Part shown: in pieces, positions 1 through 64,000 of the stretch
How the letters are laid out: the number at the start of each line of letters is the position of its first letter
Numbering within the stretch: the stretch's first letter is position 1
Virus record (IMG/VR): IMGVR_UViG_3300009011_000001
Coordinates: 184,575-248,574 of that record
DNA length: 64,000 bases
Reading direction: 5' to 3' (one strand)
The notes under the pieces: model-generated
Told to the model about the DNA's origin: nothing
Database searches by the model: none
The model's input: the letters and a program-made list of their open reading frames with translations, nothing else
Position numbers and translations under genes: made by a program

Positions 1-364
1 ATTTGTCATCTTCGGGGATATCGACCATCGACATCGTCTGTCCTTTAAGGTGGTGGGTGCAGTCACCAAGGAAGATGAGGTTTCCATCCCGGATGAAGAA
101 ATGGCAGGTATAAGGCCGGGGTTCGATCTTCCCTCCTGTCATCAGAATGTCGCGTTCTTCATCGGTGATTCTTGCAGTTCCGTTGATTAACAGACTAGGC
201 GAAAACGTAGGTTCTTTGACGCACATGTTCCAGCCCCAAGAGGCCTGCTTGTTATCCGGATGTTCCAGATACACGTTGTGCATCAGTTTGCAGCCAGGGC
301 AATAGAACGACAATGTGTAGCTGTTTATTTGAAGCAAGATAGGCGACAGTTCTTTTATACTCAT
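1..364 (-). CDS. Cys/His metal-binding protein, DUF6527-like (truncated at window edge; not in ORF track)
   Basis: Manual translation from ATG 364: MSIKELSPILLQINSYTLSFYCPGCKLMH...PTFSPSLL...CHFFIRDG..IFLGDCTH. The CPGCxxxH / PTFSPS / CHxFIxDG / DCxH pattern fits this family as recalled. Confidence 0.7.
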   Translation of the reverse strand, partial: MSIKELSPILLQINSYTLSFYCPGCKLMHNVYLEHPDNKQASWGWNMCVKEPTFSPSLLINGTARITDEERDILMTGGKIEPRPYTCHFFIRDGNLIFLGDCTHHLKGQTMSMVDIPEDDK

Positions 365-393
365 GATTGCTATGTCCCAGAGAGGAGATCGTA

Positions 394-822
394 ATGGATA
401 ACAAGGCTGAAGCAAAAAGGCTGATTGAACTTGCACTAAAAGACCCACGGCTTGGACGACCAGCTCTGACGGCAGATATCAACCAACTGGAATGGATCTA
501 CCTCGAAGGCAAACCAGTCGGCTTCTTCACCCCTAAGCTTGAACCAGATGGACGATACAGAACCGGCACCATCTTTATTGAACCATCTCACCGTGGTAAA
601 GGATTAGCTACAGATGTAGTAAAGAAGTATTTTGACGACGGTGATAAACCGGGCCGTGCTTGGATTGAACCCAGTAATCTGGCTAGCCAAACTATCTTCA
701 AACGAGCAGGCTTTTATAAGTCTGGTCGCGTCACTAACTCGAAAGCAACATCACGAATGTTTGAAGAATGGGTGAACAAACCTATCCCTCCTCTTGTGAG
801 TCGACCAGTGTTAGGTTGGTGA
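394..822 (+). CDS. GNAT-family acetyltransferase
   Basis: Motif A IFIEPSHRGKGLA and later SNLASQTIFKRAGF; SD GAGGAG before ATG 394. Confidence 0.85.
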   Translation: MDNKAEAKRLIELALKDPRLGRPALTADINQLEWIYLEGKPVGFFTPKLEPDGRYRTGTIFIEPSHRGKGLATDVVKKYFDDGDKPGRAWIEPSNLASQTIFKRAGFYKSGRVTNSKATSRMFEEWVNKPIPPLVSRPVLGW

Positions 823-844
823 TAAGTTACATTATATGTGTAGA

Positions 845-1070
845 CAGATCACGCCCATCCATCCTGCTCCTGGATGGGCTACTTGTGGTCAGGACATTCC
901 CCCTGACCGATGGTCATTGCCATTCCTGGTCGTGTGGCAGTGACTGCTAAGTATCACTTAGCCTACAGGGCAATCGTCGTGGGAGTGGATTGCTCTGTAG
1001 GGTGTGTGGTGTGTGGCGATGGTGGTGAGCGGAAAGCATAGGGCGGAGCGCAAGCTCCGCCTTTATGCCG
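845..1070 (+). ncRNA. Candidate structured ncRNA 1 (five hairpins, kissing loop, GU tail, terminator)
   Basis: Stems 853-861/871-879, 887-893/902-908, 912-922/935-945, 946-952/956-962, 963-975/988-1000; G-U wobbles favour the + strand; no credible ORF. Confidence 0.65.
1036..1070 (+). terminator. Hairpin-TATGC terminator-like element
   Basis: gcatagggcggagc-gcaa-gctccgcctttatgc. Confidence 0.7.
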
Positions 1071-1091
1071 TTATAGTTCGATTTAAAAAAC

Positions 1092-1108
1092 TCTCAGTAA
1101 TACATACT
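1092..1108 (+). promoter_or_regulatory. Putative early (virion RNAP) promoter
   Basis: CAGTAATACAT variant of the CAGTCACACAT motif at 19031 and 62605. Confidence 0.5.
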
Positions 1109-1130
1109 GGAACTGACTACACACCACCCT

Positions 1131-1144
1131 GTCCTTTGGAGGAC
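1131..1144 (+). promoter_or_regulatory. SD-sequestering hairpin GTCCT-TTGG-AGGAC
   Basis: One of 7 copies; ATG at 1151. Confidence 0.75.
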
Positions 1145-1150
1145 TTAGTA

Positions 1151-1489
1151 ATGCAAAAAGCAGATCTCTTGCTCGTCGTGGTTTATGTTGGCTTTATTCT
1201 CTATCGCCAGCATCGTCAGTTCAGCACCCTGCTGTCGCAATCGGTGGGCGGTTGGGCAGGACTCAAGTTCGCCGCTTCAATGCTTTCGGCGTTGTTCTAC
1301 ACGAGCATGGCTAACAACTCGCACTACAGGAACGGGTTCTTAGCATCGTTTATCACCACGCCGATTGTGCTCTACTCCATCGGGTTCCATTACACCCTTG
1401 GGGCTAACCTCTTTTTCGCTGCTGAGTCGACGGCGTTTTTCGTAGCCGGCTGGCATCTTGTCCGCAAACACCAGATGAACACTTTCTGA
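1151..1489 (+). CDS. Small multi-pass membrane protein
   Basis: GGAGG SD, start MQKADL, about 4 hydrophobic segments. Confidence 0.75.
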   Translation: MQKADLLLVVVYVGFILYRQHRQFSTLLSQSVGGWAGLKFAASMLSALFYTSMANNSHYRNGFLASFITTPIVLYSIGFHYTLGANLFFAAESTAFFVAGWHLVRKHQMNTF

Positions 1490-1499
1490 GGATTTCACT

Positions 1500-1862
1500 A
1501 TGTTAGTTTTCGTTCGTAATCCGTGGGTCCAAGGCATTGCCACCGCATCGGGCATTGCCGCAACGTTGGCTGTGGCTAGCTACTTCATTCTGAAGAGCGA
1601 GAAGAAAATTGCATCTGAGCCATCGCCGGTTTCTGAAGCAGACCGCAAGCAACGCGCTGAACTCGAGGGGAACATCAAACATCTCCTCCACCTCATGTCT
1701 AAGCAACGTGAGAAGCGTCCGATGTTCCTCACCAGTGAGCAGGCTCTCAGGGTCCGCTACCTGACCAACAAGATTTCGTATAGCTACGTCAACATACCGA
1801 TGCTGGAAGAAATCCAGATCGAAATCAAAAACATTTACGACAGTGCTGAAAAACGCACTTAA
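1500..1862 (+). CDS. Hypothetical protein, N-terminal membrane anchor plus helical domain
   Basis: GAGG SD, hydrophobic N-terminus, operon spacing. Confidence 0.75.
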   Translation: MLVFVRNPWVQGIATASGIAATLAVASYFILKSEKKIASEPSPVSEADRKQRAELEGNIKHLLHLMSKQREKRPMFLTSEQALRVRYLTNKISYSYVNIPMLEEIQIEIKNIYDSAEKRT

Positions 1863-1872
1863 AGGAATTGCC

Positions 1873-2205
1873 ATGTCAGTAGAAGCTGCTATCCGCATTG
1901 CGTGTGGTACTGTCTGCGTTGCCGCAGGTCTGTACGGTACTTACAAGTTCTGCAAGTTCTTCAACAGCGTTTCACGCAAACTCCAGATTGTTCAACGGAT
2001 CCAGACCAACGTTGAACAGCTGCACGTCGGCGACGCTGCTCTTGAAGGAGACCAGCTTCGTCAATTCATGATGGAGTTGGAATCGGTAAAGGATGTCCTG
2101 GAGCAGATCCAATTGGACTTCAGTTCCATTACCGAGAACGATCTTCTCAATGCCCTGAACACGTCCACCAAAATGTTCGTAACCTACGGTATCGCTAAGG
2201 AGTGA
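1873..2205 (+). CDS. Hypothetical protein, N-terminal membrane anchor plus helical domain
   Basis: AAGGA SD before MSVEAA; architecture like the upstream gene. Confidence 0.75.
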   Translation: MSVEAAIRIACGTVCVAAGLYGTYKFCKFFNSVSRKLQIVQRIQTNVEQLHVGDAALEGDQLRQFMMELESVKDVLEQIQLDFSSITENDLLNALNTSTKMFVTYGIAKE

Positions 2206-2609
2206 GCATGAGCAGTGTTAATGCAAGCGATCTTGAACAGCTGGCTATCATCGAAGCATTGATTGATAGCCAGGCTTCCCGTAACCAACCCAGCGGTGGA
2301 AACATCACCGCTGCTCGCTTTACTTGGGCCGGCGTCTTCGTAAATCCCTCGAAGAAAGAGTACGCGTTCAAGATCTACACGAAACCTGAAGACGATCCAC
2401 GTCCTGGGTGGTTGTACACGATCAACGAACACCGTCTCTCTGACGGCAAGGTCTTATCGACCGAAGTATCTGTAGGTGGTCTGTTGCCCTTGGTTAAGGA
2501 CAACGAGGTCATCGACATGATAAAAGCATTCAACGTAGACAGAAAAGGGTCGGTGTTGGTATCCGACCTTTGGGATCTGGAAACCGGTAAACACTACCCG
2601 ATGGTTTAG
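2202..2609 (+). CDS. Hypothetical protein
   Basis: Overlaps upstream stop, AAGGAG SD, followed by a hairpin. Confidence 0.75.
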   Translation: MSMSSVNASDLEQLAIIEALIDSQASRNQPSGGNITAARFTWAGVFVNPSKKEYAFKIYTKPEDDPRPGWLYTINEHRLSDGKVLSTEVSVGGLLPLVKDNEVIDMIKAFNVDRKGSVLVSDLWDLETGKHYPMV

Positions 2610-2622
2610 CAGCCATTGGTAA

Positions 2623-2662
2623 CTGCTGTGGGGAAACCCACAGCGGCACTCCTTTTTATTTT
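2623..2662 (+). terminator. Intrinsic terminator
   Basis: ctgctgtggg-gaaa-cccacagcgg followed by a T-rich tract. Confidence 0.65.
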
Positions 2663-2705
2663 CTACAAATACACCCTTTCTTATAAGTTCCTGGAGCGCA
2701 CTTAA

Positions 2706-3470
2706 ATGAAGTACCTTCACCCGGAAGATGCGGAAAGAATCGAGATCCTGAAAAACAAAAGCGATCGGGAGCTGGTTCCTGCAGAGTTGTTGATTAAACG
2801 TGTGATCAATTTCGACCACACTTACGAATACAGTGATGACATCAATGTCTATCACACCTGGTCTGCCAAAGAAAAAGAACTGCGCCAAGACCTGCTGGAA
2901 AGTGACTTGATCAATGCGGAGGTGAAAGCCCTCGCACTCAAGGCACTCAAGAATACAGTCAGTCACGAACCACTGCAGCAGTTGGTCGACCGGTATCCGA
3001 ACATCAAGTACGAGCACTACGGTCCAACTGGCTTCACCAAACTTCTCGAAGAAAAAGGTGATGAATACACCGAGCGCGCAATTGAGACGCTACGAGAACT
3101 TGGAAGTCTGATTGATGAATTACCTCCGGCATTATATCCGGGTTGGTTCATCATGACTCCGGCGACGCCGCACCAGAAGATCATGCGCGACTACGCAAGA
3201 AGTGACACCGGCCGCGATTCGTGGTACGGGTACGCATTACCGAAACCGCTCCACGATCGCATCTGGAACTTCTTCGACAAATGCATGTTCCAGAAAGAAG
3301 GTTGGAAAACCATTGTTGAAACCTACGAGTTGGCGAGAGCCAAATCTGCAGGCGTAAACTATGGTCTCCAGTACAACGTATCTGATGACGCACCGGCTAA
3401 ATACACCGGTACTCCAGCAGCTTGGTTGTACGTCCATGGGCCTGGTAAAGTCTACAGGTTCTACGTCTAA
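2706..3470 (+). CDS. Hypothetical protein
   Basis: 254-aa ORF, GGAG SD, terminator after stop. Confidence 0.8.
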   Translation: MKYLHPEDAERIEILKNKSDRELVPAELLIKRVINFDHTYEYSDDINVYHTWSAKEKELRQDLLESDLINAEVKALALKALKNTVSHEPLQQLVDRYPNIKYEHYGPTGFTKLLEEKGDEYTERAIETLRELGSLIDELPPALYPGWFIMTPATPHQKIMRDYARSDTGRDSWYGYALPKPLHDRIWNFFDKCMFQKEGWKTIVETYELARAKSAGVNYGLQYNVSDDAPAKYTGTPAAWLYVHGPGKVYRFYV

Positions 3471-3474
3471 GCAC

Positions 3475-3517
3475 AGGCCCACGGTTCGCCGTGGGTTTGC
3501 TTACCTTCTTTTTTTTT
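3475..3517 (+). terminator. Intrinsic terminator
   Basis: ggcccacgg-ttcg-ccgtgggtt followed by poly-T. Confidence 0.75.
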
Positions 3518-3544
3518 GTTTGTAGTGGCAAAATAATACTACTA

Positions 3545-3819
3545 TGTAACACGAGCTCTTTCACAAAACTTAAAGCGAGTCATTATAGTAAGTCGTTTAC
3601 GGACGACAGCTCCCTGCTGACAAGCAAACTTACAGACGGAAGTCTGACCTGGGGTTTTGTTCATCGAACATTGCCTGCCTTGTAGATGGCGCGATAGGCG
3701 AAGTAAAGCGCTCAAAGGACTCTTTGTTTTTTATCGGCTTTGAAAACGATGAGCGACATCTATTCGGCTTAACAAAAGAAATGACATAGAGGCAGGGCGC
3801 ACGCCCTGCCTCTATGCTG
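3545..3819 (+). ncRNA. Candidate structured ncRNA 2 (nested multibranch fold)
   Basis: Nested long-range helices 3579-3584/3780-3785, 3655-3661/3771-3777, 3683-3688/3757-3762, 3709-3714/3750-3755; GNRA hairpin cagac-ggaa-gtctg; TATG at 3543; hairpin-TATGC end. Confidence 0.6.
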
Positions 3820-3859
3820 TGTGTATGCATGCACTCCAAATCAAAACAGGTAATAAGAA

Positions 3860-4489
3860 ATGAAACTTTGGGACTGGCTAACAGGCAGAAACACAGCGGC
3901 AGTAATTCCGGCAAGTTCTAAGGTGGAAGAAGTTCCAACCGAGAACTATGTACCTAACCCCATCCGTCTGGTCGTGGTGAGTCTTCCTCCAGACATGTCG
4001 CCTGATCTTGCCAATGCTTTTACGGCAATGGCGGAACAGAGCGTCAGTAAAATCGGCGGCTTCGGCGGCGTATCGTGGGCTGATCCAAAAGGCGTTAAGA
4101 AGGGCGACGTACCGCTCAAGTACAAACGCACTCACCAGCCTTACATCGTCATCCGTGAGATCAAAGGGAAGGTCTACGAGACCACCTTGAACGTCGTGAT
4201 CGATCAGTTCCTGAACAACCGTACTCTGAACGACATTGGCCAATCTGGTATCAATGTGTTTGCCTATGAGTACGATGAAAGCAGTAACGACATCATCGAC
4301 GCGTGGTGGCTGCCATCTGTCTTCTACGGTCGTTCCGAAGTGGACGGTCGTCAGGATGCTCGGTTGATCTACCTCGATATCTTCGGTGAGGTTCGTGAAG
4401 GCGAGGAGTACAAACGCATTGCCCAAGAGGTCCATGCACACCGGCTTATCAAGTCGGATCTTGCCTTGGCCCTTACCGCTACTTTGTAA
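3860..4489 (+). CDS. Hypothetical protein, paralog of 5437..6123; possible diverged tail-tube-like fold
   Basis: YVPNPIRLVVV...AYEYDESSNDIIDAWW shared with the 5437 product. Confidence 0.8.
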   Translation: MKLWDWLTGRNTAAVIPASSKVEEVPTENYVPNPIRLVVVSLPPDMSPDLANAFTAMAEQSVSKIGGFGGVSWADPKGVKKGDVPLKYKRTHQPYIVIREIKGKVYETTLNVVIDQFLNNRTLNDIGQSGINVFAYEYDESSNDIIDAWWLPSVFYGRSEVDGRQDARLIYLDIFGEVREGEEYKRIAQEVHAHRLIKSDLALALTATL

Positions 4490-4513
4490 CATCTTACTTC
4501 TCGTACCTATAAT
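4484..4513 (+). promoter_or_regulatory. Possible sigma70-like promoter for ncRNA 3
   Basis: TTGTAA (4484-4489), 18-nt spacer, TATAAT (4508-4513). Confidence 0.35.
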
Positions 4514-4519
4514 TTGAAA

Positions 4520-4745
4520 AGAAACTTCTCTCCAGGGCAAATGAAGAGAGTCTTCGACCACCTGATCCTGGAAGGTCGAATCGGGCGATGGGTGTGGTCA
4601 ATGCTCGGCGGTGCATTGACTTCACAAAGGACAGTTAGGCGTGTAGAGCTTAGCCGTCAGCCACCTACGGGCATAGGTGGTTGGTGGATGGGCGTTGCAC
4701 TCCTGGGGCGGTACTGGCGCCCGACGGGGCGCCTTTTATGCCGCA
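4520..4745 (+). ncRNA. Candidate structured ncRNA 3
   Basis: Closing helix 4530-4540/4695-4708; hairpins 4553-4559/4574-4580, 4597-4604/4613-4620, 4658-4667/4674-4683; hairpin-TATGC end. Confidence 0.55.
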
Positions 4746-4802
4746 ATAGTATGAAGATCCCATGTTGAGATCTTTGTTCTACCAATCGCCGAGGATATAT
4801 CC

Positions 4803-5327
4803 ATGAAGGTCAATATCACGCTGACGCCACTGGCTAACGTATTGGCGGCTATCAACGCTGCTAACACCGCAACCAGCACCAACATCACCGAGTCGCAAGT
4901 TACTGCGGCTGCTCCAACCACCGCTGCCGGTACCGGCGGTCGTAACACCAGCGTTGTTCTGACCGGTATCGATGGTCAGGGCATCGAAGGTTCCCGTACC
5001 TTCTCGTACACCCGTCAATCTCTGGCTTCTGGTGCCGTGGCCTCCACCGCTCCTGCCAGCGTTCTGGTCGCTGAAGGCGACAATCAGGCTGCTTCGGTAA
5101 CCAAGGTTGCCACCGCTCTGGGCCTGTTGGCTTCGGAATTTGACGCCAGTGCCTACACCGCACCGGTCGACCAAACCACTCCTGGTACCGTGACCATCAC
5201 CGCAAAAACCAGCAGCTTGCTGTACGTCGGCAGCCGCGTTGTTCCTCTGAACTTCGCTGACGAAGACGTAGCCTTCGCTACCGTGGCTCCGGTGACTGAC
5301 GCCGACGGCTTCGACCCTGAAGCCTAA
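4803..5327 (+). CDS. Virion fibre-family structural protein (single-domain type)
   Basis: NT...G...Y-x-R-x-x-L domain, SLLYVG, C-terminal FATVAPVTDADGFDP. Confidence 0.8.
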   Translation: MKVNITLTPLANVLAAINAANTATSTNITESQVTAAAPTTAAGTGGRNTSVVLTGIDGQGIEGSRTFSYTRQSLASGAVASTAPASVLVAEGDNQAASVTKVATALGLLASEFDASAYTAPVDQTTPGTVTITAKTSSLLYVGSRVVPLNFADEDVAFATVAPVTDADGFDPEA

Positions 5328-5436
5328 GTAACAAACATAGGGCGGGGCTTCGGCCTCGCTTTATGCCGCAAGGTAACTAACTACAGAAAGCGGGTATCAG
5401 ATAGTAACCACAAACCCAAAAGCCCCTGGAGTAGTT

Positions 5437-6123
5437 ATGTCTATCAATCAAGAAAAAGCTCGCCCTTACGTTCCTGGTGTTATCGTTGTAAAGATCGTCA
5501 AGGTGCCGGAAATCCTGACAAAAAACGAAGTGCTACACAAAGCTTTCGTCAACCTTTTCGAAAACCAGTCCAGAAACATCGGTAGTTTCAATACTGCTAG
5601 TTATCTGCAACCAGTCGAATTGATGGCGGCGCTGCCAAAGCTCGTTACTGAAGATGGTCAGGAGACCGGGCTGGATATCGAAATCCCCGAATTGAAAAAC
5701 AAAGCGACCAGTCGCTTGCTCAGGGCAATCACCAAACTTTGCTTCGTTGGCCGCACGCCAACCGAAGTGAAACAGGATGGTTTCGATCTCCTCGCATACG
5801 AACTGTCAGAAGATCAAACCACCGTTATCGACGCCTGGAAGTTCACAGGGTTTACCTTCCCGAACGCGCTGCCCCACAGCAGCGATTACGACTCCAACAT
5901 GGCTTTCAACCCTGATGCTCCGGCAAGCATCAAGGTGCCGGTGATTGACAAGGATCTCGATTACAGCACCCTCAACCTGATCGGCAACATGCACAACAAC
6001 GACAATGTCCTGTTCGAAGCCATGAAGCAATTCGTGTTCGAACTCAAAAAGTACGGTAAAGACACCTCTGTCGTCGAAAACGACTTGGCGAACCTTCAGG
6101 GCGCTGGCAAGAAAGATGCGTGA
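5437..6123 (+). CDS. Hypothetical protein, paralog of 3860..4489
   Basis: YVPGVIVVKIV...AYELSEDQTTVIDAWKF; GGAG SD. Confidence 0.8.
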   Translation: MSINQEKARPYVPGVIVVKIVKVPEILTKNEVLHKAFVNLFENQSRNIGSFNTASYLQPVELMAALPKLVTEDGQETGLDIEIPELKNKATSRLLRAITKLCFVGRTPTEVKQDGFDLLAYELSEDQTTVIDAWKFTGFTFPNALPHSSDYDSNMAFNPDAPASIKVPVIDKDLDYSTLNLIGNMHNNDNVLFEAMKQFVFELKKYGKDTSVVENDLANLQGAGKKDA

Positions 6124-6607
6124 GTATCGCGTCAATCTCGTCGGCCTGAACGTCAGCAAGCTTGGCACGCCAATGCAGCCAGACGAACGCTGGGCCTCAG
6201 CAGCAAAAGCAGCGATCGAGTTAGGTAGCGCGATCATCGATCCTGCTGACTACAGCTACATGACGGTTGAAGAAATCGTTGAGTGTTTGATTGACTTCGA
6301 TTGGCAAAGAAAAGTCGGTATTGCGTATAAAGACAATATCGAAACCGCTCAGAAGTTGTTCGAACTCCTGAAGAAAGTAGATGGTGACGTAGAGCTCACC
6401 GTCCTCTTTACACCGACCGAAGGCATTTCCGAAGCCCACATCGCTGGCGTACTTAACGTCTGCCGTATTGATAGCTTCTCGGTTGAAAAACTGCTGGGTG
6501 AAGAAACAGGTATTCTGTACCTCAGTTTTGATTACGCCTCAGCAGGTGCGGCTGCGCAGTTGTTTGCAGCAGAAGTTGAAGAAGTTCTCAACACAGTCGT
6601 GCAATAA
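6116..6607 (+). CDS. Hypothetical protein
   Basis: Overlaps upstream stop; ends at a bidirectional hairpin. Confidence 0.75.
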   Translation: MREYRVNLVGLNVSKLGTPMQPDERWASAAKAAIELGSAIIDPADYSYMTVEEIVECLIDFDWQRKVGIAYKDNIETAQKLFELLKKVDGDVELTVLFTPTEGISEAHIAGVLNVCRIDSFSVEKLLGEETGILYLSFDYASAGAAAQLFAAEVEEVLNTVVQ

Positions 6608-6608
6608 G

Positions 6609-6647
6609 CAGCATACACCCCGGCCATTGCGGCCGGGGTGTATGCTG
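6609..6647. terminator. Bidirectional hairpin-TATGC element between convergent genes
   Basis: cagcatacaccccggcc-attgc-ggccggggtgtatgctg. Confidence 0.8.
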
Positions 6648-7193
6648 TCATGCTGGATCGAAACCAAGAGCATCGGTAACCGGAGCCACCGTTGCAAATG
6701 GAATTGGGGCATTGATGATGACCTGAGTCCCGTTCACGTAATAGAACGAGGTAGGTTTGATCTTCAATGTAATCTGCCCACCCGGCGCAGCTATGGTACT
6801 GTTGATGACATCTCGTTGCTCAAGAGCCAAACCGAACTTCGTGTTGATCGCCGACAAGGCTGAGAACACATCCGCATAATTCCCCGAAAGAGTCATGTCC
6901 TTCCCTTGGAACGGAACGGCAATATCTACTCGGTTATAGCGGAAGGTATACGTTCCCTTATAGCCCTTGCCGGCAACCGCGGTCATGAGCACAGTAGTGT
7001 TGAACAGCGTATCGCCAGAACTAACGGTGAGACCGCTGAACGTCACTTGGTTGGCCTGAATCGAAGTCCCTTGCTCTTTGTTAACTGCAGCAAGAATACC
7101 GACTGACCCAGCAACCGAGAACGGCGGCAGGTTGCTCAGGCCGTACATGGCCCACACATCCGCAGAACGGATTACAAACTTTGGGTTCGCCAT
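6648..7193 (-). CDS. Virion fibre-family structural protein (single-domain type)
   Basis: GYKGTYTFRYNRVDI; C-terminal FATVAPVTDALGFDPA. Confidence 0.8.
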   Translation of the reverse strand: MANPKFVIRSADVWAMYGLSNLPPFSVAGSVGILAAVNKEQGTSIQANQVTFSGLTVSSGDTLFNTTVLMTAVAGKGYKGTYTFRYNRVDIAVPFQGKDMTLSGNYADVFSALSAINTKFGLALEQRDVINSTIAAPGGQITLKIKPTSFYYVNGTQVIINAPIPFATVAPVTDALGFDPA

Positions 7194-7196
7194 GAC

Positions 7197-8291
7197 TTAC
7201 ACCTTAGGTTTGAGTTTGACGGTCAGACCAGCCAAGTTCGGCTGATACCACGGATTTCCAGCTGGCGTTTTAGGCGCAGAGAAGATCCGATCGTAGAACG
7301 TCTGAGCCGCCACCATAGGCGTAGTGGCGTCTGGCGTTTCTACACCACCTACAGTCAACGAGACGCCAAGGTTCCCTGTCGTTGCAGCAGTAACAGCCGA
7401 TCGACCTTTAACGTGCACACCGTTGATGACAGCGTTCTGAGGAATGGCAGATGCGTTATAGGTAATCGACGCAGGAGTCATTGCATCATCAGTAGTCAGC
7501 GTGGGTGTTGCGATACCTGTCGATGGGTTGCTGTAACCCGTCTTCAGTACGGACGTAGCATCACCAGCACTTGCAGTCCAGGTAGGAGCAGACACAGCAG
7601 ACACAGGCACCTTTTCAACAATCTGCGGTCCAAGGAACTGAGCCAGTTCACCACTCTCCCATTCGACGCAAAAGAAGTCACGCCAGAAGAATGTGTGGGT
7701 TTGGCCTTGCGTAATGTTGTACTGAGCATTGTGCCCAATGCCAACGCATACGCTCGTACCGCCAGGGCTTGCCGATACCGCAGTCGCCATCCAAGCCGGC
7801 ATAATGAGGTCGCTGAGTGGCTTACCGTCCACACGACGCTTAACCGTGTTGGTTGCAAAGTTGAGGTTGAACTCAACGTAGTACGGTTTATCGAACACAA
7901 AGCCCGGAATGTCTGCCTTGGTTACGATGTCGAACATGTTGGTGATTTCAATGACCGACGTCAAATGCACAAGACCGTTACCGGTGTAGGTCGAGCTCGG
8001 TTTTACCCTCACGCCAAACCAAAGGTTCGATGTAGGACCAACCGATGGCACCATCTCCTTAATGTCTGCAGACATCCGAAAACGGTAGTTACCGTAGTTG
8101 TATTGACCAGCACTAACGTCCATCCTCACCCACTTATCCGTGAAGATACTGACGGCCAAGTTGATTTCAGTGTTGACAATATACGTTTGCCACGGGCCGT
8201 TTGGGAACCGGGTTTGAAGAGGTGCAAGCGCACCAGCACCAGATGCGTTCGTGGTCGGGAGGTCCAAACCGTACATCGCATGAACTTTCAT
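7197..8291 (-). CDS. Putative fibre-tip/adhesin, beta-rich lectin-like protein
   Basis: Paralog of 8991 and 9971: YVEF...VDG, WRDF, LGPQ, P-x-G-x-x-W. Confidence 0.7.
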   Translation of the reverse strand: MKVHAMYGLDLPTTNASGAGALAPLQTRFPNGPWQTYIVNTEINLAVSIFTDKWVRMDVSAGQYNYGNYRFRMSADIKEMVPSVGPTSNLWFGVRVKPSSTYTGNGLVHLTSVIEITNMFDIVTKADIPGFVFDKPYYVEFNLNFATNTVKRRVDGKPLSDLIMPAWMATAVSASPGGTSVCVGIGHNAQYNITQGQTHTFFWRDFFCVEWESGELAQFLGPQIVEKVPVSAVSAPTWTASAGDATSVLKTGYSNPSTGIATPTLTTDDAMTPASITYNASAIPQNAVINGVHVKGRSAVTAATTGNLGVSLTVGGVETPDATTPMVAAQTFYDRIFSAPKTPAGNPWYQPNLAGLTVKLKPKV

Positions 8292-8302
8292 GGTTTGGCT
8301 CC

Positions 8303-8980
8303 TTACGACCAGAGGATCGTATCAGTTTTGAACTGCGATGCAAGCGTAGGTGTGAAGCCTACTTGACAAGTATCGCCTGGCGTGAAGAAGTAGCTAGTAC
8401 TAGCAGCCGTGATCGTCACCTCAGGTGATCCCGCCGCGATGGGTTCGTCGATAATATCTGCTGTGGTGAGGGTCATCCCGGTAGCTGCGTTGATCGCCGG
8501 AATCAGCGCTTGGGTCGTCGCAGCATTTCCGATCACCACACCTGCCAGACTACCCATGCGGGCAAGACCCGTACGGTTGTAGTAGAAGTACATCGACCCC
8601 GACAACTGAGCAGCGGGCAATGCAGTCAGCAGCGCCCGTGAGTTGTAAATCTGATTAGGGTCGTTATACGCCTCTACTGCACCTAACGAGAAATGGGTGG
8701 CAGGCCGAACGGTCTTACTAACGGCCAGGATCATGTTCATCAGACCGGTCTTGCCATCCACGCCTTTTGGCAGCGCGACGTTATACGCCATCGCATAGCC
8801 GTTGAACGTTTTCATTGCCAAACTGTTAGGCGGCACGCCCATCACGTAGCCTTGAAACCTTCTCAAAGCAAGTTGTGCCGGCGGGGTAGTCAGTGCGTAG
8901 CCGTGAATCTCGGCTACGTTGACCGGTGTTGCCAAGCGGGTCAGGGCATATCCCTGAATACTTGCGGCATTAATTGGCAT
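8303..8980 (-). CDS. Virion fibre-family structural protein with N-terminal GY repeats
   Basis: Four IQGYAL/IHGYAL/FQGYVM/FNGYAM repeats, then the YYNRTGL domain. Confidence 0.75.
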   Translation of the reverse strand: MPINAASIQGYALTRLATPVNVAEIHGYALTTPPAQLALRRFQGYVMGVPPNSLAMKTFNGYAMAYNVALPKGVDGKTGLMNMILAVSKTVRPATHFSLGAVEAYNDPNQIYNSRALLTALPAAQLSGSMYFYYNRTGLARMGSLAGVVIGNAATTQALIPAINAATGMTLTTADIIDEPIAAGSPEVTITAASTSYFFTPGDTCQVGFTPTLASQFKTDTILWS

Positions 8981-8990
8981 GGACTACTCC

Positions 8991-9953
8991 TCAAACATCA
9001 GGCGTCAGGATCAGATCCGTGCCGTCGATGTTAGAACTATTCCAATAAGCCCCACCAGGTGCTCTATGGAACACACCCAGGCCCAGGTTATAGCTGTAGT
9101 TGGTGATTGGACAAACCGGCGTCAGACCTGCAAGTTCAGTGCCGGCCAGAGAAAGCTTAGCCGCAGCCTTTGCCGTAGCCGCACCTGTTGAACGAGCACC
9201 CATTACAAGTTCGATCGCATTCACGATAACGCCACCCGGCAAGTTAGCCTTGAGGCTAGCAGCAACTGGAGCGTTTGTGGCCGATGTAGCAATGTTGGCT
9301 GTTGGGATAGCGCCCGGCTCGCTCAGTGCGTTGAGCAGTGTGGAACTTCCCGGAGTGGTGGTCCAATCCAAAGCCGATGCGGAATCCAGAGTGATCGGGT
9401 AAGCGACCTGAGGACCCAATGGGCCGATTGGCAAACCTTGCGCAGCACCCTGGTCGTCGCAGATGTAAATGTCGCGCCAGTCGTAGCGGCCATTGAGACT
9501 ACCCTTGACTTCAAGCCCCAACAGCATGCTGCGGGTGGATGGTGCGCTGGTATTGGCCTGCTTAACCCCATTCACCCAGCGTTCAACCACACCAGACGCG
9601 ATGTCGTAAGAGAACTCCAGATACGACGTCGTGCCGGTAACGCCTATCAGCGAATCGAGCATGACGTACGTGCCGCCGAAGTAGATGATGCCCGCACCAC
9701 CGCGGGCGTTCAGAGTGGATCGGCAGCGGATACCGATCCAGATCTTACTTACCGGAGATACCAAGTACGGATCAAGCGGAATGCTTGTCCGCTCAGCCCC
9801 CGATGCGGTTGCGTTACTGACCAGCCATCCATTGACGATCGTGTTTTGTGCCGACAAGTCAGCGCCGCGAGTCATACCGTGGCTGGCGTAATTGATCCAG
9901 CTCGTGTCGTTCTGCGGCAGGTGGTCGAAACCAATGATTGCTCTAACTGCCAT
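8991..9953 (-). CDS. Putative fibre-tip/adhesin, lectin-like protein
   Basis: Start MAVRAIIGFD after GAGGAG; YLEFSYD...WVNG, WRDIYICDD, PLGPQ. Confidence 0.7.
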   Translation of the reverse strand: MAVRAIIGFDHLPQNDTSWINYASHGMTRGADLSAQNTIVNGWLVSNATASGAERTSIPLDPYLVSPVSKIWIGIRCRSTLNARGGAGIIYFGGTYVMLDSLIGVTGTTSYLEFSYDIASGVVERWVNGVKQANTSAPSTRSMLLGLEVKGSLNGRYDWRDIYICDDQGAAQGLPIGPLGPQVAYPITLDSASALDWTTTPGSSTLLNALSEPGAIPTANIATSATNAPVAASLKANLPGGVIVNAIELVMGARSTGAATAKAAAKLSLAGTELAGLTPVCPITNYSYNLGLGVFHRAPGGAYWNSSNIDGTDLILTPDV

Positions 9954-9970
9954 GATGATAACTCCTCGTA

Positions 9971-11014
9971 TCAGGAAATAGTGTCTGGAGTCAATTTGAC
10001 CGCAGCGGTGTCTACCTTCACCGTATCCCACGCCGTACCGTCTGGGGCTTTGGGGTAGAGTCCAACCAGAGCCGATGTCAGAGTCGTAGGCAGGACCGGA
10101 TACTTGATCGGAGACGAGGAGCCGTTCAGCCCAACTTCGATCTTACTGGTAGTCGGGCCAACACCAACGCTATTGCCAACCATGTTGATTTGCACGCCAT
10201 TGATCTTGGTGCCGGATGGTGCGGTGGTGCGCAGACTCATGTCCAGTGGCAATTTGCTACCTGGAGAGTTGGCTGTCGTTGTTGCTGGAGGAAGTGCGAG
10301 CAGAGCGTCCAGCAAAGTGCCGGTTCCCGTACTCGTCGTCCATTCGACCCCGACAGCGGAATCGAGATACACAGGGTACATCTTCTGATCGCCCAGTGGA
10401 GCGACCATCCCGTCACCTGCTACGTCATCCAAGACGTAGATGTCGCGCACCGCGTAGCGACCACCTGGAGAGCTGGCCAGACGAATACCAATACAGCCAT
10501 TGCCAGCCGCCCATTGCGCCTTGATGGCCGCCGACATCGCTGGCGGGGTGTACGAAGAGAGCGAAGTGCCGTTAACCTTGGTGGCCACGGTGCCTGCAAC
10601 AAAGTCGTAGGTCATTTCGACGTAATACTCAGTACCAACGCCGCTAAGCCATGGCGCACCACCACTGCCTGCCAAGAACAGATAGCAGCTAAGGTCGTTC
10701 GGCGTGACGTTGGAGTTGAGGTGTACGATCGAGTGGGCGTTGGCATACACTGCCAGCGTCTTGATCCGCATGCCGATAGTCAGCTTGTTCGGATTGACAG
10801 GCACGTAACCGTTCATGCTGAAAGGTACGATCTGGTCCGACAAGTTGGTCATCGCGCTGATCCAACCATCTTGGTCGACGCAGACACGGCTGATGTTGGT
10901 GCCTACAGACAGACCTGGGTGGCCAAACGTAGTCCACCAGTCCGAGAACGTCGCGCCGACGGCTGGGTTGGTAGTCTTCAGCGCATTGTCAGTTCCGATA
11001 ATTGCACGAAGCAT
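9971..11014 (-). CDS. Putative fibre-tip/adhesin, lectin-like protein
   Basis: Start MLRAIIGTD after GAGGAG; YYVEMTYD...VNG, VRDIYVLDD, PLGDQ. Confidence 0.7.
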   Translation of the reverse strand: MLRAIIGTDNALKTTNPAVGATFSDWWTTFGHPGLSVGTNISRVCVDQDGWISAMTNLSDQIVPFSMNGYVPVNPNKLTIGMRIKTLAVYANAHSIVHLNSNVTPNDLSCYLFLAGSGGAPWLSGVGTEYYVEMTYDFVAGTVATKVNGTSLSSYTPPAMSAAIKAQWAAGNGCIGIRLASSPGGRYAVRDIYVLDDVAGDGMVAPLGDQKMYPVYLDSAVGVEWTTSTGTGTLLDALLALPPATTTANSPGSKLPLDMSLRTTAPSGTKINGVQINMVGNSVGVGPTTSKIEVGLNGSSSPIKYPVLPTTLTSALVGLYPKAPDGTAWDTVKVDTAAVKLTPDTIS

Positions 11015-11018
11015 GAGA

Positions 11019-11399
11019 TCACTCCTCAGCCGCAGGTGGTGTTTCTTCAACCGGATCTTCTTCTACTGCTGGATCATTCCAGCAGAGATAGATAGTTCCC
11101 ACTGGAGCCACAGAACGCTCCGGGAAGCGCAACCCGAGGGCGTACTTGTAATGACTGAACGTAGGCAGGTTCGGATGGTTAAGTTCGTTGTAGACGACCT
11201 CAGCGCCATTCAGGCTATATTCCACGTCCTGTTCGTTCAGGTTCCACTTGGCTTTGTCATCTTGCGGACCACACTCAGCCAAGATCTGTGCAATCAAACG
11301 CTGATCGGGTTCGTTCAACACACCAACCGGAACGTCGTGCATCAACTCGCCCAGTTCGGTAAAGTCGGCACGGATCAAATAGTTCGGCCAATCTTGCAT
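11019..11399 (-). CDS. Stand-alone C-terminal domain of the fibre family
   Basis: Aligns to the C-half of the 12884 product (DFT...GVLN...LPT.S.YKY.L.LR...G..YL..NDP); GAGG SD. Confidence 0.75.
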   Translation of the reverse strand: MQDWPNYLIRADFTELGELMHDVPVGVLNEPDQRLIAQILAECGPQDDKAKWNLNEQDVEYSLNGAEVVYNELNHPNLPTFSHYKYALGLRFPERSVAPVGTIYLCWNDPAVEEDPVEETPPAAEE

Positions 11400-11414
11400 A
11401 TTCAAATCCTCGAC

Positions 11415-11909
11415 TTAGAAGCCCAACAACTTGTCAGTGTTAAAGGCCGTTGTGATGTCTGGGTAACCGCCAAACTTCAAGGTTGCCGTTCCTGTCCAGC
11501 CAAGGCTGTTGGAAGTGGCTTCCAGAATGACGTTTACTTTGCCAGATACGGTGGCCGACGCATGCTCAACCAAATGAGCACTCGTGAACGGTACGTTGAT
11601 GTACCCAACCACGACAGGCAACCACGTAGCCAACGGAACACCGTCTGCGCAGATACAGCCAATCAGGTTGAAGTTCTCGAGCGGCTTAAGGTCAAGTCGG
11701 TCGTAAAAGAACGTCGTGAAACCAGAGACCAACGTCGTGGTATCGGAAGCCCGAACAGGAATAGCGGTGTTCTTCCCGTACTTGGTGATCTCGGCTGAAG
11801 TAGCAGGTCGTGGTGTACCGAAGACCAGATCGGAAGCGGTGAATGTAACGCCGCTTGCAGCATTGATCATCGCCACCAGGTCCGCCACGCTTGTTACGAA
11901 AATGCTCAT
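11415..11909 (-). CDS. Virion fibre-family structural protein (single-domain type)
   Basis: FYDRLDL, SLGWTG, C-terminal TAFNTDKLLGF. Confidence 0.8.
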   Translation of the reverse strand: MSIFVTSVADLVAMINAASGVTFTASDLVFGTPRPATSAEITKYGKNTAIPVRASDTTTLVSGFTTFFYDRLDLKPLENFNLIGCICADGVPLATWLPVVVGYINVPFTSAHLVEHASATVSGKVNVILEATSNSLGWTGTATLKFGGYPDITTAFNTDKLLGF

Positions 11910-11917
11910 GGCGACAC

Positions 11918-12826
11918 CTACACTTTGTATTGGAGGATAACCTTACCTGCGAACCAGCTGTTTGCCGCTGCCTGAATAACGACGGCAGTGTTGTACTTGG
12001 CAACGTTGGCTTCGGGTAAGGCAGCGGCCGGCAATGAGTAGCGGTACCAGGTGATGTTTACACAACCACCGGGCGTTGCAGCATCAGCGATCTGCCAGTT
12101 GTTATACGCGGTATTGACGTTCAGCCAATCAAGAATTTGCTGAAGTCCACTGTTCGCTCCGACGGTTGGGTTCCACACCGGCGGGATCGTCTGCAAGATT
12201 GCCGAAATAGCAGAGGCATCTTGAGCGTAGACGATGAACTCACCTTGAGGTTTGCGGCCCGGGGTTGTGAAATCATTACCACCCGGATAAAGACGCCCAG
12301 CCAGCGCACGGTTCGAGTCGGTGATCAACATGTTGAAAGGTCGAGGTCCGACAGTCCACGTCAACTGAACCGATCCCTTGTAGCACTGGCTAGTGGTCAC
12401 GACACTAACGGTCGTAGCCACACCCGACGAGAGCGCTGCCGTGTTTGCAATGTCGGAGGCAGGAATCTTGATACCGAATTTCTGAGCGAACGATGCCTTC
12501 CAAGTCGCCACTGGCAACTGGGTGGTGGCAAAGTAATCGTTCAGCGTTAACTTCATGTTGCGGTAGATCGTGCCGAGATCGATACGACGATACTTGACGG
12601 TCTGTTGACCGAGAACGGAACTACCGGGGGCAGCAGAGATCAGGATCGATGTGTCGTTCTTGTACGGATCGCCCGGCTGAACAGAGATCACCGCAGGGGC
12701 ACCGAATTGAACAGTCCCTTTTGGATAAACCGTTTTGAATCCAGGGTTGCTTGCTTCGATCAGATCGTAAAGAATGTCAATCTGATCGGCTTTGTAATCA
12801 GTTGCTGGCGTACCAGGATCAGCCAT
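11918..12826 (-). CDS. Virion fibre-family structural protein (two-domain type)
   Basis: YRRIDL, YPGGNDF, ends VILQYKV. Confidence 0.8.
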   Translation of the reverse strand: MADPGTPATDYKADQIDILYDLIEASNPGFKTVYPKGTVQFGAPAVISVQPGDPYKNDTSILISAAPGSSVLGQQTVKYRRIDLGTIYRNMKLTLNDYFATTQLPVATWKASFAQKFGIKIPASDIANTAALSSGVATTVSVVTTSQCYKGSVQLTWTVGPRPFNMLITDSNRALAGRLYPGGNDFTTPGRKPQGEFIVYAQDASAISAILQTIPPVWNPTVGANSGLQQILDWLNVNTAYNNWQIADAATPGGCVNITWYRYSLPAAALPEANVAKYNTAVVIQAAANSWFAGKVILQYKV

Positions 12827-12883
12827 GATTAATCTCCGAATGGATAAGTAGACGAGCACCTCGCGGTGCTCGTCTATGCCCAC

Positions 12884-13759
12884 TTACGCGTTCGCGTCGA
12901 ACGGATCGTTGTAGTGGAGGTACGACAGACCAGCAGGAGTCAGAACCGTTGGATCCAGGCGCAGAGCCAACACGTACTTGTACGCGGAGTTCGTTGGCAA
13001 GGATGCCGAGTTCAGGCCGTTGCTTACGACGGTGGCGCCAGCCACGTTCCAGGCGGTAGTGCCTGGAGTGTTTACCCACAGCGCTTTGCCGTTGCCGGTA
13101 TCGACTGCCAGCAACATGTCGCGGATCGCATTCGCTTGGGTGGTGTTGAGAACACCCGGAGCAAGTGCGGACAGCGTGTTGAAGTAGCTGGTGAAGTCGT
13201 ACGGGTACAGATACATCAGAGCAAACGTATCGGTATCGTTGGCGGTTGGGTAGTTCAGACCATTCAGGTTGGTCACGGTCACCAACTGATCCAGCGGAGC
13301 AGCGCCCTTAGTGATCGTCAGAGTTGCTTGGCCGATCCAACCCAGGCTGCCAGTTTTGGCCTGCAGAATAGCAGTCTGAGTATTGTCACCGTTATCGGTG
13401 AGAGCATTGTCTTCCAGATCGTCGGTAGTGAACTGAATGCCAGTCCAGTAGGCCAACATCGGCAACAGGCTGTGCACGGACGTGATGTTGTACGCCGCGC
13501 ACTTGAAGCCCGGAAGGTTGGCCGCAGTCAAAGAAGCCAGGTTCAGACGGTCGTACGCGATCGGTCGACTACCCTGATACGCTCCGCCGGCTTTTGCAGT
13601 GATGCGCAAACCGGTGTTGAGAGTAGTCAGCTGACCTTGCCACGTTCCAGTGAGCACCTGAGGAGCACCGTAAGTGAAGTCGTTCGGCGTGAACGCCGTC
13701 GAGTTGGCCGCATTGAGAGCCAGCAACACATCGATGAGGGATTGATTCATGTACGACAT
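12884..13759 (-). CDS. Virion fibre-family structural protein (two-domain type)
   Basis: YDRLNL, SLGWIG, LNGLNYP, YLHYND. Confidence 0.8.
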   Translation of the reverse strand: MSYMNQSLIDVLLALNAANSTAFTPNDFTYGAPQVLTGTWQGQLTTLNTGLRITAKAGGAYQGSRPIAYDRLNLASLTAANLPGFKCAAYNITSVHSLLPMLAYWTGIQFTTDDLEDNALTDNGDNTQTAILQAKTGSLGWIGQATLTITKGAAPLDQLVTVTNLNGLNYPTANDTDTFALMYLYPYDFTSYFNTLSALAPGVLNTTQANAIRDMLLAVDTGNGKALWVNTPGTTAWNVAGATVVSNGLNSASLPTNSAYKYVLALRLDPTVLTPAGLSYLHYNDPFDANA

Positions 13760-13770
13760 CGATTCTATCC

Positions 13771-14721
13771 TCAGACGTTGTAGTGGATGTAGTGTTGACC
13801 AGCACCGCAACCTTTAGCGGTATCCGCATCAGGAATGGTCAGGATCAGCACGCGGTTGTAGTACTTGGAGTTAGCCAGCGGTGCAGAATCGATACCGGCT
13901 TGAGTACTCAAGTCTACTACGCGGCCAGCCCACGACTGGTAGGCGTACGCCGGTGCAGCGTTGGTTGGATAAACCAGGCCTTTACCGTATAGACGGTTGA
14001 GTTCGTCGATGAAGCGGTTGCCGAAGCCGACCACTGCGTCGCCGATACCTTCCCAGCCGTTCGGGTAGCTGTTCCACTTGACGCCGGAGTTGATGAATGC
14101 AGTCCAGTCGATACCGAACGCCATGTTGCTGACGACAACCGGGTGCGATGGGTTGCTGAAGTCGTTGCCACCAGGGAAACGACGAGCGGTCAGGTTGGTC
14201 ACGGTGATCATGGATTCCAGATCCTGAGGAGCCGACTTCCATTTCAATGCAAACGAACCGACGTAGCCGAGACTGGTAGCTTTTGCGTTCACGGTCACGG
14301 TGGTGGTGTAGAACCCACCTTCCTGAGTGTTGCCGCGCAGGATGTTGACATCCGCTACGTCGTCGGTGGTCAGGTTCAGACCGTGCTTGGCGTTGATCAG
14401 CGGCAGCAGGTTGTAAACGGTAAACACAATCGAGTTGCTTGCGCTTTGGTTTGCCGAGTACTTGTTCATCTGTACCAGCACACCGCGGAGCAACTTACTC
14501 AGATCGATACGGCGATAGTTCATCGGCTTACGGCCGATATAGTCGCCACCGACAGAGATAACCGCGATGGTGGTGTTGAGATCGGATCGGCCAGGGATCG
14601 TAGCCGTTACCGGATTGTCCAGCTTTGCATTCGCTGGTGTCAGCGCAACTGGAAGATCCGGGTTAGCGGCATTAATGAGGTCGTAGACCAGTTCTGGCGA
14701 TGGCTTGTTGTATAAAGGCAT
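13771..14721 (-). CDS. Virion fibre-family structural protein (two-domain type)
   Basis: YRRIDL, SLGYVG, FPGGNDF, YIHYNV. Confidence 0.8.
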   Translation of the reverse strand: MPLYNKPSPELVYDLINAANPDLPVALTPANAKLDNPVTATIPGRSDLNTTIAVISVGGDYIGRKPMNYRRIDLSKLLRGVLVQMNKYSANQSASNSIVFTVYNLLPLINAKHGLNLTTDDVADVNILRGNTQEGGFYTTTVTVNAKATSLGYVGSFALKWKSAPQDLESMITVTNLTARRFPGGNDFSNPSHPVVVSNMAFGIDWTAFINSGVKWNSYPNGWEGIGDAVVGFGNRFIDELNRLYGKGLVYPTNAAPAYAYQSWAGRVVDLSTQAGIDSAPLANSKYYNRVLILTIPDADTAKGCGAGQHYIHYNV

Positions 14722-14726
14722 CTTGG

Positions 14727-15521
14727 TTAAACCTCGTCAAGCAAGTTGTAATGGAAATACAAAGGGCCGAGGATCGATGAACTGACAACAGCCTGCTGAA
14801 CCACGACACGGTCGAAGTCCTTGTTGCAGTCGTCAATTGCAGAAGTCGGGTAGTCCACAATCGAACCTTGGAACCACGAAGGGATTCCCATGTACAGGCA
14901 GGCAGATTGCAAAGTGGTCCAGTCGGTATACGTCGCCGTGGCCGGATCAACCTTCAGTGCATCGCGCAGGCTCGTGAAGTCGATTCCCCACGTCAGCATC
15001 CTGCCAGATTTCTTGGCCAGAGCTGGATCGTCCGGATGCTTGAACAAATCAAGAAGGCGGATGTGGATGATCGATTCCAAAAGAGTCCGGCCGTACATCA
15101 ACTCGATTTCAACCGAGCCAATGAAGCCAAAACTTTCAGGCCGAGAAACGAGAGTCAGTGTCTTCGTCTCGTTCAGTTCCAGAGTGGGCGGCGTGAACGG
15201 TTCCAGATCTTCAGGAGTGATGAACAGACCCAACTGGCGGTTCACCATCTCGATCACCATTTCTGATGTAAACGGGACGGTGTTTCGCAGTTGAAGATCT
15301 TCCAGCGCTTCCGTCAGACTGATCCGTTTGTAGAGCAGGGTTTGCTGCCCAACATAAACGCGGCCAGGAACAGCCTCGATCGTGATAGCCGAGTTGAACT
15401 TCTCGTTCCCTTCGAGGACCACCGGTGCTTGAGGAGTGATGTTGATCAGCGAGAGCGGACGCTTGGGAACGTTCTTCTCGTTGGCTTCATTAAGAAGCCT
15501 TGTGATGCTGTTATCCATCAT
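14727..15521 (-). CDS. Virion fibre-family structural protein (two-domain type)
   Basis: YKRISL, TWGIDFT, YFHYN. Confidence 0.8.
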   Translation of the reverse strand: MMDNSITRLLNEANEKNVPKRPLSLINITPQAPVVLEGNEKFNSAITIEAVPGRVYVGQQTLLYKRISLTEALEDLQLRNTVPFTSEMVIEMVNRQLGLFITPEDLEPFTPPTLELNETKTLTLVSRPESFGFIGSVEIELMYGRTLLESIIHIRLLDLFKHPDDPALAKKSGRMLTWGIDFTSLRDALKVDPATATYTDWTTLQSACLYMGIPSWFQGSIVDYPTSAIDDCNKDFDRVVVQQAVVSSSILGPLYFHYNLLDEV

Positions 15522-15529
15522 GTCTCTCC

Positions 15530-16360
15530 TTAATCAACCGGAGGCAGGTTGTAATGGAGGACCAACGAACCGCTGAGACCAACTGAGTTCGTTTCGTCCA
15601 GAGCGACGATCACGACAAACGCGTATTCTGGATTGACGTCATCACGCCCTTCGGTAGTGCCGGAGTATGTGATGTTAGCGCCCAGCAGACTGTAACGCTG
15701 AGCAGCAGTCGTTGACCACGAATCGCCAGTAATCGTTGCCAATACTTGACGAACGATTTCCAGATGCGCCGTGCCGGCAGCAACGCCAGACAGATCAGAC
15801 GACACTGGGCTGAAGTCACGCCAGTACGAATACGCTGCGGCGTACGGTTTGTCGATACGACCTGTCGGATAGTTCAACCCATTGAGGTTGGTTACCGTCA
15901 GGAAGTCCCCCAGAGGCCGCGCACCTTGCGTTACCGTGAAATCGATAGTGCCGATCCAGTTACGGCTCGTCGCCTTCGCAGTGAGGGTCACAGTGCCGTT
16001 GCCGTCCACTGTACCTGCTGGACCATCGACGAAATCGTCAGTGGTGAAGTTCAGGCCGTGTAACTGGTTCAGACGGTTGGCCACATCCATGATCGTTTCA
16101 AGGTTGTAGCCCTTGATGGAAGTGGAAATCAGAGTAGCGAGATCCGCAAGATCCAAACGTTTGTACTTGATCGGCACAGTGCCGTCGTAAGTACTTTGAA
16201 TGTCCTTTGCGGTGATGGTCATGCTGGTGTTTTCACCAGACGGTCCCGTGGGGATGACCACCGGATTACCGAACACGTATTCGGCTTCAACCAAATCTAC
16301 GTTATTCTGAGTCTTAATTGCCTCGAGAATTGCCTCGAGTGGCAGCTGATACAAAGCCAT
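15530..16360 (-). CDS. Virion fibre-family structural protein (two-domain type)
   Basis: YKRLDL, SRNWIG, LNGLNYP, LHYN. Confidence 0.8.
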   Translation of the reverse strand: MALYQLPLEAILEAIKTQNNVDLVEAEYVFGNPVVIPTGPSGENTSMTITAKDIQSTYDGTVPIKYKRLDLADLATLISTSIKGYNLETIMDVANRLNQLHGLNFTTDDFVDGPAGTVDGNGTVTLTAKATSRNWIGTIDFTVTQGARPLGDFLTVTNLNGLNYPTGRIDKPYAAAYSYWRDFSPVSSDLSGVAAGTAHLEIVRQVLATITGDSWSTTAAQRYSLLGANITYSGTTEGRDDVNPEYAFVVIVALDETNSVGLSGSLVLHYNLPPVD

Positions 16361-16371
16361 AAACGAAGCCT

Positions 16372-17178
16372 CTACGACCGGTTGAAGTGGAAGTACGCAT
16401 CGCCGTTATACGTCGCGGCATTTACGTCCTTTTGAATGATGACGTGCGAATACGCTTTGTTGGCCCGAGGCACGTCTTTTGTAGCCTGAAGGAATACCTT
16501 CATGTCCGCGCCGCTTGTACCGACGGGGAAGTCAGGAAAACCGTTACGGGTCATGATGTCTTTGACCTTGGTTGGGTTGAGCCAGCCTTGGCCGTAAACC
16601 TGCAGATCTTTTTGATCGTCAGTGAAGTCGATGCCCCACGTATCCATGGACAGCGAGTGCTTCCCGGCAACAACAGGATCTGGGAACTTCAGCACATTCA
16701 GGGTGGTATTCGGAATCATGCTCACCAGCGTCGGACGAACCCGAACAAACTGAATGATGATGCGGCCTTCATACGCCAGAGAATTCGGCGAGATAACGAA
16801 CTGAAGGTTAGCCTGCTCATTACCGCCCAGCCAAACAATCGACTGATCGATAATGTCTTCTGGCTGCAGATTCAAGCCAGTCTTCTGGTTAACGATTGGG
16901 AGCAACCGCACCAGACTGTTTTGCCCAACCTCACGCATCAATGGGCGAATGTCCCGGAAGATGACAGACAGGTTGAGACGACGATATTCGAATTTAGCGT
17001 AGCCTTCGTACTCTTCGTTGTCGTACATCGTGACAACTGGGAGATGCGTCAGACCACCTGCAACAGGCTTGGGCTTGCCGTAATACAGATCACCTACATC
17101 GAGGGGTACGGGTAAATCGTTGTTGGCATTGATAAGATCTACCAATGCTTTTTCGGATGTTCCTTTTAGAAGGAGCAT
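16372..17178 (-). CDS. Virion fibre-family structural protein (two-domain type)
   Basis: YRRLNL, SLAYEG, TWGIDFT, YFHFN; AGGAG SD before MLLLKG. Confidence 0.8.
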   Translation of the reverse strand: MLLLKGTSEKALVDLINANNDLPVPLDVGDLYYGKPKPVAGGLTHLPVVTMYDNEEYEGYAKFEYRRLNLSVIFRDIRPLMREVGQNSLVRLLPIVNQKTGLNLQPEDIIDQSIVWLGGNEQANLQFVISPNSLAYEGRIIIQFVRVRPTLVSMIPNTTLNVLKFPDPVVAGKHSLSMDTWGIDFTDDQKDLQVYGQGWLNPTKVKDIMTRNGFPDFPVGTSGADMKVFLQATKDVPRANKAYSHVIIQKDVNAATYNGDAYFHFNRS

Positions 17179-17215
17179 GAAGTATCTCCTGGGTGAGCCA
17201 CTTACCGACATAGGT

Positions 17216-17257
17216 GTGCAGATGAGGATGAGGCAAAAACCCCATCCTCATCTGCAC
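17216..17257. terminator. 15-bp stem hairpin (terminator or processing site)
   Basis: gtgcagatgaggatg...catcctcatctgcac. Confidence 0.55.
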
Positions 17258-17274
17258 GGGGTATCGCTGCAGCC

Positions 17275-17820
17275 TTAAACGAGAGGAGGAGCGGCGTAAG
17301 TCAGGCCGTCCATTTCGACGTCAGGGATCGCGACAGCCAGATCGATGTCTTCGGCTTTCACGGTGATCGTGATGGAGCCAGTGAAGATCAGCGAGTCAGC
17401 TTTGACGACGATTTGAACGTCATGCTCTTCGTTCAGGGTGCCGGTGAACTCAGGCAGGTCGGCGTCGACGAAGTCGTCGGTAGTCAGGTTGACTTTCAGA
17501 CGGCTGTTGAATTCAGGGATCAGGTCGGCGATCTTGGTGGAGTCGCCAATGCTGAAGACCAGGTCGCGATCGCCGCCGGAGGCAATGAATGCCGCACCGA
17601 CGTCGGTGCCCAGGTGTGGACGAACGTAGCGAATAACGCGATCGTTCTTATAGCCCGAACCAGGAGCAGCGGTCAGAGTGAGGCTGGTGTTTTTGCCAGT
17701 TGCTTCAACAACAGGAAGACCCGCCCAGGTGAAAGAAGCCTCGGTGAAGCCTTTGCCAGTCTTGGCATTGACCATATCGAGAATAATCTGCTTGGGCGCT
17801 TTGGTTAAATCGTTGGCCAT
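17275..17820 (-). CDS. Virion fibre-family structural protein (single-domain type; probably abundant)
   Basis: YVRPHL, SLIFTG, C-terminal AIPDVEMDGLTY; strongly biased codons; flanked by hairpins. Confidence 0.8.
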   Translation of the reverse strand: MANDLTKAPKQIILDMVNAKTGKGFTEASFTWAGLPVVEATGKNTSLTLTAAPGSGYKNDRVIRYVRPHLGTDVGAAFIASGGDRDLVFSIGDSTKIADLIPEFNSRLKVNLTTDDFVDADLPEFTGTLNEEHDVQIVVKADSLIFTGSITITVKAEDIDLAVAIPDVEMDGLTYAAPPLV

Positions 17821-17921
17821 GGAAGTAGCTCCGAGGGTGGCGTAAGGAAACAGTTAAACGTGACACATAGAATTGAAGGTTAAAACATACAGGGAGTGGC
17901 AATGCCACTCCCTGTATGCTA

Positions 17922-18461
17922 TCAGTCGTCTAATGGCGGTGCTTCATAGACCAGGCCGTCCAGCACAGGGTCTGGAATTGCAACTACCAAATCGTTGTCT
18001 GCCCGCTTGAGCTTGACAAGCAAGTTGCCGAGATAGACCATCGAAATCGGCAATACCTGGATCTGCACATCAACGCTGACATCGTCCTCGCCCAACACGG
18101 GAAGTCCGGAATCGATGATGCGATCAGGTTTGAGGTTGATGCTCAGCCGTTCGTTAAGCTCAGGAAGTAAATCACTGATCTTTAACTTGCCGTCAGGATC
18201 AAAGTTCAGATCCGTGACGCCGACCTCTACAAACTCGGTCAGAGGAATACGGTTGTAATAAAAGCTTTGACTGCCTCGATACATGAAGCCAGGTCGGGCA
18301 GTACCTACCAGCAACGTGTTACGATCGATTTCCTCGGTGGGTACGAAGACGTTAGGATTACCGAAGGTAATCATCACGTTGCTTAGAGGTTTGTTGTTGT
18401 TCCAGCGACGGATCAGATCGATCACTACATCAATTTCGTCGCGAGTATAATCCGTGGCCAT
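17922..18461 (-). CDS. Virion fibre-family structural protein (single-domain type)
   Basis: YNRIPL, SMVYLG, C-terminal AIPDPVLDGLVY. Confidence 0.8.
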   Translation of the reverse strand: MATDYTRDEIDVVIDLIRRWNNNKPLSNVMITFGNPNVFVPTEEIDRNTLLVGTARPGFMYRGSQSFYYNRIPLTEFVEVGVTDLNFDPDGKLKISDLLPELNERLSINLKPDRIIDSGLPVLGEDDVSVDVQIQVLPISMVYLGNLLVKLKRADNDLVVAIPDPVLDGLVYEAPPLDD

Positions 18462-18479
18462 ACTGAAGATCTCGTGAGG

Positions 18480-18974
18480 TTAGGATCGATCCAATCCGTT
18501 GAGGATATTGTTCGGGAACGCGACTGACAATTCCTCGAGTTCTTGTTCGACCAGATAGACAGTCAATGTGCCTATCCAGACTAAACAATTACCCACTACA
18601 GTAATCGTACAGACGTTCTCGTCAATGATGAATGTCTCGACTTCACTGGCGTAAAGAATGAAGTTGTATTTTCGTCTCAGGGCATTGAGCACACCGGCGC
18701 CGATGATCTCCTTGACATCGACCGATACCTGCCCCACGCCAAGGTCTGTAAATGCTTGTTGCATATCCAGACGTTTGTAATGATAGTCGTAAGAACCTTC
18801 GACGTCCTTGGCGTGAGCAGTCACGCGGATCATCGTGTTGTTGCCGTTCTCAAACTCCCCAGCAGTTGGGCCAGAGAAGGTCAGGTCCTTTCTTGCAAGC
18901 GTTACATTGTGCTGCTCCAGGTAGCTCTGGTTTGCCGACACGATAAGGTCTGTCAGCATTTCTTCATTAGTCAT
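18480..18974 (-). CDS. Virion fibre-family structural protein (single-domain type)
   Basis: YKRLDM, CLVWIG, C-terminal AFPNNILNGL. Confidence 0.8.
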   Translation of the reverse strand: MTNEEMLTDLIVSANQSYLEQHNVTLARKDLTFSGPTAGEFENGNNTMIRVTAHAKDVEGSYDYHYKRLDMQQAFTDLGVGQVSVDVKEIIGAGVLNALRRKYNFILYASEVETFIIDENVCTITVVGNCLVWIGTLTVYLVEQELEELSVAFPNNILNGLDRS

Positions 18975-19000
18975 GGGACATACCTGGGGAAGGTTAGAGG

Positions 19001-19012
19001 TACATAAAGATC
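19001..19012 (-). promoter_or_regulatory. Putative late promoter (TATG) for the fibre operon
   Basis: Reverse complement GATCTTTATGTA upstream of 18974; TATG is the phiKZ late-promoter core. Confidence 0.45.
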
Positions 19013-19020
19013 ATGGATTT

Positions 19021-19041
19021 AACTTTCTTTCAGTCACACAT
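19021..19041 (+). promoter_or_regulatory. Putative early promoter, 21-bp exact repeat of 62595-62615
   Basis: AACTTTCTTTCAGTCACACAT heads a + strand operon of small genes. Confidence 0.65.
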
Positions 19042-19063
19042 AACTCACATGAATCAAACCAAA

Positions 19064-19077
19064 GTCCTTAGGAGGAC
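19064..19077 (+). promoter_or_regulatory. SD-sequestering hairpin GTCCT-TAGG-AGGAC
   Basis: Directly before ATG 19081. Confidence 0.75.
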
Positions 19078-19080
19078 ATA

Positions 19081-19317
19081 ATGGTTAAGAAGCCAAACCA
19101 ACGCGTACTGAAGATTGTTCTTGCTGAAATCGATAAGCTGGGTACTGCGGTCAAGAAATTGATCGACATTGCTCAACCGACTTTCAACCAAGAGCTGGAT
19201 TACATTGCCAGCAATCTGTACCGTTACGACGAAGCCGAGCAATCGAGCTTTATCCGCCGCCGAATTATCGGTCGGTATCACCAGAACTATCTGCGCCAAT
19301 CTCCGGAGGTCGCATGA
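19081..19317 (+). CDS. Hypothetical protein
   Basis: Strong SD; ATGA overlap with next gene. Confidence 0.8.
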   Translation: MVKKPNQRVLKIVLAEIDKLGTAVKKLIDIAQPTFNQELDYIASNLYRYDEAEQSSFIRRRIIGRYHQNYLRQSPEVA

Positions 19318-19820
19318 CAAATCGACCAACGCACCATGACGCAGGCAAGCAACTTATTCGCGTCGGCAAAGACTTGTCTAACATGTCTAGCCACGAGCTT
19401 GTAACCAACCCGGATACAAAGCTCAAGGTTGCTTACATCCGCAACCTAGCGGATCAAGTGGAAGGGTTTCGGTTAAACCCGAATCACATTCCCGCTCGGA
19501 GCGAAGCATTAGGCGATGGATATCACATCCACCGTCGAAAAGCGTTCGATGCAAAAGTTACATACGAAGCCGTCACCAACATACCGGAAATGATCCACTG
19601 GCTGGATTACGTGTTGCGGGAGATGGAATACGAAGTAGCCGAACGGGCAGTTTTTCGCAACGCCTGGATTGAACAGGGCGGTGCTACTAACTGGGCGAAG
19701 ATTAAAAACTTTGCTGATTTCGATCGTCGGCAAACGATGGGCGTTGCCTTAACAACTATTCTTCGAATAGATCTGTGGGCAGCCCACACAGCACAAACGG
19801 TCTATAAAGACCCGCAGTAA
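19314..19820 (+). CDS. Hypothetical protein
   Basis: GGAGG SD, translational coupling. Confidence 0.8.
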   Translation: MTNRPTHHDAGKQLIRVGKDLSNMSSHELVTNPDTKLKVAYIRNLADQVEGFRLNPNHIPARSEALGDGYHIHRRKAFDAKVTYEAVTNIPEMIHWLDYVLREMEYEVAERAVFRNAWIEQGGATNWAKIKNFADFDRRQTMGVALTTILRIDLWAAHTAQTVYKDPQ

Positions 19821-19829
19821 ACAAACCCT

Positions 19830-19843
19830 GTCCTTAGGAGGAC
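19830..19843 (+). promoter_or_regulatory. SD-sequestering hairpin GTCCT-TAGG-AGGAC
   Basis: Before ATG 19850. Confidence 0.75.
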
Positions 19844-19849
19844 TTAGCA

Positions 19850-20236
19850 ATGACTGCATCTTTTCTCGAAACACTGCGTTTTGTTCCTGAGCTTCCTGAC
19901 CTGCTTCCGCCTCAGTACCATCAACACGGTGCAGAGCAAAGCGAGTTCTCGGAAGAGTTCGGCCTGAACTTTACCCGCATGCCAATGAAAGGCATGTACC
20001 TCTTGGTCTCGAAGAAACGTGATCTCGTGATTACGTTCTCGACACTGATGTTTGAGGAGACGGGCCGTAACTCGGTCGCTTTCTATCGGGCGTCTTTTGC
20101 CGACTTTAAGAAAGCGTTTGTGCGTAAGGAGCACACTGACCTGTTCATCCATGTCGAAGACATGGATGCAAGTCTGATGTTCCCTGGCCTTCGCATCGCT
20201 GAGATCATGAAAGAACATCTCAACTTTGCCGTTTAA
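19850..20236 (+). CDS. Hypothetical protein
   Basis: SD and operon context. Confidence 0.8.
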   Translation: MTASFLETLRFVPELPDLLPPQYHQHGAEQSEFSEEFGLNFTRMPMKGMYLLVSKKRDLVITFSTLMFEETGRNSVAFYRASFADFKKAFVRKEHTDLFIHVEDMDASLMFPGLRIAEIMKEHLNFAV

Positions 20237-20244
20237 ACATCCTT

Positions 20245-20258
20245 GTCCTTTGGAGGAC
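20245..20258 (+). promoter_or_regulatory. SD-sequestering hairpin GTCCT-TTGG-AGGAC
   Basis: Before ATG 20261. Confidence 0.75.
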
Positions 20259-20260
20259 TT

Positions 20261-20746
20261 ATGGATCATTTAACTTACAACAAGTCCGAAGAGAAATTCA
20301 TAGAACGTTTTGATTACGTTTCTGGGATTCGCTCTTACGGCAGCATTCCCGAACTCACGGCTATTCGTTTGGCCCGTGAATCAGAAATGCCGGAACAAGC
20401 TCGTTCTGTCTTCGACCCTCGCTTCGAGACGGCCTACATCAACGAGTATGGTGAGCCACGCATCATCGTAGCCGGAAGCAGAGGTCATGTGATCTTTGGC
20501 CGTGATGGTTCTGTGTACGTGTCGATGGAGTATTCTCAAACGTCGGTCTTCTTAAACAGGCCGGCTTTGATCATCGAACTCATAGAGCATGCATTCTACG
20601 GTGGCCATTCTCTGAATGGCATCACGGAAATGCTCGACTCGCAGTTAATGACCCCGAATCAAGCCTTCTCGGATATTCGGTGGTTCGTCAACCGGCATGA
20701 GCAATTGTGCCTGATGCAGAACTGGTCAACAACTGTTGGCAGATAG
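20261..20746 (+). CDS. Hypothetical protein, tandem paralog of 20755
   Basis: AGSRGHVIF...LIEHAFYGG. Confidence 0.8.
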   Translation: MDHLTYNKSEEKFIERFDYVSGIRSYGSIPELTAIRLARESEMPEQARSVFDPRFETAYINEYGEPRIIVAGSRGHVIFGRDGSVYVSMEYSQTSVFLNRPALIIELIEHAFYGGHSLNGITEMLDSQLMTPNQAFSDIRWFVNRHEQLCLMQNWSTTVGR

Positions 20747-20754
20747 GGGCAGTC

Positions 20755-21207
20755 ATGAAGAAACAACTAGGTTTCAGTAAAACGAAGAATGCCTTCGATC
20801 AGGTTGTTTGGAACACACGCGTGTTCAGCGACTTGGGTCGAATCTCCAATCAGGAAGCTATTGGTCGAGCCTATCAATCTACTCAGGTTGAGATCGGCCG
20901 TAAGTTTGCCTGGTTTGGCGAGAACGGCGCTTGCGTTATCGCTGCCGGTCATGCCGGCGATGTCATGTTCGACAAAACGTTGGACGTGCAGTTGTCTGAA
21001 ACGTACAAAGATTCGGAGGTCTTCAAGCAGGAACCCGAGTTAGTAATCAACCTGCTTGAATATGCTTTCTATTCAGGGAATCCTTTATTCGGTCTTATCG
21101 AGGCACTGGATAAACAAATCCTGAATAGAGAGTCGGCTGAAGAAGGAGTCAAGTATTTCCGCTCCATCTTCAAAACCCTTGCAAACATCACCGATACCTC
21201 TCACTAA
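20755..21207 (+). CDS. Hypothetical protein, tandem paralog of 20261
   Basis: AGHAGDVMF...LLEYAFYSG. Confidence 0.8.
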   Translation: MKKQLGFSKTKNAFDQVVWNTRVFSDLGRISNQEAIGRAYQSTQVEIGRKFAWFGENGACVIAAGHAGDVMFDKTLDVQLSETYKDSEVFKQEPELVINLLEYAFYSGNPLFGLIEALDKQILNRESAEEGVKYFRSIFKTLANITDTSH

Positions 21208-21223
21208 GGTTCTGGAGAAAAAC

Positions 21224-21583
21224 ATGAGCCAAGTAAAAATCAAGGTTGACGATAACGACCTGGTGCTGTACATCAACCCTGACGAACGTCCGGCCGGTCT
21301 GCCTAAAGTAGGCACTGTTCCTGTCGTTATCAAACCTGGCTCCATGCGCGAGCTGGTGCAAGTCAGCGGTAACATTCGCGTTTACGACAATAAGCGCGAT
21401 CGCGCAGCTTTCGAACAAGAGCTGCGTCAACAAGTCGAACGTCCGTACATCCTGTATCGACTGTTCGGCGAACTGGGCGAAAACCCAACCACCAACAAAC
21501 TGAACCCATCCATCCACAGCCGCAAACAACGTGGCTGGTTGCGACCGGGCGAAGTTCCAGCAAACACTCCGGCTAGCGCCTAA
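21224..21583 (+). CDS. Hypothetical protein
   Basis: GGAG SD before MSQVKI. Confidence 0.8.
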   Translation: MSQVKIKVDDNDLVLYINPDERPAGLPKVGTVPVVIKPGSMRELVQVSGNIRVYDNKRDRAAFEQELRQQVERPYILYRLFGELGENPTTNKLNPSIHSRKQRGWLRPGEVPANTPASA

Positions 21584-21592
21584 GGAAGCTTC

Positions 21593-21790
21593 ATGCTCAT
21601 TGGACTGATTGTTTTGTTCGCACTCAACTCCGCACTCGCCTACTTCTTGCTATACGGGCGGGTGTGGTGGAAAAGTGGCAACCGTCTGTTCTCTGTGGGA
21701 TGGACGGTTGTTGTTTCTTTAATCCTGGTCTTCTGTGAGATCAAGATGTTTGCCGTACCCTTAGCTGCACTGAAGTACCTGTTCCGCTAA
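21593..21790 (+). CDS. Small two-TM membrane protein
   Basis: AAGGA SD, two hydrophobic segments. Confidence 0.7.
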   Translation: MLIGLIVLFALNSALAYFLLYGRVWWKSGNRLFSVGWTVVVSLILVFCEIKMFAVPLAALKYLFR

Positions 21791-21812
21791 TCGTTTGTTC
21801 TTTTATTTTACT

Positions 21813-21826
21813 GTCCTTTGGAGGAC
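21813..21826 (+). promoter_or_regulatory. SD-sequestering hairpin GTCCT-TTGG-AGGAC
   Basis: Before ATG 21832. Confidence 0.75.
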
Positions 21827-21831
21827 TTGCA

Positions 21832-22374
21832 ATGCGCGTTTACAAACTCAAAGCCCGCAAAATTGTTGTTAGCGAAAATGGTGTCAGTAAAGTACTCAAC
21901 CTGCCATGTGGTGTGAGCTACAGTGAAGAAGGCGAGCGTTTCTACGCTGGCGTCATCAACGAGGAAACCAACGGTTGGGCAACCCGCAGTTGGTCAATCA
22001 AGAAACATGGTGCGATCAGCGCGTTCGAACAGGCCGTAGCGACTCGGGAAGAGTCGCTGTCGTTCCTGCTCACCAAGCGGATGCTTCCACGTATTCGCAA
22101 CACTTACAACATCCGTGTTGTAAACGGTCTGCATGTAGTGCGCGATCCACTGAACAAGTGCTATCGCATGTTCGCTACGGCAGAGTCGGCTCAGGCGTTC
22201 AACAAAGCTATCACCGCTGAATGGATCAATGCTAATAGGTTCAGCAAGATCACAATGATCCAACCCTACATCAACATCAACGATACCTGGAGCGAGCGTC
22301 GCCCCAGTGTACTGCTGTCGTTGAAAGGGTCTGAAATCCTCAGTGGTGCCACATCTAACTACGGACCTCATTAA
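21832..22374 (+). CDS. AP2-like DNA-binding domain protein
   Basis: GVSY...FYA...RSWSIKKHG..SAFEQAVATRE matches the AP2 three-strand plus helix pattern; no HNH motif seen. Confidence 0.6.
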   Translation: MRVYKLKARKIVVSENGVSKVLNLPCGVSYSEEGERFYAGVINEETNGWATRSWSIKKHGAISAFEQAVATREESLSFLLTKRMLPRIRNTYNIRVVNGLHVVRDPLNKCYRMFATAESAQAFNKAITAEWINANRFSKITMIQPYININDTWSERRPSVLLSLKGSEILSGATSNYGPH

Positions 22375-22376
22375 TC

Positions 22377-22526
22377 ATGATCCCTACAGACGATGAGCTT
22401 GACCGCCGCGCCCATGAACGCCACATGCAGGCTATCCGTAATAAGCTGATTAATGGCTTTAAGTTGATAGTCGTCATCGGCCTTGTTGTCCTCGCGATTC
22501 AAGCTGTGCGAGGGTTTAGCCAATGA
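22377..22526 (+). CDS. Small membrane protein, 49 aa (not in ORF track)
   Basis: MIPTDDELDRRAHERHMQAIRNKLINGFKLIVVIGLVVLAIQAVRGFSQ*; fills the gap and overlaps the next ATG. Confidence 0.6.
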   Translation: MIPTDDELDRRAHERHMQAIRNKLINGFKLIVVIGLVVLAIQAVRGFSQ

Positions 22527-22723
22527 TCAAAAAGAACGAATGGTCCGACGTCTACATCTGGGCGCTTGCCGCATTCTTCGTTCTTGCGTTAAATCTGACG
22601 GTGGCTTTCAATAAGCCATCGAAGGAAGAAGAAGCGTGCTCCAATAACTCTCTTCGTACTGAAGCAATGGTCTTGGCTAACACCAACATCATCTCGCATC
22701 ACTACGGCTGCTTTAACGGCTAA
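22523..22723 (+). CDS. Small membrane protein
   Basis: One TM segment, ATGA coupling. Confidence 0.65.
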   Translation: MIKKNEWSDVYIWALAAFFVLALNLTVAFNKPSKEEEACSNNSLRTEAMVLANTNIISHHYGCFNG

Positions 22724-22775
22724 CGCTCTGAGCCGGGGGTTCGCCCCCGGTGTTATGCCGCAAACTTATTTTTAG

Positions 22776-22789
22776 GTCCTTAGGAGGAC
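22776..22789 (+). promoter_or_regulatory. SD-sequestering hairpin GTCCT-TAGG-AGGAC
   Basis: Before ATG 22793. Confidence 0.75.
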
Positions 22790-22792
22790 GGA

Positions 22793-23158
22793 ATGAAAAC
22801 TCCAAGTTTCTTTGATCAGCTCGATGCACACCTGGAAGAAATCTTCGGCAAGTCTGGGGCTGCAGCCAGAACGCGAGCGGCTGCTGCGGCAATCAAAGAC
22901 CCAACTGTCTTTGACGATACTCGCCTGAACAACCTCCAGACTACCATCAAAGTTCTGATTGAAGACCACCAGGACGAGCTGGAGGTGCTTAAGGCACCGA
23001 TCAGCTACATCGGTGAGGATGGAACATGGCGGGTCACCAATCTGCCTGTGGCGGTCTTGAATGAAGTGTTTGCTCAAGAACTGAGCGCAACAGATTCGCT
23101 GGCGATGGTCATCGGGCTGTACACCGAAGATCTCGAAAAGAAATTCAAAGCCAAATAA
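22793..23158 (+). CDS. Hypothetical protein
   Basis: Strong SD, 121 aa. Confidence 0.8.
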   Translation: MKTPSFFDQLDAHLEEIFGKSGAAARTRAAAAAIKDPTVFDDTRLNNLQTTIKVLIEDHQDELEVLKAPISYIGEDGTWRVTNLPVAVLNEVFAQELSATDSLAMVIGLYTEDLEKKFKAK

Positions 23159-23182
23159 CTATTCCAAGGGGAATGTAGAAAT

Positions 23183-25060
23183 ATGAAAGCTTTTAAAGAC
23201 GCACTGAAATCGTTCAAGCGCAAAGCTCTGATCCCAACCATCAAGCTGCGCAATCAAGTACGCGAGACAGTCTTCGCGAAAGAACTCGAAGAACTTCGAT
23301 CTCTCGACCTGGAATCGAAACAAGGGTTGGTGCGCAGGGCGGTCCGTGTCGTTCGCACTCCTGGTCTCGAAACACCAGACGGTATCGATGTGGTCAATGA
23401 GCCAGGTGTCGCCATCTCGGTTAAAGGGGACGGGGAAATAAAAGAAGCTCTTAAACCGCAAACAGCTCTTCGGGATTTGTTACATCTTGGCCGACCGTCC
23501 AACATCGACCACCTGCTCCGTCATCCGGGCTCGTTTACCGGCGGAGTTCCACGCGGTTTTGACCGCGGTTTTGAAATTCGCGATGGCGTGCTCAAGACTG
23601 AAAGCTTCGGATGCAATTGCAAAGAACGCAGCGCGGAGTTAGGTCTCCCTGGCCTGCAATGCGTTCTTTGCACGCCGTCAGCAGCTCGCCAGGAAATGCA
23701 CAATGGGACGATACATGTGAAAGGCATATTCGCGCAGGGTGAAACTGCAAGGCGCATCCTCACTGGTGTCGAACTCGACGGCAAAGAGGGAGTGGTTGAG
23801 GAACCTGTCGACATTGAAGTCGCCGGTCTGGCCATCGCTCTGCGTAACGGTCGTTACATTGCGGACAGTACCGAGGTGCCTCTTACCCCGCGTTACGATA
23901 ACCGTAACACGATGGCGGCCATCCATGCCATTGCTAACGCTGTAAGCTGCAAAGAAACTTTGTCCTTTGCGTTAAAGTTTCCTGACGGTTACGATGGCAG
24001 CGATGAGTTCCTCATCAAGGTTACGGCGCCATACTTGCCTATGGGCGGGGCACTCGGCGCCGATCTGAACATGATCTCCAACGACATCCGCCATGTCGGC
24101 TACGTGCCAAATTCGATTATCGGCAAGAACTCTTTCAGTCCGGGCTTCATTGCGTTCGCCACAGCGATGGCGCACACGCTGAACGAGGAGGGTACTCACT
24201 ACAAGTACTCTCTGGTTAAGGTTCTGCATGAGAAAGTTCGCCTGGAACACGAGGCTGACGTCCTTGAGAAATTCAAGGAAAGTCTCAGAAACATCGCAAC
24301 CATGCTGGAATACGGTGACGATCTGAACTTCGAAGTCATCGGTAAGCCGATGCTTGGACTCACCGGTTATCGCGCAAAGGTCGAGTTCATTTCTGACCAA
24401 CCGTGCCTGCGCATGTTCGAAGCACTCCAGCCTGCCATCTTCCAGGGCGAATGGATCGACTTCAACGAAGTCGGCCGCATCGAGCAAAAACTCATCAATA
24501 AGAAGGAGGACGAGAAACTCGCCCAGCAGAAAACGATTCCAAACACGACTCGATTGAGCAATGCGTTCGACGATCCTAACCAGGTTGTACCGGATGATTT
24601 TGTAAAACCAGATGCGTTTGTAAGGGATGTGCCTTTGACCATTTCGCCAAAGGTTTTGGTCGAGGCGCGCTGGAAACACATTCATGGTGTCAAAGAGAAA
24701 GCTCTGAAAGCGATGCTTGACGGAGCCTTCCCAGAATCCGCCATTATTGGCGAGATTGAGTTCGCCATCCATGAATCGACTCTGGCGATGAAACATCGTG
24801 AGAAAGATGCAAAGGTTGTTCAGTTCCCGCTGGCTTATGAAGCAGCGTACATGATGTTTGCCGAAGAGCTACTGGAAGAGATTCTGAATCGCCCACACTT
24901 CCCGTTCCCCGTGAAAGCTTTCATCCAACACAGCCACCCGCTATCCCACAACCTCGGTGTCGTTTCTGCGGTGCTTCCAATCCTTAGCGAGATCGCCAAG
25001 AAGAAAGGGCGCATTCACCTCGTCAGCCGAGAGCTTTTCGAACATCCTGTTCTGAAGTGA
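23183..25060 (+). CDS. Large hypothetical protein with possible Zn site (CNC...CVLC)
   Basis: 625-aa ORF ending at a bidirectional hairpin. Confidence 0.8.
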   Translation: MKAFKDALKSFKRKALIPTIKLRNQVRETVFAKELEELRSLDLESKQGLVRRAVRVVRTPGLETPDGIDVVNEPGVAISVKGDGEIKEALKPQTALRDLLHLGRPSNIDHLLRHPGSFTGGVPRGFDRGFEIRDGVLKTESFGCNCKERSAELGLPGLQCVLCTPSAARQEMHNGTIHVKGIFAQGETARRILTGVELDGKEGVVEEPVDIEVAGLAIALRNGRYIADSTEVPLTPRYDNRNTMAAIHAIANAVSCKETLSFALKFPDGYDGSDEFLIKVTAPYLPMGGALGADLNMISNDIRHVGYVPNSIIGKNSFSPGFIAFATAMAHTLNEEGTHYKYSLVKVLHEKVRLEHEADVLEKFKESLRNIATMLEYGDDLNFEVIGKPMLGLTGYRAKVEFISDQPCLRMFEALQPAIFQGEWIDFNEVGRIEQKLINKKEDEKLAQQKTIPNTTRLSNAFDDPNQVVPDDFVKPDAFVRDVPLTISPKVLVEARWKHIHGVKEKALKAMLDGAFPESAIIGEIEFAIHESTLAMKHREKDAKVVQFPLAYEAAYMMFAEELLEEILNRPHFPFPVKAFIQHSHPLSHNLGVVSAVLPILSEIAKKKGRIHLVSRELFEHPVLK

Positions 25061-25067
25061 CCGTAAC

Positions 25068-25118
25068 GACATACAGCCAGCCCTTGCGGGCTGGCTGTAT
25101 GCTTGTTCTTTTTTTTTG
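25068..25118. terminator. Bidirectional hairpin-TATGC terminator
   Basis: catacagccagccc-ttgc-gggctggctgtatg followed by poly-T. Confidence 0.8.
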
Positions 25119-25120
25119 TC

Positions 25121-26668
25121 TTACTCGCCAAAATCATCGAAGTCACGACCGGCCTCACCGCCAGCAAGACGACCACCTACTTTCTTGTAGGAGTAATCAT
25201 GCTCAGTGCCCATGTCGTATTTGAAACCAATCATCGGCAGCTCAAGGAACCGCAAAGCAAATTGTTTATGGTCTTCGTTCGTTGCACCCAGTTTACGGTG
25301 TTTTCCCCACTGGTATTGTTGCCAGGTGATGCCGGCATGTACGCGTTTATCAATGAAGTACTCAAAGTCGAATTCGGTGTCAAGCTTCTTACAGCCCTCG
25401 TAGAAGCCTTTACCTACCAGACGTGGGAGATACTCGTCAGGATACATCCGCGCCTCTTCCTTGGCCTGTGTAGACAGCTGGTGGGCCGTATAATGGAAGA
25501 TGTTGTTCGGGGATGTGTAATGACGGACGTAACGGTGCACGCCTTGGACTTCGTCACCTGCGGTCTGAACAGGAATGCCTTGCTTACCCAAAAGGTTAGC
25601 GTAGTCCAAACCAGCCGAGATGATTTCGTAGCCTTCCTCGATGTAACCGCGAAGAGAATCGATGTAGTCGGTGTACGGTTCGCCACCAGTGAACTCCTGG
25701 AACTTGACTTTGAACCCACGCTCCTGCAAACGATCACGAACATACGTGGCCAGTTCAAGTGGAGGAATGCCACGAATATCGATCGGACGTTCCCAATTGA
25801 ACTCTTGCTGCTTGAGCATGATGTACACTTTCTGATACACAAGTTCAAGCTTATCTTCGATCGTCGTATAGACGTGAAGAGGAATCTTGGTCTCGTCGAA
25901 CAGAACGGGTTCGTTATAGATGCACATCGAGATCAGGAAGTCAAGAAGGTTACCCGACTTGTTACGGCCTGGAAGCGCACTGACGTTCAACCACTCACCG
26001 CGTCTGAAACCTTCTTGGTCGCCAGTCATGCGGTTTACAGCTTTGATGGCATGCTTGAGGATGGATCTAGGGTCGATCGCTGTCTGAGCAAGGTTGAAGA
26101 CCGCAGCCATCGATTCAAGGTCATCGACGTCAATCGATCGTGCGATAGCAGCTGCCCGCTTCTTATCGCCCAACGAAAGATTCTGAAGCTTCATTACCAG
26201 GTCGTTACGGAAGTCTTGAAGGTTCTTGATGTTCTCCTTCTCGAATGCCAAACGACGACTAGCTTTACGAACAAGTTCCTCGAACTCTTTGACCGCCGCA
26301 AACGACATCAATTCGTGAGTAAATTCTTCGTACTTATCTTTTGCTGCTTGTGCATCATCAATCAGCAGCAAAGTCTTGCAAAATAGATCATATAGACGAT
26401 CGTTATCTCCCGTGGCGATGCGCACACGGGTCATTAGGTCATCCAGCTCAATCGGTTTTTCTGACCCACGCTGCTTAAGCCAGATCAACAATGCCCGTAG
26501 CTTGAGGAGAGACGACTTCTCCGTATTGACCAGCTGACGCTCATCGGAAATCTGAACGTGAGATACCGCGTTTTCTAATACGTTATGAAGCGCATCTTCG
26601 TTGATACTGCAGTGGCTAGCGTAATACGCCGCGCCAATAGCTTTAGCTAAGAGTAGCTTGATTTCCAT
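25121..26668 (-). CDS. dnaB: DnaB-like replicative helicase (phiKZ gp118-like)
   Basis: GFRRGE, Walker A variant ALPGRNKS, LDY Walker B, TAHQLS, GKHR; divergent from the capsid gene as in phiKZ. Confidence 0.85.
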   Translation of the reverse strand: MEIKLLLAKAIGAAYYASHCSINEDALHNVLENAVSHVQISDERQLVNTEKSSLLKLRALLIWLKQRGSEKPIELDDLMTRVRIATGDNDRLYDLFCKTLLLIDDAQAAKDKYEEFTHELMSFAAVKEFEELVRKASRRLAFEKENIKNLQDFRNDLVMKLQNLSLGDKKRAAAIARSIDVDDLESMAAVFNLAQTAIDPRSILKHAIKAVNRMTGDQEGFRRGEWLNVSALPGRNKSGNLLDFLISMCIYNEPVLFDETKIPLHVYTTIEDKLELVYQKVYIMLKQQEFNWERPIDIRGIPPLELATYVRDRLQERGFKVKFQEFTGGEPYTDYIDSLRGYIEEGYEIISAGLDYANLLGKQGIPVQTAGDEVQGVHRYVRHYTSPNNIFHYTAHQLSTQAKEEARMYPDEYLPRLVGKGFYEGCKKLDTEFDFEYFIDKRVHAGITWQQYQWGKHRKLGATNEDHKQFALRFLELPMIGFKYDMGTEHDYSYKKVGGRLAGGEAGRDFDDFGE

Positions 26669-26704
26669 ACCGCCTCACAGAAGGCTTTTAACAGGGTTCA
26701 CGAA

Positions 26705-27262
26705 ATGGACAAACCCATTGAACTGCGGTTCATTCCACTGTGGTTAAGTAAGGTGGTGTCGTACTACAACACCGACCCAAAAGAATTCGAGAGCATAGTA
26801 TCGAGCCACGATCAAAAGCTCTTTAAAGTGGCAAATCACCTGCTCCGTTCAAAGCTTAAGCTGATGGGTATCAATGATTATGTTTTCCCGGCCGCTGACC
26901 TGGAAGACCCCTTCGATACCGATGATGCGCTCTTTGCATTGTTCGGCAATAACGAAGATCGCCACAAGCTGGCTGATTTTGTGCTCAGTCATTTCGTCAT
27001 TGTTCCAGATAAGTATGATGGCATCCTGCTGATTCAAAAGCCTGCAGGTGAGCCTGAAAAAGATTTGGTCTATGAGTTGCTGTCCGCCCTGGCTACTTAC
27101 CGGGGTAAGGATATCGCTTATGCCTCTGACCTGTTCAGAGAATATCTGGTTGCCGTGAATAAAAACAACGGCCGACCAGCGACCGCCAAAGAATTTCATG
27201 AGCGTCTTAAGGAACGGCTGAAGAAACAAGCCAGCGGTGACGAGAACGACGCCAAGGACTAA
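26705..27262 (+). CDS. Hypothetical protein
   Basis: 185-aa ORF between helicase and capsid genes. Confidence 0.75.
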   Translation: MDKPIELRFIPLWLSKVVSYYNTDPKEFESIVSSHDQKLFKVANHLLRSKLKLMGINDYVFPAADLEDPFDTDDALFALFGNNEDRHKLADFVLSHFVIVPDKYDGILLIQKPAGEPEKDLVYELLSALATYRGKDIAYASDLFREYLVAVNKNNGRPATAKEFHERLKERLKKQASGDENDAKD

Positions 27263-27275
27263 GTTGTAAATGTGT

Positions 27276-27400
27276 TATGTGTAAAACGCCCCGCGGGTCG
27301 TAGGGTTGCCTTTGGTAGTCGACTACTTTAGGGACGGGCGCAATCCTAAAACAAAGCTTTGTAAAAATACGGCTATCTGGTAGCTATTTGGAGCATCAAG
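27276..27400 (+). promoter_or_regulatory. Late promoter (TATG) and structured leader of the capsid mRNA
   Basis: TATG 27276-27279; stem 27301-27309/27340-27348. Confidence 0.5.
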
Positions 27401-27401
27401 C

Positions 27402-29684
27402 ATGAGTCTTATCCGCATCAATAAGGAACAGTACAAAACTCGTTCCGGCCTGGACGTATCCGCGATCCAGTCTCACGTCAATGCCGGCGGCGCGTACAGC
27501 GTTGAAGGTAAAGACCTGGTCCTGTCGCTGAAAGACGGCAGCTTCGAAAGCAAAGCGAACCTGGGCACCATCGCTGACCGCCTGAAGGGCGTTCTGAGCC
27601 TGGAATCGGCCAAGCCTGCTGGCGACGCTCCTGACTACGGCGCGGCTAGCCGTCAAGCTGGTCTGGCCATGGCTTCGATGATCATGGCGTTCGGTGCTTC
27701 GCCTGCCGAATACATGCGTCAACAAGTTTCGTTCGAACAGAAGGCCATGCCTGAAGGTTCGACCATCGCCAACGCCACCGGCCTGGAACACGACTCGATC
27801 ACCGAGTTCTACTCCAAGGAATCGTTCGACAACCAAAACCTGGTTGACGCCCTGTTCCTGTCCGTCGGCGTGAACTACAAGATCGCTCGCCAGGGCCCTG
27901 CAATGGACATGATGTATCGTCCGCTGCCGATGACCCCGGACCAAGGCGCTTTCGACATCGAAATCCCTTGCCTGTACGTTCAGAACAACGTCAAGCACAG
28001 CGCTGACGGCACCCCTTCGGATTTCGGTCTGCGCCGCGTTCTCGACGCCGCGATCGACCACGAAATCCTGAACGACAACGCCACTGCCATCATCCCTGGT
28101 TACAACGATACCACCAAGGATAACTTCGTCGACACCGCGATCGTCGCACCGTTTGACAAAGAAGAAGGCCGCCGCGTCGTCAAGACCTCCGCTCTGAAGG
28201 TCAACCGCACCATCCAGCTCTTCGGCCTGGGTAACGTCGACAACGTTCAACGCGTTGGTCAAGCCGACTACTCCGAAGCACTGGACCGCAACATCGGTGT
28301 TGCTACCGTGTTCCTGCGCCTGGGTTCCGACACCCTGGCCGTCGACACCCGCATGGCTCCGTACAGCCGCTTCTACAAAGGTCCAGAACAGGGCGGCCGT
28401 TCGGTCAAACTGTCCTTCCCAGTGACCCTGATGGAGCTGAACAAAGACAGCCTGAACTACCTCGGCGAAGATCTGACCACTGCGGTGTTCCAGACCATCA
28501 AAGACGGCAAGTACAACGTTCGTCTGAAGTTCACCCTGAACGGCGAAGGCGACGTAGAGCGTGGTACCGTCAACGTTTCTCCGACCAACGTCGAAGTAAT
28601 GTCGATCTACGACGAACTGGGCGCTCTGGTTTCGCTGACCGGCACCATCGGCGCTGGCATCGTCAGCGGCCTGCAGGCTCTGGTTGTTTCCGGCTGGTAC
28701 CCTGATGCCCGCCTGACCAACAGCAACCACCGTTACCTGGGTCTGCAACTGAACACCCGTCCGGTGCGTGAGCGTCTGCTCAGCCGTACTCGTGCTCCGT
28801 TCTTCGTTCCTTACCCACTGGGTGAAGAGCGCGACCAGACCATCCTGGACCAACTGACCTACGTTGTCGGCCAATACACCAACAACGAAGCCATCGGTAC
28901 CATGATCGGTTACCACGAGCGCACCATGCGTCTGTCGAACGGCGGCCTGCGTGGCAACCTGACCATGGGTGACTTCGAGCTGAACTCGAAGCCTATCGAA
29001 GGTATCAGCCGCTGGTTGATCAACCCGTACGTCGTCGAGCTGAACGTCGACTTCCGCAACGCGCAATCGACCGAAACCGCGAACAACGTCGAGAACGCCT
29101 GCGAAACTCTGTACAACGTTCTGCGTTCCGCTGCGTTCGACGGTCTGCAAGCTTCCAACTACGAAACCGTGTGCCGGTTCGTGGATGGCGGCGAGATCGC
29201 CAACAAGTGGCGCCTGGCTATCGTTACCAGCCCGAAAATCAAGCGTTTCCTCACCCTGCAAGGCGACAGCCGGACCCTGGGCGCGGATCTGCCATTCCAG
29301 CTGGAAAGCGATATCGACAACCGTATGGTTGGCAAGCTGTACATGGGTCTGGTGCGCGACGGCGACGGTTTCGACCCGATGTCGAACGGCATCATGCTGC
29401 TCACCCCGACGATGGTTACCACCATCACGGCGACCCGCGACAACTCGCCGCGTAAAGAAGCTGTGGTTCAACCGCGCTTCCAACACTACCAGATCCTCCC
29501 GTGGCTGATCAAAGTCAACGTGGCTGGTGTGGACGAACTGCTGGAAGAAACCCTACCTTTTCGTGTCGAAAACAAGCCGGTTACAACTTTCGGTGGTAGC
29601 GCCATCGGCGGCACTGGGACCGGTGGTTCCGGGACTCCGCCAGTAGGTGGTGACGACGACACCGGTGGTGGTACTCAGCCGTAA
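27402..29684 (+). CDS. Major capsid protein (phiKZ gp120-like)
   Basis: 760 aa, extreme codon bias, propeptide with S/G-x-E sites ending SKE/SFDNQNL, ARLTNSNHR, VQPRFQH; gene order. Confidence 0.9.
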   Translation: MSLIRINKEQYKTRSGLDVSAIQSHVNAGGAYSVEGKDLVLSLKDGSFESKANLGTIADRLKGVLSLESAKPAGDAPDYGAASRQAGLAMASMIMAFGASPAEYMRQQVSFEQKAMPEGSTIANATGLEHDSITEFYSKESFDNQNLVDALFLSVGVNYKIARQGPAMDMMYRPLPMTPDQGAFDIEIPCLYVQNNVKHSADGTPSDFGLRRVLDAAIDHEILNDNATAIIPGYNDTTKDNFVDTAIVAPFDKEEGRRVVKTSALKVNRTIQLFGLGNVDNVQRVGQADYSEALDRNIGVATVFLRLGSDTLAVDTRMAPYSRFYKGPEQGGRSVKLSFPVTLMELNKDSLNYLGEDLTTAVFQTIKDGKYNVRLKFTLNGEGDVERGTVNVSPTNVEVMSIYDELGALVSLTGTIGAGIVSGLQALVVSGWYPDARLTNSNHRYLGLQLNTRPVRERLLSRTRAPFFVPYPLGEERDQTILDQLTYVVGQYTNNEAIGTMIGYHERTMRLSNGGLRGNLTMGDFELNSKPIEGISRWLINPYVVELNVDFRNAQSTETANNVENACETLYNVLRSAAFDGLQASNYETVCRFVDGGEIANKWRLAIVTSPKIKRFLTLQGDSRTLGADLPFQLESDIDNRMVGKLYMGLVRDGDGFDPMSNGIMLLTPTMVTTITATRDNSPRKEAVVQPRFQHYQILPWLIKVNVAGVDELLEETLPFRVENKPVTTFGGSAIGGTGTGGSGTPPVGGDDDTGGGTQP

Positions 29685-29707
29685 GGTTGGGTTGTAACAC
29701 TGCTTAA

Positions 29708-29750
29708 CATAGAGCCGGGCCTTGTGCCCGGCTCTATGCTGTTTATGTCC
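29708..29750 (+). terminator. Hairpin-TATGC terminator
   Basis: catagagccgggc-cttgt-gcccggctctatgctg. Confidence 0.75.
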
Positions 29751-29879
29751 ATTTTCTAGTCTAAGCTTTTTTACTGATACATTATCTAATAGTACAGACT
29801 TTCTCTTTGTAGAGCGGAAAGCATTGTCGGAGGGGTGAAGATATTCCCCAGAGTAAAATTAAACTAGAGAGCATTACCT

Positions 29880-30995
29880 ATGACACTCACCGATCATCGG
29901 TTATCAGTGTTGGATTCATGTTCCTATAGTGCCCGCCATGGGAGTTTCATCCTCACGGATGATACTAACAGTAGCTATTCGAAACATGTGAGGTACATCA
30001 ACAATACCTCGCTGGAAATCGACTTCAAGGAGCGGTCTGGTGTAGTCGTATCCACCAAGCCGTCGCCGTATCAACAAACTCGGGTTCAGTCAATTGAAGT
30101 TGAAGTCGAGTGGCGCATGACGAACAGGTTGTTTAAAGAAACAGCCGATCGGTTAGCTATGGGTCATCCTGGTGATCCGCTTCTCAAAGTTGTGGTTCAT
30201 GCTTTCGACGATCGCGTACGTCGTAATGGCGATGAGACACAAACTTTCTCGATGACGCTTAACGTTAGCCTTCCACTGGATTCGCTCCGGGAAGCTGGCG
30301 GTAATCTGTATCTGGAAGAGCTGGATGTAACACTGGCGATGCCAATCATGCCAGGAGCGACGGCAATCAACCATCCGTTTGAGCCTCGCGAGCGAGTAAA
30401 GAAAGCCTTTGCAGGTGTCGTCCCGTTCGTCACCCCTGAGACTTTTCTGATCTCACTCAAAGCTGTGAACAACGATAATGTTGCAAAAAATCATGATCGT
30501 TTTATGCTGTTTGGTGGTCATGTGTATAAAGTCCCGGTTGAGCGCGATCTGCACAATCGGGATGGAATCCACGTTGTCCGAAGGCGGAATGCCGAGAGTG
30601 ACCCACCGGACGCTGGCGATGTCATTAAGGAGCATCTTACCTTCGAAGAAGCAGATAAGAGATTCCGGTTGTACGATAGTGTTGAAATGGCCCGCAAGAT
30701 GGGCGACCCGGAAGTGCACTTCAAGCTTGAATTAGCAGAAATGCAAAAGCAGCTGAAGATCGATGAGATTGCGCAGAAACGAGCAGACGCAGATGAGGCA
30801 GCAAGGCTTGCAGAAAGTCGGCAACGACTGGAACGCGAGCGATTACTTGCAGCTCAGCAGAAAGCTCAGGAAGACCTGGCAAAGGATAAGGTTAGAAACT
30901 TCTCCGATTGGATGGGTCTGTGCGGCAAGTTCTTGTTGGTAGCTCTAGGGGCGATAACTACGCTTGCGAAGTTAAGTACCTTAAAACCAGCATAA
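29880..30995 (+). CDS. Conserved jumbo-phage protein with C-terminal coiled coil and TM segment
   Basis: 371 aa between the capsid and RNAP subunit genes; upstream CTGATACATTAT promoter-like motif. Confidence 0.8.
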   Translation: MTLTDHRLSVLDSCSYSARHGSFILTDDTNSSYSKHVRYINNTSLEIDFKERSGVVVSTKPSPYQQTRVQSIEVEVEWRMTNRLFKETADRLAMGHPGDPLLKVVVHAFDDRVRRNGDETQTFSMTLNVSLPLDSLREAGGNLYLEELDVTLAMPIMPGATAINHPFEPRERVKKAFAGVVPFVTPETFLISLKAVNNDNVAKNHDRFMLFGGHVYKVPVERDLHNRDGIHVVRRRNAESDPPDAGDVIKEHLTFEEADKRFRLYDSVEMARKMGDPEVHFKLELAEMQKQLKIDEIAQKRADADEAARLAESRQRLERERLLAAQQKAQEDLAKDKVRNFSDWMGLCGKFLLVALGAITTLAKLSTLKPA

Positions 30996-31004
30996 AGGCC
31001 GAGT

Positions 31005-32648
31005 ATGGATATTGAGTGGTTCAATGAATTACAGGCTGACAGGCCAAAGTTCAATCAAAACGTCATTGACGGTTTGGCTTACAAGGAATTGCAACATGCT
31101 GAAAAGCGCGTGGACAACATCATCCATTGCGCAGAGCCGAGCTTTCCTGACAAGTTTGAGTTTTGGGAGTCAAAAGTCTGTGGACCACGGGAGACGTTCA
31201 ACGTCATTGCGGGCGGTCTGACAAAGTCCAACCGCATGCCGCCGACTATCGATCTGGCCGTCACCGATGTCAAGTTGGTGAAGTTCCAATTCGGTTTCGA
31301 TGGACGCGCTCTCTATCCGCGATACTTCTACATTCCGTACTCCCGCTTAGGCGGGTTCATGGGGATTGCAGGTAACCAGTTCCTGATCAGTGCCGTGCTG
31401 GCAGATCCATGCTTCAGCGTGGGTGTGGATCACGTCTTCCTCCGCGTGAACCGTGCACCGATGACTTTCAAACTCGTCGACACAACCATGCGGATCGATG
31501 GCGCTCTGACCAGCCGGGACATCCCCTACAGTTGGCTGCACCACAAAGGCGCCACTAACAAGACGTCGGAAAGTGATGTATTGCAGTTGGGGCATGTTGT
31601 TACGACACTACCGCATTATTTGTTCTGCAAATACGGTCTGAAGGAAGCTTTCAAGAAGTTCTGTAAGGTCGACGTCATCATTCAACATGAAGACGATCCG
31701 GTAGATTCGAAAAACTACGTGGTCTTCTCCAGTCAGAAAGTCAACAAGCCTCGCACTCTGAAAATGAAGGCGGAGCTGTACAAGTTGATTGCTTCTCCAT
31801 TGGTGCTACTCGTGCCACGGAAGCAGCACACTGAACTGGTCACGCAGTTTGCAAGCGCTTTCTTTTACATCGTGGACCATTTCCCTCAGGCGTTGGATAT
31901 CGATGACCTGATGGGTGATGAACTCTGGAAGGTGTGGTTGGGGTACGTGTTGTTCGGGGACCAGCTGGGCCGCCACAAGCTTGTAGAGAACGTGGAGAAC
32001 CATTTGGTCAGGGGTATCGACGAGTATGTCGATCATGACTGCCGACAGATGCTGTACGACGAAGAAGATTTGGTCATCAACGATATTTACGAGTTGTTCA
32101 TTTACTTGATCAATAACATCAAGCGAATGATTCAGAACAACGAGAAAGATATCGCGAGCATGTTCGGCAAACGACTGATGGTAGCGCCGTATGTATTGCG
32201 CGACATCACCAGTCAGGTAATGCGCTGTCTGTTCGAGATCACCAATAACCGGAAGAAAGTTCTCAAATACGACGACTATAACAAGATCCTTGGTAAATTC
32301 TTCAGGCACACAGAAGTGTTCAACCTGCGGAAGACCAACGAGAAACGGTTCATGTCCTCGGTTTCAACCCCCGGCGATAACCTCCTCTTCAAGCTGACGA
32401 CCAAAATCGTTAAGCAAGCGCACACGTCTGGTAGCAAGAAAGCTCCATCCGTAAACGTAAACGACCCTTCAAGCTGGTTGCACTACTCGGCTCTTGAAGC
32501 GGGTAACTTTGGTCTGCTGCCGAAACACGGCCCGCTGGCTAGCAACACGCTTAATCCGACTGTACAGTTGGATGAGAACAACACCATCGTAGAGAAGGAA
32601 CATTTGAAAGCCACGAACGCTTATGTAAATTCCGTAATTCATCGTTAA
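31005..32648 (+). CDS. Non-virion RNA polymerase beta-type subunit (phiKZ gp123-like)
   Basis: PKFNQNVIDGLA, YIPY...G..F.ISAVLAD; size and gene order. Confidence 0.8.
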   Translation: MDIEWFNELQADRPKFNQNVIDGLAYKELQHAEKRVDNIIHCAEPSFPDKFEFWESKVCGPRETFNVIAGGLTKSNRMPPTIDLAVTDVKLVKFQFGFDGRALYPRYFYIPYSRLGGFMGIAGNQFLISAVLADPCFSVGVDHVFLRVNRAPMTFKLVDTTMRIDGALTSRDIPYSWLHHKGATNKTSESDVLQLGHVVTTLPHYLFCKYGLKEAFKKFCKVDVIIQHEDDPVDSKNYVVFSSQKVNKPRTLKMKAELYKLIASPLVLLVPRKQHTELVTQFASAFFYIVDHFPQALDIDDLMGDELWKVWLGYVLFGDQLGRHKLVENVENHLVRGIDEYVDHDCRQMLYDEEDLVINDIYELFIYLINNIKRMIQNNEKDIASMFGKRLMVAPYVLRDITSQVMRCLFEITNNRKKVLKYDDYNKILGKFFRHTEVFNLRKTNEKRFMSSVSTPGDNLLFKLTTKIVKQAHTSGSKKAPSVNVNDPSSWLHYSALEAGNFGLLPKHGPLASNTLNPTVQLDENNTIVEKEHLKATNAYVNSVIHR

Positions 32649-32672
32649 AACCGCCCAACACCTGGAGTGCCT

Positions 32673-34547
32673 ATGTTTAATAGTGAGGGAGACCGTCGGC
32701 TAACCGACTACGTCTTCAAGGGTTGCGCTGAAGTCATCGACAAGTTGGCGAGGCAGAATGACCTCCGCTACAAGTACGCCGACATCATGGCCGCAAACCG
32801 TTGGGTAAACCGCGACATGGATGGTTTGGTTAACGCCATCGTAGGTGCCCTGCCTGTTCTCGAGAAGCAGCTTGCCCGAGCCAATGATCGATTGCAGGAT
32901 TGGATTGACAATGCCATTGCGATGATGGTTGATGGTCACTTTGCAGGTGTCGTCCTGAAAAGCTCTGCTGCCGACAGTCTCGACAATCAGACCTTTCAGG
33001 AAATGAAGCGTGAAGCAAACGCATTCATCGACATCTGCAATGATCGGGGAGGCGGCGGCCGAGGCTACGATCGTGGTGGGGATTACGGCGGCAGTAGCTA
33101 TGGTCGCGGTACTTCCGACATCGGTCAGATCGCTACCGGCTATGGTCATCAGCGGAATGGTGGTGGCGGAGCAGCTGGTCTTGATGACGGTTGGTCTGCG
33201 ATTGCCAAAGCTGCAACCACCGGTCTCGACGAACCCCGTGAAGAACCACGTCGTGAGGAGCCAGCTCGTCGCGCAGATCCACTGCCGAACGAAACTCCTC
33301 TGGCATACCGCGAGCCTGAAGTTCCACTGACCGCCATCGAAGGCCCTGATTACACCAAGGCCGATCCGTGGAAAGAGTTTTGGCAACAAGGCGAGCACTG
33401 GCAAGTCGCGCACCACAGCAAGTGGAAGCTGACCGAAGCCCTGGACGGCGAAATCCGTAAAGGCATCGAGCTGGTCCCGCGGTATTACGACATCAACACT
33501 CATCTCAAATATTACGTCATGAATCAAAGCGGCGAAGTCCGCGAGGAGTTAATCGAAGTGAACGACGACAACAAGTATCAGGCTCACCAATTGCGTTCCA
33601 CTCAAGAAAGCGACTTCAAGCCACCTGTTCGCAGCGCCGGCATGTCCCTGAACCCTCGCGCCAACAAGCCGCTGGAAGATGACATAGCTGCTGACGTCCT
33701 CGACGATGCTCCGGTTCCTGACCTGGTAGCGATGCTCAGCGCCGTAAACGAAGAGCAAATGATCTCCGACACCGAGCCAGCGCTGATCACCGACAGCATG
33801 GCAGCAGCCGTATTCAGCAGCCGAGCCAAAATGCTCAGCGCCGGTGCGGTCAACCGTGTTGAACTGTCGGTCATGCGTACCCCGGTGGTGATCCGTGACC
33901 TGGAACAAGTCGAGCTGATCAACCGTGTCTTCGAAAGCCCGACTCTGCTGGCTGCTGCGAACGCAATGAACGACCTGAAAGGGCAGTTCGAACCGAATCT
34001 GTGGTTCGTGCTGAACCGCCGGATCACCGAGAAGCTGCAACACGCTACTCGTTACGCGTTCCAGTACAACGGCCTGACCGACGCGGTGAACTTCGCCGAT
34101 CACTTCGAGAAGATCATCAACCACGTCGCTGGCAAGCGCGGCCAAGAATGGGCAGCTGCTTACGCCGGTCGGGCGAAATACGTTCTGGCAACGGCATGTG
34201 GCCACCTGAACCCCGATGATTTGTCTGACGGCCTGTCCGGTCTGGGCAGTCCTGAAAACATCAACGCAGTCGTCTTCGCCGACTATCAGGTAATCGTCTC
34301 TCTCGATTACACCCTCGATCAGATTGGCCTGGGCAAAGCTCTGGTCCAAAACGAAATGGGGCTCGCAGTAACTCAGACGGACCATCCGAAACTTCATGCT
34401 GCGCTCCTGCGCGTCTACAAGAAGCTGGATGAGTTCTACTCCGCCGTACAAGTCCGCGTCGTGATTTCGACTTCGGATAATCGGTTGGTTGAAATCGTGC
34501 CGTATAGCGCCAAGACTTCGTCCTTCGTGCTGGCATTGCTCTCCTAA
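32673..34547 (+). CDS. Large hypothetical protein with RGG/YGG low-complexity linker
   Basis: GGAG SD; DRGGGGRGYDRGGDYGGSSYGRG. Confidence 0.85.
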   Translation: MFNSEGDRRLTDYVFKGCAEVIDKLARQNDLRYKYADIMAANRWVNRDMDGLVNAIVGALPVLEKQLARANDRLQDWIDNAIAMMVDGHFAGVVLKSSAADSLDNQTFQEMKREANAFIDICNDRGGGGRGYDRGGDYGGSSYGRGTSDIGQIATGYGHQRNGGGGAAGLDDGWSAIAKAATTGLDEPREEPRREEPARRADPLPNETPLAYREPEVPLTAIEGPDYTKADPWKEFWQQGEHWQVAHHSKWKLTEALDGEIRKGIELVPRYYDINTHLKYYVMNQSGEVREELIEVNDDNKYQAHQLRSTQESDFKPPVRSAGMSLNPRANKPLEDDIAADVLDDAPVPDLVAMLSAVNEEQMISDTEPALITDSMAAAVFSSRAKMLSAGAVNRVELSVMRTPVVIRDLEQVELINRVFESPTLLAAANAMNDLKGQFEPNLWFVLNRRITEKLQHATRYAFQYNGLTDAVNFADHFEKIINHVAGKRGQEWAAAYAGRAKYVLATACGHLNPDDLSDGLSGLGSPENINAVVFADYQVIVSLDYTLDQIGLGKALVQNEMGLAVTQTDHPKLHAALLRVYKKLDEFYSAVQVRVVISTSDNRLVEIVPYSAKTSSFVLALLS

Positions 34548-34548
34548 C

Positions 34549-34679
34549 CGACTTCCGCTCTACAAAGCCCGAAGTCGAAAGTAACATCAACACCGCATGG
34601 CGCGGTGCAGGTCGAGTCCGTAGTCACTAATGTGATTACGGCCGCCTGCGGGGTAAAACCTGCAGGCGTGTTTTTTTTT
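34549..34679 (+). promoter_or_regulatory. Four-hairpin structured leader ending in an intrinsic terminator
   Basis: Stems 34549-55/34571-77, 34591-96/34602-07, 34618-27/34632-41; terminator 34643-34668 followed by T9. Confidence 0.55.
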
Positions 34680-34694
34680 GTCGAGGAGGCAGTA

Positions 34695-35330
34695 ATGAGC
34701 ATCATCGAACAATTGGCTTTCCATGGTGGTTCTTCCGATTCGTTTGAGGCTGCAAAGGTCGAGTACGAAATCGAGATCTACCTTGAAGGTTTCGACATCG
34801 AAGAGATCAAGGCTAGCGCCGCGTCTTACGAGGTTCAGGAACAATGGGGTATCTACGTTCCCAAGACTGATCAAAACGCCTCAGGCGGCTCTATGCGCGT
34901 TCGTAGAACCGATACTGAAGGTGGCGAGAGCAAGTTTGAGAACACCACCAAGCTTGAGCGTCCAGGTCAAGGCAAACCGGAGCATGAAACCGATGCCCAT
35001 CCTGACCTGTTCGAGATGTACAAGCTGCTGGCCGACCAAGGTCTGATCAAGACCCGCTACAACGTCCCAGCCACTTTGCAGGACGGTACTGAATACACCC
35101 TTGAAGTGGACGTGTTCTACAACAAGAAAGGTGAGTTGGTTCCGTGGTGTAAGATTGATGCTGAGTTCCCTGAAGGTTCCGAGGTTAAGTTGACCAAGGA
35201 AGACATCCCCTTCAGCTACAGCGATATCATCATCTGCACCCCTGAGCAGAAAGGCGAAGACAAAGGTTTGGCCAAGCGTATTGGTGAACTGTACGTCAAG
35301 TATTTCCGTTCACCGAACGTCCACGTTTAA
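34695..35330 (+). CDS. CYTH-domain (triphosphate tunnel metalloenzyme) protein
   Basis: EYEIE, MRVRR, TTK, EHE, KTRY, LEVDVF, DAEF motifs; GAGGAGG SD. Confidence 0.75.
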   Translation: MSIIEQLAFHGGSSDSFEAAKVEYEIEIYLEGFDIEEIKASAASYEVQEQWGIYVPKTDQNASGGSMRVRRTDTEGGESKFENTTKLERPGQGKPEHETDAHPDLFEMYKLLADQGLIKTRYNVPATLQDGTEYTLEVDVFYNKKGELVPWCKIDAEFPEGSEVKLTKEDIPFSYSDIIICTPEQKGEDKGLAKRIGELYVKYFRSPNVHV

Positions 35331-35336
35331 TGCAGA

Positions 35337-35375
35337 CAGCATAGACCCCGGCCACTGCGGCCGGGGTCTATGTCG
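35337..35375. terminator. Bidirectional hairpin-TATG element
   Basis: cagcatagaccccggcc-actgc-ggccggggtctatgtcg. Confidence 0.75.
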
Positions 35376-35399
35376 TTTATAGCGTCATACCCAACGGTA

Positions 35400-35795
35400 T
35401 CAGGTACCGGTCACCAGCGACGCCAACAGCTTCAACATCTCAATGATGTCTGCTGAAGCACTACCCTTCAATGCCATGATGACAACAACGGCCGTAAACA
35501 CTGCACCTACACCACCAAGCATAATCTGGTGGTAAGTAACAGGGTTCATTGGACCTGTGGCAGGGAGAGGCGTTACAACATTGACATTACCAAGATTGGA
35601 ACCGTAGATCATTTCCTTGACACTAGGCTCCAACGTTTCAATGGCGTCCAGAATTTCCTTTGCCTCTGCGGTGAGTGGGTCCAACTGGTTTGCCTGAGGA
35701 AGGAACCCGTTGATAAGACTCACCAACGCACCTTCCCACGGGAAACCCACCGCCGGGTTCTTCGCCATCAACGCTACGGCGTCTCTAACGTTCAT
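35400..35795 (-). CDS. Membrane protein with C-terminal TM (holin-like candidate)
   Basis: IMLGGVGAVFTAVVVIMAL. Confidence 0.6.
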   Translation of the reverse strand: MNVRDAVALMAKNPAVGFPWEGALVSLINGFLPQANQLDPLTAEAKEILDAIETLEPSVKEMIYGSNLGNVNVVTPLPATGPMNPVTYHQIMLGGVGAVFTAVVVIMALKGSASADIIEMLKLLASLVTGT

Positions 35796-35819
35796 GAGAA
35801 CCCCCGGATATTGATTTTA

Positions 35820-36461
35820 CTATCTGCCTTGAAGTACAGAAAACTTTTCCATCTTTCCATCTTTATACCAGAACGCATTTAAGCTCGCGTGAGTTCCCTC
35901 GGCATGAGCTACAGCAATGGCATCAACCGCGTGCTCGTCAAGGTCGTCAAGAACCAACCCATTATCGAGAACAATATCCCTATTTATTTTTATCATCTCA
36001 CGGATGTGTTCTTTGCTATTCCCGTATTGGCCAACTGGGCAAACTGCCTTCTTAGCACTACCGGGAGAAATCCTGCTGAACTCAAGCGTGGTGCAATAGT
36101 CAAATGAAACCGAAGACAAATTGTCAATAGCGGTTGTTAACGCAGCAAATGAGTGCGCATGTAAATGTTGGAACGGGGCCTCACAGCCGATTACATCAGG
36201 GTCAAATTCGTTGAGCACCTCCCAAAACCAGGTTGCGATGACATCCAGTCGTGCTTGCATCTTCCCTCGTGCGTCAAGCTTCCCTTCATGACGCGTATAC
36301 GCAGTACGACTGGCGGTTAGTGTTTCAGCATGAACCACGGTAGACAGCCCCGTGACGAGGTGATGATCGACCACGGCAATACCGACAGTATCGGTACCGT
36401 TGTCGACACCCAATACGCGGTAAATGAGTTTTTCTTCCGTAAGATCGATCATGACACTCAT
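35820..36461 (-). CDS. ruvC: RuvC-like Holliday junction resolvase
   Basis: VLGVDNG, IGCE, PGSAKKAV, DEHAVDAIAVA catalytic acidic residues. Confidence 0.85.
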   Translation of the reverse strand: MSVMIDLTEEKLIYRVLGVDNGTDTVGIAVVDHHLVTGLSTVVHAETLTASRTAYTRHEGKLDARGKMQARLDVIATWFWEVLNEFDPDVIGCEAPFQHLHAHSFAALTTAIDNLSSVSFDYCTTLEFSRISPGSAKKAVCPVGQYGNSKEHIREMIKINRDIVLDNGLVLDDLDEHAVDAIAVAHAEGTHASLNAFWYKDGKMEKFSVLQGR

Positions 36462-36489
36462 GCGCCCCCTTTCAGAGGCGCAACTCCAT

Positions 36490-37374
36490 TTAAGGTGTAG
36501 GCGGAATGGTTTTCAGAGTCGGGATCGAAGCAGTACCCAACAGAGGAACCTGGTTACCCACGTCGAAGCGGATGGTCAGGTTCTGGTCGTTCATGTACAC
36601 AGCTTTGTAGTCGGCTGCGAACGCGTAGACCTGGGTGCAGATGGATTCGTTGAAGTTCACAGTGCCCTGAGTGGAGGTCACTTGAATTACGCGGTCGGTA
36701 CCGGTGCAGAGACCGAACTCGGAGATGATCGCATAACGCTCGTCACCGCCATTCATGATCTTGGAGACGTTGACGTATTCGGCCACGTCGTTTTCGCTCA
36801 TGACCACTTCGAGAATGGCTTTAACAGCAATCTTCACATCGCTGGTGGTGACAGCGCCGGCTACCGGCAGAGTGATCGGATCAGGATAGAGGTTGGTCGT
36901 ATCCGGAACGAACGGCTCCTCTTTCACCTGGCCATTTTCAGTGGTGATCTTCACCATGGTCACGTTCACATCATCCGGATCGATGTCGACACGCAGACCG
37001 TAGTAGGCGAAGTAATTCACGTTCGCGACGGTGATCTGTTTGCGCAGAGCGTAACGCTGACGCTGTTCCAAAGGAATGTCGTCGTCGATGGTACGCATGC
37101 AGAATGGCACTGGGCCAAACAGCGAGGCGTCGGTCGCCATGTGGTTCTGCGGACTGGTCAGAGCAATGCCCTTGTTGCCAGTAACACCGATGTGGCCTTC
37201 GTTACCAGCGATGAGGATGCCCATGCGGAACTTGTCGGTCGCAGTCGGCGCCGCCGAAGGTTCAATGTCCAGACGCTCGTTCATCGTCGAGTGGTTGTCG
37301 ATGACCGGAAGTTTGCCCAGCAGCATGTGAATCAGAATCTTGGCGCCATACGCCGTAGCTTGTACCGTATTCAT
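36490..37374 (-). CDS. Conserved virion structural protein (baseplate candidate)
   Basis: PVPFCMR...YALRK...YFAYY pattern as recalled for phiKZ-like structural proteins. Confidence 0.65.
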   Translation of the reverse strand: MNTVQATAYGAKILIHMLLGKLPVIDNHSTMNERLDIEPSAAPTATDKFRMGILIAGNEGHIGVTGNKGIALTSPQNHMATDASLFGPVPFCMRTIDDDIPLEQRQRYALRKQITVANVNYFAYYGLRVDIDPDDVNVTMVKITTENGQVKEEPFVPDTTNLYPDPITLPVAGAVTTSDVKIAVKAILEVVMSENDVAEYVNVSKIMNGGDERYAIISEFGLCTGTDRVIQVTSTQGTVNFNESICTQVYAFAADYKAVYMNDQNLTIRFDVGNQVPLLGTASIPTLKTIPPTP

Positions 37375-37383
37375 GGAGAACCC

Positions 37384-38424
37384 TTAATGACTGAAGAGTG
37401 GGAGGACCGAGGACTGGTTGAAAGGATTGTTGCCGGGCACTTTACTGCTGGCGTACTTATAACCAATCTTGATAATGCCTGTCAGGTTGTTGCACGCATC
37501 GCCCAGCTCAAGTGCTAAAACCCAGTTGTAACCGGCGTTCTCCAGCGATTGATCTTTCGATACAAAACCGTTGTAGAGAACCTTCGCACCAAAGAGGTTG
37601 AAGGGGGCGACTTCAAGAACGGCCACCCATTTATCGCCGGTCAAAATCGACAGAATCTCTGGCAGATAAGGGGCGATGCTGATCTGCCCACCGACTGGCA
37701 CGCTATTCAGCAGACCTTGCACGGCATGCCGCTGCGCGAGATCCGGAAACTGCTCACGGCTTACATAGAGTTCGCCTTTAGGGATCAGCAGATCCACAGG
37801 CGGAAGGTCCATGTTACCGTCGGTGTAGAACTCACGCAGATCCAACAGCGAATCAATCGGATTACCAAAGCTCTGGATTGCTCGGCGCGTCTGCACTTGG
37901 ACTTCGCCAAAGAAGATCAGGTGCGTCTGCTTAAACGTAAGCTTGTAGTTGCGGTTATCCAGATAGCCAGGCGGTGGCATCTCGATCGGTGGTTGTGGTT
38001 CTTCATCCTCGCCCTCAAAAGCAGGGATGTCGGTAACCGGTGTGATGTCGGGGAACGATTGGCTGATCAGTTCGAGCGTGATGAACTCAGGCTCAATGAA
38101 GAGGCCGTATTGCTCAAAGATCGCGTTACAGATATCGACGTCGGTGTAACCAGCAACGTAGATACTGATCGGCTGACCCCGCAAGAAGAGCGAAGGCTCA
38201 ACCCGCATGTAGGCCATGATCTCCTTCTCATCCGACCAGCCCATTTCTGGCGCAAAGCTGACCTCGATTTCAGTGAGACCAGTTTCGTCCATCGTGCTAG
38301 GATTACCGAAGACCAATTGGTCTGGTCTCAGAGCACGGTTGTTGTGCTCGTTGATGTAATCCACCAACAAGTCTTTACTCTTCTTTCCAAACCGGCCCAA
38401 TCGTGAATCTCGCCGATGTTGCAT
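37384..38424 (-). CDS. Virion fibre-family structural protein (two-domain type with insertion)
   Basis: LVFGNP, YMRV, FNLFGAKVLYNG...YNWVLALEL. Confidence 0.75.
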   Translation of the reverse strand: MQHRRDSRLGRFGKKSKDLLVDYINEHNNRALRPDQLVFGNPSTMDETGLTEIEVSFAPEMGWSDEKEIMAYMRVEPSLFLRGQPISIYVAGYTDVDICNAIFEQYGLFIEPEFITLELISQSFPDITPVTDIPAFEGEDEEPQPPIEMPPPGYLDNRNYKLTFKQTHLIFFGEVQVQTRRAIQSFGNPIDSLLDLREFYTDGNMDLPPVDLLIPKGELYVSREQFPDLAQRHAVQGLLNSVPVGGQISIAPYLPEILSILTGDKWVAVLEVAPFNLFGAKVLYNGFVSKDQSLENAGYNWVLALELGDACNNLTGIIKIGYKYASSKVPGNNPFNQSSVLPLFSH

Positions 38425-38443
38425 TACTTATCCCTCGACGTGG

Positions 38444-39022
38444 TTACTCAGCGGAATACGTCAAACCGTCCATGGACGGATTCGGAATGACGACACTGAG
38501 AGGCACGTCTTGACCGAAGTCAGGCGCCCACAGGCCGTTGAGAATGTTGTTTGAAAATGCCTCGGCCAGCTCCAATGTTTCAGCCGGTTCTTCCAGCATT
38601 ACTGTCGTTTCGCCTACCCACCTCAACGAACTAGCTTTGGCCTTGAGCTGAAAGCTCGGGCCTTCCACTAAAGCGTTTTCGAAATCATCGTCGGTGATCA
38701 CTAACCCTGAGGCAAGCGCGAGATTGTTCATCACGCCCCGAACAGTGACAGGGGGTGAGACTTCTAACGACATGCCTGCAAAGTAGTCCGCCACATGAAT
38801 CCGGTGGTAACGGTACTTCATCGACCCGGTGTAACGAGTCTCGATGTATTCGTCAATCGAATCATGCGCAGTGAAAGTGACTTCTGTAACTGTCTCGTCA
38901 ATGGCAACGGGAGCACTTACCGAGACGCCCTGAGGCATCATTCGCAGATTGAGGTGGTTGTTGGCCAGAATCAGCAATGCCACGGCTGGATCGTATTTCA
39001 ATAACCGTAGCGTGTCAGACAT
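38444..39022 (-). CDS. Virion fibre-family structural protein with duplicated C-terminal motif
   Basis: YHRIHV, SLRWVG, AFSNNILNGL then VIPNPSMDGLTY. Confidence 0.75.
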   Translation of the reverse strand: MSDTLRLLKYDPAVALLILANNHLNLRMMPQGVSVSAPVAIDETVTEVTFTAHDSIDEYIETRYTGSMKYRYHRIHVADYFAGMSLEVSPPVTVRGVMNNLALASGLVITDDDFENALVEGPSFQLKAKASSLRWVGETTVMLEEPAETLELAEAFSNNILNGLWAPDFGQDVPLSVVIPNPSMDGLTYSAE

Positions 39023-39042
39023 GGTGTTATCCAATTAAAGGC

Positions 39043-39996
39043 TTAGACCGTTCGGTTGTACTCAACCAGAATCGAACCGACATAAGCTAATGAGTTACTG
39101 TGAAAGTTCACAGCTACCTTTTGCTTGCTGTTCAAAGCTTGATTTGGCATCAGCTCAGGCATGATGTCGGCTGCAGTGATCGTACATCCCATTAAGCCGG
39201 ATAGAGGCCCTGCAAGCTGAGCGGTGTTCGAAAGTGCAGGTCCTGCGATCTTCAGAGCGTTACGGAAGGTCTTCGGAAAGCTACGGCGCTGGTACGTTGC
39301 GTAGAACGAACCCACGTAAGGGAAACCATTGAAGGTCAGCAGCACTCGCGTGTTGTCGCCGTCATGGTCCGGCCCCATCTGTTCAGGCAAACCAATCGTC
39401 ACCATGTTCGCCAATACAGCTTTAGGCAGACCAGGGTTAGACAGGTTCAAGTGCATGATCAGATCGCCCAACACAGTCGAGGATTTGAAGTTCGACGTGA
39501 AGGACAGCGTGTACGTCTTGTTTCGAACCAGCGTTGTGATTTCCAGAGCCTGACCACTGATCGTCATCGTCATCGAACCGATCCAACGATACGATTCTTC
39601 AGCAGCCAAAATCTCTGCAGCGCCCAGCTGCGTATAAACAGCTGGGACTACATCGTCATCGTCCAGCACGATTTCTCGTGGGCTGAACAAGGCTCTCAAC
39701 AGATCGGAAGAACCAGTTGGCAGTTGGCTGGGCAGCGAGGTGTTCATTCCCTGAACAAAGCTACCCAGATCCAGTCTGTCGTATTCGAACATGAAACCGC
39801 CAGTGCGGTCCCACAGTTCCACCGGCGCTCGCTTCTTGTCGATGGTGGCAAAGATCTGAGTACGAAGACCCCCGAGCGACACAGGCTTGTCGATCTTCAG
39901 ATGGATGGCCTTCAATGGCGCTCGTACTTGTTCTTGGATCTGTGCCCTGACTGCATCGAGCGGGTGCATTTTCAATAACGTTTCCGGTGCGATCAT
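39043..39996 (-). CDS. Virion fibre-family structural protein with two tandem N-type domains
   Basis: YDRLDL...SYRWIG then YQRRSF...SLAYVG. Confidence 0.75.
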   Translation of the reverse strand: MIAPETLLKMHPLDAVRAQIQEQVRAPLKAIHLKIDKPVSLGGLRTQIFATIDKKRAPVELWDRTGGFMFEYDRLDLGSFVQGMNTSLPSQLPTGSSDLLRALFSPREIVLDDDDVVPAVYTQLGAAEILAAEESYRWIGSMTMTISGQALEITTLVRNKTYTLSFTSNFKSSTVLGDLIMHLNLSNPGLPKAVLANMVTIGLPEQMGPDHDGDNTRVLLTFNGFPYVGSFYATYQRRSFPKTFRNALKIAGPALSNTAQLAGPLSGLMGCTITAADIMPELMPNQALNSKQKVAVNFHSNSLAYVGSILVEYNRTV

Positions 39997-40012
39997 CTCG
40001 CCTCCCTTTTAC

Positions 40013-42316
40013 TTACAGGCCAAGAAAAGCAAGCCTGCGATTATTCGTCAAGGCGTCATAACCACTGAGCTGCGATCCAATAACCAGATCAGACAAGTCT
40101 TTCGGCACCATCGGACTGTAACCACCAATGCCATCCTGAGTCAGCGTCGACAAGTCGACAATGTCATCAGGAATAACACGGAACACCGGCATCGGGTTTT
40201 CAATCGGCTGGAAGGTTTCGACCATGCCGAGATACCTGACATTGACAAAGGCCGGAATTTCAACCATGTGTTCCGACGTCGAGGACGATAGACGGAAGTA
40301 AGGCGTAGAAACCGGGATCTCCATCGTCGTTACGTGATCTTCCTCAATGTTGAGGATGGTCGGCAACGGGTTTTCGATGTCGATGGTTTGCTCTGTCTTG
40401 ATATCTGGTAGAGACAGCTTAGGGAACTTGCCGTCGATGATCTTGATCGGACTGTCGTTAATCTGAGCAATAAACTGCACAGAGTAAGAGGACAATGCTT
40501 CCATGATCCGAATCATCGCCGCGTGAATGTCCCGCATGCGGAGCGTGACACCCAAGTCAGCACCTGTGGCTATCTTGAGGATCTCGTTCGCCATCGCGGT
40601 GAACTCAACCTGCCCCATCGAGCTGATGTCGATGCCAACTTCTTCAAACCACTCGTCGTACGTCTTCGGAGCACCCAGGTCAATGCGAACGTCCTGGTAG
40701 CAGCGATCGATCATTGCGTGCAGCGTACCTTCGGTTTTGTAGTCGCCTTGGTAGTGGCGCATGTCACGCAGAGCCAGCATGTTTTTGTGGATCTCGATGC
40801 AGGTCTCACGGAACGATTCGATACTGACGTAAGAGGTGATCGGAACCTGCTTATCCAAGATGTAATCAATGAAGTAATCAGGAACACGACGCTCCGTGCC
40901 CATGCCGCGCAGTTCTTCAAACGTAGGCAGCGTCAAGCCGGTGTAAGGACGACTGCCCGCAAGTTTCGCAGGAGTCATTCGAACTACACGGTTAGCGCCC
41001 AAGACTGGTAGGTACGGCAGCTTTTGGTTATTGGCTGCGTTGTAGGCATAAAGGAAGAAGATGAAAGCATTTTCCATGGAGAGCTTGTAGACGTCTCCAT
41101 TGGAAGGGTTTGTCACAGCAACAATCGATTTGTACAGACCAAAGTGCGAGAAATAAATCCAGTGGTTCAGCAACACATCGGACAGCGTGAACGGCTCTGC
41201 GTCGGTACGGTCAACGACGTTGGATTCAAGCACTTTGGTTTTGAGGCCAATGAACTTGCTATTGATCGCCCGCTTGGTGTAATCGATAACCACGTCATCG
41301 CGAACGATTGGGTTGTCGCGAGCCTCACCCAATTCCATGTCCAGCATCTGACCTACGTCTTTGGTCGCATCGCCCGCTGCGGCGTCAATGCCGTTGAGCG
41401 TGTAGCGATTGAGTTTGACGTAAGGCGTGAGGTTCTGAACTAGATCCTCGTAATCGTGATCGACACGATAGCCAGACAGGTTGTAGCCACGGTCAGTCAG
41501 GATATGATCCGTGACCAACTCGAGAATCTCCTGACGGCCCAGGTTGCGGTTCAGATACTTGATGTTGCGATACAGCCACAACTTCTGCTTCTGAGTCATG
41601 TAGTCGAATTCTTTACCGACTGCACTAAACGAAAGCAGGTATTGACGAATGTGGTAGCTGTGCGCCTGATCGGTGCGGCAGGCTGCTTTACGGATGTTGA
41701 TGATCCACGGCACGATGCGGGTTTGCAGTACCATGAACAGACCGGGGTAGAAGTACGGTTCAAACAACGTGTAGTCGATGTTGTAGAAGCGAACAAAATA
41801 ACGGAAGATCCGGTCTTGCAATTCGGAGATCAGGCGCTGCTCACCGGCCTCGACCAACGTCTTATCGTAAAATAAGATAGTATGGTCATCAGCCGTAAGG
41901 GCTGACTCTATGTCGATTGGGTTTACAATCCCTTTAATCAGAGCAATCTGATCGGGGTACGCCTTAAGAAGGTCGTTGTAAAACTTTGTGCCATAGACGT
42001 ACTGGCGTTTTGTACCGCGGTGGACCTTGAGGTTCTCCACGGTGAAATCGATCACTTCCTCAGTGTCGAGCGAGATTACCTGCATCCGGGACTGAGTACC
42101 ACCAGACAATGCTTTAATCTGATCGATGTCACGTTGGTGGTACTGACCCGAAAGGTTCAGGTAATACTTCCACGAGTAAGGATCGTCCGGATCGACTTTG
42201 TAACCGAGTGTCTGCAGCAGCGTATTAACGGCTGAAACCTCGTACTCGCTTTTGATAATCAGCGTTGCCGCCAAACTCAAAATGCTTTTGATATAGAGCC
42301 GATAATAGGCGTTCAT
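40013..42316 (-). CDS. Large virion structural protein (phiKZ gp128-like; baseplate candidate)
   Basis: WKYYLNLSGQYH, LWLYRNIKY, KTKVLES; divergent from the portal gene. Confidence 0.7.
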   Translation of the reverse strand: MNAYYRLYIKSILSLAATLIIKSEYEVSAVNTLLQTLGYKVDPDDPYSWKYYLNLSGQYHQRDIDQIKALSGGTQSRMQVISLDTEEVIDFTVENLKVHRGTKRQYVYGTKFYNDLLKAYPDQIALIKGIVNPIDIESALTADDHTILFYDKTLVEAGEQRLISELQDRIFRYFVRFYNIDYTLFEPYFYPGLFMVLQTRIVPWIINIRKAACRTDQAHSYHIRQYLLSFSAVGKEFDYMTQKQKLWLYRNIKYLNRNLGRQEILELVTDHILTDRGYNLSGYRVDHDYEDLVQNLTPYVKLNRYTLNGIDAAAGDATKDVGQMLDMELGEARDNPIVRDDVVIDYTKRAINSKFIGLKTKVLESNVVDRTDAEPFTLSDVLLNHWIYFSHFGLYKSIVAVTNPSNGDVYKLSMENAFIFFLYAYNAANNQKLPYLPVLGANRVVRMTPAKLAGSRPYTGLTLPTFEELRGMGTERRVPDYFIDYILDKQVPITSYVSIESFRETCIEIHKNMLALRDMRHYQGDYKTEGTLHAMIDRCYQDVRIDLGAPKTYDEWFEEVGIDISSMGQVEFTAMANEILKIATGADLGVTLRMRDIHAAMIRIMEALSSYSVQFIAQINDSPIKIIDGKFPKLSLPDIKTEQTIDIENPLPTILNIEEDHVTTMEIPVSTPYFRLSSSTSEHMVEIPAFVNVRYLGMVETFQPIENPMPVFRVIPDDIVDLSTLTQDGIGGYSPMVPKDLSDLVIGSQLSGYDALTNNRRLAFLGL

Positions 42317-42349
42317 GGTTTAATACCTGATCTTTTAGGAGAGCAGTTG

Positions 42350-45172
42350 ATGGAAAACGAAAATGGACGTGGATCCTCTCGCGTCGAACGATTCAAAGAC
42401 ATCTCGGAGGCTGACCAACGGGTTGTCGACCGGCTGACTGCTGACCGAATGAATCCTCGCCGGACTGGCGGTCGGGATGTTGATACTGCCGCACTGAACG
42501 CTGTCTTCAGACGGACGCTACGCGAAACCACGGACATTGCAAACATCTTCAAAATCATGCCTGACCTTAACCTCCCTCGGGAGATTTTGATCAGTGCGGT
42601 TGTGGCACCAGGGGATCTTGCAACCACCAGCCTGCTCTTTAAGAACAACTGCGGTAACGACACACCTCTGACCGGGGCCATGGTCGACCTGCTTTACGAT
42701 CACTTCGTAAACGAACAAAAGATTGAGCGTAAAGTCGCCAGCTGGATCGACGACGCTTTGATCATGTCGGGCTCTCACCCAATCATGATTCTGCCTGAAG
42801 CTTCTATCGACCGTCTTGTTCGAGGCGAAGATTCTCAGGCATCGATGGAATCCGTCAACCATTTCGGTGGCGAATGGGAGAACAAGTGGTTCAAACCTAA
42901 GGGCATTTTCGGCCTGCAGGTAACCGGCCAAACCGATAACCACTACATGAGCCTTGAGTCTGCTCGCACCCGGGTAAATACCCAAGAGATGCTGGACTAC
43001 CATACCATCAAGGTTGCGACTCCGCAGAAGACGCAACTCAAGCTACCTATCCGGGTAACTGACAACTTGGTGGCGTTGCGGACTCCAGCCGTCCAGAAGG
43101 TCCGTGCAGCTCGCGCACTGGAAAGTGTGTACGGAACACCGGAACTCGAATCGCGTCGCCGTGCTCGCCGTCAGAAGGAGCACAACGAAGACGTTGCGAA
43201 TGGCCTTAACCCTAAGGACCGTAAACGCAAGAAGACAGATCAGCAGATCGGCGATCAGGCCGTCTTCAATCGTTTCTTCCGTGCTCCACAAAAGGCATCG
43301 AAGAACCGTCTGGAAGTTATCCCGACGTTGAAGCAAGTAGGTGGCAAGACTGTCGGTCACCCGCTGGTCTATCACCTTGCTGCTGAATCGGTAATGCCGG
43401 TCTTCGTTCCAGGTGACCCAACTAACCACTTGGCGTACATCGTTGCGCTGGGCGGTAATGGCTATCCGGTCTCGTTTACTTCGGCACTGGACTTCTACGA
43501 CGACATCCGTAAAGGCACTGTGTCTGGTGCGGATCAGGTAGGTTCGGCTTCTCAAGTAGCTGGCGAACTCCTGAACATGTCGAAGGAGACTGTCGAAGGC
43601 GGTATCGCTAACGCAAGCGATGCAGTGATCGATCGTCTGGCCAGCATGCACGGTGACATGATTGAAAGCGACATCATCTCCCGTTTGAAATCGGGTATGT
43701 TGGGTGGCGACTTCGAGCTGTCCCGTACTGACCACATCGACCGCATGCTGATGGCGCGCACCTGCCGTAACCAGCTGACCACCCTGCTCTACGTTCCTGC
43801 AGAGCTGATGGTTTACTGGGCCTACGACTACAACGAGTACGGCATCGGCCGTTCGATTCTGGAAGACGCCAAGACTCTGGCTGCACAACGTGCTGCCGTG
43901 ATCATGGCTTCCGTTATCGGCATGACCCGTAACGCGATCCCTGGCAAGAACATCAAGCTGACCCTGGATGAAAGCGACCGCGATCCTGTTGCGGCTGCGA
44001 CCTTCATGGCCAGCGAAGCCATGGCGTTGGCGTTCAACCAGTTCCCTCTGGGCATCAGTTCCCCTCAGAGTCTGGCTGAGCAACTGCAGATGTCTGCGTT
44101 CTCTCTGTCGGTAACGGGCAACCCTCGTTATCCAACTGTGGAGACCGAGATCACTGCAGCTGAAAGCTCCTACAAGCCCGTTGACACCGACTTCCTGCAG
44201 CAGCTGCGTGCTGACCTGGTTCGTGTGTTCAGCCTGACACCAGAGATGGTAGACGGCGTTAACCAGGCTGACTTCGCCACCAGCATTGTTCGTCAGTCGG
44301 TGATGTTGCTCAAACGTGTGATGGTACTGCAGGGTGACACCAACCCTCAGATCTCTGACTACGTGCGTATCTTTACTCTGAACTCCGGTCTGCTCATCGA
44401 TTCGCTGATGGACCTGATTGAAGAGAACCACGAGCACATCCCTGAAGAGTTCTCTGACGATCCTGAAGGCTTCCTGGAACGTTTCATGAACCAACTGACG
44501 GTGAGTCTGCCGGAAGTGGTGACTGACTCGATGAGCAAGCAGATCGAGATCTTCAAGGAATACGAAGAGAACCTCGACGAGCTGCTCGCTGCCTACATCA
44601 AGGAAGAGTACTTCGACGGCTACATGGACGAAATTACTCAGGCTGGTCTGGAAAGTGCCAAAGCTGCGTGGAAAGGTCGCGAGCTTCGCCGCTGGATGCG
44701 TGAACGCGGCCTGTTCCGTGAACTGGATATCTTCGGCAGCGATGAAGAAGGTAGTCCACTGTTCAAACTCGGTGAGGAAATGGCCGGCTACTCCAAGTCG
44801 GTTATGGCAGCTCTCAGCGAGTACGCCAAGAAGGCAGCTATCGGCGCAGCCAAACGTAAAGGCGATGTCAAGAAATTGGCAGAGCTTGATGCTAAGGCTA
44901 AAGAAGCTCTGGCAGCTGGCGGTATGGAAACTGAGCAAGAGGAAGGTGAGCTTGGTGCTCCAACCGATCTCAATGATGGGCTCGACAATGATGCAGCGAA
45001 TGACCAAACCGATCCGCTGAACGATGGCGGTGACGATCTGAATCCACCGGAGCTTGATGCGCCGACGGACGATGACGCTGCACCAAAGGATGAGAACTCG
45101 GATAACAAAGACAACGCTGATAAGGACCTCAGTCCCGACACCAGCGATGACCTGAGTCCTCCGACAGTCTAA
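42350..45172 (+). CDS. Portal protein (phiKZ gp129-like)
   Basis: IMPDL...ILISAVVAP, G.GRSILED; S/A-x-E sites; acidic C-terminal tail; gene order. Confidence 0.65.
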   Translation: MENENGRGSSRVERFKDISEADQRVVDRLTADRMNPRRTGGRDVDTAALNAVFRRTLRETTDIANIFKIMPDLNLPREILISAVVAPGDLATTSLLFKNNCGNDTPLTGAMVDLLYDHFVNEQKIERKVASWIDDALIMSGSHPIMILPEASIDRLVRGEDSQASMESVNHFGGEWENKWFKPKGIFGLQVTGQTDNHYMSLESARTRVNTQEMLDYHTIKVATPQKTQLKLPIRVTDNLVALRTPAVQKVRAARALESVYGTPELESRRRARRQKEHNEDVANGLNPKDRKRKKTDQQIGDQAVFNRFFRAPQKASKNRLEVIPTLKQVGGKTVGHPLVYHLAAESVMPVFVPGDPTNHLAYIVALGGNGYPVSFTSALDFYDDIRKGTVSGADQVGSASQVAGELLNMSKETVEGGIANASDAVIDRLASMHGDMIESDIISRLKSGMLGGDFELSRTDHIDRMLMARTCRNQLTTLLYVPAELMVYWAYDYNEYGIGRSILEDAKTLAAQRAAVIMASVIGMTRNAIPGKNIKLTLDESDRDPVAAATFMASEAMALAFNQFPLGISSPQSLAEQLQMSAFSLSVTGNPRYPTVETEITAAESSYKPVDTDFLQQLRADLVRVFSLTPEMVDGVNQADFATSIVRQSVMLLKRVMVLQGDTNPQISDYVRIFTLNSGLLIDSLMDLIEENHEHIPEEFSDDPEGFLERFMNQLTVSLPEVVTDSMSKQIEIFKEYEENLDELLAAYIKEEYFDGYMDEITQAGLESAKAAWKGRELRRWMRERGLFRELDIFGSDEEGSPLFKLGEEMAGYSKSVMAALSEYAKKAAIGAAKRKGDVKKLAELDAKAKEALAAGGMETEQEEGELGAPTDLNDGLDNDAANDQTDPLNDGGDDLNPPELDAPTDDDAAPKDENSDNKDNADKDLSPDTSDDLSPPTV

Positions 45173-45422
45173 GTGTTTACGGATGGGTTTCGGCCCATCC
45201 GTTTATGCTGTTGTATTTACTTACTTTTTGGTTATGTATATCTATGTGCAATCGACTCGTTCGGCTCTGGGTAGGGCTTCTATATTTAAATATAAAGGGC
45301 AGGGGGTAACCCTGCCTCTATGCTGTAAAGTAACAAACGACAAAGGTTAGTGATGTAATGTCTAGGAGTAAGTCCTGAAGGCATCTTAGGCGAATTCCAT
45401 CTATCTAATCGGAATAACAACC

Positions 45423-46226
45423 ATGAGCAAAGTAGAACTGAGTCCAGCAGTACGCAGCATGATCAACGCACCATCGGGAACGCTGATCTTCGATAATCCA
45501 TTCGAGAACAGTCATTTTGTAATCAAGTCTGTCGATCAGCACAATCCAATCGAAAGCATTCCAAACTTTGGGCTTATCGTAATTGATAAGAATACCCATC
45601 GATCCTATCACTGCGTGTTTCGTGTATTTGAACGTCGTGTGGATTGGAGAGACATCCATCTCTCAAAAGCAATCATGGCGACCGTAGAAGAATTCAAAGA
45701 GTATCTCCTCAAGCACGGTTATACTTACGAGGAGTACTGCTTCGATCCAAAGCACCACATCTCAACTCTCCAGCGCAGTCATCAACTGGCCGGACTCCTG
45801 CGTTCTTTGACAGGTACTTTGGATTTCAATGTCCGCAGCAAATTCGCCTCACCGAAGAACAACAAGCTTTTTGATCTTTATCTGAGCTATGACAAACTGG
45901 TCCGTGCCTATAAAGCCAGCACCATCGGCACGTTTAGCCACACGCTTGACCCAACCCGTGCTGGCGTCTGCTGCCCTAAAGGCATCGTCACGTATCGTGG
46001 CGAAGACTACGTGTTCTACTTCGATTCTGATTCCCGGGTCGATCTCAGTCAGTATGCCAACGACACCCACATGCGCATGGACATCATGAACAAGTTCGAA
46101 GAGAACTGGGCGTTCAGTCGCGATGTAATCAAGTGGGAGTTCTTCTCGAAAGAGTTCCTCGAGATGAGTCTTGTGGATGCCTACAAGAATCGCTACAAGT
46201 TTCTTCCGAAGGTAGCAGAAGAATAA
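45423..46226 (+). CDS. Hypothetical protein
   Basis: 267-aa ORF flanked by hairpin-TATGC elements. Confidence 0.8.
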   Translation: MSKVELSPAVRSMINAPSGTLIFDNPFENSHFVIKSVDQHNPIESIPNFGLIVIDKNTHRSYHCVFRVFERRVDWRDIHLSKAIMATVEEFKEYLLKHGYTYEEYCFDPKHHISTLQRSHQLAGLLRSLTGTLDFNVRSKFASPKNNKLFDLYLSYDKLVRAYKASTIGTFSHTLDPTRAGVCCPKGIVTYRGEDYVFYFDSDSRVDLSQYANDTHMRMDIMNKFEENWAFSRDVIKWEFFSKEFLEMSLVDAYKNRYKFLPKVAEE

Positions 46227-46277
46227 GCGATACGCACACCGGCTACGGCCGGTGTGTTATGCTGTATTGAACAAAAA

Positions 46278-46292
46278 GATAGTCACACATTG
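46278..46292 (+). promoter_or_regulatory. Putative early promoter
   Basis: AGTCACACATTG core shared with 62606. Confidence 0.5.
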
Positions 46293-46387
46293 TAGTCTCG
46301 ATGTACACCTGACGAAGGTTATCATCAAACCCTAAAACTACGATCTGACGAGAACACACACTCTAGGATCAGCACAAGGAAAGAACA

Positions 46388-48307
46388 ATGTCTATTGACA
46401 ACAAGTACGCTACAACTGTTATCGATGGTCTGGAAGTTACCATCCATTCCCTCTACAACCTCGTTGGCGGTAAGAAAGATCTCTTCACCTGCATGTTGCC
46501 GATGGAATTCGATTGCCGGACTGCGGAAGGCAAACCTTACGCCGGCGGGTCCATCAAGACCACTGAAATCACCGAGGGGATGGAGAAGTACGCCATCCAA
46601 AGCCGAGTCGAAAGTCCGTATTTCCGCAGGGCTTTGCTTATGTGGATTTCCGGACTGACTCCAGCTTCTGAAAGAAAGCGTCTGATGCCTAACATCCAAG
46701 ACATGGACGCAATCATTTATCAGTTGGCTCACGCTATCCGCACGAACGACGAAGACGATCTTCGCCATGGCCGGCTCTACGGCCAGAACCAGCATATGTT
46801 CGCCAAGCTGGAATTAAATAGCGCCTGGTCGCTGGCGATGTACAACGTTCGACCAGAAACATCCGAGATCCCCAACGACTTCAACATCAGAGAAGAAGAT
46901 GGGCCTTGGGGGACCTGGACGATTCGTACTGGTGGTCTGCGTGACAATATCGAAGGTACGTTCCAGTTGGTTCACAAGCGCGTAGTGACCACGCAAGTGG
47001 CATCTGCCCGAATTCCGTTCGACTACACCGGTCGAATTGCCTATGCCGATCAGATCGAACTCAATCGTTGGTTACGCGACGAGTTCTTCAAACGCTGGGG
47101 TCGTCTGTTGTCGCCTACAGTCATGGAAACTCTGAAGTTCAAATTCGACGAGAATTGCATTGACGTCAGAAAAGCTCCGGTGGCTAAAGCAATAAATGCG
47201 CCTGGGTTCATTAACCCTCGTACCTGCTCGGTGATTGAAGAACTGGCGCCACTCATGTGGATGGTGACGGACGACCTGATTTGCCGCATTGATAAAATTA
47301 CAGACTGCCGAGGCGTTCGGCCAGGACTGTACCACATTGACGCAACAGACGAAGCTGGAAAGAAGGTTCATTTTGGGGTCGGCGGTCCTGACATTGTCGC
47401 CGATAAAGATCTGCAACGTCCGATTTACGAGTTCTCGCAAATCACCATCGATTCGCACCTGGCCAATGTGGGGTTAGAAGCGCACACGCGTCTCGACCGT
47501 CCAGTGCCTAAACATCCTCGGGCTATCCGTCATGTCGAAGAACTCACTCCGGGTACTTTGATCTGGCTGGATTCGCAATCGCACGAGGTTGAGAAGTACG
47601 AAGGTGTCGGTTGCCCAGATGACAATATCTGGCGTGTCCACGCTAGAACTGCCAAGAACATGGCACGTTCTTTCTACACCGGCAACTCCGAAAAGTTTAC
47701 TGCAGAGCAAGCGGCAGACGTTTACTACTACGGTGAAATTGTAGTCGATGGCGATGTAGCTGGAATATTCGTTCAGGACATGCGAGACATCGTGGCTGGT
47801 CGCGAACTACTTCTCGATGGTGAGTGGTGTGTCGTTGATCTTGTCGATCGCGAAAACCTGAATGAAGATGGGCCTGTATTGCGTCAAGTGTTTGTGGTTC
47901 GTCCCGATGGTACCACGCGCCCAATCGTCGTTGGCGATAACGCTCGTGTGCAACACGGTAAATCGAATGGCTACGATCTCAGTAGTCTGATGTACCGCCC
48001 GGCCAAACTTGCCGAAGAGGTTCGTCTCGTTGCTCTTGACAACATTGAACAACTGAAAATTGAGCAAAAGATCTGGATCGACACGGTGCCTTACAAAGTA
48101 GCGCGCTGGACTCGAACCAAGGATAATGCTCCAGGCGCTGGCGACGCCTGGGCGGTAACGCTCAAAGATGTCAGCGGCGACTTCATTGATATCGTTGTTG
48201 GCAATGGCGACCTTAGCGTGTACAAAAACTGCAAGACCTTCACGTTTGGTCAAATCGGGGTCGAATACACTCCGGTGAAGATCAACAAAGAGTTTGGCGA
48301 AGGCTAA
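46388..48307 (+). CDS. Large hypothetical protein with C-terminal KOW/SH3-like repeats
   Basis: EELTPGTLIWLD, RDIVAGRELLLDGEWCVV, EQLKIEQKIWIDTVPYKV. Confidence 0.8.
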   Translation: MSIDNKYATTVIDGLEVTIHSLYNLVGGKKDLFTCMLPMEFDCRTAEGKPYAGGSIKTTEITEGMEKYAIQSRVESPYFRRALLMWISGLTPASERKRLMPNIQDMDAIIYQLAHAIRTNDEDDLRHGRLYGQNQHMFAKLELNSAWSLAMYNVRPETSEIPNDFNIREEDGPWGTWTIRTGGLRDNIEGTFQLVHKRVVTTQVASARIPFDYTGRIAYADQIELNRWLRDEFFKRWGRLLSPTVMETLKFKFDENCIDVRKAPVAKAINAPGFINPRTCSVIEELAPLMWMVTDDLICRIDKITDCRGVRPGLYHIDATDEAGKKVHFGVGGPDIVADKDLQRPIYEFSQITIDSHLANVGLEAHTRLDRPVPKHPRAIRHVEELTPGTLIWLDSQSHEVEKYEGVGCPDDNIWRVHARTAKNMARSFYTGNSEKFTAEQAADVYYYGEIVVDGDVAGIFVQDMRDIVAGRELLLDGEWCVVDLVDRENLNEDGPVLRQVFVVRPDGTTRPIVVGDNARVQHGKSNGYDLSSLMYRPAKLAEEVRLVALDNIEQLKIEQKIWIDTVPYKVARWTRTKDNAPGAGDAWAVTLKDVSGDFIDIVVGNGDLSVYKNCKTFTFGQIGVEYTPVKINKEFGEG

Positions 48308-48313
48308 CTAAGA

Positions 48314-48363
48314 CAGCATACAGCCCGGCATTACGCCGGGCTGTATGTCTGCTTCTTTTTTTT
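48314..48363. terminator. Bidirectional hairpin-TATG terminator
   Basis: cagcatacagcccggc-attac-gccgggctgtatgtctg followed by poly-T. Confidence 0.8.
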
Positions 48364-48364
48364 G

Positions 48365-49102
48365 TCAGAAGTTCCTGACGTTGTTACCGATGAAGCCTTC
48401 GACCAGCAGGTTGGTTACGCGGTGGCAGCACTCAACACGCTGAATGGTGCCATCGGCGTTCATGTCCAGACCAGCATTCTGCGAGTAGGAAGTCGGCGAC
48501 TTGTCTTTGGACCACAGAACGAAGTCATCCGGCTTGCCAACGCCCGCAGGCCACAGGATCGACATGTACAGGTCACCCAGGTTGTTCACCTTACCGGCGT
48601 ACGGCGTGAAATACTTCTCGACGTATTCCAGTTGTTCCAGCACAGTCATCCGACCCAGACGTGCACACGCCTCGATACCAGCCTTCTTGCGCTGGTCGCT
48701 GGACATTGCCTGGATCTGTGCGGCCGTGTTGAAGTACACGATGGCGGTAGGCGGGATGAACTGAATCAGACCAGTAGCGCCGATGCTGTTCGTTTGAGCA
48801 GGACTGAAGGAACGACCCGTCTCGAAAGCCATGCAACCCATCACCCACTGAAGAGCCACTGCTGGCCAACGCAGGTTTGCAACCATCTGCTTGACGCGAG
48901 CGATCTCGGCGTCTTTGAACTTGTTGCCCCATGCCAGCTTGGTTACACCAAACGGTTTGGCAGCCTGCATGGACGAATTGAGCAAGCCTTCGAGAGCCAC
49001 TCGGGAACCATTGCCCCAAGCACCATCGATGCCCAGTGAGTAGAAACCCAAGGTCTTGAGCCAAGTCTGGGTTTGCATCACGGTACTTTTCTGATCAGCC
49101 AT
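48365..49102 (-). CDS. Modular endolysin: peptidoglycan-binding domain plus lytic transglycosylase-like domain
   Basis: Q..L..LGFY...IDG.WG N-terminus; catalytic FETG and GATGLIQF. Confidence 0.85.
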   Translation of the reverse strand: MADQKSTVMQTQTWLKTLGFYSLGIDGAWGNGSRVALEGLLNSSMQAAKPFGVTKLAWGNKFKDAEIARVKQMVANLRWPAVALQWVMGCMAFETGRSFSPAQTNSIGATGLIQFIPPTAIVYFNTAAQIQAMSSDQRKKAGIEACARLGRMTVLEQLEYVEKYFTPYAGKVNNLGDLYMSILWPAGVGKPDDFVLWSKDKSPTSYSQNAGLDMNADGTIQRVECCHRVTNLLVEGFIGNNVRNF

Positions 49103-49111
49103 TTTGCGCCT

Positions 49112-49735
49112 CTATTTCACTTTGAGAATGTTGAGTGCAATACGAACAGGGTCAAACTCGCCAACAGGCAAGGCGTCCTCGTCGATGTGCAGAAGCTCGC
49201 CATCCTTTTTGTAGTCGATGCCCAACAGTGCCGATGTGCGCGTCAAAGGCGCACCTGCAACAGCGTTGAACGTTGCGGTCAGCTCTACATCTTCCAGCCC
49301 GCACCACGACCCCATGGTTTTGACAAACACCTTCGCTTGATCGAACACGTTCTCGATCTCGGACCCTTCCAGCTTTGCGCCGTTCTCGCCGTGGTACCAC
49401 TTGAGGAAACTGTCGGTCGCCCAGTATTCCACCAAGATCGGTTCAAGGGCAGGGCCGCGCACCAGACGGTCAAACCACTCAGTGCCATCGGGAGCTTTCA
49501 AAAGCGTCCCTGAAGCGTATTCCTGAGCCGTTGTCGGCATTTGGCTGTACTGCATGACCTGATACTCCAAAACGCCCACAGCGGCGTTTGGGCCCCGTGA
49601 AACGTAACGAGCGGCGTGAATCCGCGCAGGTTTTGGAGCGTCTGGATAATGGATCAGAAACAAGCCACGATCCAGACCTTGATAAGGGTTGCTGGTTTGT
49701 ACGTTGACTGGCAACTCGGGTACAGGCTGAGACAT
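49112..49735 (-). CDS. Hypothetical protein
   Basis: GGAG SD, in the late operon. Confidence 0.75.
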   Translation of the reverse strand: MSQPVPELPVNVQTSNPYQGLDRGLFLIHYPDAPKPARIHAARYVSRGPNAAVGVLEYQVMQYSQMPTTAQEYASGTLLKAPDGTEWFDRLVRGPALEPILVEYWATDSFLKWYHGENGAKLEGSEIENVFDQAKVFVKTMGSWCGLEDVELTATFNAVAGAPLTRTSALLGIDYKKDGELLHIDEDALPVGEFDPVRIALNILKVK

Positions 49736-49750
49736 GAAAGACTCCAGAGA

Positions 49751-50488
49751 TTAAAGTGGACGCCACGCCGCAGACAGTCGGGTCGGGTTGTCGTAAGTGC
49801 CGCCCACGTAAGGGATAGCCGAACCAACAGCGTTCAGAGTCAGACGGAATGTTTCGATCCGCCAAACTGCGAAGAACTGTTTAGCGACGATGCCCGCTCC
49901 GTTTGTAGTGGCTTGACCAATGAACATGACCGATTCCGATTCAGGAGGCGAGTCAGCCCGCGCCTGATACGAAATATAACCAAACTGAATCCGCGCATAG
50001 ATGTTGAACGTCTTGTTTGCGGGAGCTGGGTCTGCAGCTGCGAGGTTAAGGGTCTGAGGCGGCATTCGGAAATAAGTACCACCAAGCGACACCTTAAAAT
50101 AGGAGCCACACGTTAAAACCCACCCATTCGCAGTCCACGCAGCATCCACTTGGGCATTCGTCAATTCATCGATGACGCCGTAGGTGGAGATGGGGAGTAC
50201 GGAGTTAGGGACCTTCTGAGCAAGACGCGCATTGATCGTTGCAACCGAATACGAGTCTTGCGTTTCGATGGTCTCTTGGTGTGGGTTGTCCTGACGGGCA
50301 ATGTGCGCCGCCAAGTCATCCCGAGCAGGTTTAAGCAAAGCAGTCCAATCGTAGGTCACGATCAGATCTGCGTCGTCCGCCTCGTTTGCGTTCTGCTTGT
50401 CCTTCGTCAAGAGGCGGATGATCTCTCGATGGTAGTCGCCGAAGAACTTCATGGCCAAGCGATACTTGGCCGTAATAGGACCTGACAT
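49751..50488 (-). CDS. Tail fibre-associated protein (phiKZ gp131-135-like family)
   Basis: HIARQDNPH, LPISTYG, C-terminal GSAIP..G...W. Confidence 0.7.
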   Translation of the reverse strand: MSGPITAKYRLAMKFFGDYHREIIRLLTKDKQNANEADDADLIVTYDWTALLKPARDDLAAHIARQDNPHQETIETQDSYSVATINARLAQKVPNSVLPISTYGVIDELTNAQVDAAWTANGWVLTCGSYFKVSLGGTYFRMPPQTLNLAAADPAPANKTFNIYARIQFGYISYQARADSPPESESVMFIGQATTNGAGIVAKQFFAVWRIETFRLTLNAVGSAIPYVGGTYDNPTRLSAAWRPL

Positions 50489-50499
50489 TTCCAATCCCC

Positions 50500-51192
50500 T
50501 TAGCTGAACCAGCCTGGCAAGATGTGACCCGGTGCAGCCTGAGTTCCCGTAGACACAGGAATAGACTGACCGTGAACATCGTAAGACAGACGGGCTGGGC
50601 CGAGTTTGACGCATGGGGTCAGGCTGACCGTGTAGGCACCAACCGATCCCGTGATGATCGCAGCCAAACAAACGGTCTCGCTTTCGGTATCGTTAGTTGC
50701 GATCACGAAAGTGGTTAGTCGGTTTGGCTGTTTGCCAGTTGTCGAGAACTTGATGTAAACCCGCGTTGCAACAGGAATGGTGAGGACCTGTGCTGCGTAG
50801 TTCACTTTACGGCCGTAGAAGATGATCGAGCCCGCAGCGATCGTGATCTGGTTACCCGCGATGCTGTAACTGATCGCCCGATAACGACTGAGAGGCACGG
50901 CATCTTTAGGGAAGTAGTTAGCCGCCAAGTTGCCGTACGTTTCAGTTGTCATCCCGCCCAATTGAGCAAGGGTGTTTTTGTGCGGGTTGTTCGGATCGTT
51001 CTCGTGCTTCTGAACCTCACCCCGGATGATGGCGATGAGGTCAGCCAAACTGTAGCCGTTGATCTTGGACGAGTTCAATGCGTGCCTGACGTCAACCGCA
51101 GACTGAACGAGCAGCCTTTTGATCTGCACCATGTACGCATCGAACTGGTTGACAAGCTCTTGAGAAATTTCTTCCTCTGTTGGATCTGCCAT
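50500..51192 (-). CDS. Tail fibre-associated protein (same family)
   Basis: HENDPNNPH..TLAQLG, VPLSRY, GQSIPVSTG...W. Confidence 0.7.
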   Translation of the reverse strand: MADPTEEEISQELVNQFDAYMVQIKRLLVQSAVDVRHALNSSKINGYSLADLIAIIRGEVQKHENDPNNPHKNTLAQLGGMTTETYGNLAANYFPKDAVPLSRYRAISYSIAGNQITIAAGSIIFYGRKVNYAAQVLTIPVATRVYIKFSTTGKQPNRLTTFVIATNDTESETVCLAAIITGSVGAYTVSLTPCVKLGPARLSYDVHGQSIPVSTGTQAAPGHILPGWFS

Positions 51193-51195
51193 GGG

Positions 51196-54105
51196 TTAGC
51201 TCCAGTTGAGGCGACCAGGACTGTTTGGAGTACCGGAGGTGAGAGGGATAGCCGAACCTTGCGACACACGACCCAGTTCCATTCCGCCGATGGCAACACG
51301 CTTCTCAACAGCAACGACGTTGATCCCCTCACCGTTGGTGGTGAAGTAGCCCAAGTAGAGCGCCGAATCTGCAGCAGGTGTTGCTGCTGACATTGGTACT
51401 ACCTGATAGGAAATCACACCGCTGCGTTTAACCAGCCAGACGTAGAAGGTTTTGTTACCATCCGTTGCCGGATTGAGTTCATACGTGGTCTGGTCGATCT
51501 GCGTGTAGCTGCCGTCAACCATGCACGGCGTTGGGTCGGAGAAATACACCGTCCACGCACTCACCGTCTTTTGAGAAATAATGACGATGGAGGTGTTGAC
51601 GTTGGTCAGTCGGTCATACAGCTGGTTGGTTGTAAACGCTGGGAAGTCTGACGTCGCCGCCAAAGTACCCAGCATTTTACTTCCGCAGTCAATTTGGCCA
51701 CGAGTGAACTCAGACGTCAGTACCATGAACAGGCCACGGTTGGGGAAGTTAACCCAACCCATTGGGGCAACGGTCCAATAGTCCCAGAACGACGACCCCT
51801 TAAATGCCCAGGTACCGTTGTAGGTCAGCATGTGCAACGACTTCTCGGTGTCGCCAGTGATTGTCATCACGATGCTTGGGCAAATACCCAGCACGAAACC
51901 GCCGTTTACTCGCCGGAACGCACTTTGGCCAGTTTCTTCATGCGGGCCAAGAGTAATGGCAGTGGTACCTGGACCATCCTGAATCTGCTGGACAAAACTA
52001 CCGGTCACAAGAGCCGCAGCATTCAGAGACTGCCGGTTGCCGGACGTGATGTTCACGCTATAGACAAAGCTGTAAACGCTGCGGTTAGCCGCGATGTACT
52101 GGCCAAAGACGAAGCACGGCAAATCGCCGTAGCGCTGAGGCAGATTGATTTCAAACATCATCGGCTGCGCTGCACCGCCCCAAAGTGCAATGCCTCGGGC
52201 CGCAAGGTTATTTCTGATCTGGTTGTACAGATCGTCCATGCACGCTTGCGTGGTGAAGATGCCACCACTGGTGTTCATGTCACGGTCGATATTGCCGCCC
52301 TTGATCCATTGACCGGTGCCGTAGGTGAAACGTCCAGCATGACACATGTAGCCACTAGGGTCGGATTCATTGACCATAGCGATCGTCGTAACTTCAGGTT
52401 TGCCCAACGAAGCCAACGTAACCCGGTTCAGCGTTGGTGCGAAACCACGGAAAGCAAAATTCCCAGTAACCGACGAGTACTGAAAGTTCGGTTCTCCGAC
52501 CAATTGCGATCGGACGCCGTAGCGACCATACGCACCATTCAGAGGCTTGATGTAGTTCCGGCAGACGATAACGTCCTCGCCGACGTTACCTGGGGCACTG
52601 AACGATACAGTCAGCGCACTACCGTGCCGGCCAGATACGTTGATGCCGCTATCAGTCGGTAGCGTGTCCGTACGCATATCGAGCCAGTCTTTCGGATCCA
52701 TGGTGGGTGGGCCAGGGAGTCGATAGAGTACGCGGTTCGAGAAATACGTCGTAGTGCCCCAATACCACGTCTGATTGAACTTTGTGGTGTAGAAGCTGTT
52801 ACAAGCCTGCCCACCAAAGAAGTTGATCCAAGACCGACCAGTGGTCGTTGGTCTCGCTGGAGCATCGCTCAGGACAAATGCCGAACCCGTGTAGTTACTC
52901 ACGAGTTTGGTGTTGTGGTACTTCGCAACGTCGATGACTTTGCTATCAGGAATCTCGAAAGTGAATGCACCGAGATAACCAATTTCCTGAATCACACCGT
53001 CGGTTGGTGCCAACTGCCAGTAAATCTGGTGAGTAAACAGCACTCGACCATCTTCACGGACCATCGTCATCCGACCAGGGGACGAAGCTGCAGGAATGTG
53101 GTTCGTGTGCGGCTGACCTACACGAATGAATGCGTCGTCGATGTTGTCGAAGATCTGAAGATCGTCACGAACAACTACACCCGCACCGCCGCGGTTGATC
53201 GTCCAACCGGTTACGCGCTCGACACCACTGAAGCTACCGGCGATGATGTTCGCCACAGGCATGCGCCAGACGCGATAACCCATTACGCCGATGGCGTCGA
53301 GGTTACAGAAGAAATAAGCCCAACCGTTTTTGATGTAGCCAGTCGGCACACCAAGCAACGACGAAGTCCACACCGGATGGAACACAACCTGGAAGATACT
53401 TCCCATCGGAACAAAGATACCGGTGTGCTTAGTCTGGTCCATGGTGTTGTTCGTGATCGACACGAAATAACCGGTTTGAACCAAGGTAGCCTTATCCACA
53501 ACGGTGCCGATGATCAAATCCTGAGTGCTGTTCAGGATGGCAAACGGTTTCATGCCCGCTGGGATGTAAGCTGGCGAGTACTGTACGTTTGACATGATCA
53601 GTTTGTTGAGATCTTCCGTCATGGCGTTGCGAAGATAGGCGTAGAACAAACCGGCAGTGTCACCGTCTGTACCGCTTCGCAGAATCATCAGCGTGCCGTT
53701 GTCTTCCAACATCATCGCAACATAACCCCAAGGAGTTGTGTTACTGCCCGATTCAAACGAACCAGTTACCGCTGGCGGAAGGAACTCACGGTCACCGTAG
53801 AACGAGAGAGGGATGTCGCTCTCTACGTCCAACAGCTGATCGAAGTTGTATTCAAACTGCGCCTTGGTGTAAGTGCCCAAGGTTTCAACGTTTACATCGT
53901 GAACGCCTTTACCCAACTGGCTGGTGTGTTTGGTCACCTCGTTACGAAGCGTTGCGATGACCTGAGGTGGGGTGAGGTTTTCGAGTTTGTCTGCAACGTC
54001 CGCGTGTGGCGATCGACCCGTTGCCTTGTTCAGTGCGATGACCAATTCATTTTTGAAATCGGTCATCCGCGCTTTAATCGTGGCGATGGTGGTATTAACC
54101 GACAT
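51196..54105 (-). CDS. Large tail fibre/receptor-binding protein (phiKZ gp131-like)
   Basis: PLSFYGD.EFLPP..GSFES, beta-rich body, GSAIPLTSG.P...W end. Confidence 0.75.
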   Translation of the reverse strand: MSVNTTIATIKARMTDFKNELVIALNKATGRSPHADVADKLENLTPPQVIATLRNEVTKHTSQLGKGVHDVNVETLGTYTKAQFEYNFDQLLDVESDIPLSFYGDREFLPPAVTGSFESGSNTTPWGYVAMMLEDNGTLMILRSGTDGDTAGLFYAYLRNAMTEDLNKLIMSNVQYSPAYIPAGMKPFAILNSTQDLIIGTVVDKATLVQTGYFVSITNNTMDQTKHTGIFVPMGSIFQVVFHPVWTSSLLGVPTGYIKNGWAYFFCNLDAIGVMGYRVWRMPVANIIAGSFSGVERVTGWTINRGGAGVVVRDDLQIFDNIDDAFIRVGQPHTNHIPAASSPGRMTMVREDGRVLFTHQIYWQLAPTDGVIQEIGYLGAFTFEIPDSKVIDVAKYHNTKLVSNYTGSAFVLSDAPARPTTTGRSWINFFGGQACNSFYTTKFNQTWYWGTTTYFSNRVLYRLPGPPTMDPKDWLDMRTDTLPTDSGINVSGRHGSALTVSFSAPGNVGEDVIVCRNYIKPLNGAYGRYGVRSQLVGEPNFQYSSVTGNFAFRGFAPTLNRVTLASLGKPEVTTIAMVNESDPSGYMCHAGRFTYGTGQWIKGGNIDRDMNTSGGIFTTQACMDDLYNQIRNNLAARGIALWGGAAQPMMFEINLPQRYGDLPCFVFGQYIAANRSVYSFVYSVNITSGNRQSLNAAALVTGSFVQQIQDGPGTTAITLGPHEETGQSAFRRVNGGFVLGICPSIVMTITGDTEKSLHMLTYNGTWAFKGSSFWDYWTVAPMGWVNFPNRGLFMVLTSEFTRGQIDCGSKMLGTLAATSDFPAFTTNQLYDRLTNVNTSIVIISQKTVSAWTVYFSDPTPCMVDGSYTQIDQTTYELNPATDGNKTFYVWLVKRSGVISYQVVPMSAATPAADSALYLGYFTTNGEGINVVAVEKRVAIGGMELGRVSQGSAIPLTSGTPNSPGRLNWS

Positions 54106-54127
54106 TACCTAAACTCCAGTTGATCGC

Positions 54128-54772
54128 TTATTGAATTGCAGCCAATTCTGCAGCGCCTGTCTGGAAGCACCCTGCGAGCTGCAGCGCGAAATTATCGAAC
54201 GCCTTGAACTTGTCGCGAATCTGCTGAATCAGCAATGCACGAGAAGCCATGTCGCCCTCACGGATCGCGGCTGCGATGTCGTAGTTCGACTCGATCAAAT
54301 ACTTCAGACCGTACAGATCGTAGATGTCGTGAAGGTGCGGTGCCGGTACAAACATCGACGGCACACCAACCAGATCGCCCCACGCCACTTGACGGTTGTC
54401 GTTCATCAGCGCTTCGAGCGCCTGCTTGATCGCGTAGTAGGAGTAGGAGAACTCGCCACCGACGTATTGGCAGGTGATCAGAATTTCAGTGCTGACATCA
54501 GGGTTGACGATTTGCACAGCTGTATAGACAGGCTGGCCAGCACGATCAACGGCTTCCTTGTATTTGTGGACAAGGCGATAGTCAGTGACCGGGACCAAGG
54601 TGCGGCCAGTAACTGCGTCAACGATAACAGCAGTGTTACCAAAGAACGGACCGTAGTCGGTGACAAAGATTCGGCCATTGCGAGTGCCGATCGTGTGCGC
54701 TTCACCATTGACCTTGTTGTCCGGGCTAGTGCCCAGCAAGTCCAACGGGTATTTGAAAATGGTATTCGCCAT
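54128..54772 (-). CDS. Virion structural (baseplate/fibre attachment) protein
   Basis: YPLDLLGTSPDNKV, YVGGE, P.PHLHDI; paralog of 55541. Confidence 0.7.
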   Translation of the reverse strand: MANTIFKYPLDLLGTSPDNKVNGEAHTIGTRNGRIFVTDYGPFFGNTAVIVDAVTGRTLVPVTDYRLVHKYKEAVDRAGQPVYTAVQIVNPDVSTEILITCQYVGGEFSYSYYAIKQALEALMNDNRQVAWGDLVGVPSMFVPAPHLHDIYDLYGLKYLIESNYDIAAAIREGDMASRALLIQQIRDKFKAFDNFALQLAGCFQTGAAELAAIQ

Positions 54773-54794
54773 GACGAGAACCTTTTAAAGAATG

Positions 54795-55544
54795 TTAGAC
54801 AGTAAGACCGAGAACGGCTCCGCGCTTGGTGAACTTGACTTTGGCAATCCCTACGATCGCACGACCAGACACCTGACCGGCTGCACCGTAGTTTGCAATC
54901 GGCCCAAGGTACGGACCACATGCTGGATAGTAAGTCGGCTTGCCATCCGGCCCTGTGACTGTACCGCCCTGCCACGAATGTCCGACGAAACCAGGAGTGC
55001 CGGGCGCGCCATCGAAACCGATATCGCCACCACGCCCGCCGGTGCCGCCCTTAGCACCAGAGTCGGCAGCCTGAGTACCAGCGATGCCATCTTGGGCATC
55101 GACAAAGACAGCACCTTGCATGCCAGCACCACGACCACCGGCACCGGCAGGCACGACTGTTCCGTAATTACAGGTCCAGTTGGCAAACCCACCGGTGGAG
55201 CCATTACCACCGTTACCGCCACGACCGCCGCCACCGGCGATGGTGCCTTGGTTATCGATGTCGGTGAGGAACCCTACGTTCAAGGCATCGCCCCCACCAG
55301 AGTTGCCAACGATCATTCCTTTATTGACAAGGAAGACGTGGCTATCGGTAGGAGCGCTGTCGAAGTTCAGGTTACCAACATGGACGCCTGGATAGACAGT
55401 CACAGTGACGATAGCTTTACGGGTCACGTTCAGTGCGGCCAAGGCAGTGGACATTTTCCAACCCGAGGCTGTGTCGACTTTGAAATCGACGTCTACCTTG
55501 ATGAACGTATCGGTTTGTGCCTGCTTCCTCAGCCCACTTCTCAT
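54795..55544 (-). CDS. Glycine-rich adhesin, T-even gp38-like polyglycine type
   Basis: NKGMIVG..GGGDAL..IDNQGTIAGGGGRGG and further Gly motifs; ATGA overlap with 55541. Confidence 0.6.
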   Translation of the reverse strand: MRSGLRKQAQTDTFIKVDVDFKVDTASGWKMSTALAALNVTRKAIVTVTVYPGVHVGNLNFDSAPTDSHVFLVNKGMIVGNSGGGDALNVGFLTDIDNQGTIAGGGGRGGNGGNGSTGGFANWTCNYGTVVPAGAGGRGAGMQGAVFVDAQDGIAGTQAADSGAKGGTGGRGGDIGFDGAPGTPGFVGHSWQGGTVTGPDGKPTYYPACGPYLGPIANYGAAGQVSGRAIVGIAKVKFTKRGAVLGLTV

Positions 55545-56506
55545 GTCATGCTCCGAATAGGCGTTACGTCGATGTGATCGCTGAACAGAGCCAGAACCAG
55601 TTTGTCGATACCGCCAGTGGTCAACGCCTTGTCGCCATACGGCCAACGAGTGCCAGCCGGGAACGTCATGGCAAAGTTACCGCCATTGGTCAGCATGATC
55701 TCGATGTAACGTGCAGCATCCGGCAGGCTTGGGCGGTTGGTGAAAACGAAGTTGATCGGACCAGTCGCTTGGAAACGGAAGACTTCCGCAGCCAAGCAGT
55801 CAATGGACACCGTACCGGTCACGCTGGTAACGGGTTTAACTTTCTCGAACGGTTGAGATTCGAGGATCTGATCGACCTGATCGCGGGTGTAGTACTCTTC
55901 CAGCAGGATCGGAGGATTATCCAGCCAGTCCTGAGTCCGTTCACGGATAGCAGCAGAGATGTCGTAGTTAGCAGCGATCAGCTCTTTTGCACCAGTGACG
56001 TCAGTGATGTCATGGTCATGCGGCAACGGCGGGAAGACGTTTGGCTTGTCGCTGACTTCTTCGTACGACAGAGTACGAGGGTCTGCCAAACGGTTCGAGA
56101 TGATCTCGAGGATCTTGTTCTCGTTGATGGTCCATTCGCCACCAAGAGTCTGGTATTCGACGAACTCAACCTGACCGGCCAAAGTCCGATCGTAGAACAT
56201 GATCGAACCCCAGATACCACCGCGAGTACCTTCGGTTTCGTACGTGGCGCCAATGAACTTATGACCGACAGTCCAGTCAGTCCCGCGGTTCAGAATCCGC
56301 CCAGTGGTGATGTGTTTAAGCACCACACTGTCACGGTAGAACGGCGCAGCGAAAGGCATGATGTAGTGAAAAGTGATTTCACCGTCCATCTCTTCTGGAG
56401 GTGGTGGTGGATTGAGCGTTTGTCTCTCGTTGACCACCTTGTTGGTGGCTGCCCGACCAGTGATATCAAGCGGGTACAGATAGTCGGTGACGTCTTCGCC
56501 AGCCAT
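55541..56506 (-). CDS. Virion structural protein with C-terminal fibre-tip-like domain
   Basis: YPLDITGRAATNKV, YQTLGG, FPPLPHDHD; C-terminal TFPAGTRW...LTTGGID. Confidence 0.7.
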   Translation of the reverse strand: MAGEDVTDYLYPLDITGRAATNKVVNERQTLNPPPPPEEMDGEITFHYIMPFAAPFYRDSVVLKHITTGRILNRGTDWTVGHKFIGATYETEGTRGGIWGSIMFYDRTLAGQVEFVEYQTLGGEWTINENKILEIISNRLADPRTLSYEEVSDKPNVFPPLPHDHDITDVTGAKELIAANYDISAAIRERTQDWLDNPPILLEEYYTRDQVDQILESQPFEKVKPVTSVTGTVSIDCLAAEVFRFQATGPINFVFTNRPSLPDAARYIEIMLTNGGNFAMTFPAGTRWPYGDKALTTGGIDKLVLALFSDHIDVTPIRSMT

Positions 56507-56585
56507 CGTTGAGTCTCCATTGAAAATATGGGTCTCTGCGCCGGTTAGACGCTGAGCATATTATTTTTTGACAAGGTAGGTACAT

Positions 56586-57854
56586 ATGTACAGCTGTGTA
56601 AAAGCGTACACCCGGTCCAACGTACCCGGCTCCAGATTTAAGGAACGCCTCATCGGTCCAGAAGACGGAACCGTGCGTTCTTTCCTGGAGGGTGCGCAGT
56701 GCCATTTGGTGCTGACTAACAGTGCCACCGAAGATACTTATTTGCTGAACCTTGAAGATGCAGCAGATTTGATCTACCGCACAGACCCGAGTTTCACCGT
56801 AGATCAGTGGCTGACCTCTCTGGGAGACCTCACTCTACCAACGACTACCATCGACCCCACGAAGTTCGGCATTAAGAAGAAGGTTGTCAAATACAACGAC
56901 CTCATCAATGCCGGCTACGATCCCCAATTGGCTCACCCGTGGATCGGTGATGGAAACGAGTTGCCTGAATCCGAGCTGACCGACATCAAGATCTACAAGG
57001 ATCTCGGCGACTACGAAAAGATCTACCGCAACTGTCTCTTCACAGCAAACGGTTTGATCCACATCGCTGACTATTCGACAGCCAGCATTCGTGTCACTGA
57101 CGCCGGTCGCTCCGTGCGCATCGCCAATGCAAACCAACTCGGCATCATCAGCTTCCAGCAGCTGGGTCAGCTGACCTTCATTCCTATCAAACGTGAGATG
57201 ATCAAACCACTCACCGCCGGTGGGAAGTTGAAGGACGGCTTCAGCATCTCATTCGGTCCAGACGTCGATCTATCGAAGAAAGTCACGATGATGTCTCTGG
57301 GTGGCGTGCTCCATCACTCGAACCAGTATTACCGTCTACAGGGCGATAATTCGCTGGTGGTTGAGTGGTGGAATTTCCCACTGATGCGCCGTTACTTCGA
57401 TACCAAGGATCTGATGGACTGGTCGAAGTTTGAAGCACAGTTGGATCGTAACCCTCGCCACTTCGATACGCTGGACATGGCCAAAGCGATGTCTGATGAA
57501 GCTATCTTGGCATTCATGGAGTTCTCGCAGACCTTTGCGATTCTGCTTGATGCCGACAGCATGTACGTCAGCCTGGATGAAGTAGAACAAACTGATCTTC
57601 CTGGTCGTTATTACACCTACGCTCGTCCTGGCTACCCTCTTCTGCTTGACAACGGCTTCCTTGCCGAGTACATCGCCAAGCCAGAAAATGGAACGTGGGT
57701 GCTCTGCATCGACACCGGCTATAACTACAACTACTACGCAGAGCTTAAGAATCCTGTCGCTGACGACTACGCGCCGTCCGTGCCAGTGAGCAGCAAAGAG
57801 TTCCAATACTGCCGAGCTTGGCTGATGGAGCTTGGTAATGAATCGCTAGGGTGA
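56586..57854 (+). CDS. Conserved jumbo-phage virion structural protein
   Basis: 422 aa, CLFTANGLIH, SLGGVLH, SQTF; gene order near the spike. Confidence 0.65.
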   Translation: MYSCVKAYTRSNVPGSRFKERLIGPEDGTVRSFLEGAQCHLVLTNSATEDTYLLNLEDAADLIYRTDPSFTVDQWLTSLGDLTLPTTTIDPTKFGIKKKVVKYNDLINAGYDPQLAHPWIGDGNELPESELTDIKIYKDLGDYEKIYRNCLFTANGLIHIADYSTASIRVTDAGRSVRIANANQLGIISFQQLGQLTFIPIKREMIKPLTAGGKLKDGFSISFGPDVDLSKKVTMMSLGGVLHHSNQYYRLQGDNSLVVEWWNFPLMRRYFDTKDLMDWSKFEAQLDRNPRHFDTLDMAKAMSDEAILAFMEFSQTFAILLDADSMYVSLDEVEQTDLPGRYYTYARPGYPLLLDNGFLAEYIAKPENGTWVLCIDTGYNYNYYAELKNPVADDYAPSVPVSSKEFQYCRAWLMELGNESLG

Positions 57855-57893
57855 CAGCATACAGCCGGAGGCCGTAGCCTCCGGCTGTATGCC
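57855..57893. terminator. Bidirectional hairpin-TATGC element
   Basis: cagcatacagccggaggc-cgta-gcctccggctgtatgcc. Confidence 0.75.
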
Positions 57894-57896
57894 ATT

Positions 57897-58163
57897 TCAG
57901 TTACTGCAGTTGAACCAACCCTGACCATCGGTCTGGTGGCTGCAACTTGCCAGGTTGCCTGCGATGCAAACGGGGATGCCGTTGATCTTGAAGAAGGTCG
58001 AGCCTTGAACCATCTTGGCGCTTTGGTGGCTGCCGCTACCGTGTGGTGCAACATCATCGCCCAGCACAGCCACGAGAGCACCGATAGCCTTGCAGAAGGT
58101 TTGGCCACCACCACGCTGAACACCACCTGCGTTGTTCAGCCCTACTAATGCAACTCCGGGCAT
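57897..58163 (-). CDS. PAAR-like spike tip protein
   Basis: VALVG, VAVLGD..APH...H, INGIPVCIAG..ASCSH metal site; follows the spike gene. Confidence 0.85.
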   Translation of the reverse strand: MPGVALVGLNNAGGVQRGGGQTFCKAIGALVAVLGDDVAPHGSGSHQSAKMVQGSTFFKINGIPVCIAGNLASCSHQTDGQGWFNCSN

Positions 58164-58172
58164 GAGACCTCC

Positions 58173-59039
58173 TTACCCTTGTTTGACGTCCACAGTAGGC
58201 GACGTAATGCTGACGTTACCAGAGTTCGATTTATAGGTGCTGCCGCCACCGTCGATGAGAACGTCTGTACCGGCTTTCAACTTAAAGCTTTTGCCGATGT
58301 TGACTTCTCCATTATTGCCCGCGGTGATTTTCAGATCGCGGGCAATGTCAGCGATCAGATCCTGAGGGGCAAACATTTTGATGTCTTTCTGATCCAGCTT
58401 AAAAAACGTACCTTTGTTGTTCTGTGCATGGATCAAAGAAAGCTTACTGACCAAGTTGATAAAGTTACCGATATCATCCGTCAGATTAAATTCACCGTTC
58501 TTCGTGTCGAAATACATTTCATAAGCAAACGGTTCGCCATCGGACTTTGATGTAGCAAAAGCCAAACGCTTACTGTGTGTTGAGAACTCGATCCAATACA
58601 TGTTCTCGGGTTTGAGTTCAGTATCTCCCTCGTCCTGGGTGTTCGAGATACCGATGATGAGTGTCTCGAGTTTGAAGAGGTTGTGGTCAAGTCCCATGTC
58701 TCGCCAGTAATACTTGTCCTCGTCCGCTGCTTGCAGAATTTCCACGCGTACGCCGCGACGCACATCTGGAGGAGTCAATCGGTTACTGGTTGCTCCGGGC
58801 AGCCACGTAGCCTTAATGGTGTTGGCGCCCATGATGCCGCCTTTAACCACATTGTTGTCCTGGTCCTTTGTCTCGTACTCCATGACGCTGGCATTCTGGG
58901 TCATCTCACCATCGCGCATTCCGATCCACTCGGTTGGGATGATTTCGATATCCTTACAGATGCTGCCATCTTCATTGACGATTGGTTTGTTGGAATCGAC
59001 ACGGCCCTGTCCGACCGTTCTGAATACAGAAGCCTGCAT
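58173..59039 (-). CDS. Baseplate central spike protein
   Basis: WLP...NRLTPPDVRRG, C-terminal beta-helix-like repeats; adjacent PAAR gene. Confidence 0.75.
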   Translation of the reverse strand: MQASVFRTVGQGRVDSNKPIVNEDGSICKDIEIIPTEWIGMRDGEMTQNASVMEYETKDQDNNVVKGGIMGANTIKATWLPGATSNRLTPPDVRRGVRVEILQAADEDKYYWRDMGLDHNLFKLETLIIGISNTQDEGDTELKPENMYWIEFSTHSKRLAFATSKSDGEPFAYEMYFDTKNGEFNLTDDIGNFINLVSKLSLIHAQNNKGTFFKLDQKDIKMFAPQDLIADIARDLKITAGNNGEVNIGKSFKLKAGTDVLIDGGGSTYKSNSGNVSITSPTVDVKQG

Positions 59040-59111
59040 GCCTGAATACCCGATTGATAAAAGTTCACGAAGGTCACCGATAATACAACGTAAACATACC
59101 GGGGACATTAA

Positions 59112-61547
59112 ATGTTCTTCGAAGAGATTGACTCTTTCAGATGTAACCGCACCTCTCTAAATGGAAAGGAGCGGATTGTTATTCGTCCTACCGCCAAGGC
59201 ACAAATGGTGCTTGGGACTAACGGTAGCGGTAAGACCAGTCTCATACAAATCGCGTTCTCGCCACTCCCTCCGGAAGCAAGCGACTTTGATGACGGCGGC
59301 TGGTTGATCCAGAAGGTTCACCACAAAGGTCATTTGTACCGTCTTGAAAACAGGCTCGATGGGAAATGGTCTTACGCCTTTCATATCGATGATGGCGAGA
59401 ACCTGAACAAGGGTCGTAACGTAACGGCTCAGCTGGAACTGATCAAGCAGCATCTGGGCTGGACTCGTGACCTGCACAACTTCCTGACTGGCAAGCTTCG
59501 TTTCACGAAGATGTCCACCGCACAGCGCCGTGACTGCATCGCGAACTTCTCCTCGGTTGATTTCGAGTACGCCTTCCGTAAGCACAAGGGTTTTCAGAAA
59601 GCCCACACTGCTGCGAAGAACGTTGAAGAATGGCTGCGTAACCAAGTTGGCTTTGCTCGCAAGGAAATGATTGAGCCGGCTGATCTTGCAGCCATGCGCG
59701 GAAAGGCTTTAGAGCTGCGTGAAACTCTGAAGCTGCTGATGAATGAACCTAAGCATTTTCTTGGCGATGAAGTTCAGTCAAAAGAGCAGATCCATCAGCT
59801 GATCGAAGATGTCAAGGCGGCCACGCGTGAGTTTGCCTACACCGATTATCCGGACAACCTTGATGCGAACAACCTTGAAGAACTGCACGAGATGTCAGCA
59901 GAACTCTTGGCGTCCGTTAACCAACTGACGGGTGAGCTGAAGGTACACGGTGAGAACCTCGACAAACTTCGTGGTCGTAAGGAGAAAGCCGATAGTCTGC
60001 TCTCCATGCCGGTCGATGACCTGAAAGCCGAATTGGCCGGATTGAAGGCAGAGCTTGATTCTGTGCCTAAGTCCATTACCGGTTTGCATGACAGCCTACT
60101 GATCCCAGCAAACGAGCCGATCGATGCGTTGCTTAACGTGGTCAATGATCTTCCGTCGGTTATGGCGTCTCGAGAAGAGGTTGAGCAGATCAATGAAAAG
60201 GTCTACGCCAAGAAACAACGCGTCGACAAGATCCACGGCCTACTCGAAGATATCGATCGGCAGATCATGCACATCCACCGTTGTGCCGAGGTCACCTGTC
60301 CGTCCTGTGCCACCATCTTTAAGCCAGGTATTGAAGCGGGTCGTTTGGAAGAACTGAACGCACGCTATCAGAATGGTCACAAGTTGTCGGGTACCGAACT
60401 TGCTGAACTGAACGATCTTAACGCAAAGCAGGGCGAGATCCGTGAGAACGTTCGCATCTACGGCCAGCTGGAGGCGATCAAGGAACGCAACCTGTCCAAG
60501 TACCCAGGTTTGTTTACCTATCTCGAACAAGCCGGCTGGACAAAGCTTGGCGCAGGTTTGGCAGTTTGCCTATCTGTCTATATTCGCGATGAGCAGGCAG
60601 CCCGTAAACGTGCAACGCTCACTCGCCGCATTGAGGAAATTGAGCATGTATTTGCTGATCTACGGGAAGAGGCACCTGAGCTGGCTGGAGTACGGAACGC
60701 TTATCTGGAAACTGAGTCAGAGTACAACCGAATCTTCCAAACTATCCAAGACCTTAAGCTACGCCGTCTACGTGTTGAAACGGTCATCCGCAACCACAGC
60801 GACTACGCAGAAAAGCTCTTGCGGTGCAACGAAGGTTACGAGAAAGTCAGACAGTCGTTAATCGATTACACCAACTATCAGGCTGACGTCATGGTAGAGG
60901 GTCTGATCAAGAAGACGCTTGAGACTCTGAGCATCCATGAGCAGGCCATTGCCGAGAACGAGTCTCACGAGACCACCCTCAAGGATCTGGAGAACAAGCA
61001 CGCCACTGCTTTGATTCGTCTGGAAGCTACTAAGAAGCTCGTAGACGCGCTTTGTCCGAAGAATGGTCTCATTGCCGAGCAGATCACTTTGCAGCTCTCA
61101 GGCATCGTCTCAGGCGTCAACAGCATGATACAGAGAGTGTGGGGCTATCCGCTTTACATGCGCCTCAATGTTGAAGTCGGAGATGAGTTGGGTTACAAGT
61201 TTCCGCTTGTGGTCGATAACAAGGAAAGGCCGGACGTTGCCAACGGCAGCGGTGCTAGCGTTGACATTATCGACATCGCTTGGGTGCTCACCGGTTACGT
61301 GTGCATGAACCTGACCGAGTACCCGCTCTGGATCGACGAGCTGGGTGCAACGTTCGACGAAGTTCACCGCCACAATCTGATTCCGCTCATGAAGGATCTG
61401 ATCGACAACGATCGGTATTCTCAGGTGCTGATCATCAGTCACAGTCTTGACGGTCAGACTGCATTCCCGAATTCAGAAACCATCATTCTGGATGACCGCA
61501 ACGTTAACTACCCCCACCATTACAATCGTCATGTGGAGTTCTCTTAA
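59112..61547 (+). CDS. sbcC: SbcC/Rad50-like ATPase
   Basis: Walker A GTNGSGKT, coiled coils, CPSC zinc hook, Walker B LWIDE, IISH. Confidence 0.9.
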   Translation: MFFEEIDSFRCNRTSLNGKERIVIRPTAKAQMVLGTNGSGKTSLIQIAFSPLPPEASDFDDGGWLIQKVHHKGHLYRLENRLDGKWSYAFHIDDGENLNKGRNVTAQLELIKQHLGWTRDLHNFLTGKLRFTKMSTAQRRDCIANFSSVDFEYAFRKHKGFQKAHTAAKNVEEWLRNQVGFARKEMIEPADLAAMRGKALELRETLKLLMNEPKHFLGDEVQSKEQIHQLIEDVKAATREFAYTDYPDNLDANNLEELHEMSAELLASVNQLTGELKVHGENLDKLRGRKEKADSLLSMPVDDLKAELAGLKAELDSVPKSITGLHDSLLIPANEPIDALLNVVNDLPSVMASREEVEQINEKVYAKKQRVDKIHGLLEDIDRQIMHIHRCAEVTCPSCATIFKPGIEAGRLEELNARYQNGHKLSGTELAELNDLNAKQGEIRENVRIYGQLEAIKERNLSKYPGLFTYLEQAGWTKLGAGLAVCLSVYIRDEQAARKRATLTRRIEEIEHVFADLREEAPELAGVRNAYLETESEYNRIFQTIQDLKLRRLRVETVIRNHSDYAEKLLRCNEGYEKVRQSLIDYTNYQADVMVEGLIKKTLETLSIHEQAIAENESHETTLKDLENKHATALIRLEATKKLVDALCPKNGLIAEQITLQLSGIVSGVNSMIQRVWGYPLYMRLNVEVGDELGYKFPLVVDNKERPDVANGSGASVDIIDIAWVLTGYVCMNLTEYPLWIDELGATFDEVHRHNLIPLMKDLIDNDRYSQVLIISHSLDGQTAFPNSETIILDDRNVNYPHHYNRHVEFS

Positions 61548-62023
61548 TGGACAACAGAAAGCTGGTTGTGATTCCTCGATGGCAGCCTCATTTCAACCGA
61601 ATGATAGAAATCATGAATGAGCACCTCGATTTGCCAGAAGGTGAGCGGCTGTACTTAGCGCAGGTTCAAGTGTTCGGCAATTCGATTGTCCCGTTTGTCT
61701 TTAAGATGGAAGACTGGCAACTCACAGCCGGTCCGGTCGAGGGCTACCGGTACACCAATCTGGCCAAAGGGATTGATGAGGGTTTCGACTGTCTCGATCC
61801 TGTATTGGCCAACGATTTCTTCGACGGTCCTGTAACGATCTTCGATTACACCCCCACTGACCTGGAGCGGGAAATCGTCGAGAACAATCTCGTCAAGAAT
61901 ACCGTGCCGAACAATGCCTACAAGCCGGGACCTGAGCTTCATCGCATTGGCTCGACTCCATTAGGCGGGACTGACTATTCCAGCTCTTTCAAGAATAAAG
62001 GACCATGGGGACTTTCGTCATGA
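61547..62023 (+). CDS. Hypothetical protein
   Basis: TAATG coupling, GGAG SD. Confidence 0.75.
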   Translation: MDNRKLVVIPRWQPHFNRMIEIMNEHLDLPEGERLYLAQVQVFGNSIVPFVFKMEDWQLTAGPVEGYRYTNLAKGIDEGFDCLDPVLANDFFDGPVTIFDYTPTDLEREIVENNLVKNTVPNNAYKPGPELHRIGSTPLGGTDYSSSFKNKGPWGLSS

Positions 62024-62193
62024 ATCCAGGCAACCTGTTGTGGTTTAGCATGCTGCTGGTCACATTGAGCATGGTTGCCGGATACGCTTATGCTCGTAAC
62101 TATCGACCTGAGCTTTTTACGGCTGCGGTTGTTCTGGCAAACATGGTGGTGGTCATCGGCCTTGGTATTTATTACTGGAAGAGTGCAGTGTAA
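62020..62193 (+). CDS. Small two-TM membrane protein
   Basis: MNPGNLLWF..., ATGA coupling. Confidence 0.65.
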   Translation: MNPGNLLWFSMLLVTLSMVAGYAYARNYRPELFTAAVVLANMVVVIGLGIYYWKSAV

Positions 62194-62366
62194 TGCACCT
62201 GGCCTATGTCTGGATCATCGCGCTCGGTCTGGCTTGCACATTCGTGGCAGGATGGCAGGCAGGCAAGTGGGGAATGAAACCTGGTGGTGTTCTAGCGTCT
62301 ATTGGAGTGATCCTTGCCATTGGTATAGCGGTCATTACGTGGAAGCTAGGAGTAGGTCATGTCTAA
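62193..62366 (+). CDS. Small two-TM membrane protein, 57 aa (not in ORF track)
   Basis: MHLAYVWIIALGLACTFVAGWQAGKWGMKPGGVLASIGVILAIGIAVITWKLGVGHV*; TAATG coupling. Confidence 0.65.
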   Translation: MHLAYVWIIALGLACTFVAGWQAGKWGMKPGGVLASIGVILAIGIAVITWKLGVGHV

Positions 62367-62595
62367 TGGAGAATATGAATTCCCCGAGGAGGACTTCTTC
62401 GGGGTAGTCGAAGTTTCGACATTTCGCCATGGGAAGATGTACGTCAAGACTGAAGGTCAAAGTGTTGGCGTAAACATCCCTGATGACGAGCTTTGGGATA
62501 AACGTTTTAAGCGTGGCGATACATTGGAAGTTTACGTCGCACCTGATAACTTTACGCATTACCGGAAGTACGTCCCGCAACAATCCGACGAATAA
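62359..62595 (+). CDS. Small beta-rich hypothetical protein
   Basis: AGGAG SD; OB-like KRGDTLEVYV. Confidence 0.7.
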   Translation: MSNGEYEFPEEDFFGVVEVSTFRHGKMYVKTEGQSVGVNIPDDELWDKRFKRGDTLEVYVAPDNFTHYRKYVPQQSDE

Positions 62596-62615
62596 ACTTT
62601 CTTTCAGTCACACAT
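62595..62615 (+). promoter_or_regulatory. Putative early promoter, 21-bp exact repeat of 19021-19041
   Basis: AACTTTCTTTCAGTCACACAT. Confidence 0.65.
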
Positions 62616-62640
62616 TGCTTAAGTGAGTACATCATTTAAA

Positions 62641-62654
62641 GTCCTCCGGAGGAC
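62641..62654 (+). promoter_or_regulatory. SD-sequestering hairpin GTCCT-CCGG-AGGAC
   Basis: Before ATG 62660. Confidence 0.75.
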
Positions 62655-62659
62655 ACGCA

Positions 62660-63073
62660 ATGCAATGCAACCGTAAAACTATCGAAGTCGAAATTGCTTT
62701 ATTGTTGAGCGCCACCAACATGCGTTACAAGGATGTAATCTTGGGCGTTGGTGCCAGCATGGTAATGGCAGGCGTTCGTGATTTGTCCCAGCACGTAGAC
62801 ATCAGCGTTCCAGCTGATGCTTACGAGCGGCTTGTAAAAGAAGGCTACCCCGTCAAGAAAACTGACGATGGTGAATGCATCGAGTATAACTCACTCGTGA
62901 CCATCTTCCGCGCCAAGCCTGCTCAGACCACTGAGATCAATGGCTTCTTGACACACACCCTGCGGTATCTTCATTCGTACAAGATTTTTCTGTCTGGTAA
63001 GCGCAACAGGAGCGTTGAAAACCGTGAGGACGACCTTGCGGATATTCGAAAGCTTGAAAGCATGATTTTCTAA
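62660..63073 (+). CDS. Minimal nucleotidyltransferase-like protein (variant catalytic motif)
   Basis: GVGASMVMAGVR...HVDI and C-terminal K...R...DDLADI. Confidence 0.6.
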   Translation: MQCNRKTIEVEIALLLSATNMRYKDVILGVGASMVMAGVRDLSQHVDISVPADAYERLVKEGYPVKKTDDGECIEYNSLVTIFRAKPAQTTEINGFLTHTLRYLHSYKIFLSGKRNRSVENREDDLADIRKLESMIF

Positions 63074-63078
63074 GCAAG

Positions 63079-63133
63079 CAGCATACACCCCCGGCATTGA
63101 GCCGGGGGTGTATGCCTTTACTTCTTTTTTTTT
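63079..63133. terminator. Bidirectional hairpin-TATGC terminator
   Basis: gcatacacccccggc-attga-gccgggggtgtatgc followed by poly-T. Confidence 0.8.
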
Positions 63134-63135
63134 GC

Positions 63136-63780
63136 TTAAGTACCGGGTGCAGTGCCTTGTAAATCGTCGATGATCTTTTGTTGTGCTTCAATCATCTCGA
63201 TCAGCTGGGCATTGCTTTGTTGCAGTGCAGCAATCTGATCACGAGCCTGCAGGAGCAACGCGTAGTCAGTCGTCCGGTTCTTGATTGCAGCGTAGCGTGC
63301 ATTCATGTTCTGGACGTACTGTTCTTGCGTGATGACATCTGCAGTCGGTGCAACGCAAAGCACGATCGTCGGAGCAACACCAGTGTCATCGGAGATGGCT
63401 TTGGCGTAAGCTTGTTGAGCACGCGTCAGATCGTAGGTATCAGGAAGCATACCCATGTCAGCAGCCATGACAACCCGAGAGTGCGGAACCACGCCCATAT
63501 TCGGGTAGGAGTCGATGTACGTGTCCGGCACGTATTTTGGCAACTCGGTATCCGAAAGGAGCGTGATGATCGCAGCGCCTTGAGCCTGATCATTCGCGTA
63601 ATCAACAGTCGACAGACCAACGGGTTCGTAAACAACCTTCATTGGATCAAGGCCACGCTTGAGCATGTCCTCGAAGGTTTGTTCAGCACCTACCCGATAG
63701 ATCACCGTGCCTGTAGCAACAAACGGAAGGCGGAGGGAGAAAAGACCCCGACTGCCCAGTGGTGGTGTCATGCGAGCCAT
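63136..63780 (-). CDS. Conserved jumbo-phage protein with C-terminal coiled coil
   Basis: TPP.G.RG.F.L..PF, YVPDTYIDSYP. Confidence 0.75.
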   Translation of the reverse strand: MARMTPPLGSRGLFSLRLPFVATGTVIYRVGAEQTFEDMLKRGLDPMKVVYEPVGLSTVDYANDQAQGAAIITLLSDTELPKYVPDTYIDSYPNMGVVPHSRVVMAADMGMLPDTYDLTRAQQAYAKAISDDTGVAPTIVLCVAPTADVITQEQYVQNMNARYAAIKNRTTDYALLLQARDQIAALQQSNAQLIEMIEAQQKIIDDLQGTAPGT

Positions 63781-63791
63781 CGGACCACCCC

Positions 63792-64000
63792 TTAGCCATC
63801 GGCCAGTTTGTTAACGCTGTACGCGGTCACGACCAGATAGAGGAACTTGTCGTAGCTCTTGGCCAGATAGACAATGCCGTTACGGATCACACGGTTAAAG
63901 CCGGCAGGAACGCCGGAGTTCACTGTCATCTCTTCAGCGTGCATCAACATCGGGTCGAGGATGGTGTTGATCCAGACACGAGTTTTTTGATTCATCATGC
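63792..64000 (-). CDS. C-terminus of a probable virion structural protein (starts outside window)
   Basis: Open frame to the window edge; RVIRNGIVYL...YLVV end. Confidence 0.6.
   Translation of the reverse strand, partial: MMNQKTRVWINTILDPMLMHAEEMTVNSGVPAGFNRVIRNGIVYLAKSYDKFLYLVVTAYSVNKLADG

What the first reader, a model, noticed from the sequence alone, without database searches (positions are those of the whole stretch)
3545..3819. Candidate novel ncRNA 2: nested multibranch architecture like a ribozyme or large structured RNA
Seen: a 390-nt gap with no credible gene, lying between a poly-T terminator and a hairpin-TATGC element. Properly nested long-range helices (gtcatt/aatgac, ttttgtt/aacaaaa, tagatg/catcta, cgctca/tgagcg) enclose local hairpins. 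A 5' domain closed by gtaag/cttac holds tcgt/acga and cagc-tccct-gctg, followed by a GNRA hairpin cagac-GGAA-gtctg. It is preceded by AAAATAATACTACTATG, whose TATG matches the phiKZ late-promoter core. Inference: a late-expressed structured RNA that could be catalytic, virion-associated or a protein sponge.
Basis: partly seen in the sequence, partly recalled or inferred. Interest (0 to 1): 0.78.

Follow-up and report, generated by a model that had tools for sequence, protein, structure and literature searches.

The report
Conserved structured RNA in jumbo phage
The gap holds a real, strongly conserved non-coding RNA of about 275 bases, one of two lying side by side, in a small group of uncultured phiKZ-like giant phages.

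Summary
The 389-nt gap (3471-3859) is real and non-coding.

The region is still functional. I recovered ten related copies from metagenomic jumbo-phage contigs. The element is 67-88% identical to the window, while third codon positions of the flanking genes are 32-66% identical. No ORF is conserved.

A covariance-model alignment gives 91% of cells paired and 18 pairs changed on both sides (shuffle mean 9.1, 0/500). About 10% of paired cells are G-U, which points to a plus-strand RNA.

The conserved layout has six parts:
- an invariant TATG (the phiKZ late-promoter core);
- an unpaired leader;
- a linker;
- a hairpin plus TATGCTG that matches the published phiKZ terminator motif.

A second, truly multibranched conserved RNA lies at 4494-4743. 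In distant relatives the two RNAs are adjacent, so the 209-aa gene between them is an insertion.

No Rfam family matches. Function is unknown. I favour a discrete phage ncRNA gene over a cis-acting leader. Nothing supports catalysis.

The parts
3478..3517 (+). Terminator of the upstream 254-aa gene: hairpin CCCACGG-ttcg-CCGTGGG (3478-3495), then a T9 run (3509-3517). It marks the 5' limit of the unit.
   Evidence: Sequence. The stem is invariant in all relatives; the loop varies in L011.
3520..3546 (+). Conserved promoter-like stretch ending in TATG (3543-3546). By analogy with phiKZ late promoters, the predicted start is G3546.
   Evidence: ACTAnTATGTA is invariant in 11 copies. In phiKZ the late promoter core is TATG with +1 at the G (PMC4666361). 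The motif does not recur in the window, so its promoter class is inferred, not shown.
3546..3574 (+). Conserved, unpaired 5' leader (GUAACACGAGCUCUUUC...). It carries a 4-5-nt indel between lineages (the window lacks these bases).
   Evidence: Invariant TATGTAnnACGAGnTCTTT. The only helix predicted for it (helix 1) is not kept: 55.8% of cells paired.
3575..3625 (+). Stem-loop 1: GC/GC closing pairs, then UCAUUA/UGCUGA, AGU/GCU, and the apical GUCGUU-UACG-GACGAC. It contains the invariant CAGCUCCCUG.
   Evidence: Helices 2-4: four pairs changed on both sides, 85-100% of cells paired. The same architecture was predicted independently in two clades.
3633..3646 (+). Stem-loop 2: CAGAC-NNNN-GUCUG, with an invariant stem and a freely varying tetraloop (GGAA only in the window).
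   Evidence: helix 5: 5 invariant pairs.
3652..3676 (+). Stem-loop 3: GGG(U/C)..UGUUC-NNN-GAACA..GCCU.
   Evidence: Helix 6 (96.8% of cells paired). In the MAFFT/alifold alignment one pair reads UA:5, AU:2, CG:2.
3677..3768 (+).
   Evidence: Helices 7-10. Helix 8 has 7 of 10 pairs changed on both sides and 98.2% of cells paired. Clade C reads CCAAACG/CGUUUGG and L015 has a further version. A 14-nt deletion in L015 removes exactly the apical hairpin.
3769..3784 (+). Variable, unpaired linker.
   Evidence: Poorly conserved columns.
3785..3819 (+). phiKZ-type terminator: 14-bp hairpin CATAGAGGCAGGGC-gcac-GCCCTGCCTCTATG followed by CTG. It is one copy of a palindromic hairpin-TATGC element that recurs at gene ends.
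   Evidence: Three pairs covary (helix 11). At least 10 similar elements lie 30-50 nt after stop codons in the window. It matches the published phiKZ terminator motif, a GC hairpin plus TTAT[G/T]YYGT (bioRxiv 10.1101/2023.10.13.562163).
3860..4489 (+). 209-aa ORF of unknown function. It is a lineage-specific insertion that separates the two RNA modules.
   Evidence: Present in the window, L006, L007 and L008. Absent from L011, L012, L013, L015, L016 and L024, where the two modules abut. No Pfam, PHROG or Atlas lead.
4484..4743 (+). Second conserved structured RNA ('module 2'). It has a promoter-like TTGTAA-18-TATAAT (4484-4513), a multibranched body (4521-4687, closed by CCACC/GGUGG with four hairpins inside) and a terminator GGCGCCC-gacg-GGGCGCC plus TTTTATGCCG (4716-4743).
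   Evidence: 71-94% identical to relatives. 94.1% of cells paired and 18 pairs changed on both sides, 0/500 shuffles. A distant homologue lies at L168:28-311, 37.5 bits, E 4.7e-12. Fold z-scores are -1.1 to -3.0 on the + strand.

Best explanation
Window 3543-3819 is a gene for a non-coding, structured RNA of about 275 nt. It is the first of two adjacent RNA genes (the second is at 4494-4743) conserved in a small clade of uncultured phiKZ-related jumbo phages.

Shown:
- The sequence is under strong purifying selection and is not protein-coding.
- It folds on the + strand into an unpaired conserved leader, four stem-loops kept by compensatory changes, and a terminal hairpin of the genome's standard terminator type.

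Inferred:
- Transcription starts at the invariant TATG (G3546), made by the phage's non-virion RNA polymerase as at phiKZ late promoters.
- It stops at the hairpin-TATGC terminator, releasing a discrete RNA.
- The RNA acts as RNA. Given its sequence-invariant stems, loops and junctions, it most likely binds a phage or host protein as a scaffold, decoy or regulator, rather than acting by antisense pairing or catalysis.
For: Conservation:
- Ten related copies were recovered.
- Module 1 is 67-88% identical to the window. Flanking-gene third codon positions are 32-66% identical, and the upstream protein falls to 44-45% identity.

Non-coding:
- No ORF is shared.
- Indels are of 1, 2, 4-5 and 14 nt.
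- Variable columns by position mod 3 are 41/43/45 of 81 each.

Structure:
- RNAalifold run separately on two clades gives the same architecture.
- On the covariance-model alignment, 91.1% of cells pair and 18 pairs changed on both sides, against a shuffle mean of 9.1 (0/500) and 2-6 when the partners are slid.
- Helix 8 exists in at least three sequence versions.

Strand:
- About 77 of about 770 paired cells are G-U, by my count. These would be A-C mismatches on the other strand.
- All neighbouring genes are on the + strand.

Boundaries:
- A terminator lies upstream and the TATG is invariant.
- The 3' hairpin matches the phiKZ terminator motif. Such hairpins otherwise sit 30-50 nt after stop codons, whereas here one follows non-coding sequence.
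- TATG occurs at 4.0 per kb in intergenic DNA against 0.84 per kb in coding DNA.

Context:
- The phage is phiKZ-related.
- Precedents exist: phiKZ and 201phi2-1 express sRNAs from a start site followed shortly by a terminator (PMC11512511; PMC8545117).
- The unit stayed intact when a gene was inserted downstream of it.
Against: - There are no expression data. The promoter is inferred from a 4-nt core, and the flanking motif is unique in the window.
- The thermodynamic signal of the body is weak (z -0.06 to -2.4).
- Only 11 sequences from about 4 lineages were available, and the counted alignment was fitted to the model's structure. Both inflate the pair counts.
- Several stems are invariant and so give no information.
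- No partner or target was found. The conserved unpaired segments have no better complementarity to 67 translation-start regions of the window than shuffled controls, and the adjacent 254-aa protein has no recognisable fold.
- A read-through or cis-acting role fits the same anatomy.
Confidence: 0.55

Rival explanations
1. Cis-acting leader. The structured RNA is the 5' untranslated part of the operon that follows (module 2 and the DUF7941 virion-protein genes; in the window's clade also the 209-aa gene). It would control how much transcription passes the built-in terminators, by attenuation or by processive antitermination as with HK022 put or EAR RNAs.
For: - It lies on the same strand as, and directly upstream of, virion structural genes.
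- Each module ends in a terminator, so downstream expression needs read-through or a new start.
Against: - About 240 nt of sequence-constrained structure, more conserved than the neighbouring proteins, is far more than known attenuators or put/EAR elements need.
- No alternative terminator/antiterminator pairing is conserved. The only long-range helix fails.
- Module 2 has its own conserved promoter-like sequence.
- The TATG at the 3' foot of the hairpin could itself restart transcription.
Confidence: 0.27
2. Self-cleaving or otherwise catalytic RNA.
For: The element is a conserved structured RNA with invariant unpaired nucleotides. Catalysis cannot be excluded by sequence alone.
Against: - No match to any ribozyme or intron model in Rfam 15, even at E <= 10. 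This was tested on the window and on the contiguous 680-nt form in L016.
- The conserved fold is a row of independent hairpins with no conserved junction or pseudoknot.
Confidence: 0.04
3. A DNA-level element, such as a replication origin, a packaging site or an array of protein-binding sites, rather than an RNA.
For: It is a long, highly conserved non-coding stretch in a jumbo phage whose origin and pac sites are unknown. The sequence invariance of some stems could reflect DNA-binding sites.
Against: - Changes preserve base pairing, including many G-U pairs that work only in + strand RNA.
- The + strand folds more stably than the - strand for module 2.
- There are no iterons or direct repeats.
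- The unit is framed by transcription signals.
Confidence: 0.05
4. A missed small protein gene.
For: One frame is open for 64-65 codons in the window and in L018.
Against: - That frame has no start codon and no Shine-Dalgarno sequence.
- It is broken by 1-, 2- and 14-nt indels in L008, L015 and clade C.
- Variation shows no 3-base periodicity.
Confidence: 0.02

Closest known systems
Jumbo-phage sRNAs mapped by ONT-cappable-seq and Grad-seq. Examples are the 11 sRNAs of 201phi2-1 including sRNA005, the phiKZ sRNA upstream of gp182, and the ~100-nt phiKZ RNA between PHIKZ297 and PHIKZ298 (PMC11512511, PMC8545117).
   Same: It is a non-coding transcription unit of a phiKZ-like phage: a start signal followed closely by a phiKZ-type terminator, in an intergenic or 5'UTR position next to structural genes, conserved among related phages, with unknown function.
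   Different: - No sequence relation: blastn against 50,697 phage records finds nothing.
- The phiKZ gp181-gp182 gap is only 55 nt and lies in another gene context.
- This RNA is larger (about 275 nt, against under 250 nt by the definition used there) and has four covarying stem-loops.
- It is paired with a second RNA of about 250 nt.
- Its expression has not been observed.
phiKZ conserved terminator motif: a GC-rich hairpin followed by TTAT[G/T]YYGT (bioRxiv 10.1101/2023.10.13.562163).
   Same: The 3' end of the element (3785-3822, hairpin plus cTATGCTGT) and of module 2 (hairpin plus TTTATGCCG) fit the motif. Similar elements follow at least 10 genes in the window.
   Different: In this genome many copies are long perfect palindromes (CAGCATAnA...TnTATGCTG) that read the same on both strands. 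Termination itself was not tested.
phiKZ late promoter, TATG with +1 at the G (PMC4666361).
   Same: An invariant TATG lies at the 5' edge of the conserved block, with conserved sequence just downstream, as that promoter is reported to need.
   Different: Only a 4-nt core is shared. The start site is not mapped. Whether this phage's polymerase uses TATG is unknown, although TATG is 5-fold enriched in intergenic DNA.
Large 'ornate' phage-associated RNAs GOLLD and ROOL (Rfam; bioRxiv 10.1101/2024.12.08.627333).
   Same: These are large, highly conserved structured RNAs of unknown function carried by phages.
   Different: - No match to their Rfam models.
- This RNA is much smaller.
- It is not next to tRNA genes: none are found in the 64-kb window.
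- Module 1 is a simple row of hairpins.
Processive antitermination RNAs (HK022 put, EAR). Cited from general knowledge.
   Same: These are structured RNAs placed between a promoter and terminators, upstream of late or structural operons.
   Different: Those are 70-120 nt with defined two-hairpin folds and have been shown to bind RNA polymerase. There is no similarity and no test here.

Membership tests
Any curated RNA family (Rfam 15, 4227 models) | Covariance-model score at or above the family's gathering threshold | tested here: not met
   No hit at gathering threshold in the whole window. At E <= 10, only short chance hits to the terminal hairpin at 11-19 bits, against thresholds of 45-440. 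The contiguous 680-nt form in L016 gives one chance miRNA hit.
Self-cleaving ribozymes and group I/II introns | Match to a ribozyme or intron model; for introns, interruption of a host gene | tested here: not met
   No such Rfam hit. The element lies after a stop codon and a terminator, not inside a gene.
Self-cleaving ribozymes | Site-specific self-cleavage in vitro | not testable with these tools
   Needs a bench assay.
tRNA / tmRNA | Cloverleaf or tmRNA detected by ARAGORN | tested here: not met
   0 genes in the 64-kb window.
Structured non-coding RNA (generic criteria) | Sequence conserved beyond neutral expectation, with no conserved ORF | tested here: met
   67-88% identity against 32-66% at the third codon positions of flanking genes. 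ORFs are not shared. No 3-base periodicity.
Structured non-coding RNA (generic criteria) | Base pairs kept by compensatory changes, above controls | tested here: met
   18 pairs changed on both sides, against a shuffle mean of 9.1 (0/500) and 2-6 in slid controls. The same fold is predicted independently in two clades. Caveat: 11 sequences, and the alignment was fitted to the model.
   They keep 1-4 of 6, 3-5 of 7, and 2-6 of 6 pairs (4 of 6 in seven of the ten relatives). The model's own long-range helix is 55.8% paired.
GNRA-tetraloop hairpin | Loop conserved as GNRA | tested here: not met
   GGAA occurs only in the window. Elsewhere the loop is TCAC, TAAC, TCGC, TTAA, TTTG, CTCA or TTCA.
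phiKZ-type terminator | GC-rich hairpin followed by TTAT[G/T]YYGT | tested here: met
   3785-3816 is a 14-bp hairpin followed by cTATGCTGT (one mismatch in TTAT). Module 2 has a hairpin followed by TTTATGCCG.
phiKZ-type terminator | Transcripts end there | not testable with these tools
   No transcriptome exists for this uncultured phage.
phiKZ late promoter | TATG overlapping the start site | tested here: inconclusive
   TATG is present and invariant in 11 copies, and TATG is enriched in intergenic DNA. But 4 nt is not specific, and the extended motif is unique in the window.
Jumbo-phage start-to-early-terminator sRNAs (201phi2-1 / phiKZ) | Mapped start site and termination site less than 250 bp apart, with enriched reads | not testable with these tools
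   The definition is experimental (PMC11512511). The predicted unit here is about 275 nt.

The most novel reading that the evidence does not exclude
The two adjacent RNAs (about 275 nt and about 250 nt) are more conserved than the proteins around them. They could be dedicated components of an unknown ribonucleoprotein or RNA-only machine of nucleus-forming jumbo phages. For example, it might regulate or decoy the non-virion RNA polymerase, or act as an RNA partner in mRNA export or virion assembly. That would be a new functional class of phage RNA, not just another regulatory sRNA.
Probability: 0.15. Interest if true: 0.8.

Novelty: new variant of a known kind. Interest (0 to 1): 0.55.

Why it matters
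Non-coding RNAs of jumbo phages are almost unexplored. A handful of small RNAs have been seen in phiKZ and 201phi2-1, and none has a known function.

This locus offers two sizeable RNAs with covariation-supported folds. They sit in tandem and evolve more slowly than the neighbouring protein genes across lineages whose flanking protein is only 44% identical. That level of constraint usually marks an RNA with a specific molecular partner.

The covariance models built here (R1, R2) are a concrete starting point for finding the family in other datasets and for bench work on a cultivable relative.

The finding also shows that the 'hairpin-TATGC' signal of this phage is the phiKZ terminator motif, which helps annotate transcription units in uncultured relatives.

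Tried and rejected
- **Known RNA family.** Rfam was run at the gathering threshold and at E <= 10 on the window and on L016, and ARAGORN on the window. Nothing matched.
- **Relatives among sequenced phages.** blastn of both modules and tblastn of the upstream protein against 50,697 phage records found no match.
- **Metagenome DNA pattern scan.** My pattern CAGCTCCCTG-N12-22-TACAGAC was too loose.
- **Further scans.** IMG/VR returned only the same three contigs, and GTDB genomes returned none.
- **Homologues of the downstream DUF7941 protein.** 205 representatives were found. I looked up four. One carries module 2 (L168); three are paralogous contexts without the RNAs.
- **Sigma-70 promoter at 3560-3589** (TTCACA-18-TATAGT). 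Rejected: 1 site found against 1.3 expected, and a 4-5-nt indel changes the spacer in relatives.
- **Same RNA as the phiKZ gp182-upstream sRNA.** Rejected: the gap there is 55 nt and the gene is different.
- **Antisense targets.** The exact complement of the leader, and of CAGCTCCCTG, is not enriched in the window. Duplex energies against 67 translation-start regions are no better than for shuffled queries.
- **Pairing between modules 1 and 2.** duplexfold gave energies equal to the null. Only an invariant 5-nt CCCUG/CAGGG complementarity remains, as an untested lead.
- **Protein partner clue.** The AlphaFold model of the always-adjacent 254-aa protein has pLDDT 72.6 and no PDB fold match (best E 0.2). 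The 209-aa protein gave no Atlas lead.
- **Recurrent promoter motifs.** Neither module's upstream motif recurs in the window, and 9-mer counting gave only coding words.

Full report
**What the window is.** The window is part of IMG/VR contig IMGVR_UViG_3300009011_000001, 248.6 kb. Its large proteins are 22-36% identical to virion and head proteins of phiKZ, PhiPA3, SPN3US, Xoo-sp14 and Erwinia jumbo phages. It is therefore an uncultured, distant relative of the phiKZ-like jumbo phages. There is no nucleotide match to any of 50,697 deposited phage records.

**Checking the observation.** The gap is 389 nt (3471-3859), between two + strand ORFs. Upstream lies the hairpin CCCACGG-ttcg-CCGTGGG (3478-3495) and a T9 run (3509-3517). 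At the 3' end lies a perfect 14-bp hairpin (3785-3816) followed by TATGCTG.

The single sequence gives no statistical support for the drawn fold:
- The z-score of -4.16 for 3545-3819 falls to -0.60 once the terminal hairpin is left out.
- Body z-scores in nine homologues range from -0.06 to -2.4.
- A random 240-mer is expected to hold about seven perfect 6-bp complements (my arithmetic).
- TACTATG is not enriched in the window: 2 found against 2.96 expected.

**Relatives.** The two flanking proteins have a handful of homologues in the 5.8-billion-protein collection. Their contigs, together with an IMG/VR pattern hit (L024), gave ten further copies of the gap in about four lineages:
- L006, L007, L008 and L018, which are close to the window;
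- L011;
- L012, L013, L016 and L024;
- L015.

**Conservation.** The gap aligns along its whole length. It is 81-88% identical to the close relatives and 67-75% to the distant ones. Third codon positions of the flanking genes are 46-66% and 32-55% identical respectively. The upstream protein falls to 44-45% identity.

The region is not coding:
- No ORF is shared.
- Indels are of 1, 2, 4-5 and 14 nt.
- Variable columns are spread evenly over the three phases, 41/43/45 of 81 each.

The region is therefore functional and non-coding.

**Structure.** RNAalifold was run separately on the window's clade and on the distant clade. Both runs predict the same architecture:
- an unpaired leader;
- SL1 (3575-3625);
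- SL2 (3633-3646);
- SL3 (3652-3676);
- a long irregular SL4 (3677-3768);
- a linker;
- the terminal hairpin.

I built covariance model R1 from five sequences. It aligned all eleven copies. On that alignment, 91.1% of cells form pairs and 18 pairs changed on both sides. Shuffles average 9.1 such pairs (0/500 reach 18), and sliding the partners gives 2-6.

Other points from the same analysis:
It reads GUAGAUG/CAUCUAU here and CCAAACG/CGUUUGG in the distant clade. L015 has a further version, and L011 carries one compensatory change within the helix.
- L015 has lost exactly the apical hairpin of SL4 through a 14-nt deletion.
- About a tenth of paired cells are G-U (my count), so the RNA is the + strand.
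- Caveat: there are only eleven sequences, and the alignment is fitted to the model.

**What fails.** Every long-range closing helix fails:
- gtcatt/aatgac keeps 1-4 of 6 pairs.
- ttttgtt/aacaaaa keeps 3-5 of 7 pairs.
- cgctca/tgagcg keeps 4 of 6 pairs in seven of the ten relatives, 5 or 6 in two close ones, and 2 in L015.
- The model's own helix 1 is 55.8% paired.
- gtaag/cttac is invariant and crosses the covarying helix 3.
- The GGAA loop is not conserved, although its stem is invariant.

The conserved fold is a row of hairpins, not a multibranched core.

**Signals at the ends.** The 3' hairpin is one copy of a recurrent element. At least ten GC-rich hairpins whose foot reads TnTATG(CTG) lie 30-50 nt after stop codons in the window. 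Several are perfect palindromes between convergent genes.

The element fits the conserved phiKZ terminator motif, a hairpin followed by TTAT[G/T]YYGT (bioRxiv 10.1101/2023.10.13.562163). TATG occurs at 4.0 per kb in intergenic DNA against 0.84 per kb in coding DNA, and TATGC at 2.0 against 0.19 (using a crude gene set).

At the 5' edge, ACTAnTATGTAnnACGAGnTCTTT is invariant in all copies. TATG with +1 at the G is the phiKZ late-promoter core, and downstream sequence is needed for its activity (PMC4666361).

The anatomy is therefore: terminator of the previous gene, then a promoter-like TATG, then about 240 nt of structured RNA, then a terminator. No transcript data exist, so the start, the stop and the timing are all inferred.

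**A second RNA and an inserted gene.** The next gap (4490-4802) is also conserved, at 71-94% identity. In L011, L012, L013, L015, L016 and L024 the 209-aa gene is absent. There the two conserved blocks abut in one non-coding stretch of about 680 nt. The 209-aa ORF (3860-4489) is thus an insertion between two RNA modules.

Module 2 (4494-4743) has these features:
- a conserved TTGTAA-18-TATAAT upstream;
- a genuinely multibranched body, closed by CCACC/GGUGG with four hairpins inside;
- a phiKZ-type terminator.

On its covariance-model alignment, 94.1% of cells pair and 18 pairs changed on both sides, with 0/500 shuffles reaching that. Model R2 also detects a much more divergent copy at L168:28-311 (37.5 bits). 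Module 2 folds clearly better than shuffles on the + strand (z -1.1 to -3.0).

**Comparison with known systems.**
- No Rfam family matches, including ribozymes, introns, GOLLD and ROOL. There are no tRNA or tmRNA genes.
- The nearest precedents are sRNAs of phiKZ and 201phi2-1, defined by a start site followed closely by a terminator. Some are conserved among giant phages, and all have unknown function (PMC11512511; PMC8545117; review PMC13282480).
- The conserved phiKZ gp182-upstream sRNA is a different thing. That gap is 55 nt and the gene is unrelated.

**Function.** I could find no target or partner:
- no excess complementarity to translation-start regions;
- no informative pairing between the modules;
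- no fold or family for the adjacent 254-aa and 209-aa proteins.

I favour a discrete ncRNA gene acting through a protein partner (0.55). The reasons are that the constraint extends to invariant stems, loops and junctions over about 240 nt, that each module carries its own start-like and stop signals, and that the unit survived a gene insertion next to it.

The alternatives, with my confidence in each:
- A cis-acting leader controlling read-through into the virion-protein genes remains a serious rival (0.27).
- Catalysis (0.04), a DNA-level element (0.05) and a missed small protein (0.02) are unlikely, for the reasons given above.

**Verdict.** It is not the nested, ribozyme-like fold. The element is a new family of jumbo-phage ncRNA, one of a tandem pair, known so far from about a dozen metagenomic contigs.

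Noticed in passing
window 4484-4743: A second conserved structured RNA ('module 2'). It has a promoter-like TTGTAA-18-TATAAT, a multibranched body closed by CCACC/GGUGG with four hairpins inside, and a phiKZ-type terminator. It is better supported than the flagged element: 94% of cells paired and 18 compensated pairs. A distant copy lies at L168:28-311.
   Followed up: yes
window 3860-4489: The 209-aa ORF between the two RNAs is a lineage-specific insertion. It is absent from L011, L012, L013, L015, L016 and L024, where the RNAs abut. It has no Pfam, PHROG or Atlas lead. Its stop codon lies inside the conserved TTTGTAA of module 2's upstream region.
   Followed up: partly
window 1064, 6641, 17915, 25098, 29735, 35369, 45204, 45319, 46258, 48344, 57888, 63111: Recurrent GC-rich hairpins whose foot reads TnTATG(CTG), 30-50 nt after stop codons. 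Many are perfect palindromes between convergent genes. They match the published phiKZ terminator motif. TATG is about 5-fold, and TATGC about 10-fold, denser in intergenic than in coding DNA. The short contigs L018, L019 and L168 break at such hairpins.
   Followed up: partly
window 3509-3517, and just after the hairpins at 25098, 48344 and 63111: T8-T9 runs in the context CTTC-T9-G lie 7-15 nt downstream of some hairpins rather than directly against them. They may be a separate signal and not the usual U-tract.
   Followed up: no
L015:3853-4116 (aligned to window 3712-3727): A 14-nt deletion removes exactly the apical hairpin CAAAG-GACU-CUUUG of SL4 and leaves the rest of the stem intact.
   Followed up: partly
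window 3612-3616 and 4533-4537: The invariant CCCUG in module 1 is complementary to the invariant CAGGG in the apical loop of module 2's first hairpin. It is only 5 nt and cannot covary, and the duplex prediction was uninformative.
   Followed up: partly
window 3544-3549: ATG-TAA (a start codon directly followed by a stop) overlaps the invariant TATGTAA at the 5' edge. There is no Shine-Dalgarno sequence upstream.
   Followed up: no
window 4803-5327, 6648-7193, 37384-38424; L167 and L169: DUF7941 (PHROG 'virion structural protein') occurs as several paralogues in the window and as arrays of 4-6 genes in related contigs.
   Followed up: no
window 2706-3470: The 254-aa protein directly upstream is found only in the seven protein clusters whose contigs also carry the RNA. 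Its AlphaFold model (pLDDT 72.6, mostly helical with a C-terminal sheet) has no PDB fold match.
   Followed up: partly

What the first reader, a model, noticed from the sequence alone, without database searches (positions are those of the whole stretch)
4484..4745. Candidate novel ncRNA 3 with a host-type promoter
Seen: the 5' and 3' ends pair (CUCCAGG-GCAA 4530-4540 with UUGC...CCUGGGG 4695-4708) and enclose three strong hairpins (7, 8 and 10 bp). The element ends in hairpin-TTTTATGCC. Upstream lies TTGTAA-N18-TATAAT. The stem ggtcaatgc/gcattgact resembles ggtcattgc/gcagtgact of ncRNA 1, and both elements contain CAGGGCAA, TCCTGG and TGGATGGGC. Inference: possibly a distant paralog of ncRNA 1. 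A sigma70-like promoter would be unusual in a phage family that uses its own RNA polymerases.
Basis: partly seen in the sequence, partly recalled or inferred. Interest (0 to 1): 0.7.

Follow-up and report, generated by a model that had tools for sequence, protein, structure and literature searches.

The report
Conserved structured RNA gene in jumbo phage
The 310-base gap between two genes of this uncultivated giant (phiKZ-like) phage holds a real, strongly conserved, non-coding RNA gene of about 220 bases with its own promoter and terminator; it matches no known RNA family and its function is unknown.

Summary
Window 4484-4745 carries a promoter-like site, four hairpins and a terminator. It folds better than shuffles (z -3.9) and better on the + strand than the - strand (-103 vs -80 kcal/mol).

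I found five further variants in metagenome and SRA contigs. In all 15 pairwise comparisons the RNA body is 82-98% identical, while both flanking genes are 67-88%. ORF 4514-4768 is broken in three lineages, by a stop codon or a frameshift. Nine base pairs show compensatory changes (shuffles 3.9±1.4; slid controls 0-2), mostly in hairpins 3 and 4.

The promoter boxes TGTAA-N4-TTAC-N10-TATAAT-TTGAA are invariant. They are also shared with an unrelated RNA that occupies the same slot in other relatives. Similarity between the two RNA types ends just after TTGAA, which places the 5' end near 4520.

Whether host sigma70 RNA polymerase or a phage RNA polymerase uses this promoter cannot be decided in silico. 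The proposed 5'/3' closing stem has no covariation support, and paralogy with ncRNA 1 is not significant. 'Hairpin-TTTATGCC' is the phage's generic terminator, with about 45 copies.

There is no Rfam match. The element is single-copy and absent from two complete relatives. Best reading: an autonomous, accessory, trans-acting RNA (an "RNA moron"). Its function is untested.

The parts
3860..4489 (+). Upstream gene (209 aa, no family hit). Its stop codon TAA lies inside the -35-like box.
   Evidence: ORF list. No Pfam or PHROG hit. Only 4 protein clusters in the 5.8-billion-protein set. The gene is absent in L025, where ncRNA3 follows the ncRNA2 terminator directly.
4484..4518 (+). Promoter: TTGTAA (4484-4489; conserved core TGTAA 4485-4489), TTAC (4494-4497), TATAAT (4508-4513), TTGAA (4514-4518).
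   Evidence: Sigma70-type match of 10/12 with an 18-nt spacer. The boxes are invariant in 6 variants while the spacer varies. The same boxes (with TATCAT) sit in front of an unrelated RNA in L003/L029/L040. There is one copy per genome in G000 and in G002.
4520..4523 (+). Inferred 5' end of the RNA (about 4518-4522).
   Evidence: This is 7 nt downstream of the -10 box. Similarity between the ncRNA3-type and L003-type units stops right after TTGAA. It has not been mapped experimentally.
4524..4551 (+). Hairpin 1, with invariant loop CCAGGGCAAAUG.
   Evidence: Consensus fold. No covariation, and 2 pairs are broken in L025. This is the weakest helix.
4553..4580 (+). Hairpin 2 (UUCGACC/GGUCGAA), with invariant loop ACCUGAUCCUGGAA.
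   Evidence: All cells are paired and there is one compensatory C-G to U-A change.
4592..4625 (+). Hairpin 3 (13-14 bp), with invariant loop GCUCGGCGGUGC.
   Evidence: Four pairs have changes on both sides, and several more have G-U-compatible single changes. The same changes are seen in contigs of runs X3, X5, X6 and X8.
4626..4634 (+). Single-stranded linker AAAGGACAG (its GGACAG core, 4629-4634, is invariant in all six variants).
   Evidence: Unpaired in the consensus fold. In the alignment, only L025 differs from the window here (G at 4626 and 4628); 4629-4634 is identical in all six variants.
4635..4706 (+). Hairpin 4, a long imperfect hairpin of 29 pairs with loop CGGGCA. Its 3' strand ends in GCACUCCUGG.
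   Evidence: Three pairs have compensatory changes. Nine G-U pairs make the structure + strand-specific. The two pairs near the base (cols 118-187 and 119-186) are broken in L025.
4708..4744 (+). Terminator: inner GC hairpin 4716-4733, T-tract TTTTAT 4734-4739, outer arms GCGGUA / UGCCGC.
   Evidence: Terminator scan. It belongs to a family of about 45 intergenic hairpins ending in T-N-TATGC-Y-G. The inner stem is invariant and there is one compensatory change in the outer stem.
4745..4757 (+). Separate promoter-like box of the downstream gene, AATAGTATGAAGA (TATG at 4750-4753).
   Evidence: AT..TATG(A/T)AG is conserved at the same distance from the ATG in all 11 relatives, including those without any RNA upstream. 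It resembles the phiKZ late-promoter core T(-3)ATG(+1) (PMC7598289).
4803..5327 (+). Downstream gene, DUF7941 / PHROG 1037 'virion structural protein' (174 aa).

Best explanation
Window 4484-4745 is an autonomous gene for a structured non-coding RNA of about 220 nt. It lies in an uncultivated, distantly phiKZ-like jumbo phage.

Transcription starts near 4520 from a dedicated promoter that occurs once per genome: TGTAA-N4-TTAC-N10-TATAAT-TTGAA. It stops at the phage's standard hairpin terminator (4716-4739). The RNA folds into four hairpins with invariant loops and an invariant GGACAG core in the single-stranded linker.

The unit is a self-contained promoter-gene-terminator cassette, an 'RNA moron'. 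It sits between the 209-aa gene and the separately promoted DUF7941 virion gene. It is accessory: some relatives carry it, while others carry a different RNA or none in the same slot.

My committed guess for its action is that the RNA works in trans during infection. It would present its invariant loops to a partner, either a protein it titrates or purine-rich (Shine-Dalgarno-like) RNA sites. The candidate contact points are the two CCUGG tracts, the CACUCCUGG tract before the terminator and the GGA linker.

Shown: non-coding status, purifying selection, + strand structure, conserved promoter boxes and terminator, and modularity.

Inferred: the 5' and 3' ends, that the RNA accumulates, which RNA polymerase makes it, and the trans-acting mode.
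For: - Conservation: the body is 82-98% identical in all 15 pairs of 6 variants, against 67-88% for both flanking genes (95.1% vs 78% for window/L009). A near-identical strain (run X2) has at most 1 change in 4490-4802, against about 3% in the flanking genes.
- Non-coding: no frame stays open across the variants.
- Structure: MFE z -3.9; + strand -103.3 vs - strand -80.1 kcal/mol. 97% of cells are paired. Nine pairs have double changes against 3.9±1.4 in shuffles (0 of 500 reach it) and 0-2 in slid controls.
- Promoter: the boxes are invariant while the spacers vary. They are kept in L025, where no ORF lies upstream. The same boxes sit in front of an unrelated RNA body in L003/L029/L040, and similarity ends after TTGAA.
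- Sigma70-like sites: they are depleted genome-wide, 7 against about 21 expected, and the only intergenic ones precede ncRNA2 and ncRNA3.
- Terminator: a member of the phage's terminator family.
- Separate promoter for the next gene: the downstream gene keeps its own TATG box in all relatives.
- Modularity: the element is single-copy and absent from complete relatives G001 and G002. L035/L041 combine it with an L003-like allele of the structural gene.
Against: - No transcript ends were mapped. The only RNA-library contigs (X8, X14) are uninformative or possibly DNA. One X14 contig begins at 4509, upstream of the predicted start.
- There is no terminator between the 209-aa gene and the element, so it is also part of that gene's 3' UTR.
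- Three unrelated RNAs sit in the same slot upstream of the same gene, which could instead point to a cis role.
- Hairpin 1 and the base of hairpin 4 are not supported by L025.
- Only 6 closely related variants exist, so invariant loops prove little.
- No partner or target was identified. The complementarity scan of the phage genome gave only chance-level matches.
Confidence: 0.55

Rival explanations
1. Cis-acting leader or attenuator. Transcription from the 4484-4518 promoter normally stops at 4716-4739, leaving a '5'UTR-derived' small RNA as a by-product. Regulated read-through, by an antiterminator or a riboswitch-like change, would feed the DUF7941 virion gene. This is what has been proposed for phiKZ and 201phi2-1 small RNAs upstream of structural genes.
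For: - The layout promoter, structured leader, terminator, gene is the classic one.
- Three unrelated RNA bodies occupy the same slot directly upstream of the same gene in different relatives.
- ncRNA3 stays next to this gene even when the upstream gene is lost, as in L025.
- phiKZ has 17 candidates of this type and 201phi2-1 has 8 of 11 (PMC10914365; PMC11512511).
- An alternative GGGCG/CGCCC pairing (4706-4710 with 4718-4722) could compete with the terminator stem. This is from sequence inspection only.
Against: - The gene has its own conserved TATG-type box between the terminator and the RBS in all 11 relatives, including those with no RNA upstream.
- ncRNA3 travels with different alleles of the gene.
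- There is no covariation for any antiterminator.
- The whole 226 nt is constrained, not only an expression platform.
Confidence: 0.2
2. The element has no promoter of its own. It is the structured 3' UTR of the 209-aa gene, possibly processed into a stable 3'UTR-derived RNA as for PAK_P3 ncRNA1 and ncRNA2.
For: No terminator lies between the stop codon at 4489 and the element. PAK_P3 gives a precedent (PMC10914365). The X14 contig starts at 4509, upstream of the predicted start.
Against: L025 lacks the 209-aa gene, yet keeps the element and all the promoter boxes right after another terminator. The boxes are conserved while the spacers vary, and they are shared with an unrelated RNA in L003-type phages, where no such ORF lies upstream.
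Confidence: 0.1
3. A double-stranded DNA element, such as a protein-binding site, a replication signal or a recombination signal, rather than an RNA.
For: It is highly conserved non-coding DNA with many inverted repeats. The slot is a site of module exchange.
Against: Nine consensus G-U pairs would be A-C mismatches on the other strand. There is a 23 kcal/mol strand asymmetry. The - strand scores at most 28 bits against 274 with the covariance model. Compensatory changes keep pairing rather than sequence. The element is bounded by a promoter and a terminator.
Confidence: 0.04
4. ORF 4514-4768 (84 aa, TTG start) encodes a small protein.
For: The frame is open in the window.
Against: There is an in-frame TAG in L009 at 4544-4546. 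A 1-nt insertion in L020/L041 and a 1-nt deletion in L025 shift the frame into stops. There is no PHROG hit. Substitutions follow helices, not codon positions.
Confidence: 0.01
5. ncRNA3 is a diverged paralog of ncRNA 1 (window about 823-1075).
For: The two share short words: CAGGGCAA, TCCTGG, TGGATGGGC and a similar 9-bp stem. There is a weak covariance-model hit to 942-1071 (10.9 bits, E 0.17). The best local match is CCA(T)CCTG-TCCTGGA-GG.
Against: The local alignment score is reached by 28 of 300 shuffles. The shared words are in a different order. There is no hit at E<=1 in the whole-genome model search. The promoters are of different types, with ncRNA1 starting at a TATATG box.
Confidence: 0.08

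Closest known systems
5'UTR-derived / intergenic small RNA candidates of jumbo phages phiKZ and 201phi2-1 (ONT-cappable-seq; PMC10914365, PMC11512511)
   Same: Small structured RNAs of 100-250 nt in RNAP-encoding jumbo phages. They are bounded by a TSS and a nearby terminator, often sit upstream of virion genes, are conserved among relatives, and have unknown function.
   Different: There is no sequence or Rfam relation. Those RNAs start from phage early, middle or late promoters and share the TSS with the downstream gene. Here the promoter is a once-per-genome, sigma70-like type, and the downstream gene has its own TATG box. No expression data exist for this element.
Phage morons (autonomous promoter-gene-terminator cassettes; Juhala et al. 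2000 as cited in PMC10914365)
   Same: It is inserted between two transcription units, has its own promoter-like site and factor-independent terminator, and is accessory and mosaic in distribution.
   Different: Classic morons encode proteins, lie in temperate phages and are expressed from the prophage. This one encodes an RNA in what appears to be a virulent jumbo phage.
PAK_P3 ncRNA1/ncRNA2 (late, abundant, 3'UTR-processed phage RNAs; PMC10914365)
   Same: Phage non-coding RNAs of 120-210 nt, with unknown function, lying downstream of a coding gene.
   Different: Those RNAs lack their own TSS. Here a conserved promoter module persists even where the upstream gene is missing.
Bacterial protein-sponge and decoy RNAs (6S RNA; CsrB/RsmY/RsmZ)
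   Same: They are multi-hairpin RNAs with a sigma70 promoter and an intrinsic terminator, and their conserved loops act in trans.
   Different: No Rfam hit was found even at E<=5. There is no large central bubble as in 6S. Only 2-3 GGA motifs occur in 226 nt, against many in Rsm RNAs. This is a resemblance of kind only.

Membership tests
Any Rfam 15 family | Covariance-model score at or above the family's gathering threshold | tested here: not met
   There were 0 matches in the whole window at gathering thresholds. At E<=5 on 700-5500, the only hits were two plant or animal miRNA models far below threshold. No tRNA or tmRNA was found.
Sigma70-dependent (host) promoter | -35 TTGACA-like and -10 TATAAT-like hexamers 16-18 nt apart | tested here: met
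   TTGTAA-18-TATAAT, 10 of 12. The hexamers and spacing are invariant in 6 variants. The L003-type homologue scores only 8 of 12 (GTGTAA/ATGTAA, TATCAT).
Sigma70-dependent (host) promoter | Transcription start about 7 nt downstream of the -10, made by host holoenzyme and rifampicin-sensitive | not testable with these tools
Extra conserved positions (TTAC in the spacer, TTGAA) and a related TGTAA-N4-TTAC-N13-TATATG site at G000 68470 leave a phage RNA polymerase possible.
phiKZ-type late promoter (nvRNAP) | T(-3)ATG(+1) core at the start site (PMC7598289) | tested here: not met
   There is no TATG in 4470-4525. TATG boxes do precede ncRNA1, ncRNA2 and the DUF7941 gene.
Intrinsic (factor-independent) terminator | GC-rich hairpin followed by a T-tract | tested here: met
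   A 7-bp all-GC stem at 4716-4733 is followed by TTTTAT. It belongs to the genome's family of about 45 hairpins. Termination itself was not measured.
Structured ncRNA (generic) | Conserved secondary structure supported by compensatory substitutions, and no conserved ORF | tested here: met
   Nine pairs have double changes, against 3.9±1.4 in shuffles and 0-2 in slid controls. All six frames are interrupted in at least one variant. Caveats: only 6 variants are available, and hairpin 1 is unsupported.
5'UTR-derived ncRNA by premature termination (phiKZ / 201phi2-1 type) | TSS shared with the downstream gene, and a terminator inside the 5'UTR with partial read-through | not testable with these tools
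   The layout is compatible, but the downstream gene has its own conserved promoter-like box. Read-through could not be measured.
Paralog family with ncRNA 1 | Significant sequence or structure alignment | tested here: not met
   The local alignment is matched by 28 of 300 shuffles. The covariance-model hit has E 0.17, and there is none at genome level.

The most novel reading that the evidence does not exclude
A jumbo phage that carries its own virion and non-virion RNA polymerases nevertheless keeps one host-sigma70-driven RNA gene. Host RNA polymerase would transcribe it outside the phage's own programme, for example from DNA that is accessible before or without enclosure. The structured RNA would act on a host factor as a take-over or anti-defence decoy. 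The slot upstream of the DUF7941 gene would then be an exchange site for several unrelated RNAs of this sort.
Probability: 0.15. Interest if true: 0.8.

Novelty: new member of a known kind. Interest (0 to 1): 0.55.

Why it matters
Few non-coding RNAs of virulent phages are known, and almost none has a function. In jumbo phages they have been seen only as transcriptome by-products.

Here comparative data alone define a clean RNA gene. It is more conserved than its protein-coding neighbours, has a covarying structure, and has a dedicated promoter class found once per genome.

If host RNA polymerase uses that promoter, it would be an exception to the host-independent transcription of phiKZ-like phages. 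If a phage polymerase uses it, it defines a new promoter class.

Relatives of this phage appear in sequencing runs labelled as single organisms (X3-X8). The RNA may therefore be testable in culture.

Tried and rejected
- **Rfam.** Searches at gathering and at permissive thresholds found nothing. ARAGORN found no tRNA or tmRNA.
- **Public phage genomes.** BLASTN in near and distant modes, and tblastn of both neighbouring proteins, gave only a 33% hit of the DUF7941 protein to Burkholderia phage FLC9.
- **IMG/VR pattern scans.** Scans for conserved ncRNA3 words gave 0 hits.
- **Bacterial genomes.** A two-box pattern scan over 185,579 species genomes gave one hit in a MAG, shown to be chance. No host homologue was found.
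- **Distant homologues.** The covariance model R1 did not detect the L002-type or L003-type RNAs in the same slot. It was also silent in the complete genomes G001 and G002.
- **Nuclear shell protein.** A phiKZ chimallin (gp54) search in the genome found nothing. This is inconclusive for whether the phage forms a nucleus.
- **Targets by complementarity.** The scan of the phage genome gave only 10-13-nt matches at about the chance rate, with no enrichment at start codons.
- **Rsm/Csr-type sponge, 6S-like RNA or CRISPR-repeat mimic.** These were considered and dropped. There are no Rfam hits, few GGA motifs and no central bubble.
- **TTTATGCCGCAA as a promoter.** This was considered and rejected. 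It is the 3' arm of a palindromic terminator family.
- **Transcript ends from public runs.** Only assembled contigs were available, so no ends or depth profile could be read.
Full report
**Where the window lies.** The window is the last 64 kb of a 248,574-bp IMG/VR virus record with direct terminal repeats and 52% GC. The genome encodes split multisubunit RNA-polymerase-like proteins. A 729-aa beta-like ORF is at most 35% identical to those of Pseudomonas phage pPa_SNUABM_DT01, Burkholderia phage FLC9, and phages D6, Psa21 and PhiPA3. The phage is therefore a distant, uncultivated relative of the phiKZ-like jumbo phages. A phiKZ shell-protein query found nothing, which is inconclusive. No deposited phage genome is similar at the DNA level.

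**The observation.**
- The promoter-like site TTGTAA-18-TATAAT lies at 4484-4513.
- The hairpins lie at 4553-4580, 4592-4625 and 4635-4706.
- The GC hairpin at 4716-4733 is followed by TTTTATGCC.
- The complementarity between 4530-4540 and 4695-4708 exists.
- The words shared with the intergenic region at 823-1150 are real.
- The 226-nt stretch folds at -103.3 kcal/mol against -83.4±5.1 for shuffles (z -3.9). The opposite strand reaches only -80.1.
- Taken alone, the promoter match is not beyond chance: the first 12 kb hold 5 sites against 8.8 expected.

**Relatives.** I used the downstream DUF7941 protein and the upstream 209-aa protein as handles. With them I fetched homologous loci from IMG/VR, JGI and ENA metagenomes and from Logan assemblies.
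- A covariance model built from the first four copies recovers six distinct variants of the element: the window, L009/L026, L020/L021, L041/L042, L035 and L025.
- The element is single-copy in its genome.
- It is absent from the complete genomes of two relatives, G001 (holding L002) and G002 (holding L003).
- Public runs from soil, wastewater, food-production and surface metagenomes carry the L020-type variant on phage contigs of up to 43 kb. So do runs labelled as single organisms.

**It is non-coding and under strong selection.**
- In all 15 pairwise comparisons the body is 82-98% identical. The 209-aa gene is 77-88% and the DUF7941 gene 67-81% at the DNA level.
- For window against L009 the figures are 95.1% against 78%.
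- A near-identical strain (run X2) has about 3% changes in both genes and at most one change in 4490-4802.
- ORF 4514-4768 acquires an in-frame TAG in L009. It is frameshifted by a 1-nt insertion in L020/L041 and by a 1-nt deletion in L025. No other frame is open in all variants.

**Structure.** The consensus fold is hairpin 1 (4524-4551), hairpin 2 (4553-4580), a variable linker, hairpin 3 (4592-4625), a linker AAAGGACAG whose GGACAG core is invariant, the long hairpin 4 (4635-4706) and the terminator (4708-4744).
- On the six variants, 97% of cells are standard pairs.
- Nine pairs change on both sides while staying paired: four in hairpin 3, three in hairpin 4, one in hairpin 2 and one in the outer terminator stem.
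- Column shuffles give 3.9±1.4 such pairs, with 0 of 500 reaching 9. Slid controls give 0-2.
- Nine consensus G-U pairs, and the much weaker minus-strand scores (at most 28 bits against 274), argue for a + strand RNA rather than a DNA cruciform.
- The apical loops and the GGACAG core of the linker are invariant.
- Weak points: hairpin 1 and the two pairs near the base of hairpin 4 (cols 118-187 and 119-186) are disrupted in L025. One L009 substitution pair that looked compensatory is in fact a G-U plus an A-C mismatch.
It remains an untested alternative or a tertiary contact.

**Promoter.**
- The boxes TGTAA (4485-4489), TTAC (4494-4497), TATAAT (4508-4513) and TTGAA (4514-4518) are invariant in all six variants, while the spacers vary.
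- They persist in L025. There the 209-aa gene is missing and the element follows the ncRNA2 terminator.
- The same architecture, TGTAA-N4-TTAC-N10-TATCAT-TTGAA, precedes a completely different RNA body at the same slot in L003, L029 and L040. Similarity between the two unit types ends right after TTGAA.
- This makes a real promoter very likely and places the 5' end at about 4518-4522. That is also where sigma70 geometry puts +1.
- The motif occurs once per genome in G000 and once in G002.
- Sigma70-like sites are depleted in this genome: 7 with at least 10 of 12 matches, against about 21 in first-order Markov simulations. The only intergenic ones precede ncRNA2 and ncRNA3. The ncRNA2 site is not conserved, because relatives have a 4-nt indel.
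- Against a simple 'host-type' reading, the conserved letters go beyond sigma70 needs. Also, TGTAA-N4-TTAC occurs five times in the genome. Four lie in intergenic DNA by my crude gene calls and the fifth, this element's own, straddles the stop codon of the 209-aa gene. One copy, at G000 68470, sits in front of a TATATG box of the phage's own type.
- phiKZ middle promoters are described as a TACT motif about 22 nt upstream of the start (PMC8244752). The TTACT here lies at about -23.
- The polymerase therefore cannot be assigned in silico.
- By contrast, ncRNA1, ncRNA2 and the DUF7941 gene all carry TATG-type boxes. These resemble the phiKZ late core T(-3)ATG(+1) (PMC7598289).
- About 17 intergenic ACATTAC boxes look like a further promoter class, probably early.

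**Terminator.** 'Hairpin-TTTATGCC' is not a signature of this element. About 45 intergenic hairpins in the genome have the form (G)CATA(C/G)AG, GC stem, loop, GC stem, CT(G/C)TATGC(C/T)G, or the form ...TTTATGCYG. The element simply ends in the phage's standard terminator.

**Relation to ncRNA 1.**
- The shared words are real but not collinear.
- The best local alignment scores no better than 28 of 300 shuffles.
- The covariance model gives 10.9 bits with E 0.17 on 942-1071, and nothing at genome level.
- Paralogy is not supported.

**Context and modularity.**
- The slot directly upstream of the DUF7941 gene holds ncRNA3 in one sub-clade. It holds a different structured element of about 200 nt in L002/L010/L014/L015, with L011 and L030 partly similar; that element starts at a GTATGTGAG box. 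It holds yet other RNAs in L003/L029/L040. It holds no RNA in L008/L012/L013/L033.
- L035 and L041 combine ncRNA3 and the 209-aa gene with an L003-like allele of the structural gene.
- The unit thus behaves as a mobile, accessory promoter-gene-terminator cassette. This is the definition of a moron (as cited in PMC10914365), but with an RNA product.

**What it most likely does.**
- I favour an autonomous RNA of about 220 nt acting in trans (0.55 for the discrete autonomous RNA). The mode of action is a guess: it could be a decoy for a protein, or it could pair through its invariant CU-rich tracts (UCCUGG, and CACUCCUGG just before the terminator).
- A CACUCC-like tract also precedes the terminator in the L002-type RNAs of L002, L010, L014 and L015 and in the L003-type RNAs; L011 and L030 have other C-rich tracts there. 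This comes from sequence inspection.
- The main rival (0.2) is a cis-acting leader or attenuator of the DUF7941 gene. That would resemble the 5'UTR-derived small RNAs of phiKZ and 201phi2-1.
- A pure 3'UTR origin (0.1) is made unlikely by L025.
- No known RNA family matches. Literature searches found no description of such an element.

**Limits.**
- There are only six closely related variants.
- There are no transcript ends. The RNA-labelled runs were available only as contigs, and one X14 contig begins at 4509, upstream of the predicted start.
- The host is unknown.
- No partner was identified.

Noticed in passing
window 1042-1073, 3784-3820, 4716-4746, 5340-5371, 6600-6650 and about 40 more sites in G000: There is a genome-wide family of about 45 intergenic hairpins with a conserved base: (G)CATA(C/G)AG, GC stem, 4-nt loop, GC stem, CT(G/C)TATGC(C/T)G. 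Some are perfect palindromes (bidirectional). Others use G-U pairs (TTTATG) and so fold on one strand only. The conserved base sequence suggests recognition beyond simple intrinsic termination. The hairpin at 3784-3817 also occurs in other contexts in runs X2, X8 and X14.
   Followed up: partly
window 823-1075 (ncRNA 1) and 3546-3820 (ncRNA 2): Two more intergenic elements are more conserved than their neighbouring genes: 83% and 82% against 52-78% for window/L009. Each ends in the standard terminator. Each begins at an invariant TATG-type box (AAGTTAC(A)TTATATGTGTA; TATGTAACACGAGCTCTTT). The sigma70-like site inside ncRNA 2 (3560-3589) is not conserved.
   Followed up: partly
window 4745-4757; L002, L003, L008-L015 at the same distance from the ATG: The motif AT..TATG(A/T)AG lies about 50-55 nt upstream of the DUF7941 start codon in all 11 relatives. 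It is probably the phage's late-type promoter (phiKZ-like T-3 A T G+1).
   Followed up: partly
G000 34586, 57514, 68605, 78871, 83899, 118133, 126488, 137541, 143284, 151657, 163912, 164996 and others (all + strand): About 17 intergenic copies of (C/T)ACATTAC lie 40-230 nt upstream of genes, several preceded by T-rich tracts. They are a likely early (virion RNA polymerase) promoter class of this phage.
   Followed up: no
L002 3708-3940; L010, L014, L015, L011, L030 (same slot); L003 3225-3960; L029 4234-4960; L040: In these relatives, other unrelated structured non-coding elements occupy the slot upstream of the DUF7941 gene. The L003-type region holds three consecutive promoter-terminator units within about 750 nt. 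This slot seems to be an exchange site for RNA genes.
   Followed up: partly
G000 68452-68829 and 162439-163398 (outside the window): These are long gene-free gaps of 378 and 960 nt. Each begins with AAAAAGTTAC-N15-TATATGTAG followed by GC hairpins. They are candidates for further RNA genes. My crude gene calls leave 53 gaps longer than 150 nt in the genome.
   Followed up: no
whole genome G000: Sigma70-like promoter matches are about three-fold depleted: 7 against about 21 in Markov-1 simulations. TATAAT occurs only 22 times on both strands.
   Followed up: partly
L035, L041 versus window: The region is mosaic. The 209-aa gene and ncRNA3 are window-like (79-84% and 92% DNA identity), but the adjacent DUF7941 gene is the L003-type allele (72% aa identity to the window, 81-84% to the L003 group).
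   Followed up: partly
L033 1493-2272; L022 368-688; window 367-822: Accessory genes lie near this region in relatives. They include a protein with an Acb2/Tad1-hairpin domain (an anti-defence sponge family), a BubE-domain protein and a GNAT acetyltransferase. This hints at an accessory or counter-defence neighbourhood.
   Followed up: no
window 4532-4536, 4567-4571, 4702-4706; 868-873, 924-928: CCWGG words recur in ncRNA3 (one CCAGG, two CCUGG) and in ncRNA1. The loop of hairpin 1 (CCAGG) could pair either with the loop of hairpin 2 or with the tract before the terminator. This may be a kissing or alternative contact.
   Followed up: no

What the first reader, a model, noticed from the sequence alone, without database searches (positions are those of the whole stretch)
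4803..18974. Pilus-like modular fibre kit: many paralogs sharing a domain and a C-terminal linker motif
Seen: a shared ~140-aa domain (FG.P...NT...Y-x-R-x-x-L...IN...G..L...D...S-x-x-[WY]-x-G) followed by a motif like L..A[IF]P...[LM][DN]G[LF]. Single-domain members stop just after this motif (4803, 6648, 11415, 17275, 17922, 18480). Two-domain members continue into a DFT...[YL]xHYN domain (11918-16372). Three lectin-like genes are interleaved, and further members lie at 37384-39996. Inference: subunits chain head-to-tail by donating the terminal motif to the next subunit, analogous to donor-strand complementation, and build segmented fibres with exchangeable tips instead of trimeric fibres.
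Basis: partly seen in the sequence, partly recalled or inferred. Interest (0 to 1): 0.65.

Follow-up and report, generated by a model that had tools for sequence, protein, structure and literature searches.

The report
DUF7941 baseplate-fibre gene array, soil chimallivirus

Summary
Sixteen genes in the window match Pfam PF25613 (DUF7941). Thirteen lie in 4803-18974 and three in 37384-39996. Seven have an N-terminal domain (NTD), a linker and a C-terminal domain (CTD). Seven stop just after the linker motif. Two have an NTD but no linker. One further gene is CTD-only. Three interleaved genes are paralogs whose AlphaFold2 model has a ConA-like lectin/glucanase jelly roll (Z 13.4).

The genome is a complete 248.6-kb chimallivirus, with chimallin, a PhiKZ-type capsid protein and PhiKZ-type RNA polymerase subunits.

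That model rests on AlphaFold 3 dimers, filaments of purified gp22, and a PhiKZ gp127-gp126 fit into peripheral baseplate density. So the kind is already known.

Evidence from this window is indirect. The linker motif has the lowest model confidence yet is among the best conserved blocks. The only solved fold match is PhiKZ gp127 in the baseplate. There is no pilin-like fold, and ordinary fibre-anchor genes are also present, so "instead of trimeric fibres" fails.

New details:
- The same ordered cassette, gene for gene, occurs in 10 related phages.
- One member is split by an old, conserved gene fission.
- The lectin-like proteins are separate genes that share an N-terminal motif.

The parts
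18480..18974 (-). DUF7941 short member (NTD + linker motif), 164 aa. First gene of the minus-strand array.
   Evidence: PF25613 6.8e-18. NTD and linker HMM hits. Best window match of Goslar gp23, 1e-10.
17922..18461 (-). DUF7941 short member, 179 aa. Ends with the motif LDGLVY followed by 7 residues.
   Evidence: PF25613 2.5e-23. 35% identical to 17275-17820.
17275..17820 (-). DUF7941 short member, 181 aa. Ends with the motif MDGLTY followed by 6 residues.
   Evidence: PF25613 7e-25. 18 orthologs have an almost invariant tail, D..L....I.....GL.Y..P.
16372..17211 (-). DUF7941 full-length member (NTD + linker + CTD).
   Evidence: PF25613 1.3e-43, profile positions 1-275. Domain map.
15530..16360 (-). 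DUF7941 full-length member, 276 aa.
   Evidence: PF25613 1e-47.
14727..15521 (-). DUF7941 full-length member, 264 aa.
   Evidence: PF25613 1.5e-35.
13771..14721 (-). DUF7941 full-length member, 316 aa.
   Evidence: PF25613 4e-38.
12884..13762 (-). DUF7941 full-length member and the best family match. The public collection calls the start at 13750 (288 aa).
   Evidence: PF25613 9e-51. AF2 model with pLDDT 88.8: NTD 1-150, low-confidence linker 151-178, CTD 180-288. Its only significant fold match in the PDB is PhiKZ gp127.
11918..12826 (-). DUF7941 full-length member.
   Evidence: PF25613 5.4e-29.
11415..11909 (-). NTD + linker half of a split DUF7941 gene. It ends at LLGF and a TAA stop.
   Evidence: PF25613 1.7e-12. 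The genome HMM match spans this gene and the next with one TAA inside. Junction read. The split is conserved in all related loci inspected. The stop is also present in an independent soil metagenome.
11019..11399 (-). CTD-only half of the split gene. It has its own GAGGA ribosome-binding site and an ATG at 11399.
   Evidence: 36.5% identical to the CTD of 12884-13810, 5e-15. phrog_1037 positions 183-285. Junction.
9971..11014 (-). Lectin-like protein, 347 aa: a ConA-like jelly roll (residues 1-213) plus a second beta-sandwich.
   Evidence: No Pfam hit. 34 homologs in jumbo-phage contigs. AF2 pLDDT 89. VIA-align Z 13.4 to the sialidase BT_1020 module, and Z 11 to 13 to GH131, calreticulin, peanut lectin and a mycobacteriophage baseplate protein.
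8991..9953 (-). Lectin-like paralog.
   Evidence: BLASTP 3e-26 to 3e-32 against 9971-11050. Lectin-family HMM 2e-90.
8303..8980 (-). DUF7941 NTD without a linker motif. It is preceded by about 70 residues holding four repeats of a GY[AV][LM] motif (two 17 aa apart by pattern match).
   Evidence: PF25613 4.9e-13 on residues 106-220. No linker HMM hit. Repeats and their orthologs.
7197..8291 (-). Lectin-like paralog, 364 aa. It is the most variable gene of the cassette among relatives.
   Evidence: BLASTP 1e-8 to 4e-11 against the other two lectin-like genes. 21-68% identity to orthologs.
6648..7193 (-). DUF7941 short member with a 30-residue N-terminal extension. The extension copies the N-terminal motif of the lectin-like protein at 7197-8291.
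   Evidence: PF25613 1.3e-18 on residues 33-161. N-terminal comparison.
4803..5327 (+). DUF7941 short member on the opposite strand, 174 aa.
   Evidence: PF25613 2.5e-17. 33% identical to 6648-7193.
39043..39996 (-). DUF7941 protein with two tandem NTDs and no linker motif. It lies next to the wedge-protein gene.
   Evidence: PF25613 with two stretches. NTD HMM at residues 68-150 and 177-318.
38444..39034 (-). DUF7941 short member whose tail carries two copies of the linker motif.
   Evidence: PF25613 7e-17. Two linker HMM hits, at 151-172 and 176-195.
37384..38424 (-). DUF7941 full-length member, 346 aa.
   Evidence: PF25613 1.4e-15, profile positions 5-274.
36490..37374 (-). Homolog of Goslar gp32 / PhiKZ gp139 (DUF7208). 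In those phages this protein forms the spokes between the inner and peripheral baseplate and lies next to PhiKZ gp127.
   Evidence: PF23838 5.4e-80. BLASTP 8e-38 to Goslar gp32 and 3e-46 to PhiKZ gp139. Role taken from the paper.
40013..42316 (-). Homolog of Goslar gp35 / PhiKZ gp128, an upper wedge protein of the inner baseplate. In PhiKZ, gp127 and gp126 follow this gene directly.
   Evidence: BLASTP 2e-123 to Goslar gp35 and 6e-107 to PhiKZ gp128. Role.

Best explanation
The region is the DUF7941 (PF25613) gene set of a complete 248.6-kb uncultivated soil or rhizosphere chimallivirus. These are late virion proteins of the outer baseplate.

Each has a globular N-terminal domain (the acceptor). 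Most also carry a conserved but intrinsically unstructured linker motif, roughly D-L-x-x-h-[IV]-x-x-x-x-L-x-G-[LF]-x-[YF]-P, with or without a globular C-terminal domain (the donor).

The most likely mechanism is the one proposed for Goslar and PhiKZ. The linker, plus the CTD where present, of one protomer docks on the NTD of the next, so the proteins form flexible head-to-tail heteropolymers. These are rooted at the peripheral baseplate, near the gp32/gp139 spokes.

The three-gene cluster at 37384-39996 is probably the baseplate-proximal part. The large array at 6648-18974 probably supplies shaft subunits. The interleaved ConA-like lectin/glucanase-fold proteins probably recognise or cut host surface glycans.

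Shown here: family membership, domain architecture, genome type, synteny with baseplate genes, and conservation of the cassette. Inferred from homologs: presence in the virion, filament formation and the baseplate anchor. Pure inference: which subunit binds which, and how the lectin-like proteins attach.
For: - Family: 16 genes are over the Pfam cut-off. They also match PHROG 1037/2935, 'virion structural protein'.
- Solved relative: profile A1 hits PDB 9xqd PHIKZ127 at 2.7e-16 over its full length. The AF2 model's only significant Foldseek match is that chain, in the outer peripheral region of the phiKZ baseplate (E 8e-4, TM 0.59).
- Architecture: NTD at pLDDT about 90, linker at 54-76, CTD above 90, pTM 0.54.
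- Linker: the block at residues 161-170 has the lowest pLDDT (54) but conservation 0.74, tied for second highest of 29 blocks. In 18 orthologs of the short member its key positions (D, L, G, L, Y, P) are invariant. The same motif is readable in Goslar gp22, gp23, gp31, gp33 and gp34.
- Genome type: PhiKZ_MCP 2.6e-125, chimallin phrog_4795 7e-36, and homologs of PhiKZ non-virion RNA polymerase subunits.
- Synteny: the second cluster lies between homologs of gp35/gp128 and gp32/gp139.
- PhiKZ gp126 is NTD-only and gp127 is full-length. That gives a minimal donor-acceptor pair, like the classes found here.
- Published evidence for the mechanism in homologs.
- Each paralog has its own ortholog, in the same order, in 10 related phage loci. 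The paralogs are therefore old and not redundant.
Against: - No experiment or confident prediction exists for this phage's own proteins.
- The published mechanism is a preprint. It rests largely on AlphaFold 3 models plus negative-stain images of one protein.
- In PhiKZ only a two-subunit stub is seen, so long filaments may not be general.
- The lectin-like proteins have neither an NTD nor the linker motif, so their link to the fibres rests on gene neighbourhood only.
- PHROGs files the family under 'head and packaging'.
- DUF7941 is also reported in some Spiroplasma proteins, so the domain is not strictly tied to chimallivirus baseplates.
Confidence: 0.68

Rival explanations
1. The proteins are fixed decorations of the peripheral baseplate. 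Each of the 16 sits at its own defined site, or forms only short stubs such as the PhiKZ gp127-gp126 pair. The linker motif then serves for pairwise docking within a finite complex, not for open-ended polymerisation.
For: - In the solved PhiKZ baseplate only one gp127 NTD is modelled, and the preprint fits just one gp127-gp126 dimer.
- PhiKZ gp126 is NTD-only, which would cap the chain after two units.
- The strict one-to-one orthology and fixed gene order across 10 relatives fit a defined finite architecture better than a random polymer.
- Two window members have an NTD but no donor motif.
Against: - Goslar gp22 alone forms filaments hundreds of nm long.
- Goslar gp22 and gp23 are present at about 580 and 2,140 copies per virion, far more than six-fold baseplate sites can hold.
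- Seven window members carry both acceptor and donor parts, so nothing in the sequence stops chain growth.
Confidence: 0.2
2. The linker motif folds back on the protein's own NTD, or holds the NTD and CTD together in cis. The proteins would then be monomeric or conventionally oligomeric virion components, and the array would only reflect diversification of a receptor-binding or structural protein.
For:
- In full-length members the linker is long enough (about 28 residues) to reach the protein's own NTD.
- NTD and CTD are always found together or encoded side by side.
Against: - The AF2 monomer model does not dock the linker confidently: pLDDT 54-76 and pTM 0.54, meaning no fixed arrangement of the two domains.
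- Short members keep the motif with no CTD.
- AlphaFold 3 and the PhiKZ density favour docking in trans in homologs.
Confidence: 0.08
3. They are head or injected internal proteins, as the PHROG category 'head and packaging' suggests, and not external fibres.
For: - PHROG 1037, 2935 and 3589 are filed under 'head and packaging'.
- Some PhiKZ records call neighbouring genes 'structural head protein'.
Against: [quoted passage not shown]
- The genes lie among baseplate and fibre genes.
- The PHROG category is a generic label for virion proteins found by mass spectrometry.
Confidence: 0.03

Closest known systems
Goslar DUF7941 proteins gp22, gp23, gp31, gp33, gp34, gp86, gp91-93 and gp161: the 'DUF7941 fibre cloud' (Basu et al., bioRxiv 10.64898/2026.04.21.720040)
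   Same: - Same Pfam family and the same NTD-linker-CTD plan.
- Both have full-length (gp22-like) and NTD+linker (gp23-like) forms.
- The linker motif is the same.
- Both lie next to gp32 and gp35 baseplate genes in a chimallivirus genome.
- Carbohydrate-related modules are associated with the set.
   Different: - Here there are 16 genes (18 HMM matches) against 10 in Goslar by the same scan.
- No member is fused to a carbohydrate-binding, hydrolase or LRR domain. Three separate lectin-fold genes are interleaved instead.
- One member is split into an NTD+linker gene and a CTD gene.
- One member has two NTDs and one has two linker motifs.
- Nothing is known experimentally for this phage.
PhiKZ gp127-gp126 at the outer peripheral baseplate (PDB 9xqd)
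   Same: - Homologous: profile E-value 2.7e-16, and the NTD fold matches at TM 0.59.
- gp127 is full-length and gp126 is NTD-only, which mirrors the donor and acceptor-only classes here.
- The genes follow the gp128 homolog, as the 37384-39996 cluster does.
   Different: PhiKZ has only 3 matches and a two-subunit stub. This phage has a long array, which suggests much longer or more numerous chains.
Chaperone-usher pili (type 1 and P pili), which assemble by donor-strand complementation and exchange
   Same: The logic is the same: many paralogous subunits in one operon, each accepting a peptide from its neighbour. This gives an ordered, non-covalent, head-to-tail fibre with an adhesin or lectin at the tip and cap subunits that cannot extend the chain. 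(This description is from established knowledge, not tested here.)
   Different: - No Ig-like pilin fold.
- The NTD is predicted as a complete fold without a partner.
- The donated piece is a C-terminal linker rather than an N-terminal extension.
- No chaperone or usher appeared among the neighbouring genes scanned.
- Assembly would occur in the cytoplasm of an infected cell. This is an analogy only.
Concanavalin A-like lectin/glucanase fold proteins: sialidase carbohydrate-binding modules, GH131, calreticulin, legume lectins, PL7/PL14 alginate lyases and a mycobacteriophage Douge baseplate protein
   Same: Residues 1-213 of the 9971-11014 model align with these at Z 10.4-13.4, rmsd 3.0-3.8 A, over 160-180 residues.
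   Different: - Sequence identity is 5-13%, and there is no Pfam match.
- No sugar-binding or catalytic residues were identified.
- The second domain (residues 215-347) was not searched on its own.

Membership tests
DUF7941 (Pfam PF25613) | Sequence match to the family HMM above the curated 27-bit cut-off. | tested here: met
   16 window genes are over the cut-off, with a best E-value of 9e-51. The CTD-only gene alone is below it (19.2 bits), but it scores together with its upstream half (73 bits with one TAA inside).
DUF7941 (Pfam PF25613) | Architecture of a globular NTD, a disordered linker and a globular CTD, or NTD + linker only (as described for Goslar gp22 and gp23). | tested here: met
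   The AF2 model has an NTD at pLDDT about 90, a linker at 54-76 and a CTD above 90. The domain HMM map gives 7 full, 7 short, 2 NTD-only and 1 CTD-only members.
DUF7941 (Pfam PF25613) | Encoded by a chimallivirus, next to peripheral-baseplate genes. | tested here: met
   Chimallin, PhiKZ-type capsid protein and RNA polymerase subunit homologs are present. gp32/gp139 and gp35/gp128 homologs flank the second cluster.
DUF7941 (Pfam PF25613) | Head-to-tail self-association through linker-to-NTD docking, forming filaments. | tested here: inconclusive
   The one complex prediction allowed gave no verdict. The only other evidence is indirect: a conserved, low-confidence linker. Filament formation itself needs purified protein.
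DUF7941 (Pfam PF25613) | Present in purified virions in high copy number. | not testable with these tools
   The phage is uncultivated and known only from rhizosphere and soil metagenomes. Virion presence is known only for homologs.
Chaperone-usher pilins (donor-strand complementation) | An incomplete Ig-like subunit fold that is completed by a strand from the neighbouring subunit. | tested here: not met
   The Foldseek PDB search with the full-length model found no pilin or Ig-like match. Its only significant hit is PhiKZ gp127. The NTD is predicted confidently without a partner.
Chaperone-usher pilins (donor-strand complementation) | The donor is an N-terminal extension, and a periplasmic chaperone and an outer-membrane usher are encoded alongside. 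| tested here: not met
   The conserved donor-like motif lies C-terminal to the domain. Pfam and PHROG scans of the neighbouring genes gave no chaperone or usher family.
Concanavalin A-like lectin/glucanase fold (the three lectin-like genes) | A curved two-sheet beta jelly roll of about 200 residues. | tested here: met
   VIA-align gives Z 13.4 (5mqs_A) and Z 12.9 (8q28_A). The top 50 hits shown are mostly lectins, carbohydrate-binding modules, glucanases or lyases of this fold. Foldseek E-values are about 2e-5.
Concanavalin A-like lectin/glucanase fold (the three lectin-like genes) | Demonstrable sugar-binding or catalytic site. | not tested
   No residue-level comparison was made. A shared fold does not show function.
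Chimalliviridae (nucleus-forming jumbo phages) | Chimallin shell protein, PhiKZ-type major capsid protein and split multisubunit RNA polymerases. | tested here: met
   phrog_4795 nuclear shell protein at 7e-36, genome positions 68830-70791. PF25620 at 2.6e-125. tblastn hits to PhiKZ gp55, gp68, gp71, gp73 and gp74 at 1e-29 to 1e-60.

The most novel reading that the evidence does not exclude
This phage clade may build ordered, possibly branched, heteropolymeric fibres using two peptide-docking codes.

1. The known DUF7941 linker-to-NTD code, which here includes a bivalent donor (38444-39034, two linker motifs), a bivalent acceptor (39043-39996, two NTDs) and a conserved split subunit whose CTD is a free polypeptide.
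2. A second code, an N-terminal motif [RKH]-x-h-x-G-[YFW]-[DA]. It opens nearly all lectin-like proteins examined. It also recurs, often at a 17-residue spacing, at the N-terminus of the DUF7941 proteins that lie between them (four GY[AV][LM] repeats in 8303-8980; one copy in 6648-7193).

Through the second code, free-standing lectin/glucanase tips would be recruited non-covalently and could be swapped, rather than fused as in Goslar.
Probability: 0.15. Interest if true: 0.6.

Novelty: new member of a known kind. Interest (0 to 1): 0.4.

Why it matters
DUF7941 fibres are a very recent idea about how nucleus-forming jumbo phages find their hosts. They would be non-trimeric, self-polymerising and possibly microns long.

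This window shows that soil chimalliviruses carry a much larger set than the cultured models. By the same scan the counts are 13 to 25 matches, against 10 in Goslar and 3 in PhiKZ. The set has a fixed gene order that is conserved gene for gene.

That argues for a defined assembly order rather than a random "cloud". It also offers natural variants for dissecting the docking rule:
- short members,
- full-length members,
- NTD-only members,
- a member with two NTDs,
- a member with two linker motifs,
- a CTD-only protein.

For host-range work, the separate lectin-fold genes at the variable end of the cassette are the likely specificity determinants.

This shows the scan can recover real biology, but the mechanism itself is not new.

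Tried and rejected
- **Complex prediction.** Two copies of the short member 17275-17820 were folded with a 20-row alignment. The result was NO VERDICT: scores 0.36, 0.48 and 0.27 against a mark of 0.42, with controls at 0.00. It counts neither for nor against binding. No further folding jobs were available.
- **Megablast of 11000-19000 against the phage collection.** No match, so there is no close cultured relative. The closest by protein is Burkholderia phage FLC9, at 47%.
- **Finding chimallin.** PhiKZ chimallin used as a query against the genome found nothing. It did not match the two 625-aa window ORFs. The real chimallin was found by synteny and PHROG outside the window.
- **Stop-codon readthrough or frameshifting at the split gene.** Rejected. 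The stop is TAA in all nine junctions inspected (window plus eight related loci). A ribosome-binding site and an ATG follow it. In five relatives the CTD gene is in another frame or lies behind further stops.
- **Sequencing error at that stop.** Rejected. An independent soil metagenome has the same stop.
- **Likeness between the linker motif and the lectin N-terminal motif.** The linker HMM does not hit 8303-8980 or the lectin-like proteins, so any likeness stays an impression.
- **Sigma-70 promoter and terminator scan of the array.** Counts were no higher than in shuffled sequence, so it was uninformative. These phages use their own polymerases.
- **RNA evidence.** No RNA run holds the sequence.
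- **Large representative-protein search.** Not used, because the family was already identified.

Full report
**1. What is in the sequence**

Between 4803 and 18974 there is one plus-strand gene (4803-5327) and a tightly packed minus-strand array from 18974 down to 6648.

Pfam PF25613 (DUF7941) matches thirteen of these genes above its curated cut-off, with E-values from 5e-13 to 9e-51. It also matches three more at 37384-38424, 38444-39034 and 39043-39996. A six-frame scan of the whole genome gives 18 matches, 17 of them in the window, and none in 14 control genomes. BLASTP among the paralogs is significant down to 1e-35.

After them comes a linker that ends in L-x-G-[LF].

- 8303-8980 and 39043-39996 have the domain but not the linker motif.
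- 39043-39996 has two tandem copies of the domain.
- 11019-11405 is a CTD-only member.

HMMs built from the alignment give these classes:

| Class | Genes (start coordinate) |
|---|---|
| Full (NTD + linker + CTD), 7 genes | 11918, 12884, 13771, 14727, 15530, 16372, 37384 |
| Short (NTD + linker), 7 genes | 4803, 6648, 11415, 17275, 17922, 18480, 38444 |
| NTD without linker, 2 genes | 8303, 39043 |
| CTD-only, 1 gene | 11019 |

The short member at 38444 carries two linker motifs.

**2. What genome this is**

The window is the last 64 kb of a 248,574-bp IMG/VR virus record with direct terminal repeats. It has no near relative among deposited phages. The genome encodes:
- a PhiKZ-type major capsid protein (PF25620, 2.6e-125);
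- the nuclear shell protein chimallin (phrog_4795, 7e-36, at genome positions 68830-70791);
- homologs of the PhiKZ RNA polymerase subunits gp55, gp68, gp71, gp73 and gp74, the DNA polymerase and a helicase.

It is therefore a chimallivirus. Near-identical DNA occurs in a rhizosphere metagenome, which may be its source, and in an independent soil metagenome. The closest cultured relative for these proteins is Burkholderia phage FLC9 at 47% identity. SPN3US-like Erwinia and Salmonella jumbo phages follow at about 36%.

**3. The family is known, and so is the proposed mechanism**

A full-text search for DUF7941 found the Goslar cryo-EM preprint, Basu et al., bioRxiv 10.64898/2026.04.21.720040. 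It reports the following:
- gp22 (full-length) and gp23 (NTD + linker) are among the most abundant virion proteins, at about 580 and 2,140 copies.
- Goslar has ten DUF7941 proteins, three of them fused to carbohydrate-binding, glycoside hydrolase or LRR domains.
- AlphaFold 3 predicts head-to-tail dimers in which one protomer's disordered linker (plus its CTD) docks on the next protomer's NTD.
- Purified gp22 forms filaments hundreds of nm long in negative stain.
- A PhiKZ gp127-gp126 dimer fits unexplained density next to the outermost gp139 dimer of the peripheral baseplate.

The authors propose a "DUF7941 fibre cloud" for host recognition.

**4. Evidence from this window that bears on the mechanism**

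(a) The profile of the sixteen paralogs hits PDB 9xqd chain PHIKZ127 over its full length (2.7e-16).

(b) An AlphaFold2 model of 12884-13750 (48-row alignment, pLDDT 88.8) has a confident NTD (residues 1-150), a low-confidence linker (151-178, pLDDT 54-76) and a confident CTD (180-288). Its pTM is only 0.54, so the two domains have no fixed mutual position.

(c) The only significant Foldseek match of that model in the PDB is the gp127 NTD in the outer peripheral region of the phiKZ baseplate (E 8e-4, TM 0.59). No pilin, Ig-like or fibre fold appears.

(d) The ten-residue block holding L-N-G-L-N-Y-P has the lowest pLDDT (54). Yet its column conservation (0.74) is tied for second highest of 29 blocks. 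In 18 orthologs of the short member 17275-17820 the tail motif's key positions (D, L, G, L, Y, P) are invariant. A conserved segment that is not structured in the monomer is what a docking peptide looks like.

(e) The same motif can be read in Goslar gp22, gp23, gp31, gp33 and gp34.

(f) Synteny supports a baseplate location:
- 40013-42316 is the gp35/gp128 wedge protein (2e-123 and 6e-107).
- 42347-45172 is gp36/gp129.
- 36490-37374 is the gp32/gp139 spoke protein (DUF7208, 5e-80).
- In PhiKZ, gp127 and gp126 follow gp128 directly.

The three-gene cluster at 37384-39996 is therefore the positional equivalent of the PhiKZ pair seen in the baseplate. PhiKZ gp126 is NTD-only, so an acceptor-only cap is already part of the known system.

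**5. What the "lectin-like" genes are**

The genes at 7197-8291, 8991-9953 and 9971-11014 are paralogs with no Pfam family. They have 34 homologs, nearly all from metagenomic assemblies, several on contigs of 220-290 kb.

The AF2 model of 9971-11014 (pLDDT 89) has a ConA-like lectin/glucanase jelly roll in residues 1-213. VIA-align gives:
- Z 13.4 to the non-catalytic module of sialidase BT_1020;
- Z 12.9 to 8q28;
- Z 10.4-12.6 to GH131, calreticulin, peanut lectin, alginate lyases and a mycobacteriophage baseplate protein.

Foldseek agrees. A second beta-sandwich (residues 215-347) was not searched alone. Glycan binding or cleavage is an inference.

**6. New details not in the preprint**

*Conserved order.* The whole cassette occurs in the same order in ten related IMG/VR loci. 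Each window gene has its own ortholog at the same position, at 25-77% identity. The paralogs are therefore old and non-redundant, which argues for a defined assembly order or several distinct fibres. The end holding 7197-8291 and 6648-7193 is the most variable, and relatives insert extra lectin-like genes there.

*Copy numbers.* By one method the counts are 18 matches here, 25, 18 and 13 in three relatives, 10 in Goslar and 3 in PhiKZ.

*A split gene.* 11415-11909 ends at L-L-G-F followed by TAA. After 15 nucleotides that hold a GAGGA site, an ATG opens a 126-residue CTD-only gene.
- The same split occurs in all eight related loci inspected: the same L-x-G-F end, TAA, a ribosome-binding site, and a CTD that starts with a conserved (D)WPNYL motif followed by DF[TS].
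- In five of them the CTD gene lies in another frame or behind further stops. This is therefore an old gene fission, not readthrough or decay.
- The stop is also present in the independent soil sample.
- The fission point is exactly where the short members end.

*A shared N-terminal motif.* Nearly all lectin-like proteins examined start with [RKH]-x-h-x-G-[YFW]-[DA].
- A related motif (GY[AV][LM]) occurs four times in the N-terminal extension of 8303-8980, two of them 17 residues apart by pattern match, and once in that of 6648-7193. Orthologs carry two to four copies, often 17 residues apart.
- Its density is 1.1-1.6 per 1,000 residues in these classes, against 0.2 elsewhere.
- In the AF2 model the motif is the first strand of the jelly roll.
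- Its meaning is unexplained. A second docking code is a low-probability guess.

**7.

- Donor-strand complementation is an analogy only. There is no incomplete Ig fold, and the donor is C-terminal.
- "Instead of trimeric fibres" is not supported. 54128-54772 and 55541-56506 carry the N-terminal anchor domain shared by PhiKZ gp131 and Goslar gp25 and gp29. Other baseplate and fibre genes follow them.
- The tips here are not fused to the chain subunits.

**8. Limits**

- The single complex prediction allowed gave no verdict and is not used as evidence.
- No RNA or virion data exist for this phage.
- The mechanism rests on a preprint about homologs that are 25-35% identical.
- DUF7941 is also reported in a few Spiroplasma proteins (PMC13375240). 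The domain is therefore not exclusive to chimalliviruses.

**9. Verdict**

This is a real, well-defined feature and a new, enlarged member of a kind described in 2026. Confidence that it belongs to the DUF7941 family is about 0.98. Confidence that it works by head-to-tail chaining at the baseplate periphery is about 0.68. Interest is moderate, at 0.4. The mechanism is already proposed, but three features give concrete handles for testing it: the ordered 16-gene cassette, the conserved gene fission and the free-standing lectin-fold genes.

Noticed in passing
window 6609-6646: A perfect 38-nt palindromic hairpin (predicted fold -41 kcal/mol for the 59-nt stretch around it) lies between the convergent gene ends 6116-6607(+) and 6648-7193(-). 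At least seven copies at 87-95% identity are scattered over the genome. The same element is shared by other contigs of the two metagenomes. It may be a bidirectional terminator or a phage-specific regulatory repeat.
   Followed up: partly
window 8303-8980 (residues 1-70), 6648-7193 (residues 1-30), and the N-termini of 7197-8291, 8991-9953 and 9971-11014: The motif [RKH]-x-h-x-G-[YFW]-[DA] opens nearly all lectin-like proteins in the window and the relatives examined. A related motif (GY[AV][LM]) is repeated up to four times, often 17 residues apart, in the N-terminal extensions of the DUF7941 proteins encoded between them. Enrichment is 5- to 8-fold. Its function is unknown.
   Followed up: partly
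window 3860-4489(+) and 5437-6123(+): Two genes flanking the plus-strand DUF7941 gene are paralogs of each other (BLASTP about 1e-6 to 2e-8). Neither has a Pfam or PHROG match.
   Followed up: no
genome G000:C1:157197-157661 (L003:2623-3087, outside the window): A 154-aa ORF gives a weak DUF7941 NTD-like match: PF25613 at 20.6 bits, below the cut-off, and phrog_1037 at 4e-6. It may be a seventeenth, divergent member, far from the two clusters.
   Followed up: partly
window 54128-54772(-) and 55541-56506(-): Two short proteins (214 and 321 aa) consist mostly of the N-terminal anchor domain shared by PhiKZ gp131 and Goslar gp25 and gp29 (phrog_2163, 13857 and 23008, a tail-fibre family). They have little or no distal part, unlike their 680-770-aa homologs.
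   Followed up: no
window 15530-16360 (residues 84-142) and 17275-17820 (residues 111-153): There are sub-threshold Pfam hits to the Spiralin domain (PF05215, E 0.005 and 0.016). Separately, a 2026 paper reports DUF7941 in Spaid-like proteins of Spiroplasma (PMC13375240). This may be a coincidence or a distant link between the phage domain and Spiroplasma surface proteins.
   Followed up: no
loci L011-L014 (IMG/VR relatives of 172-315 kb): More distant relatives carry DUF7941 proteins fused to about 200 or more extra C-terminal residues (365-542 aa). They also carry lectin-like proteins of 558-597 aa, some with two matches to the lectin-like family HMM. So fused and unfused tip arrangements both exist within the clade.
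   Followed up: no
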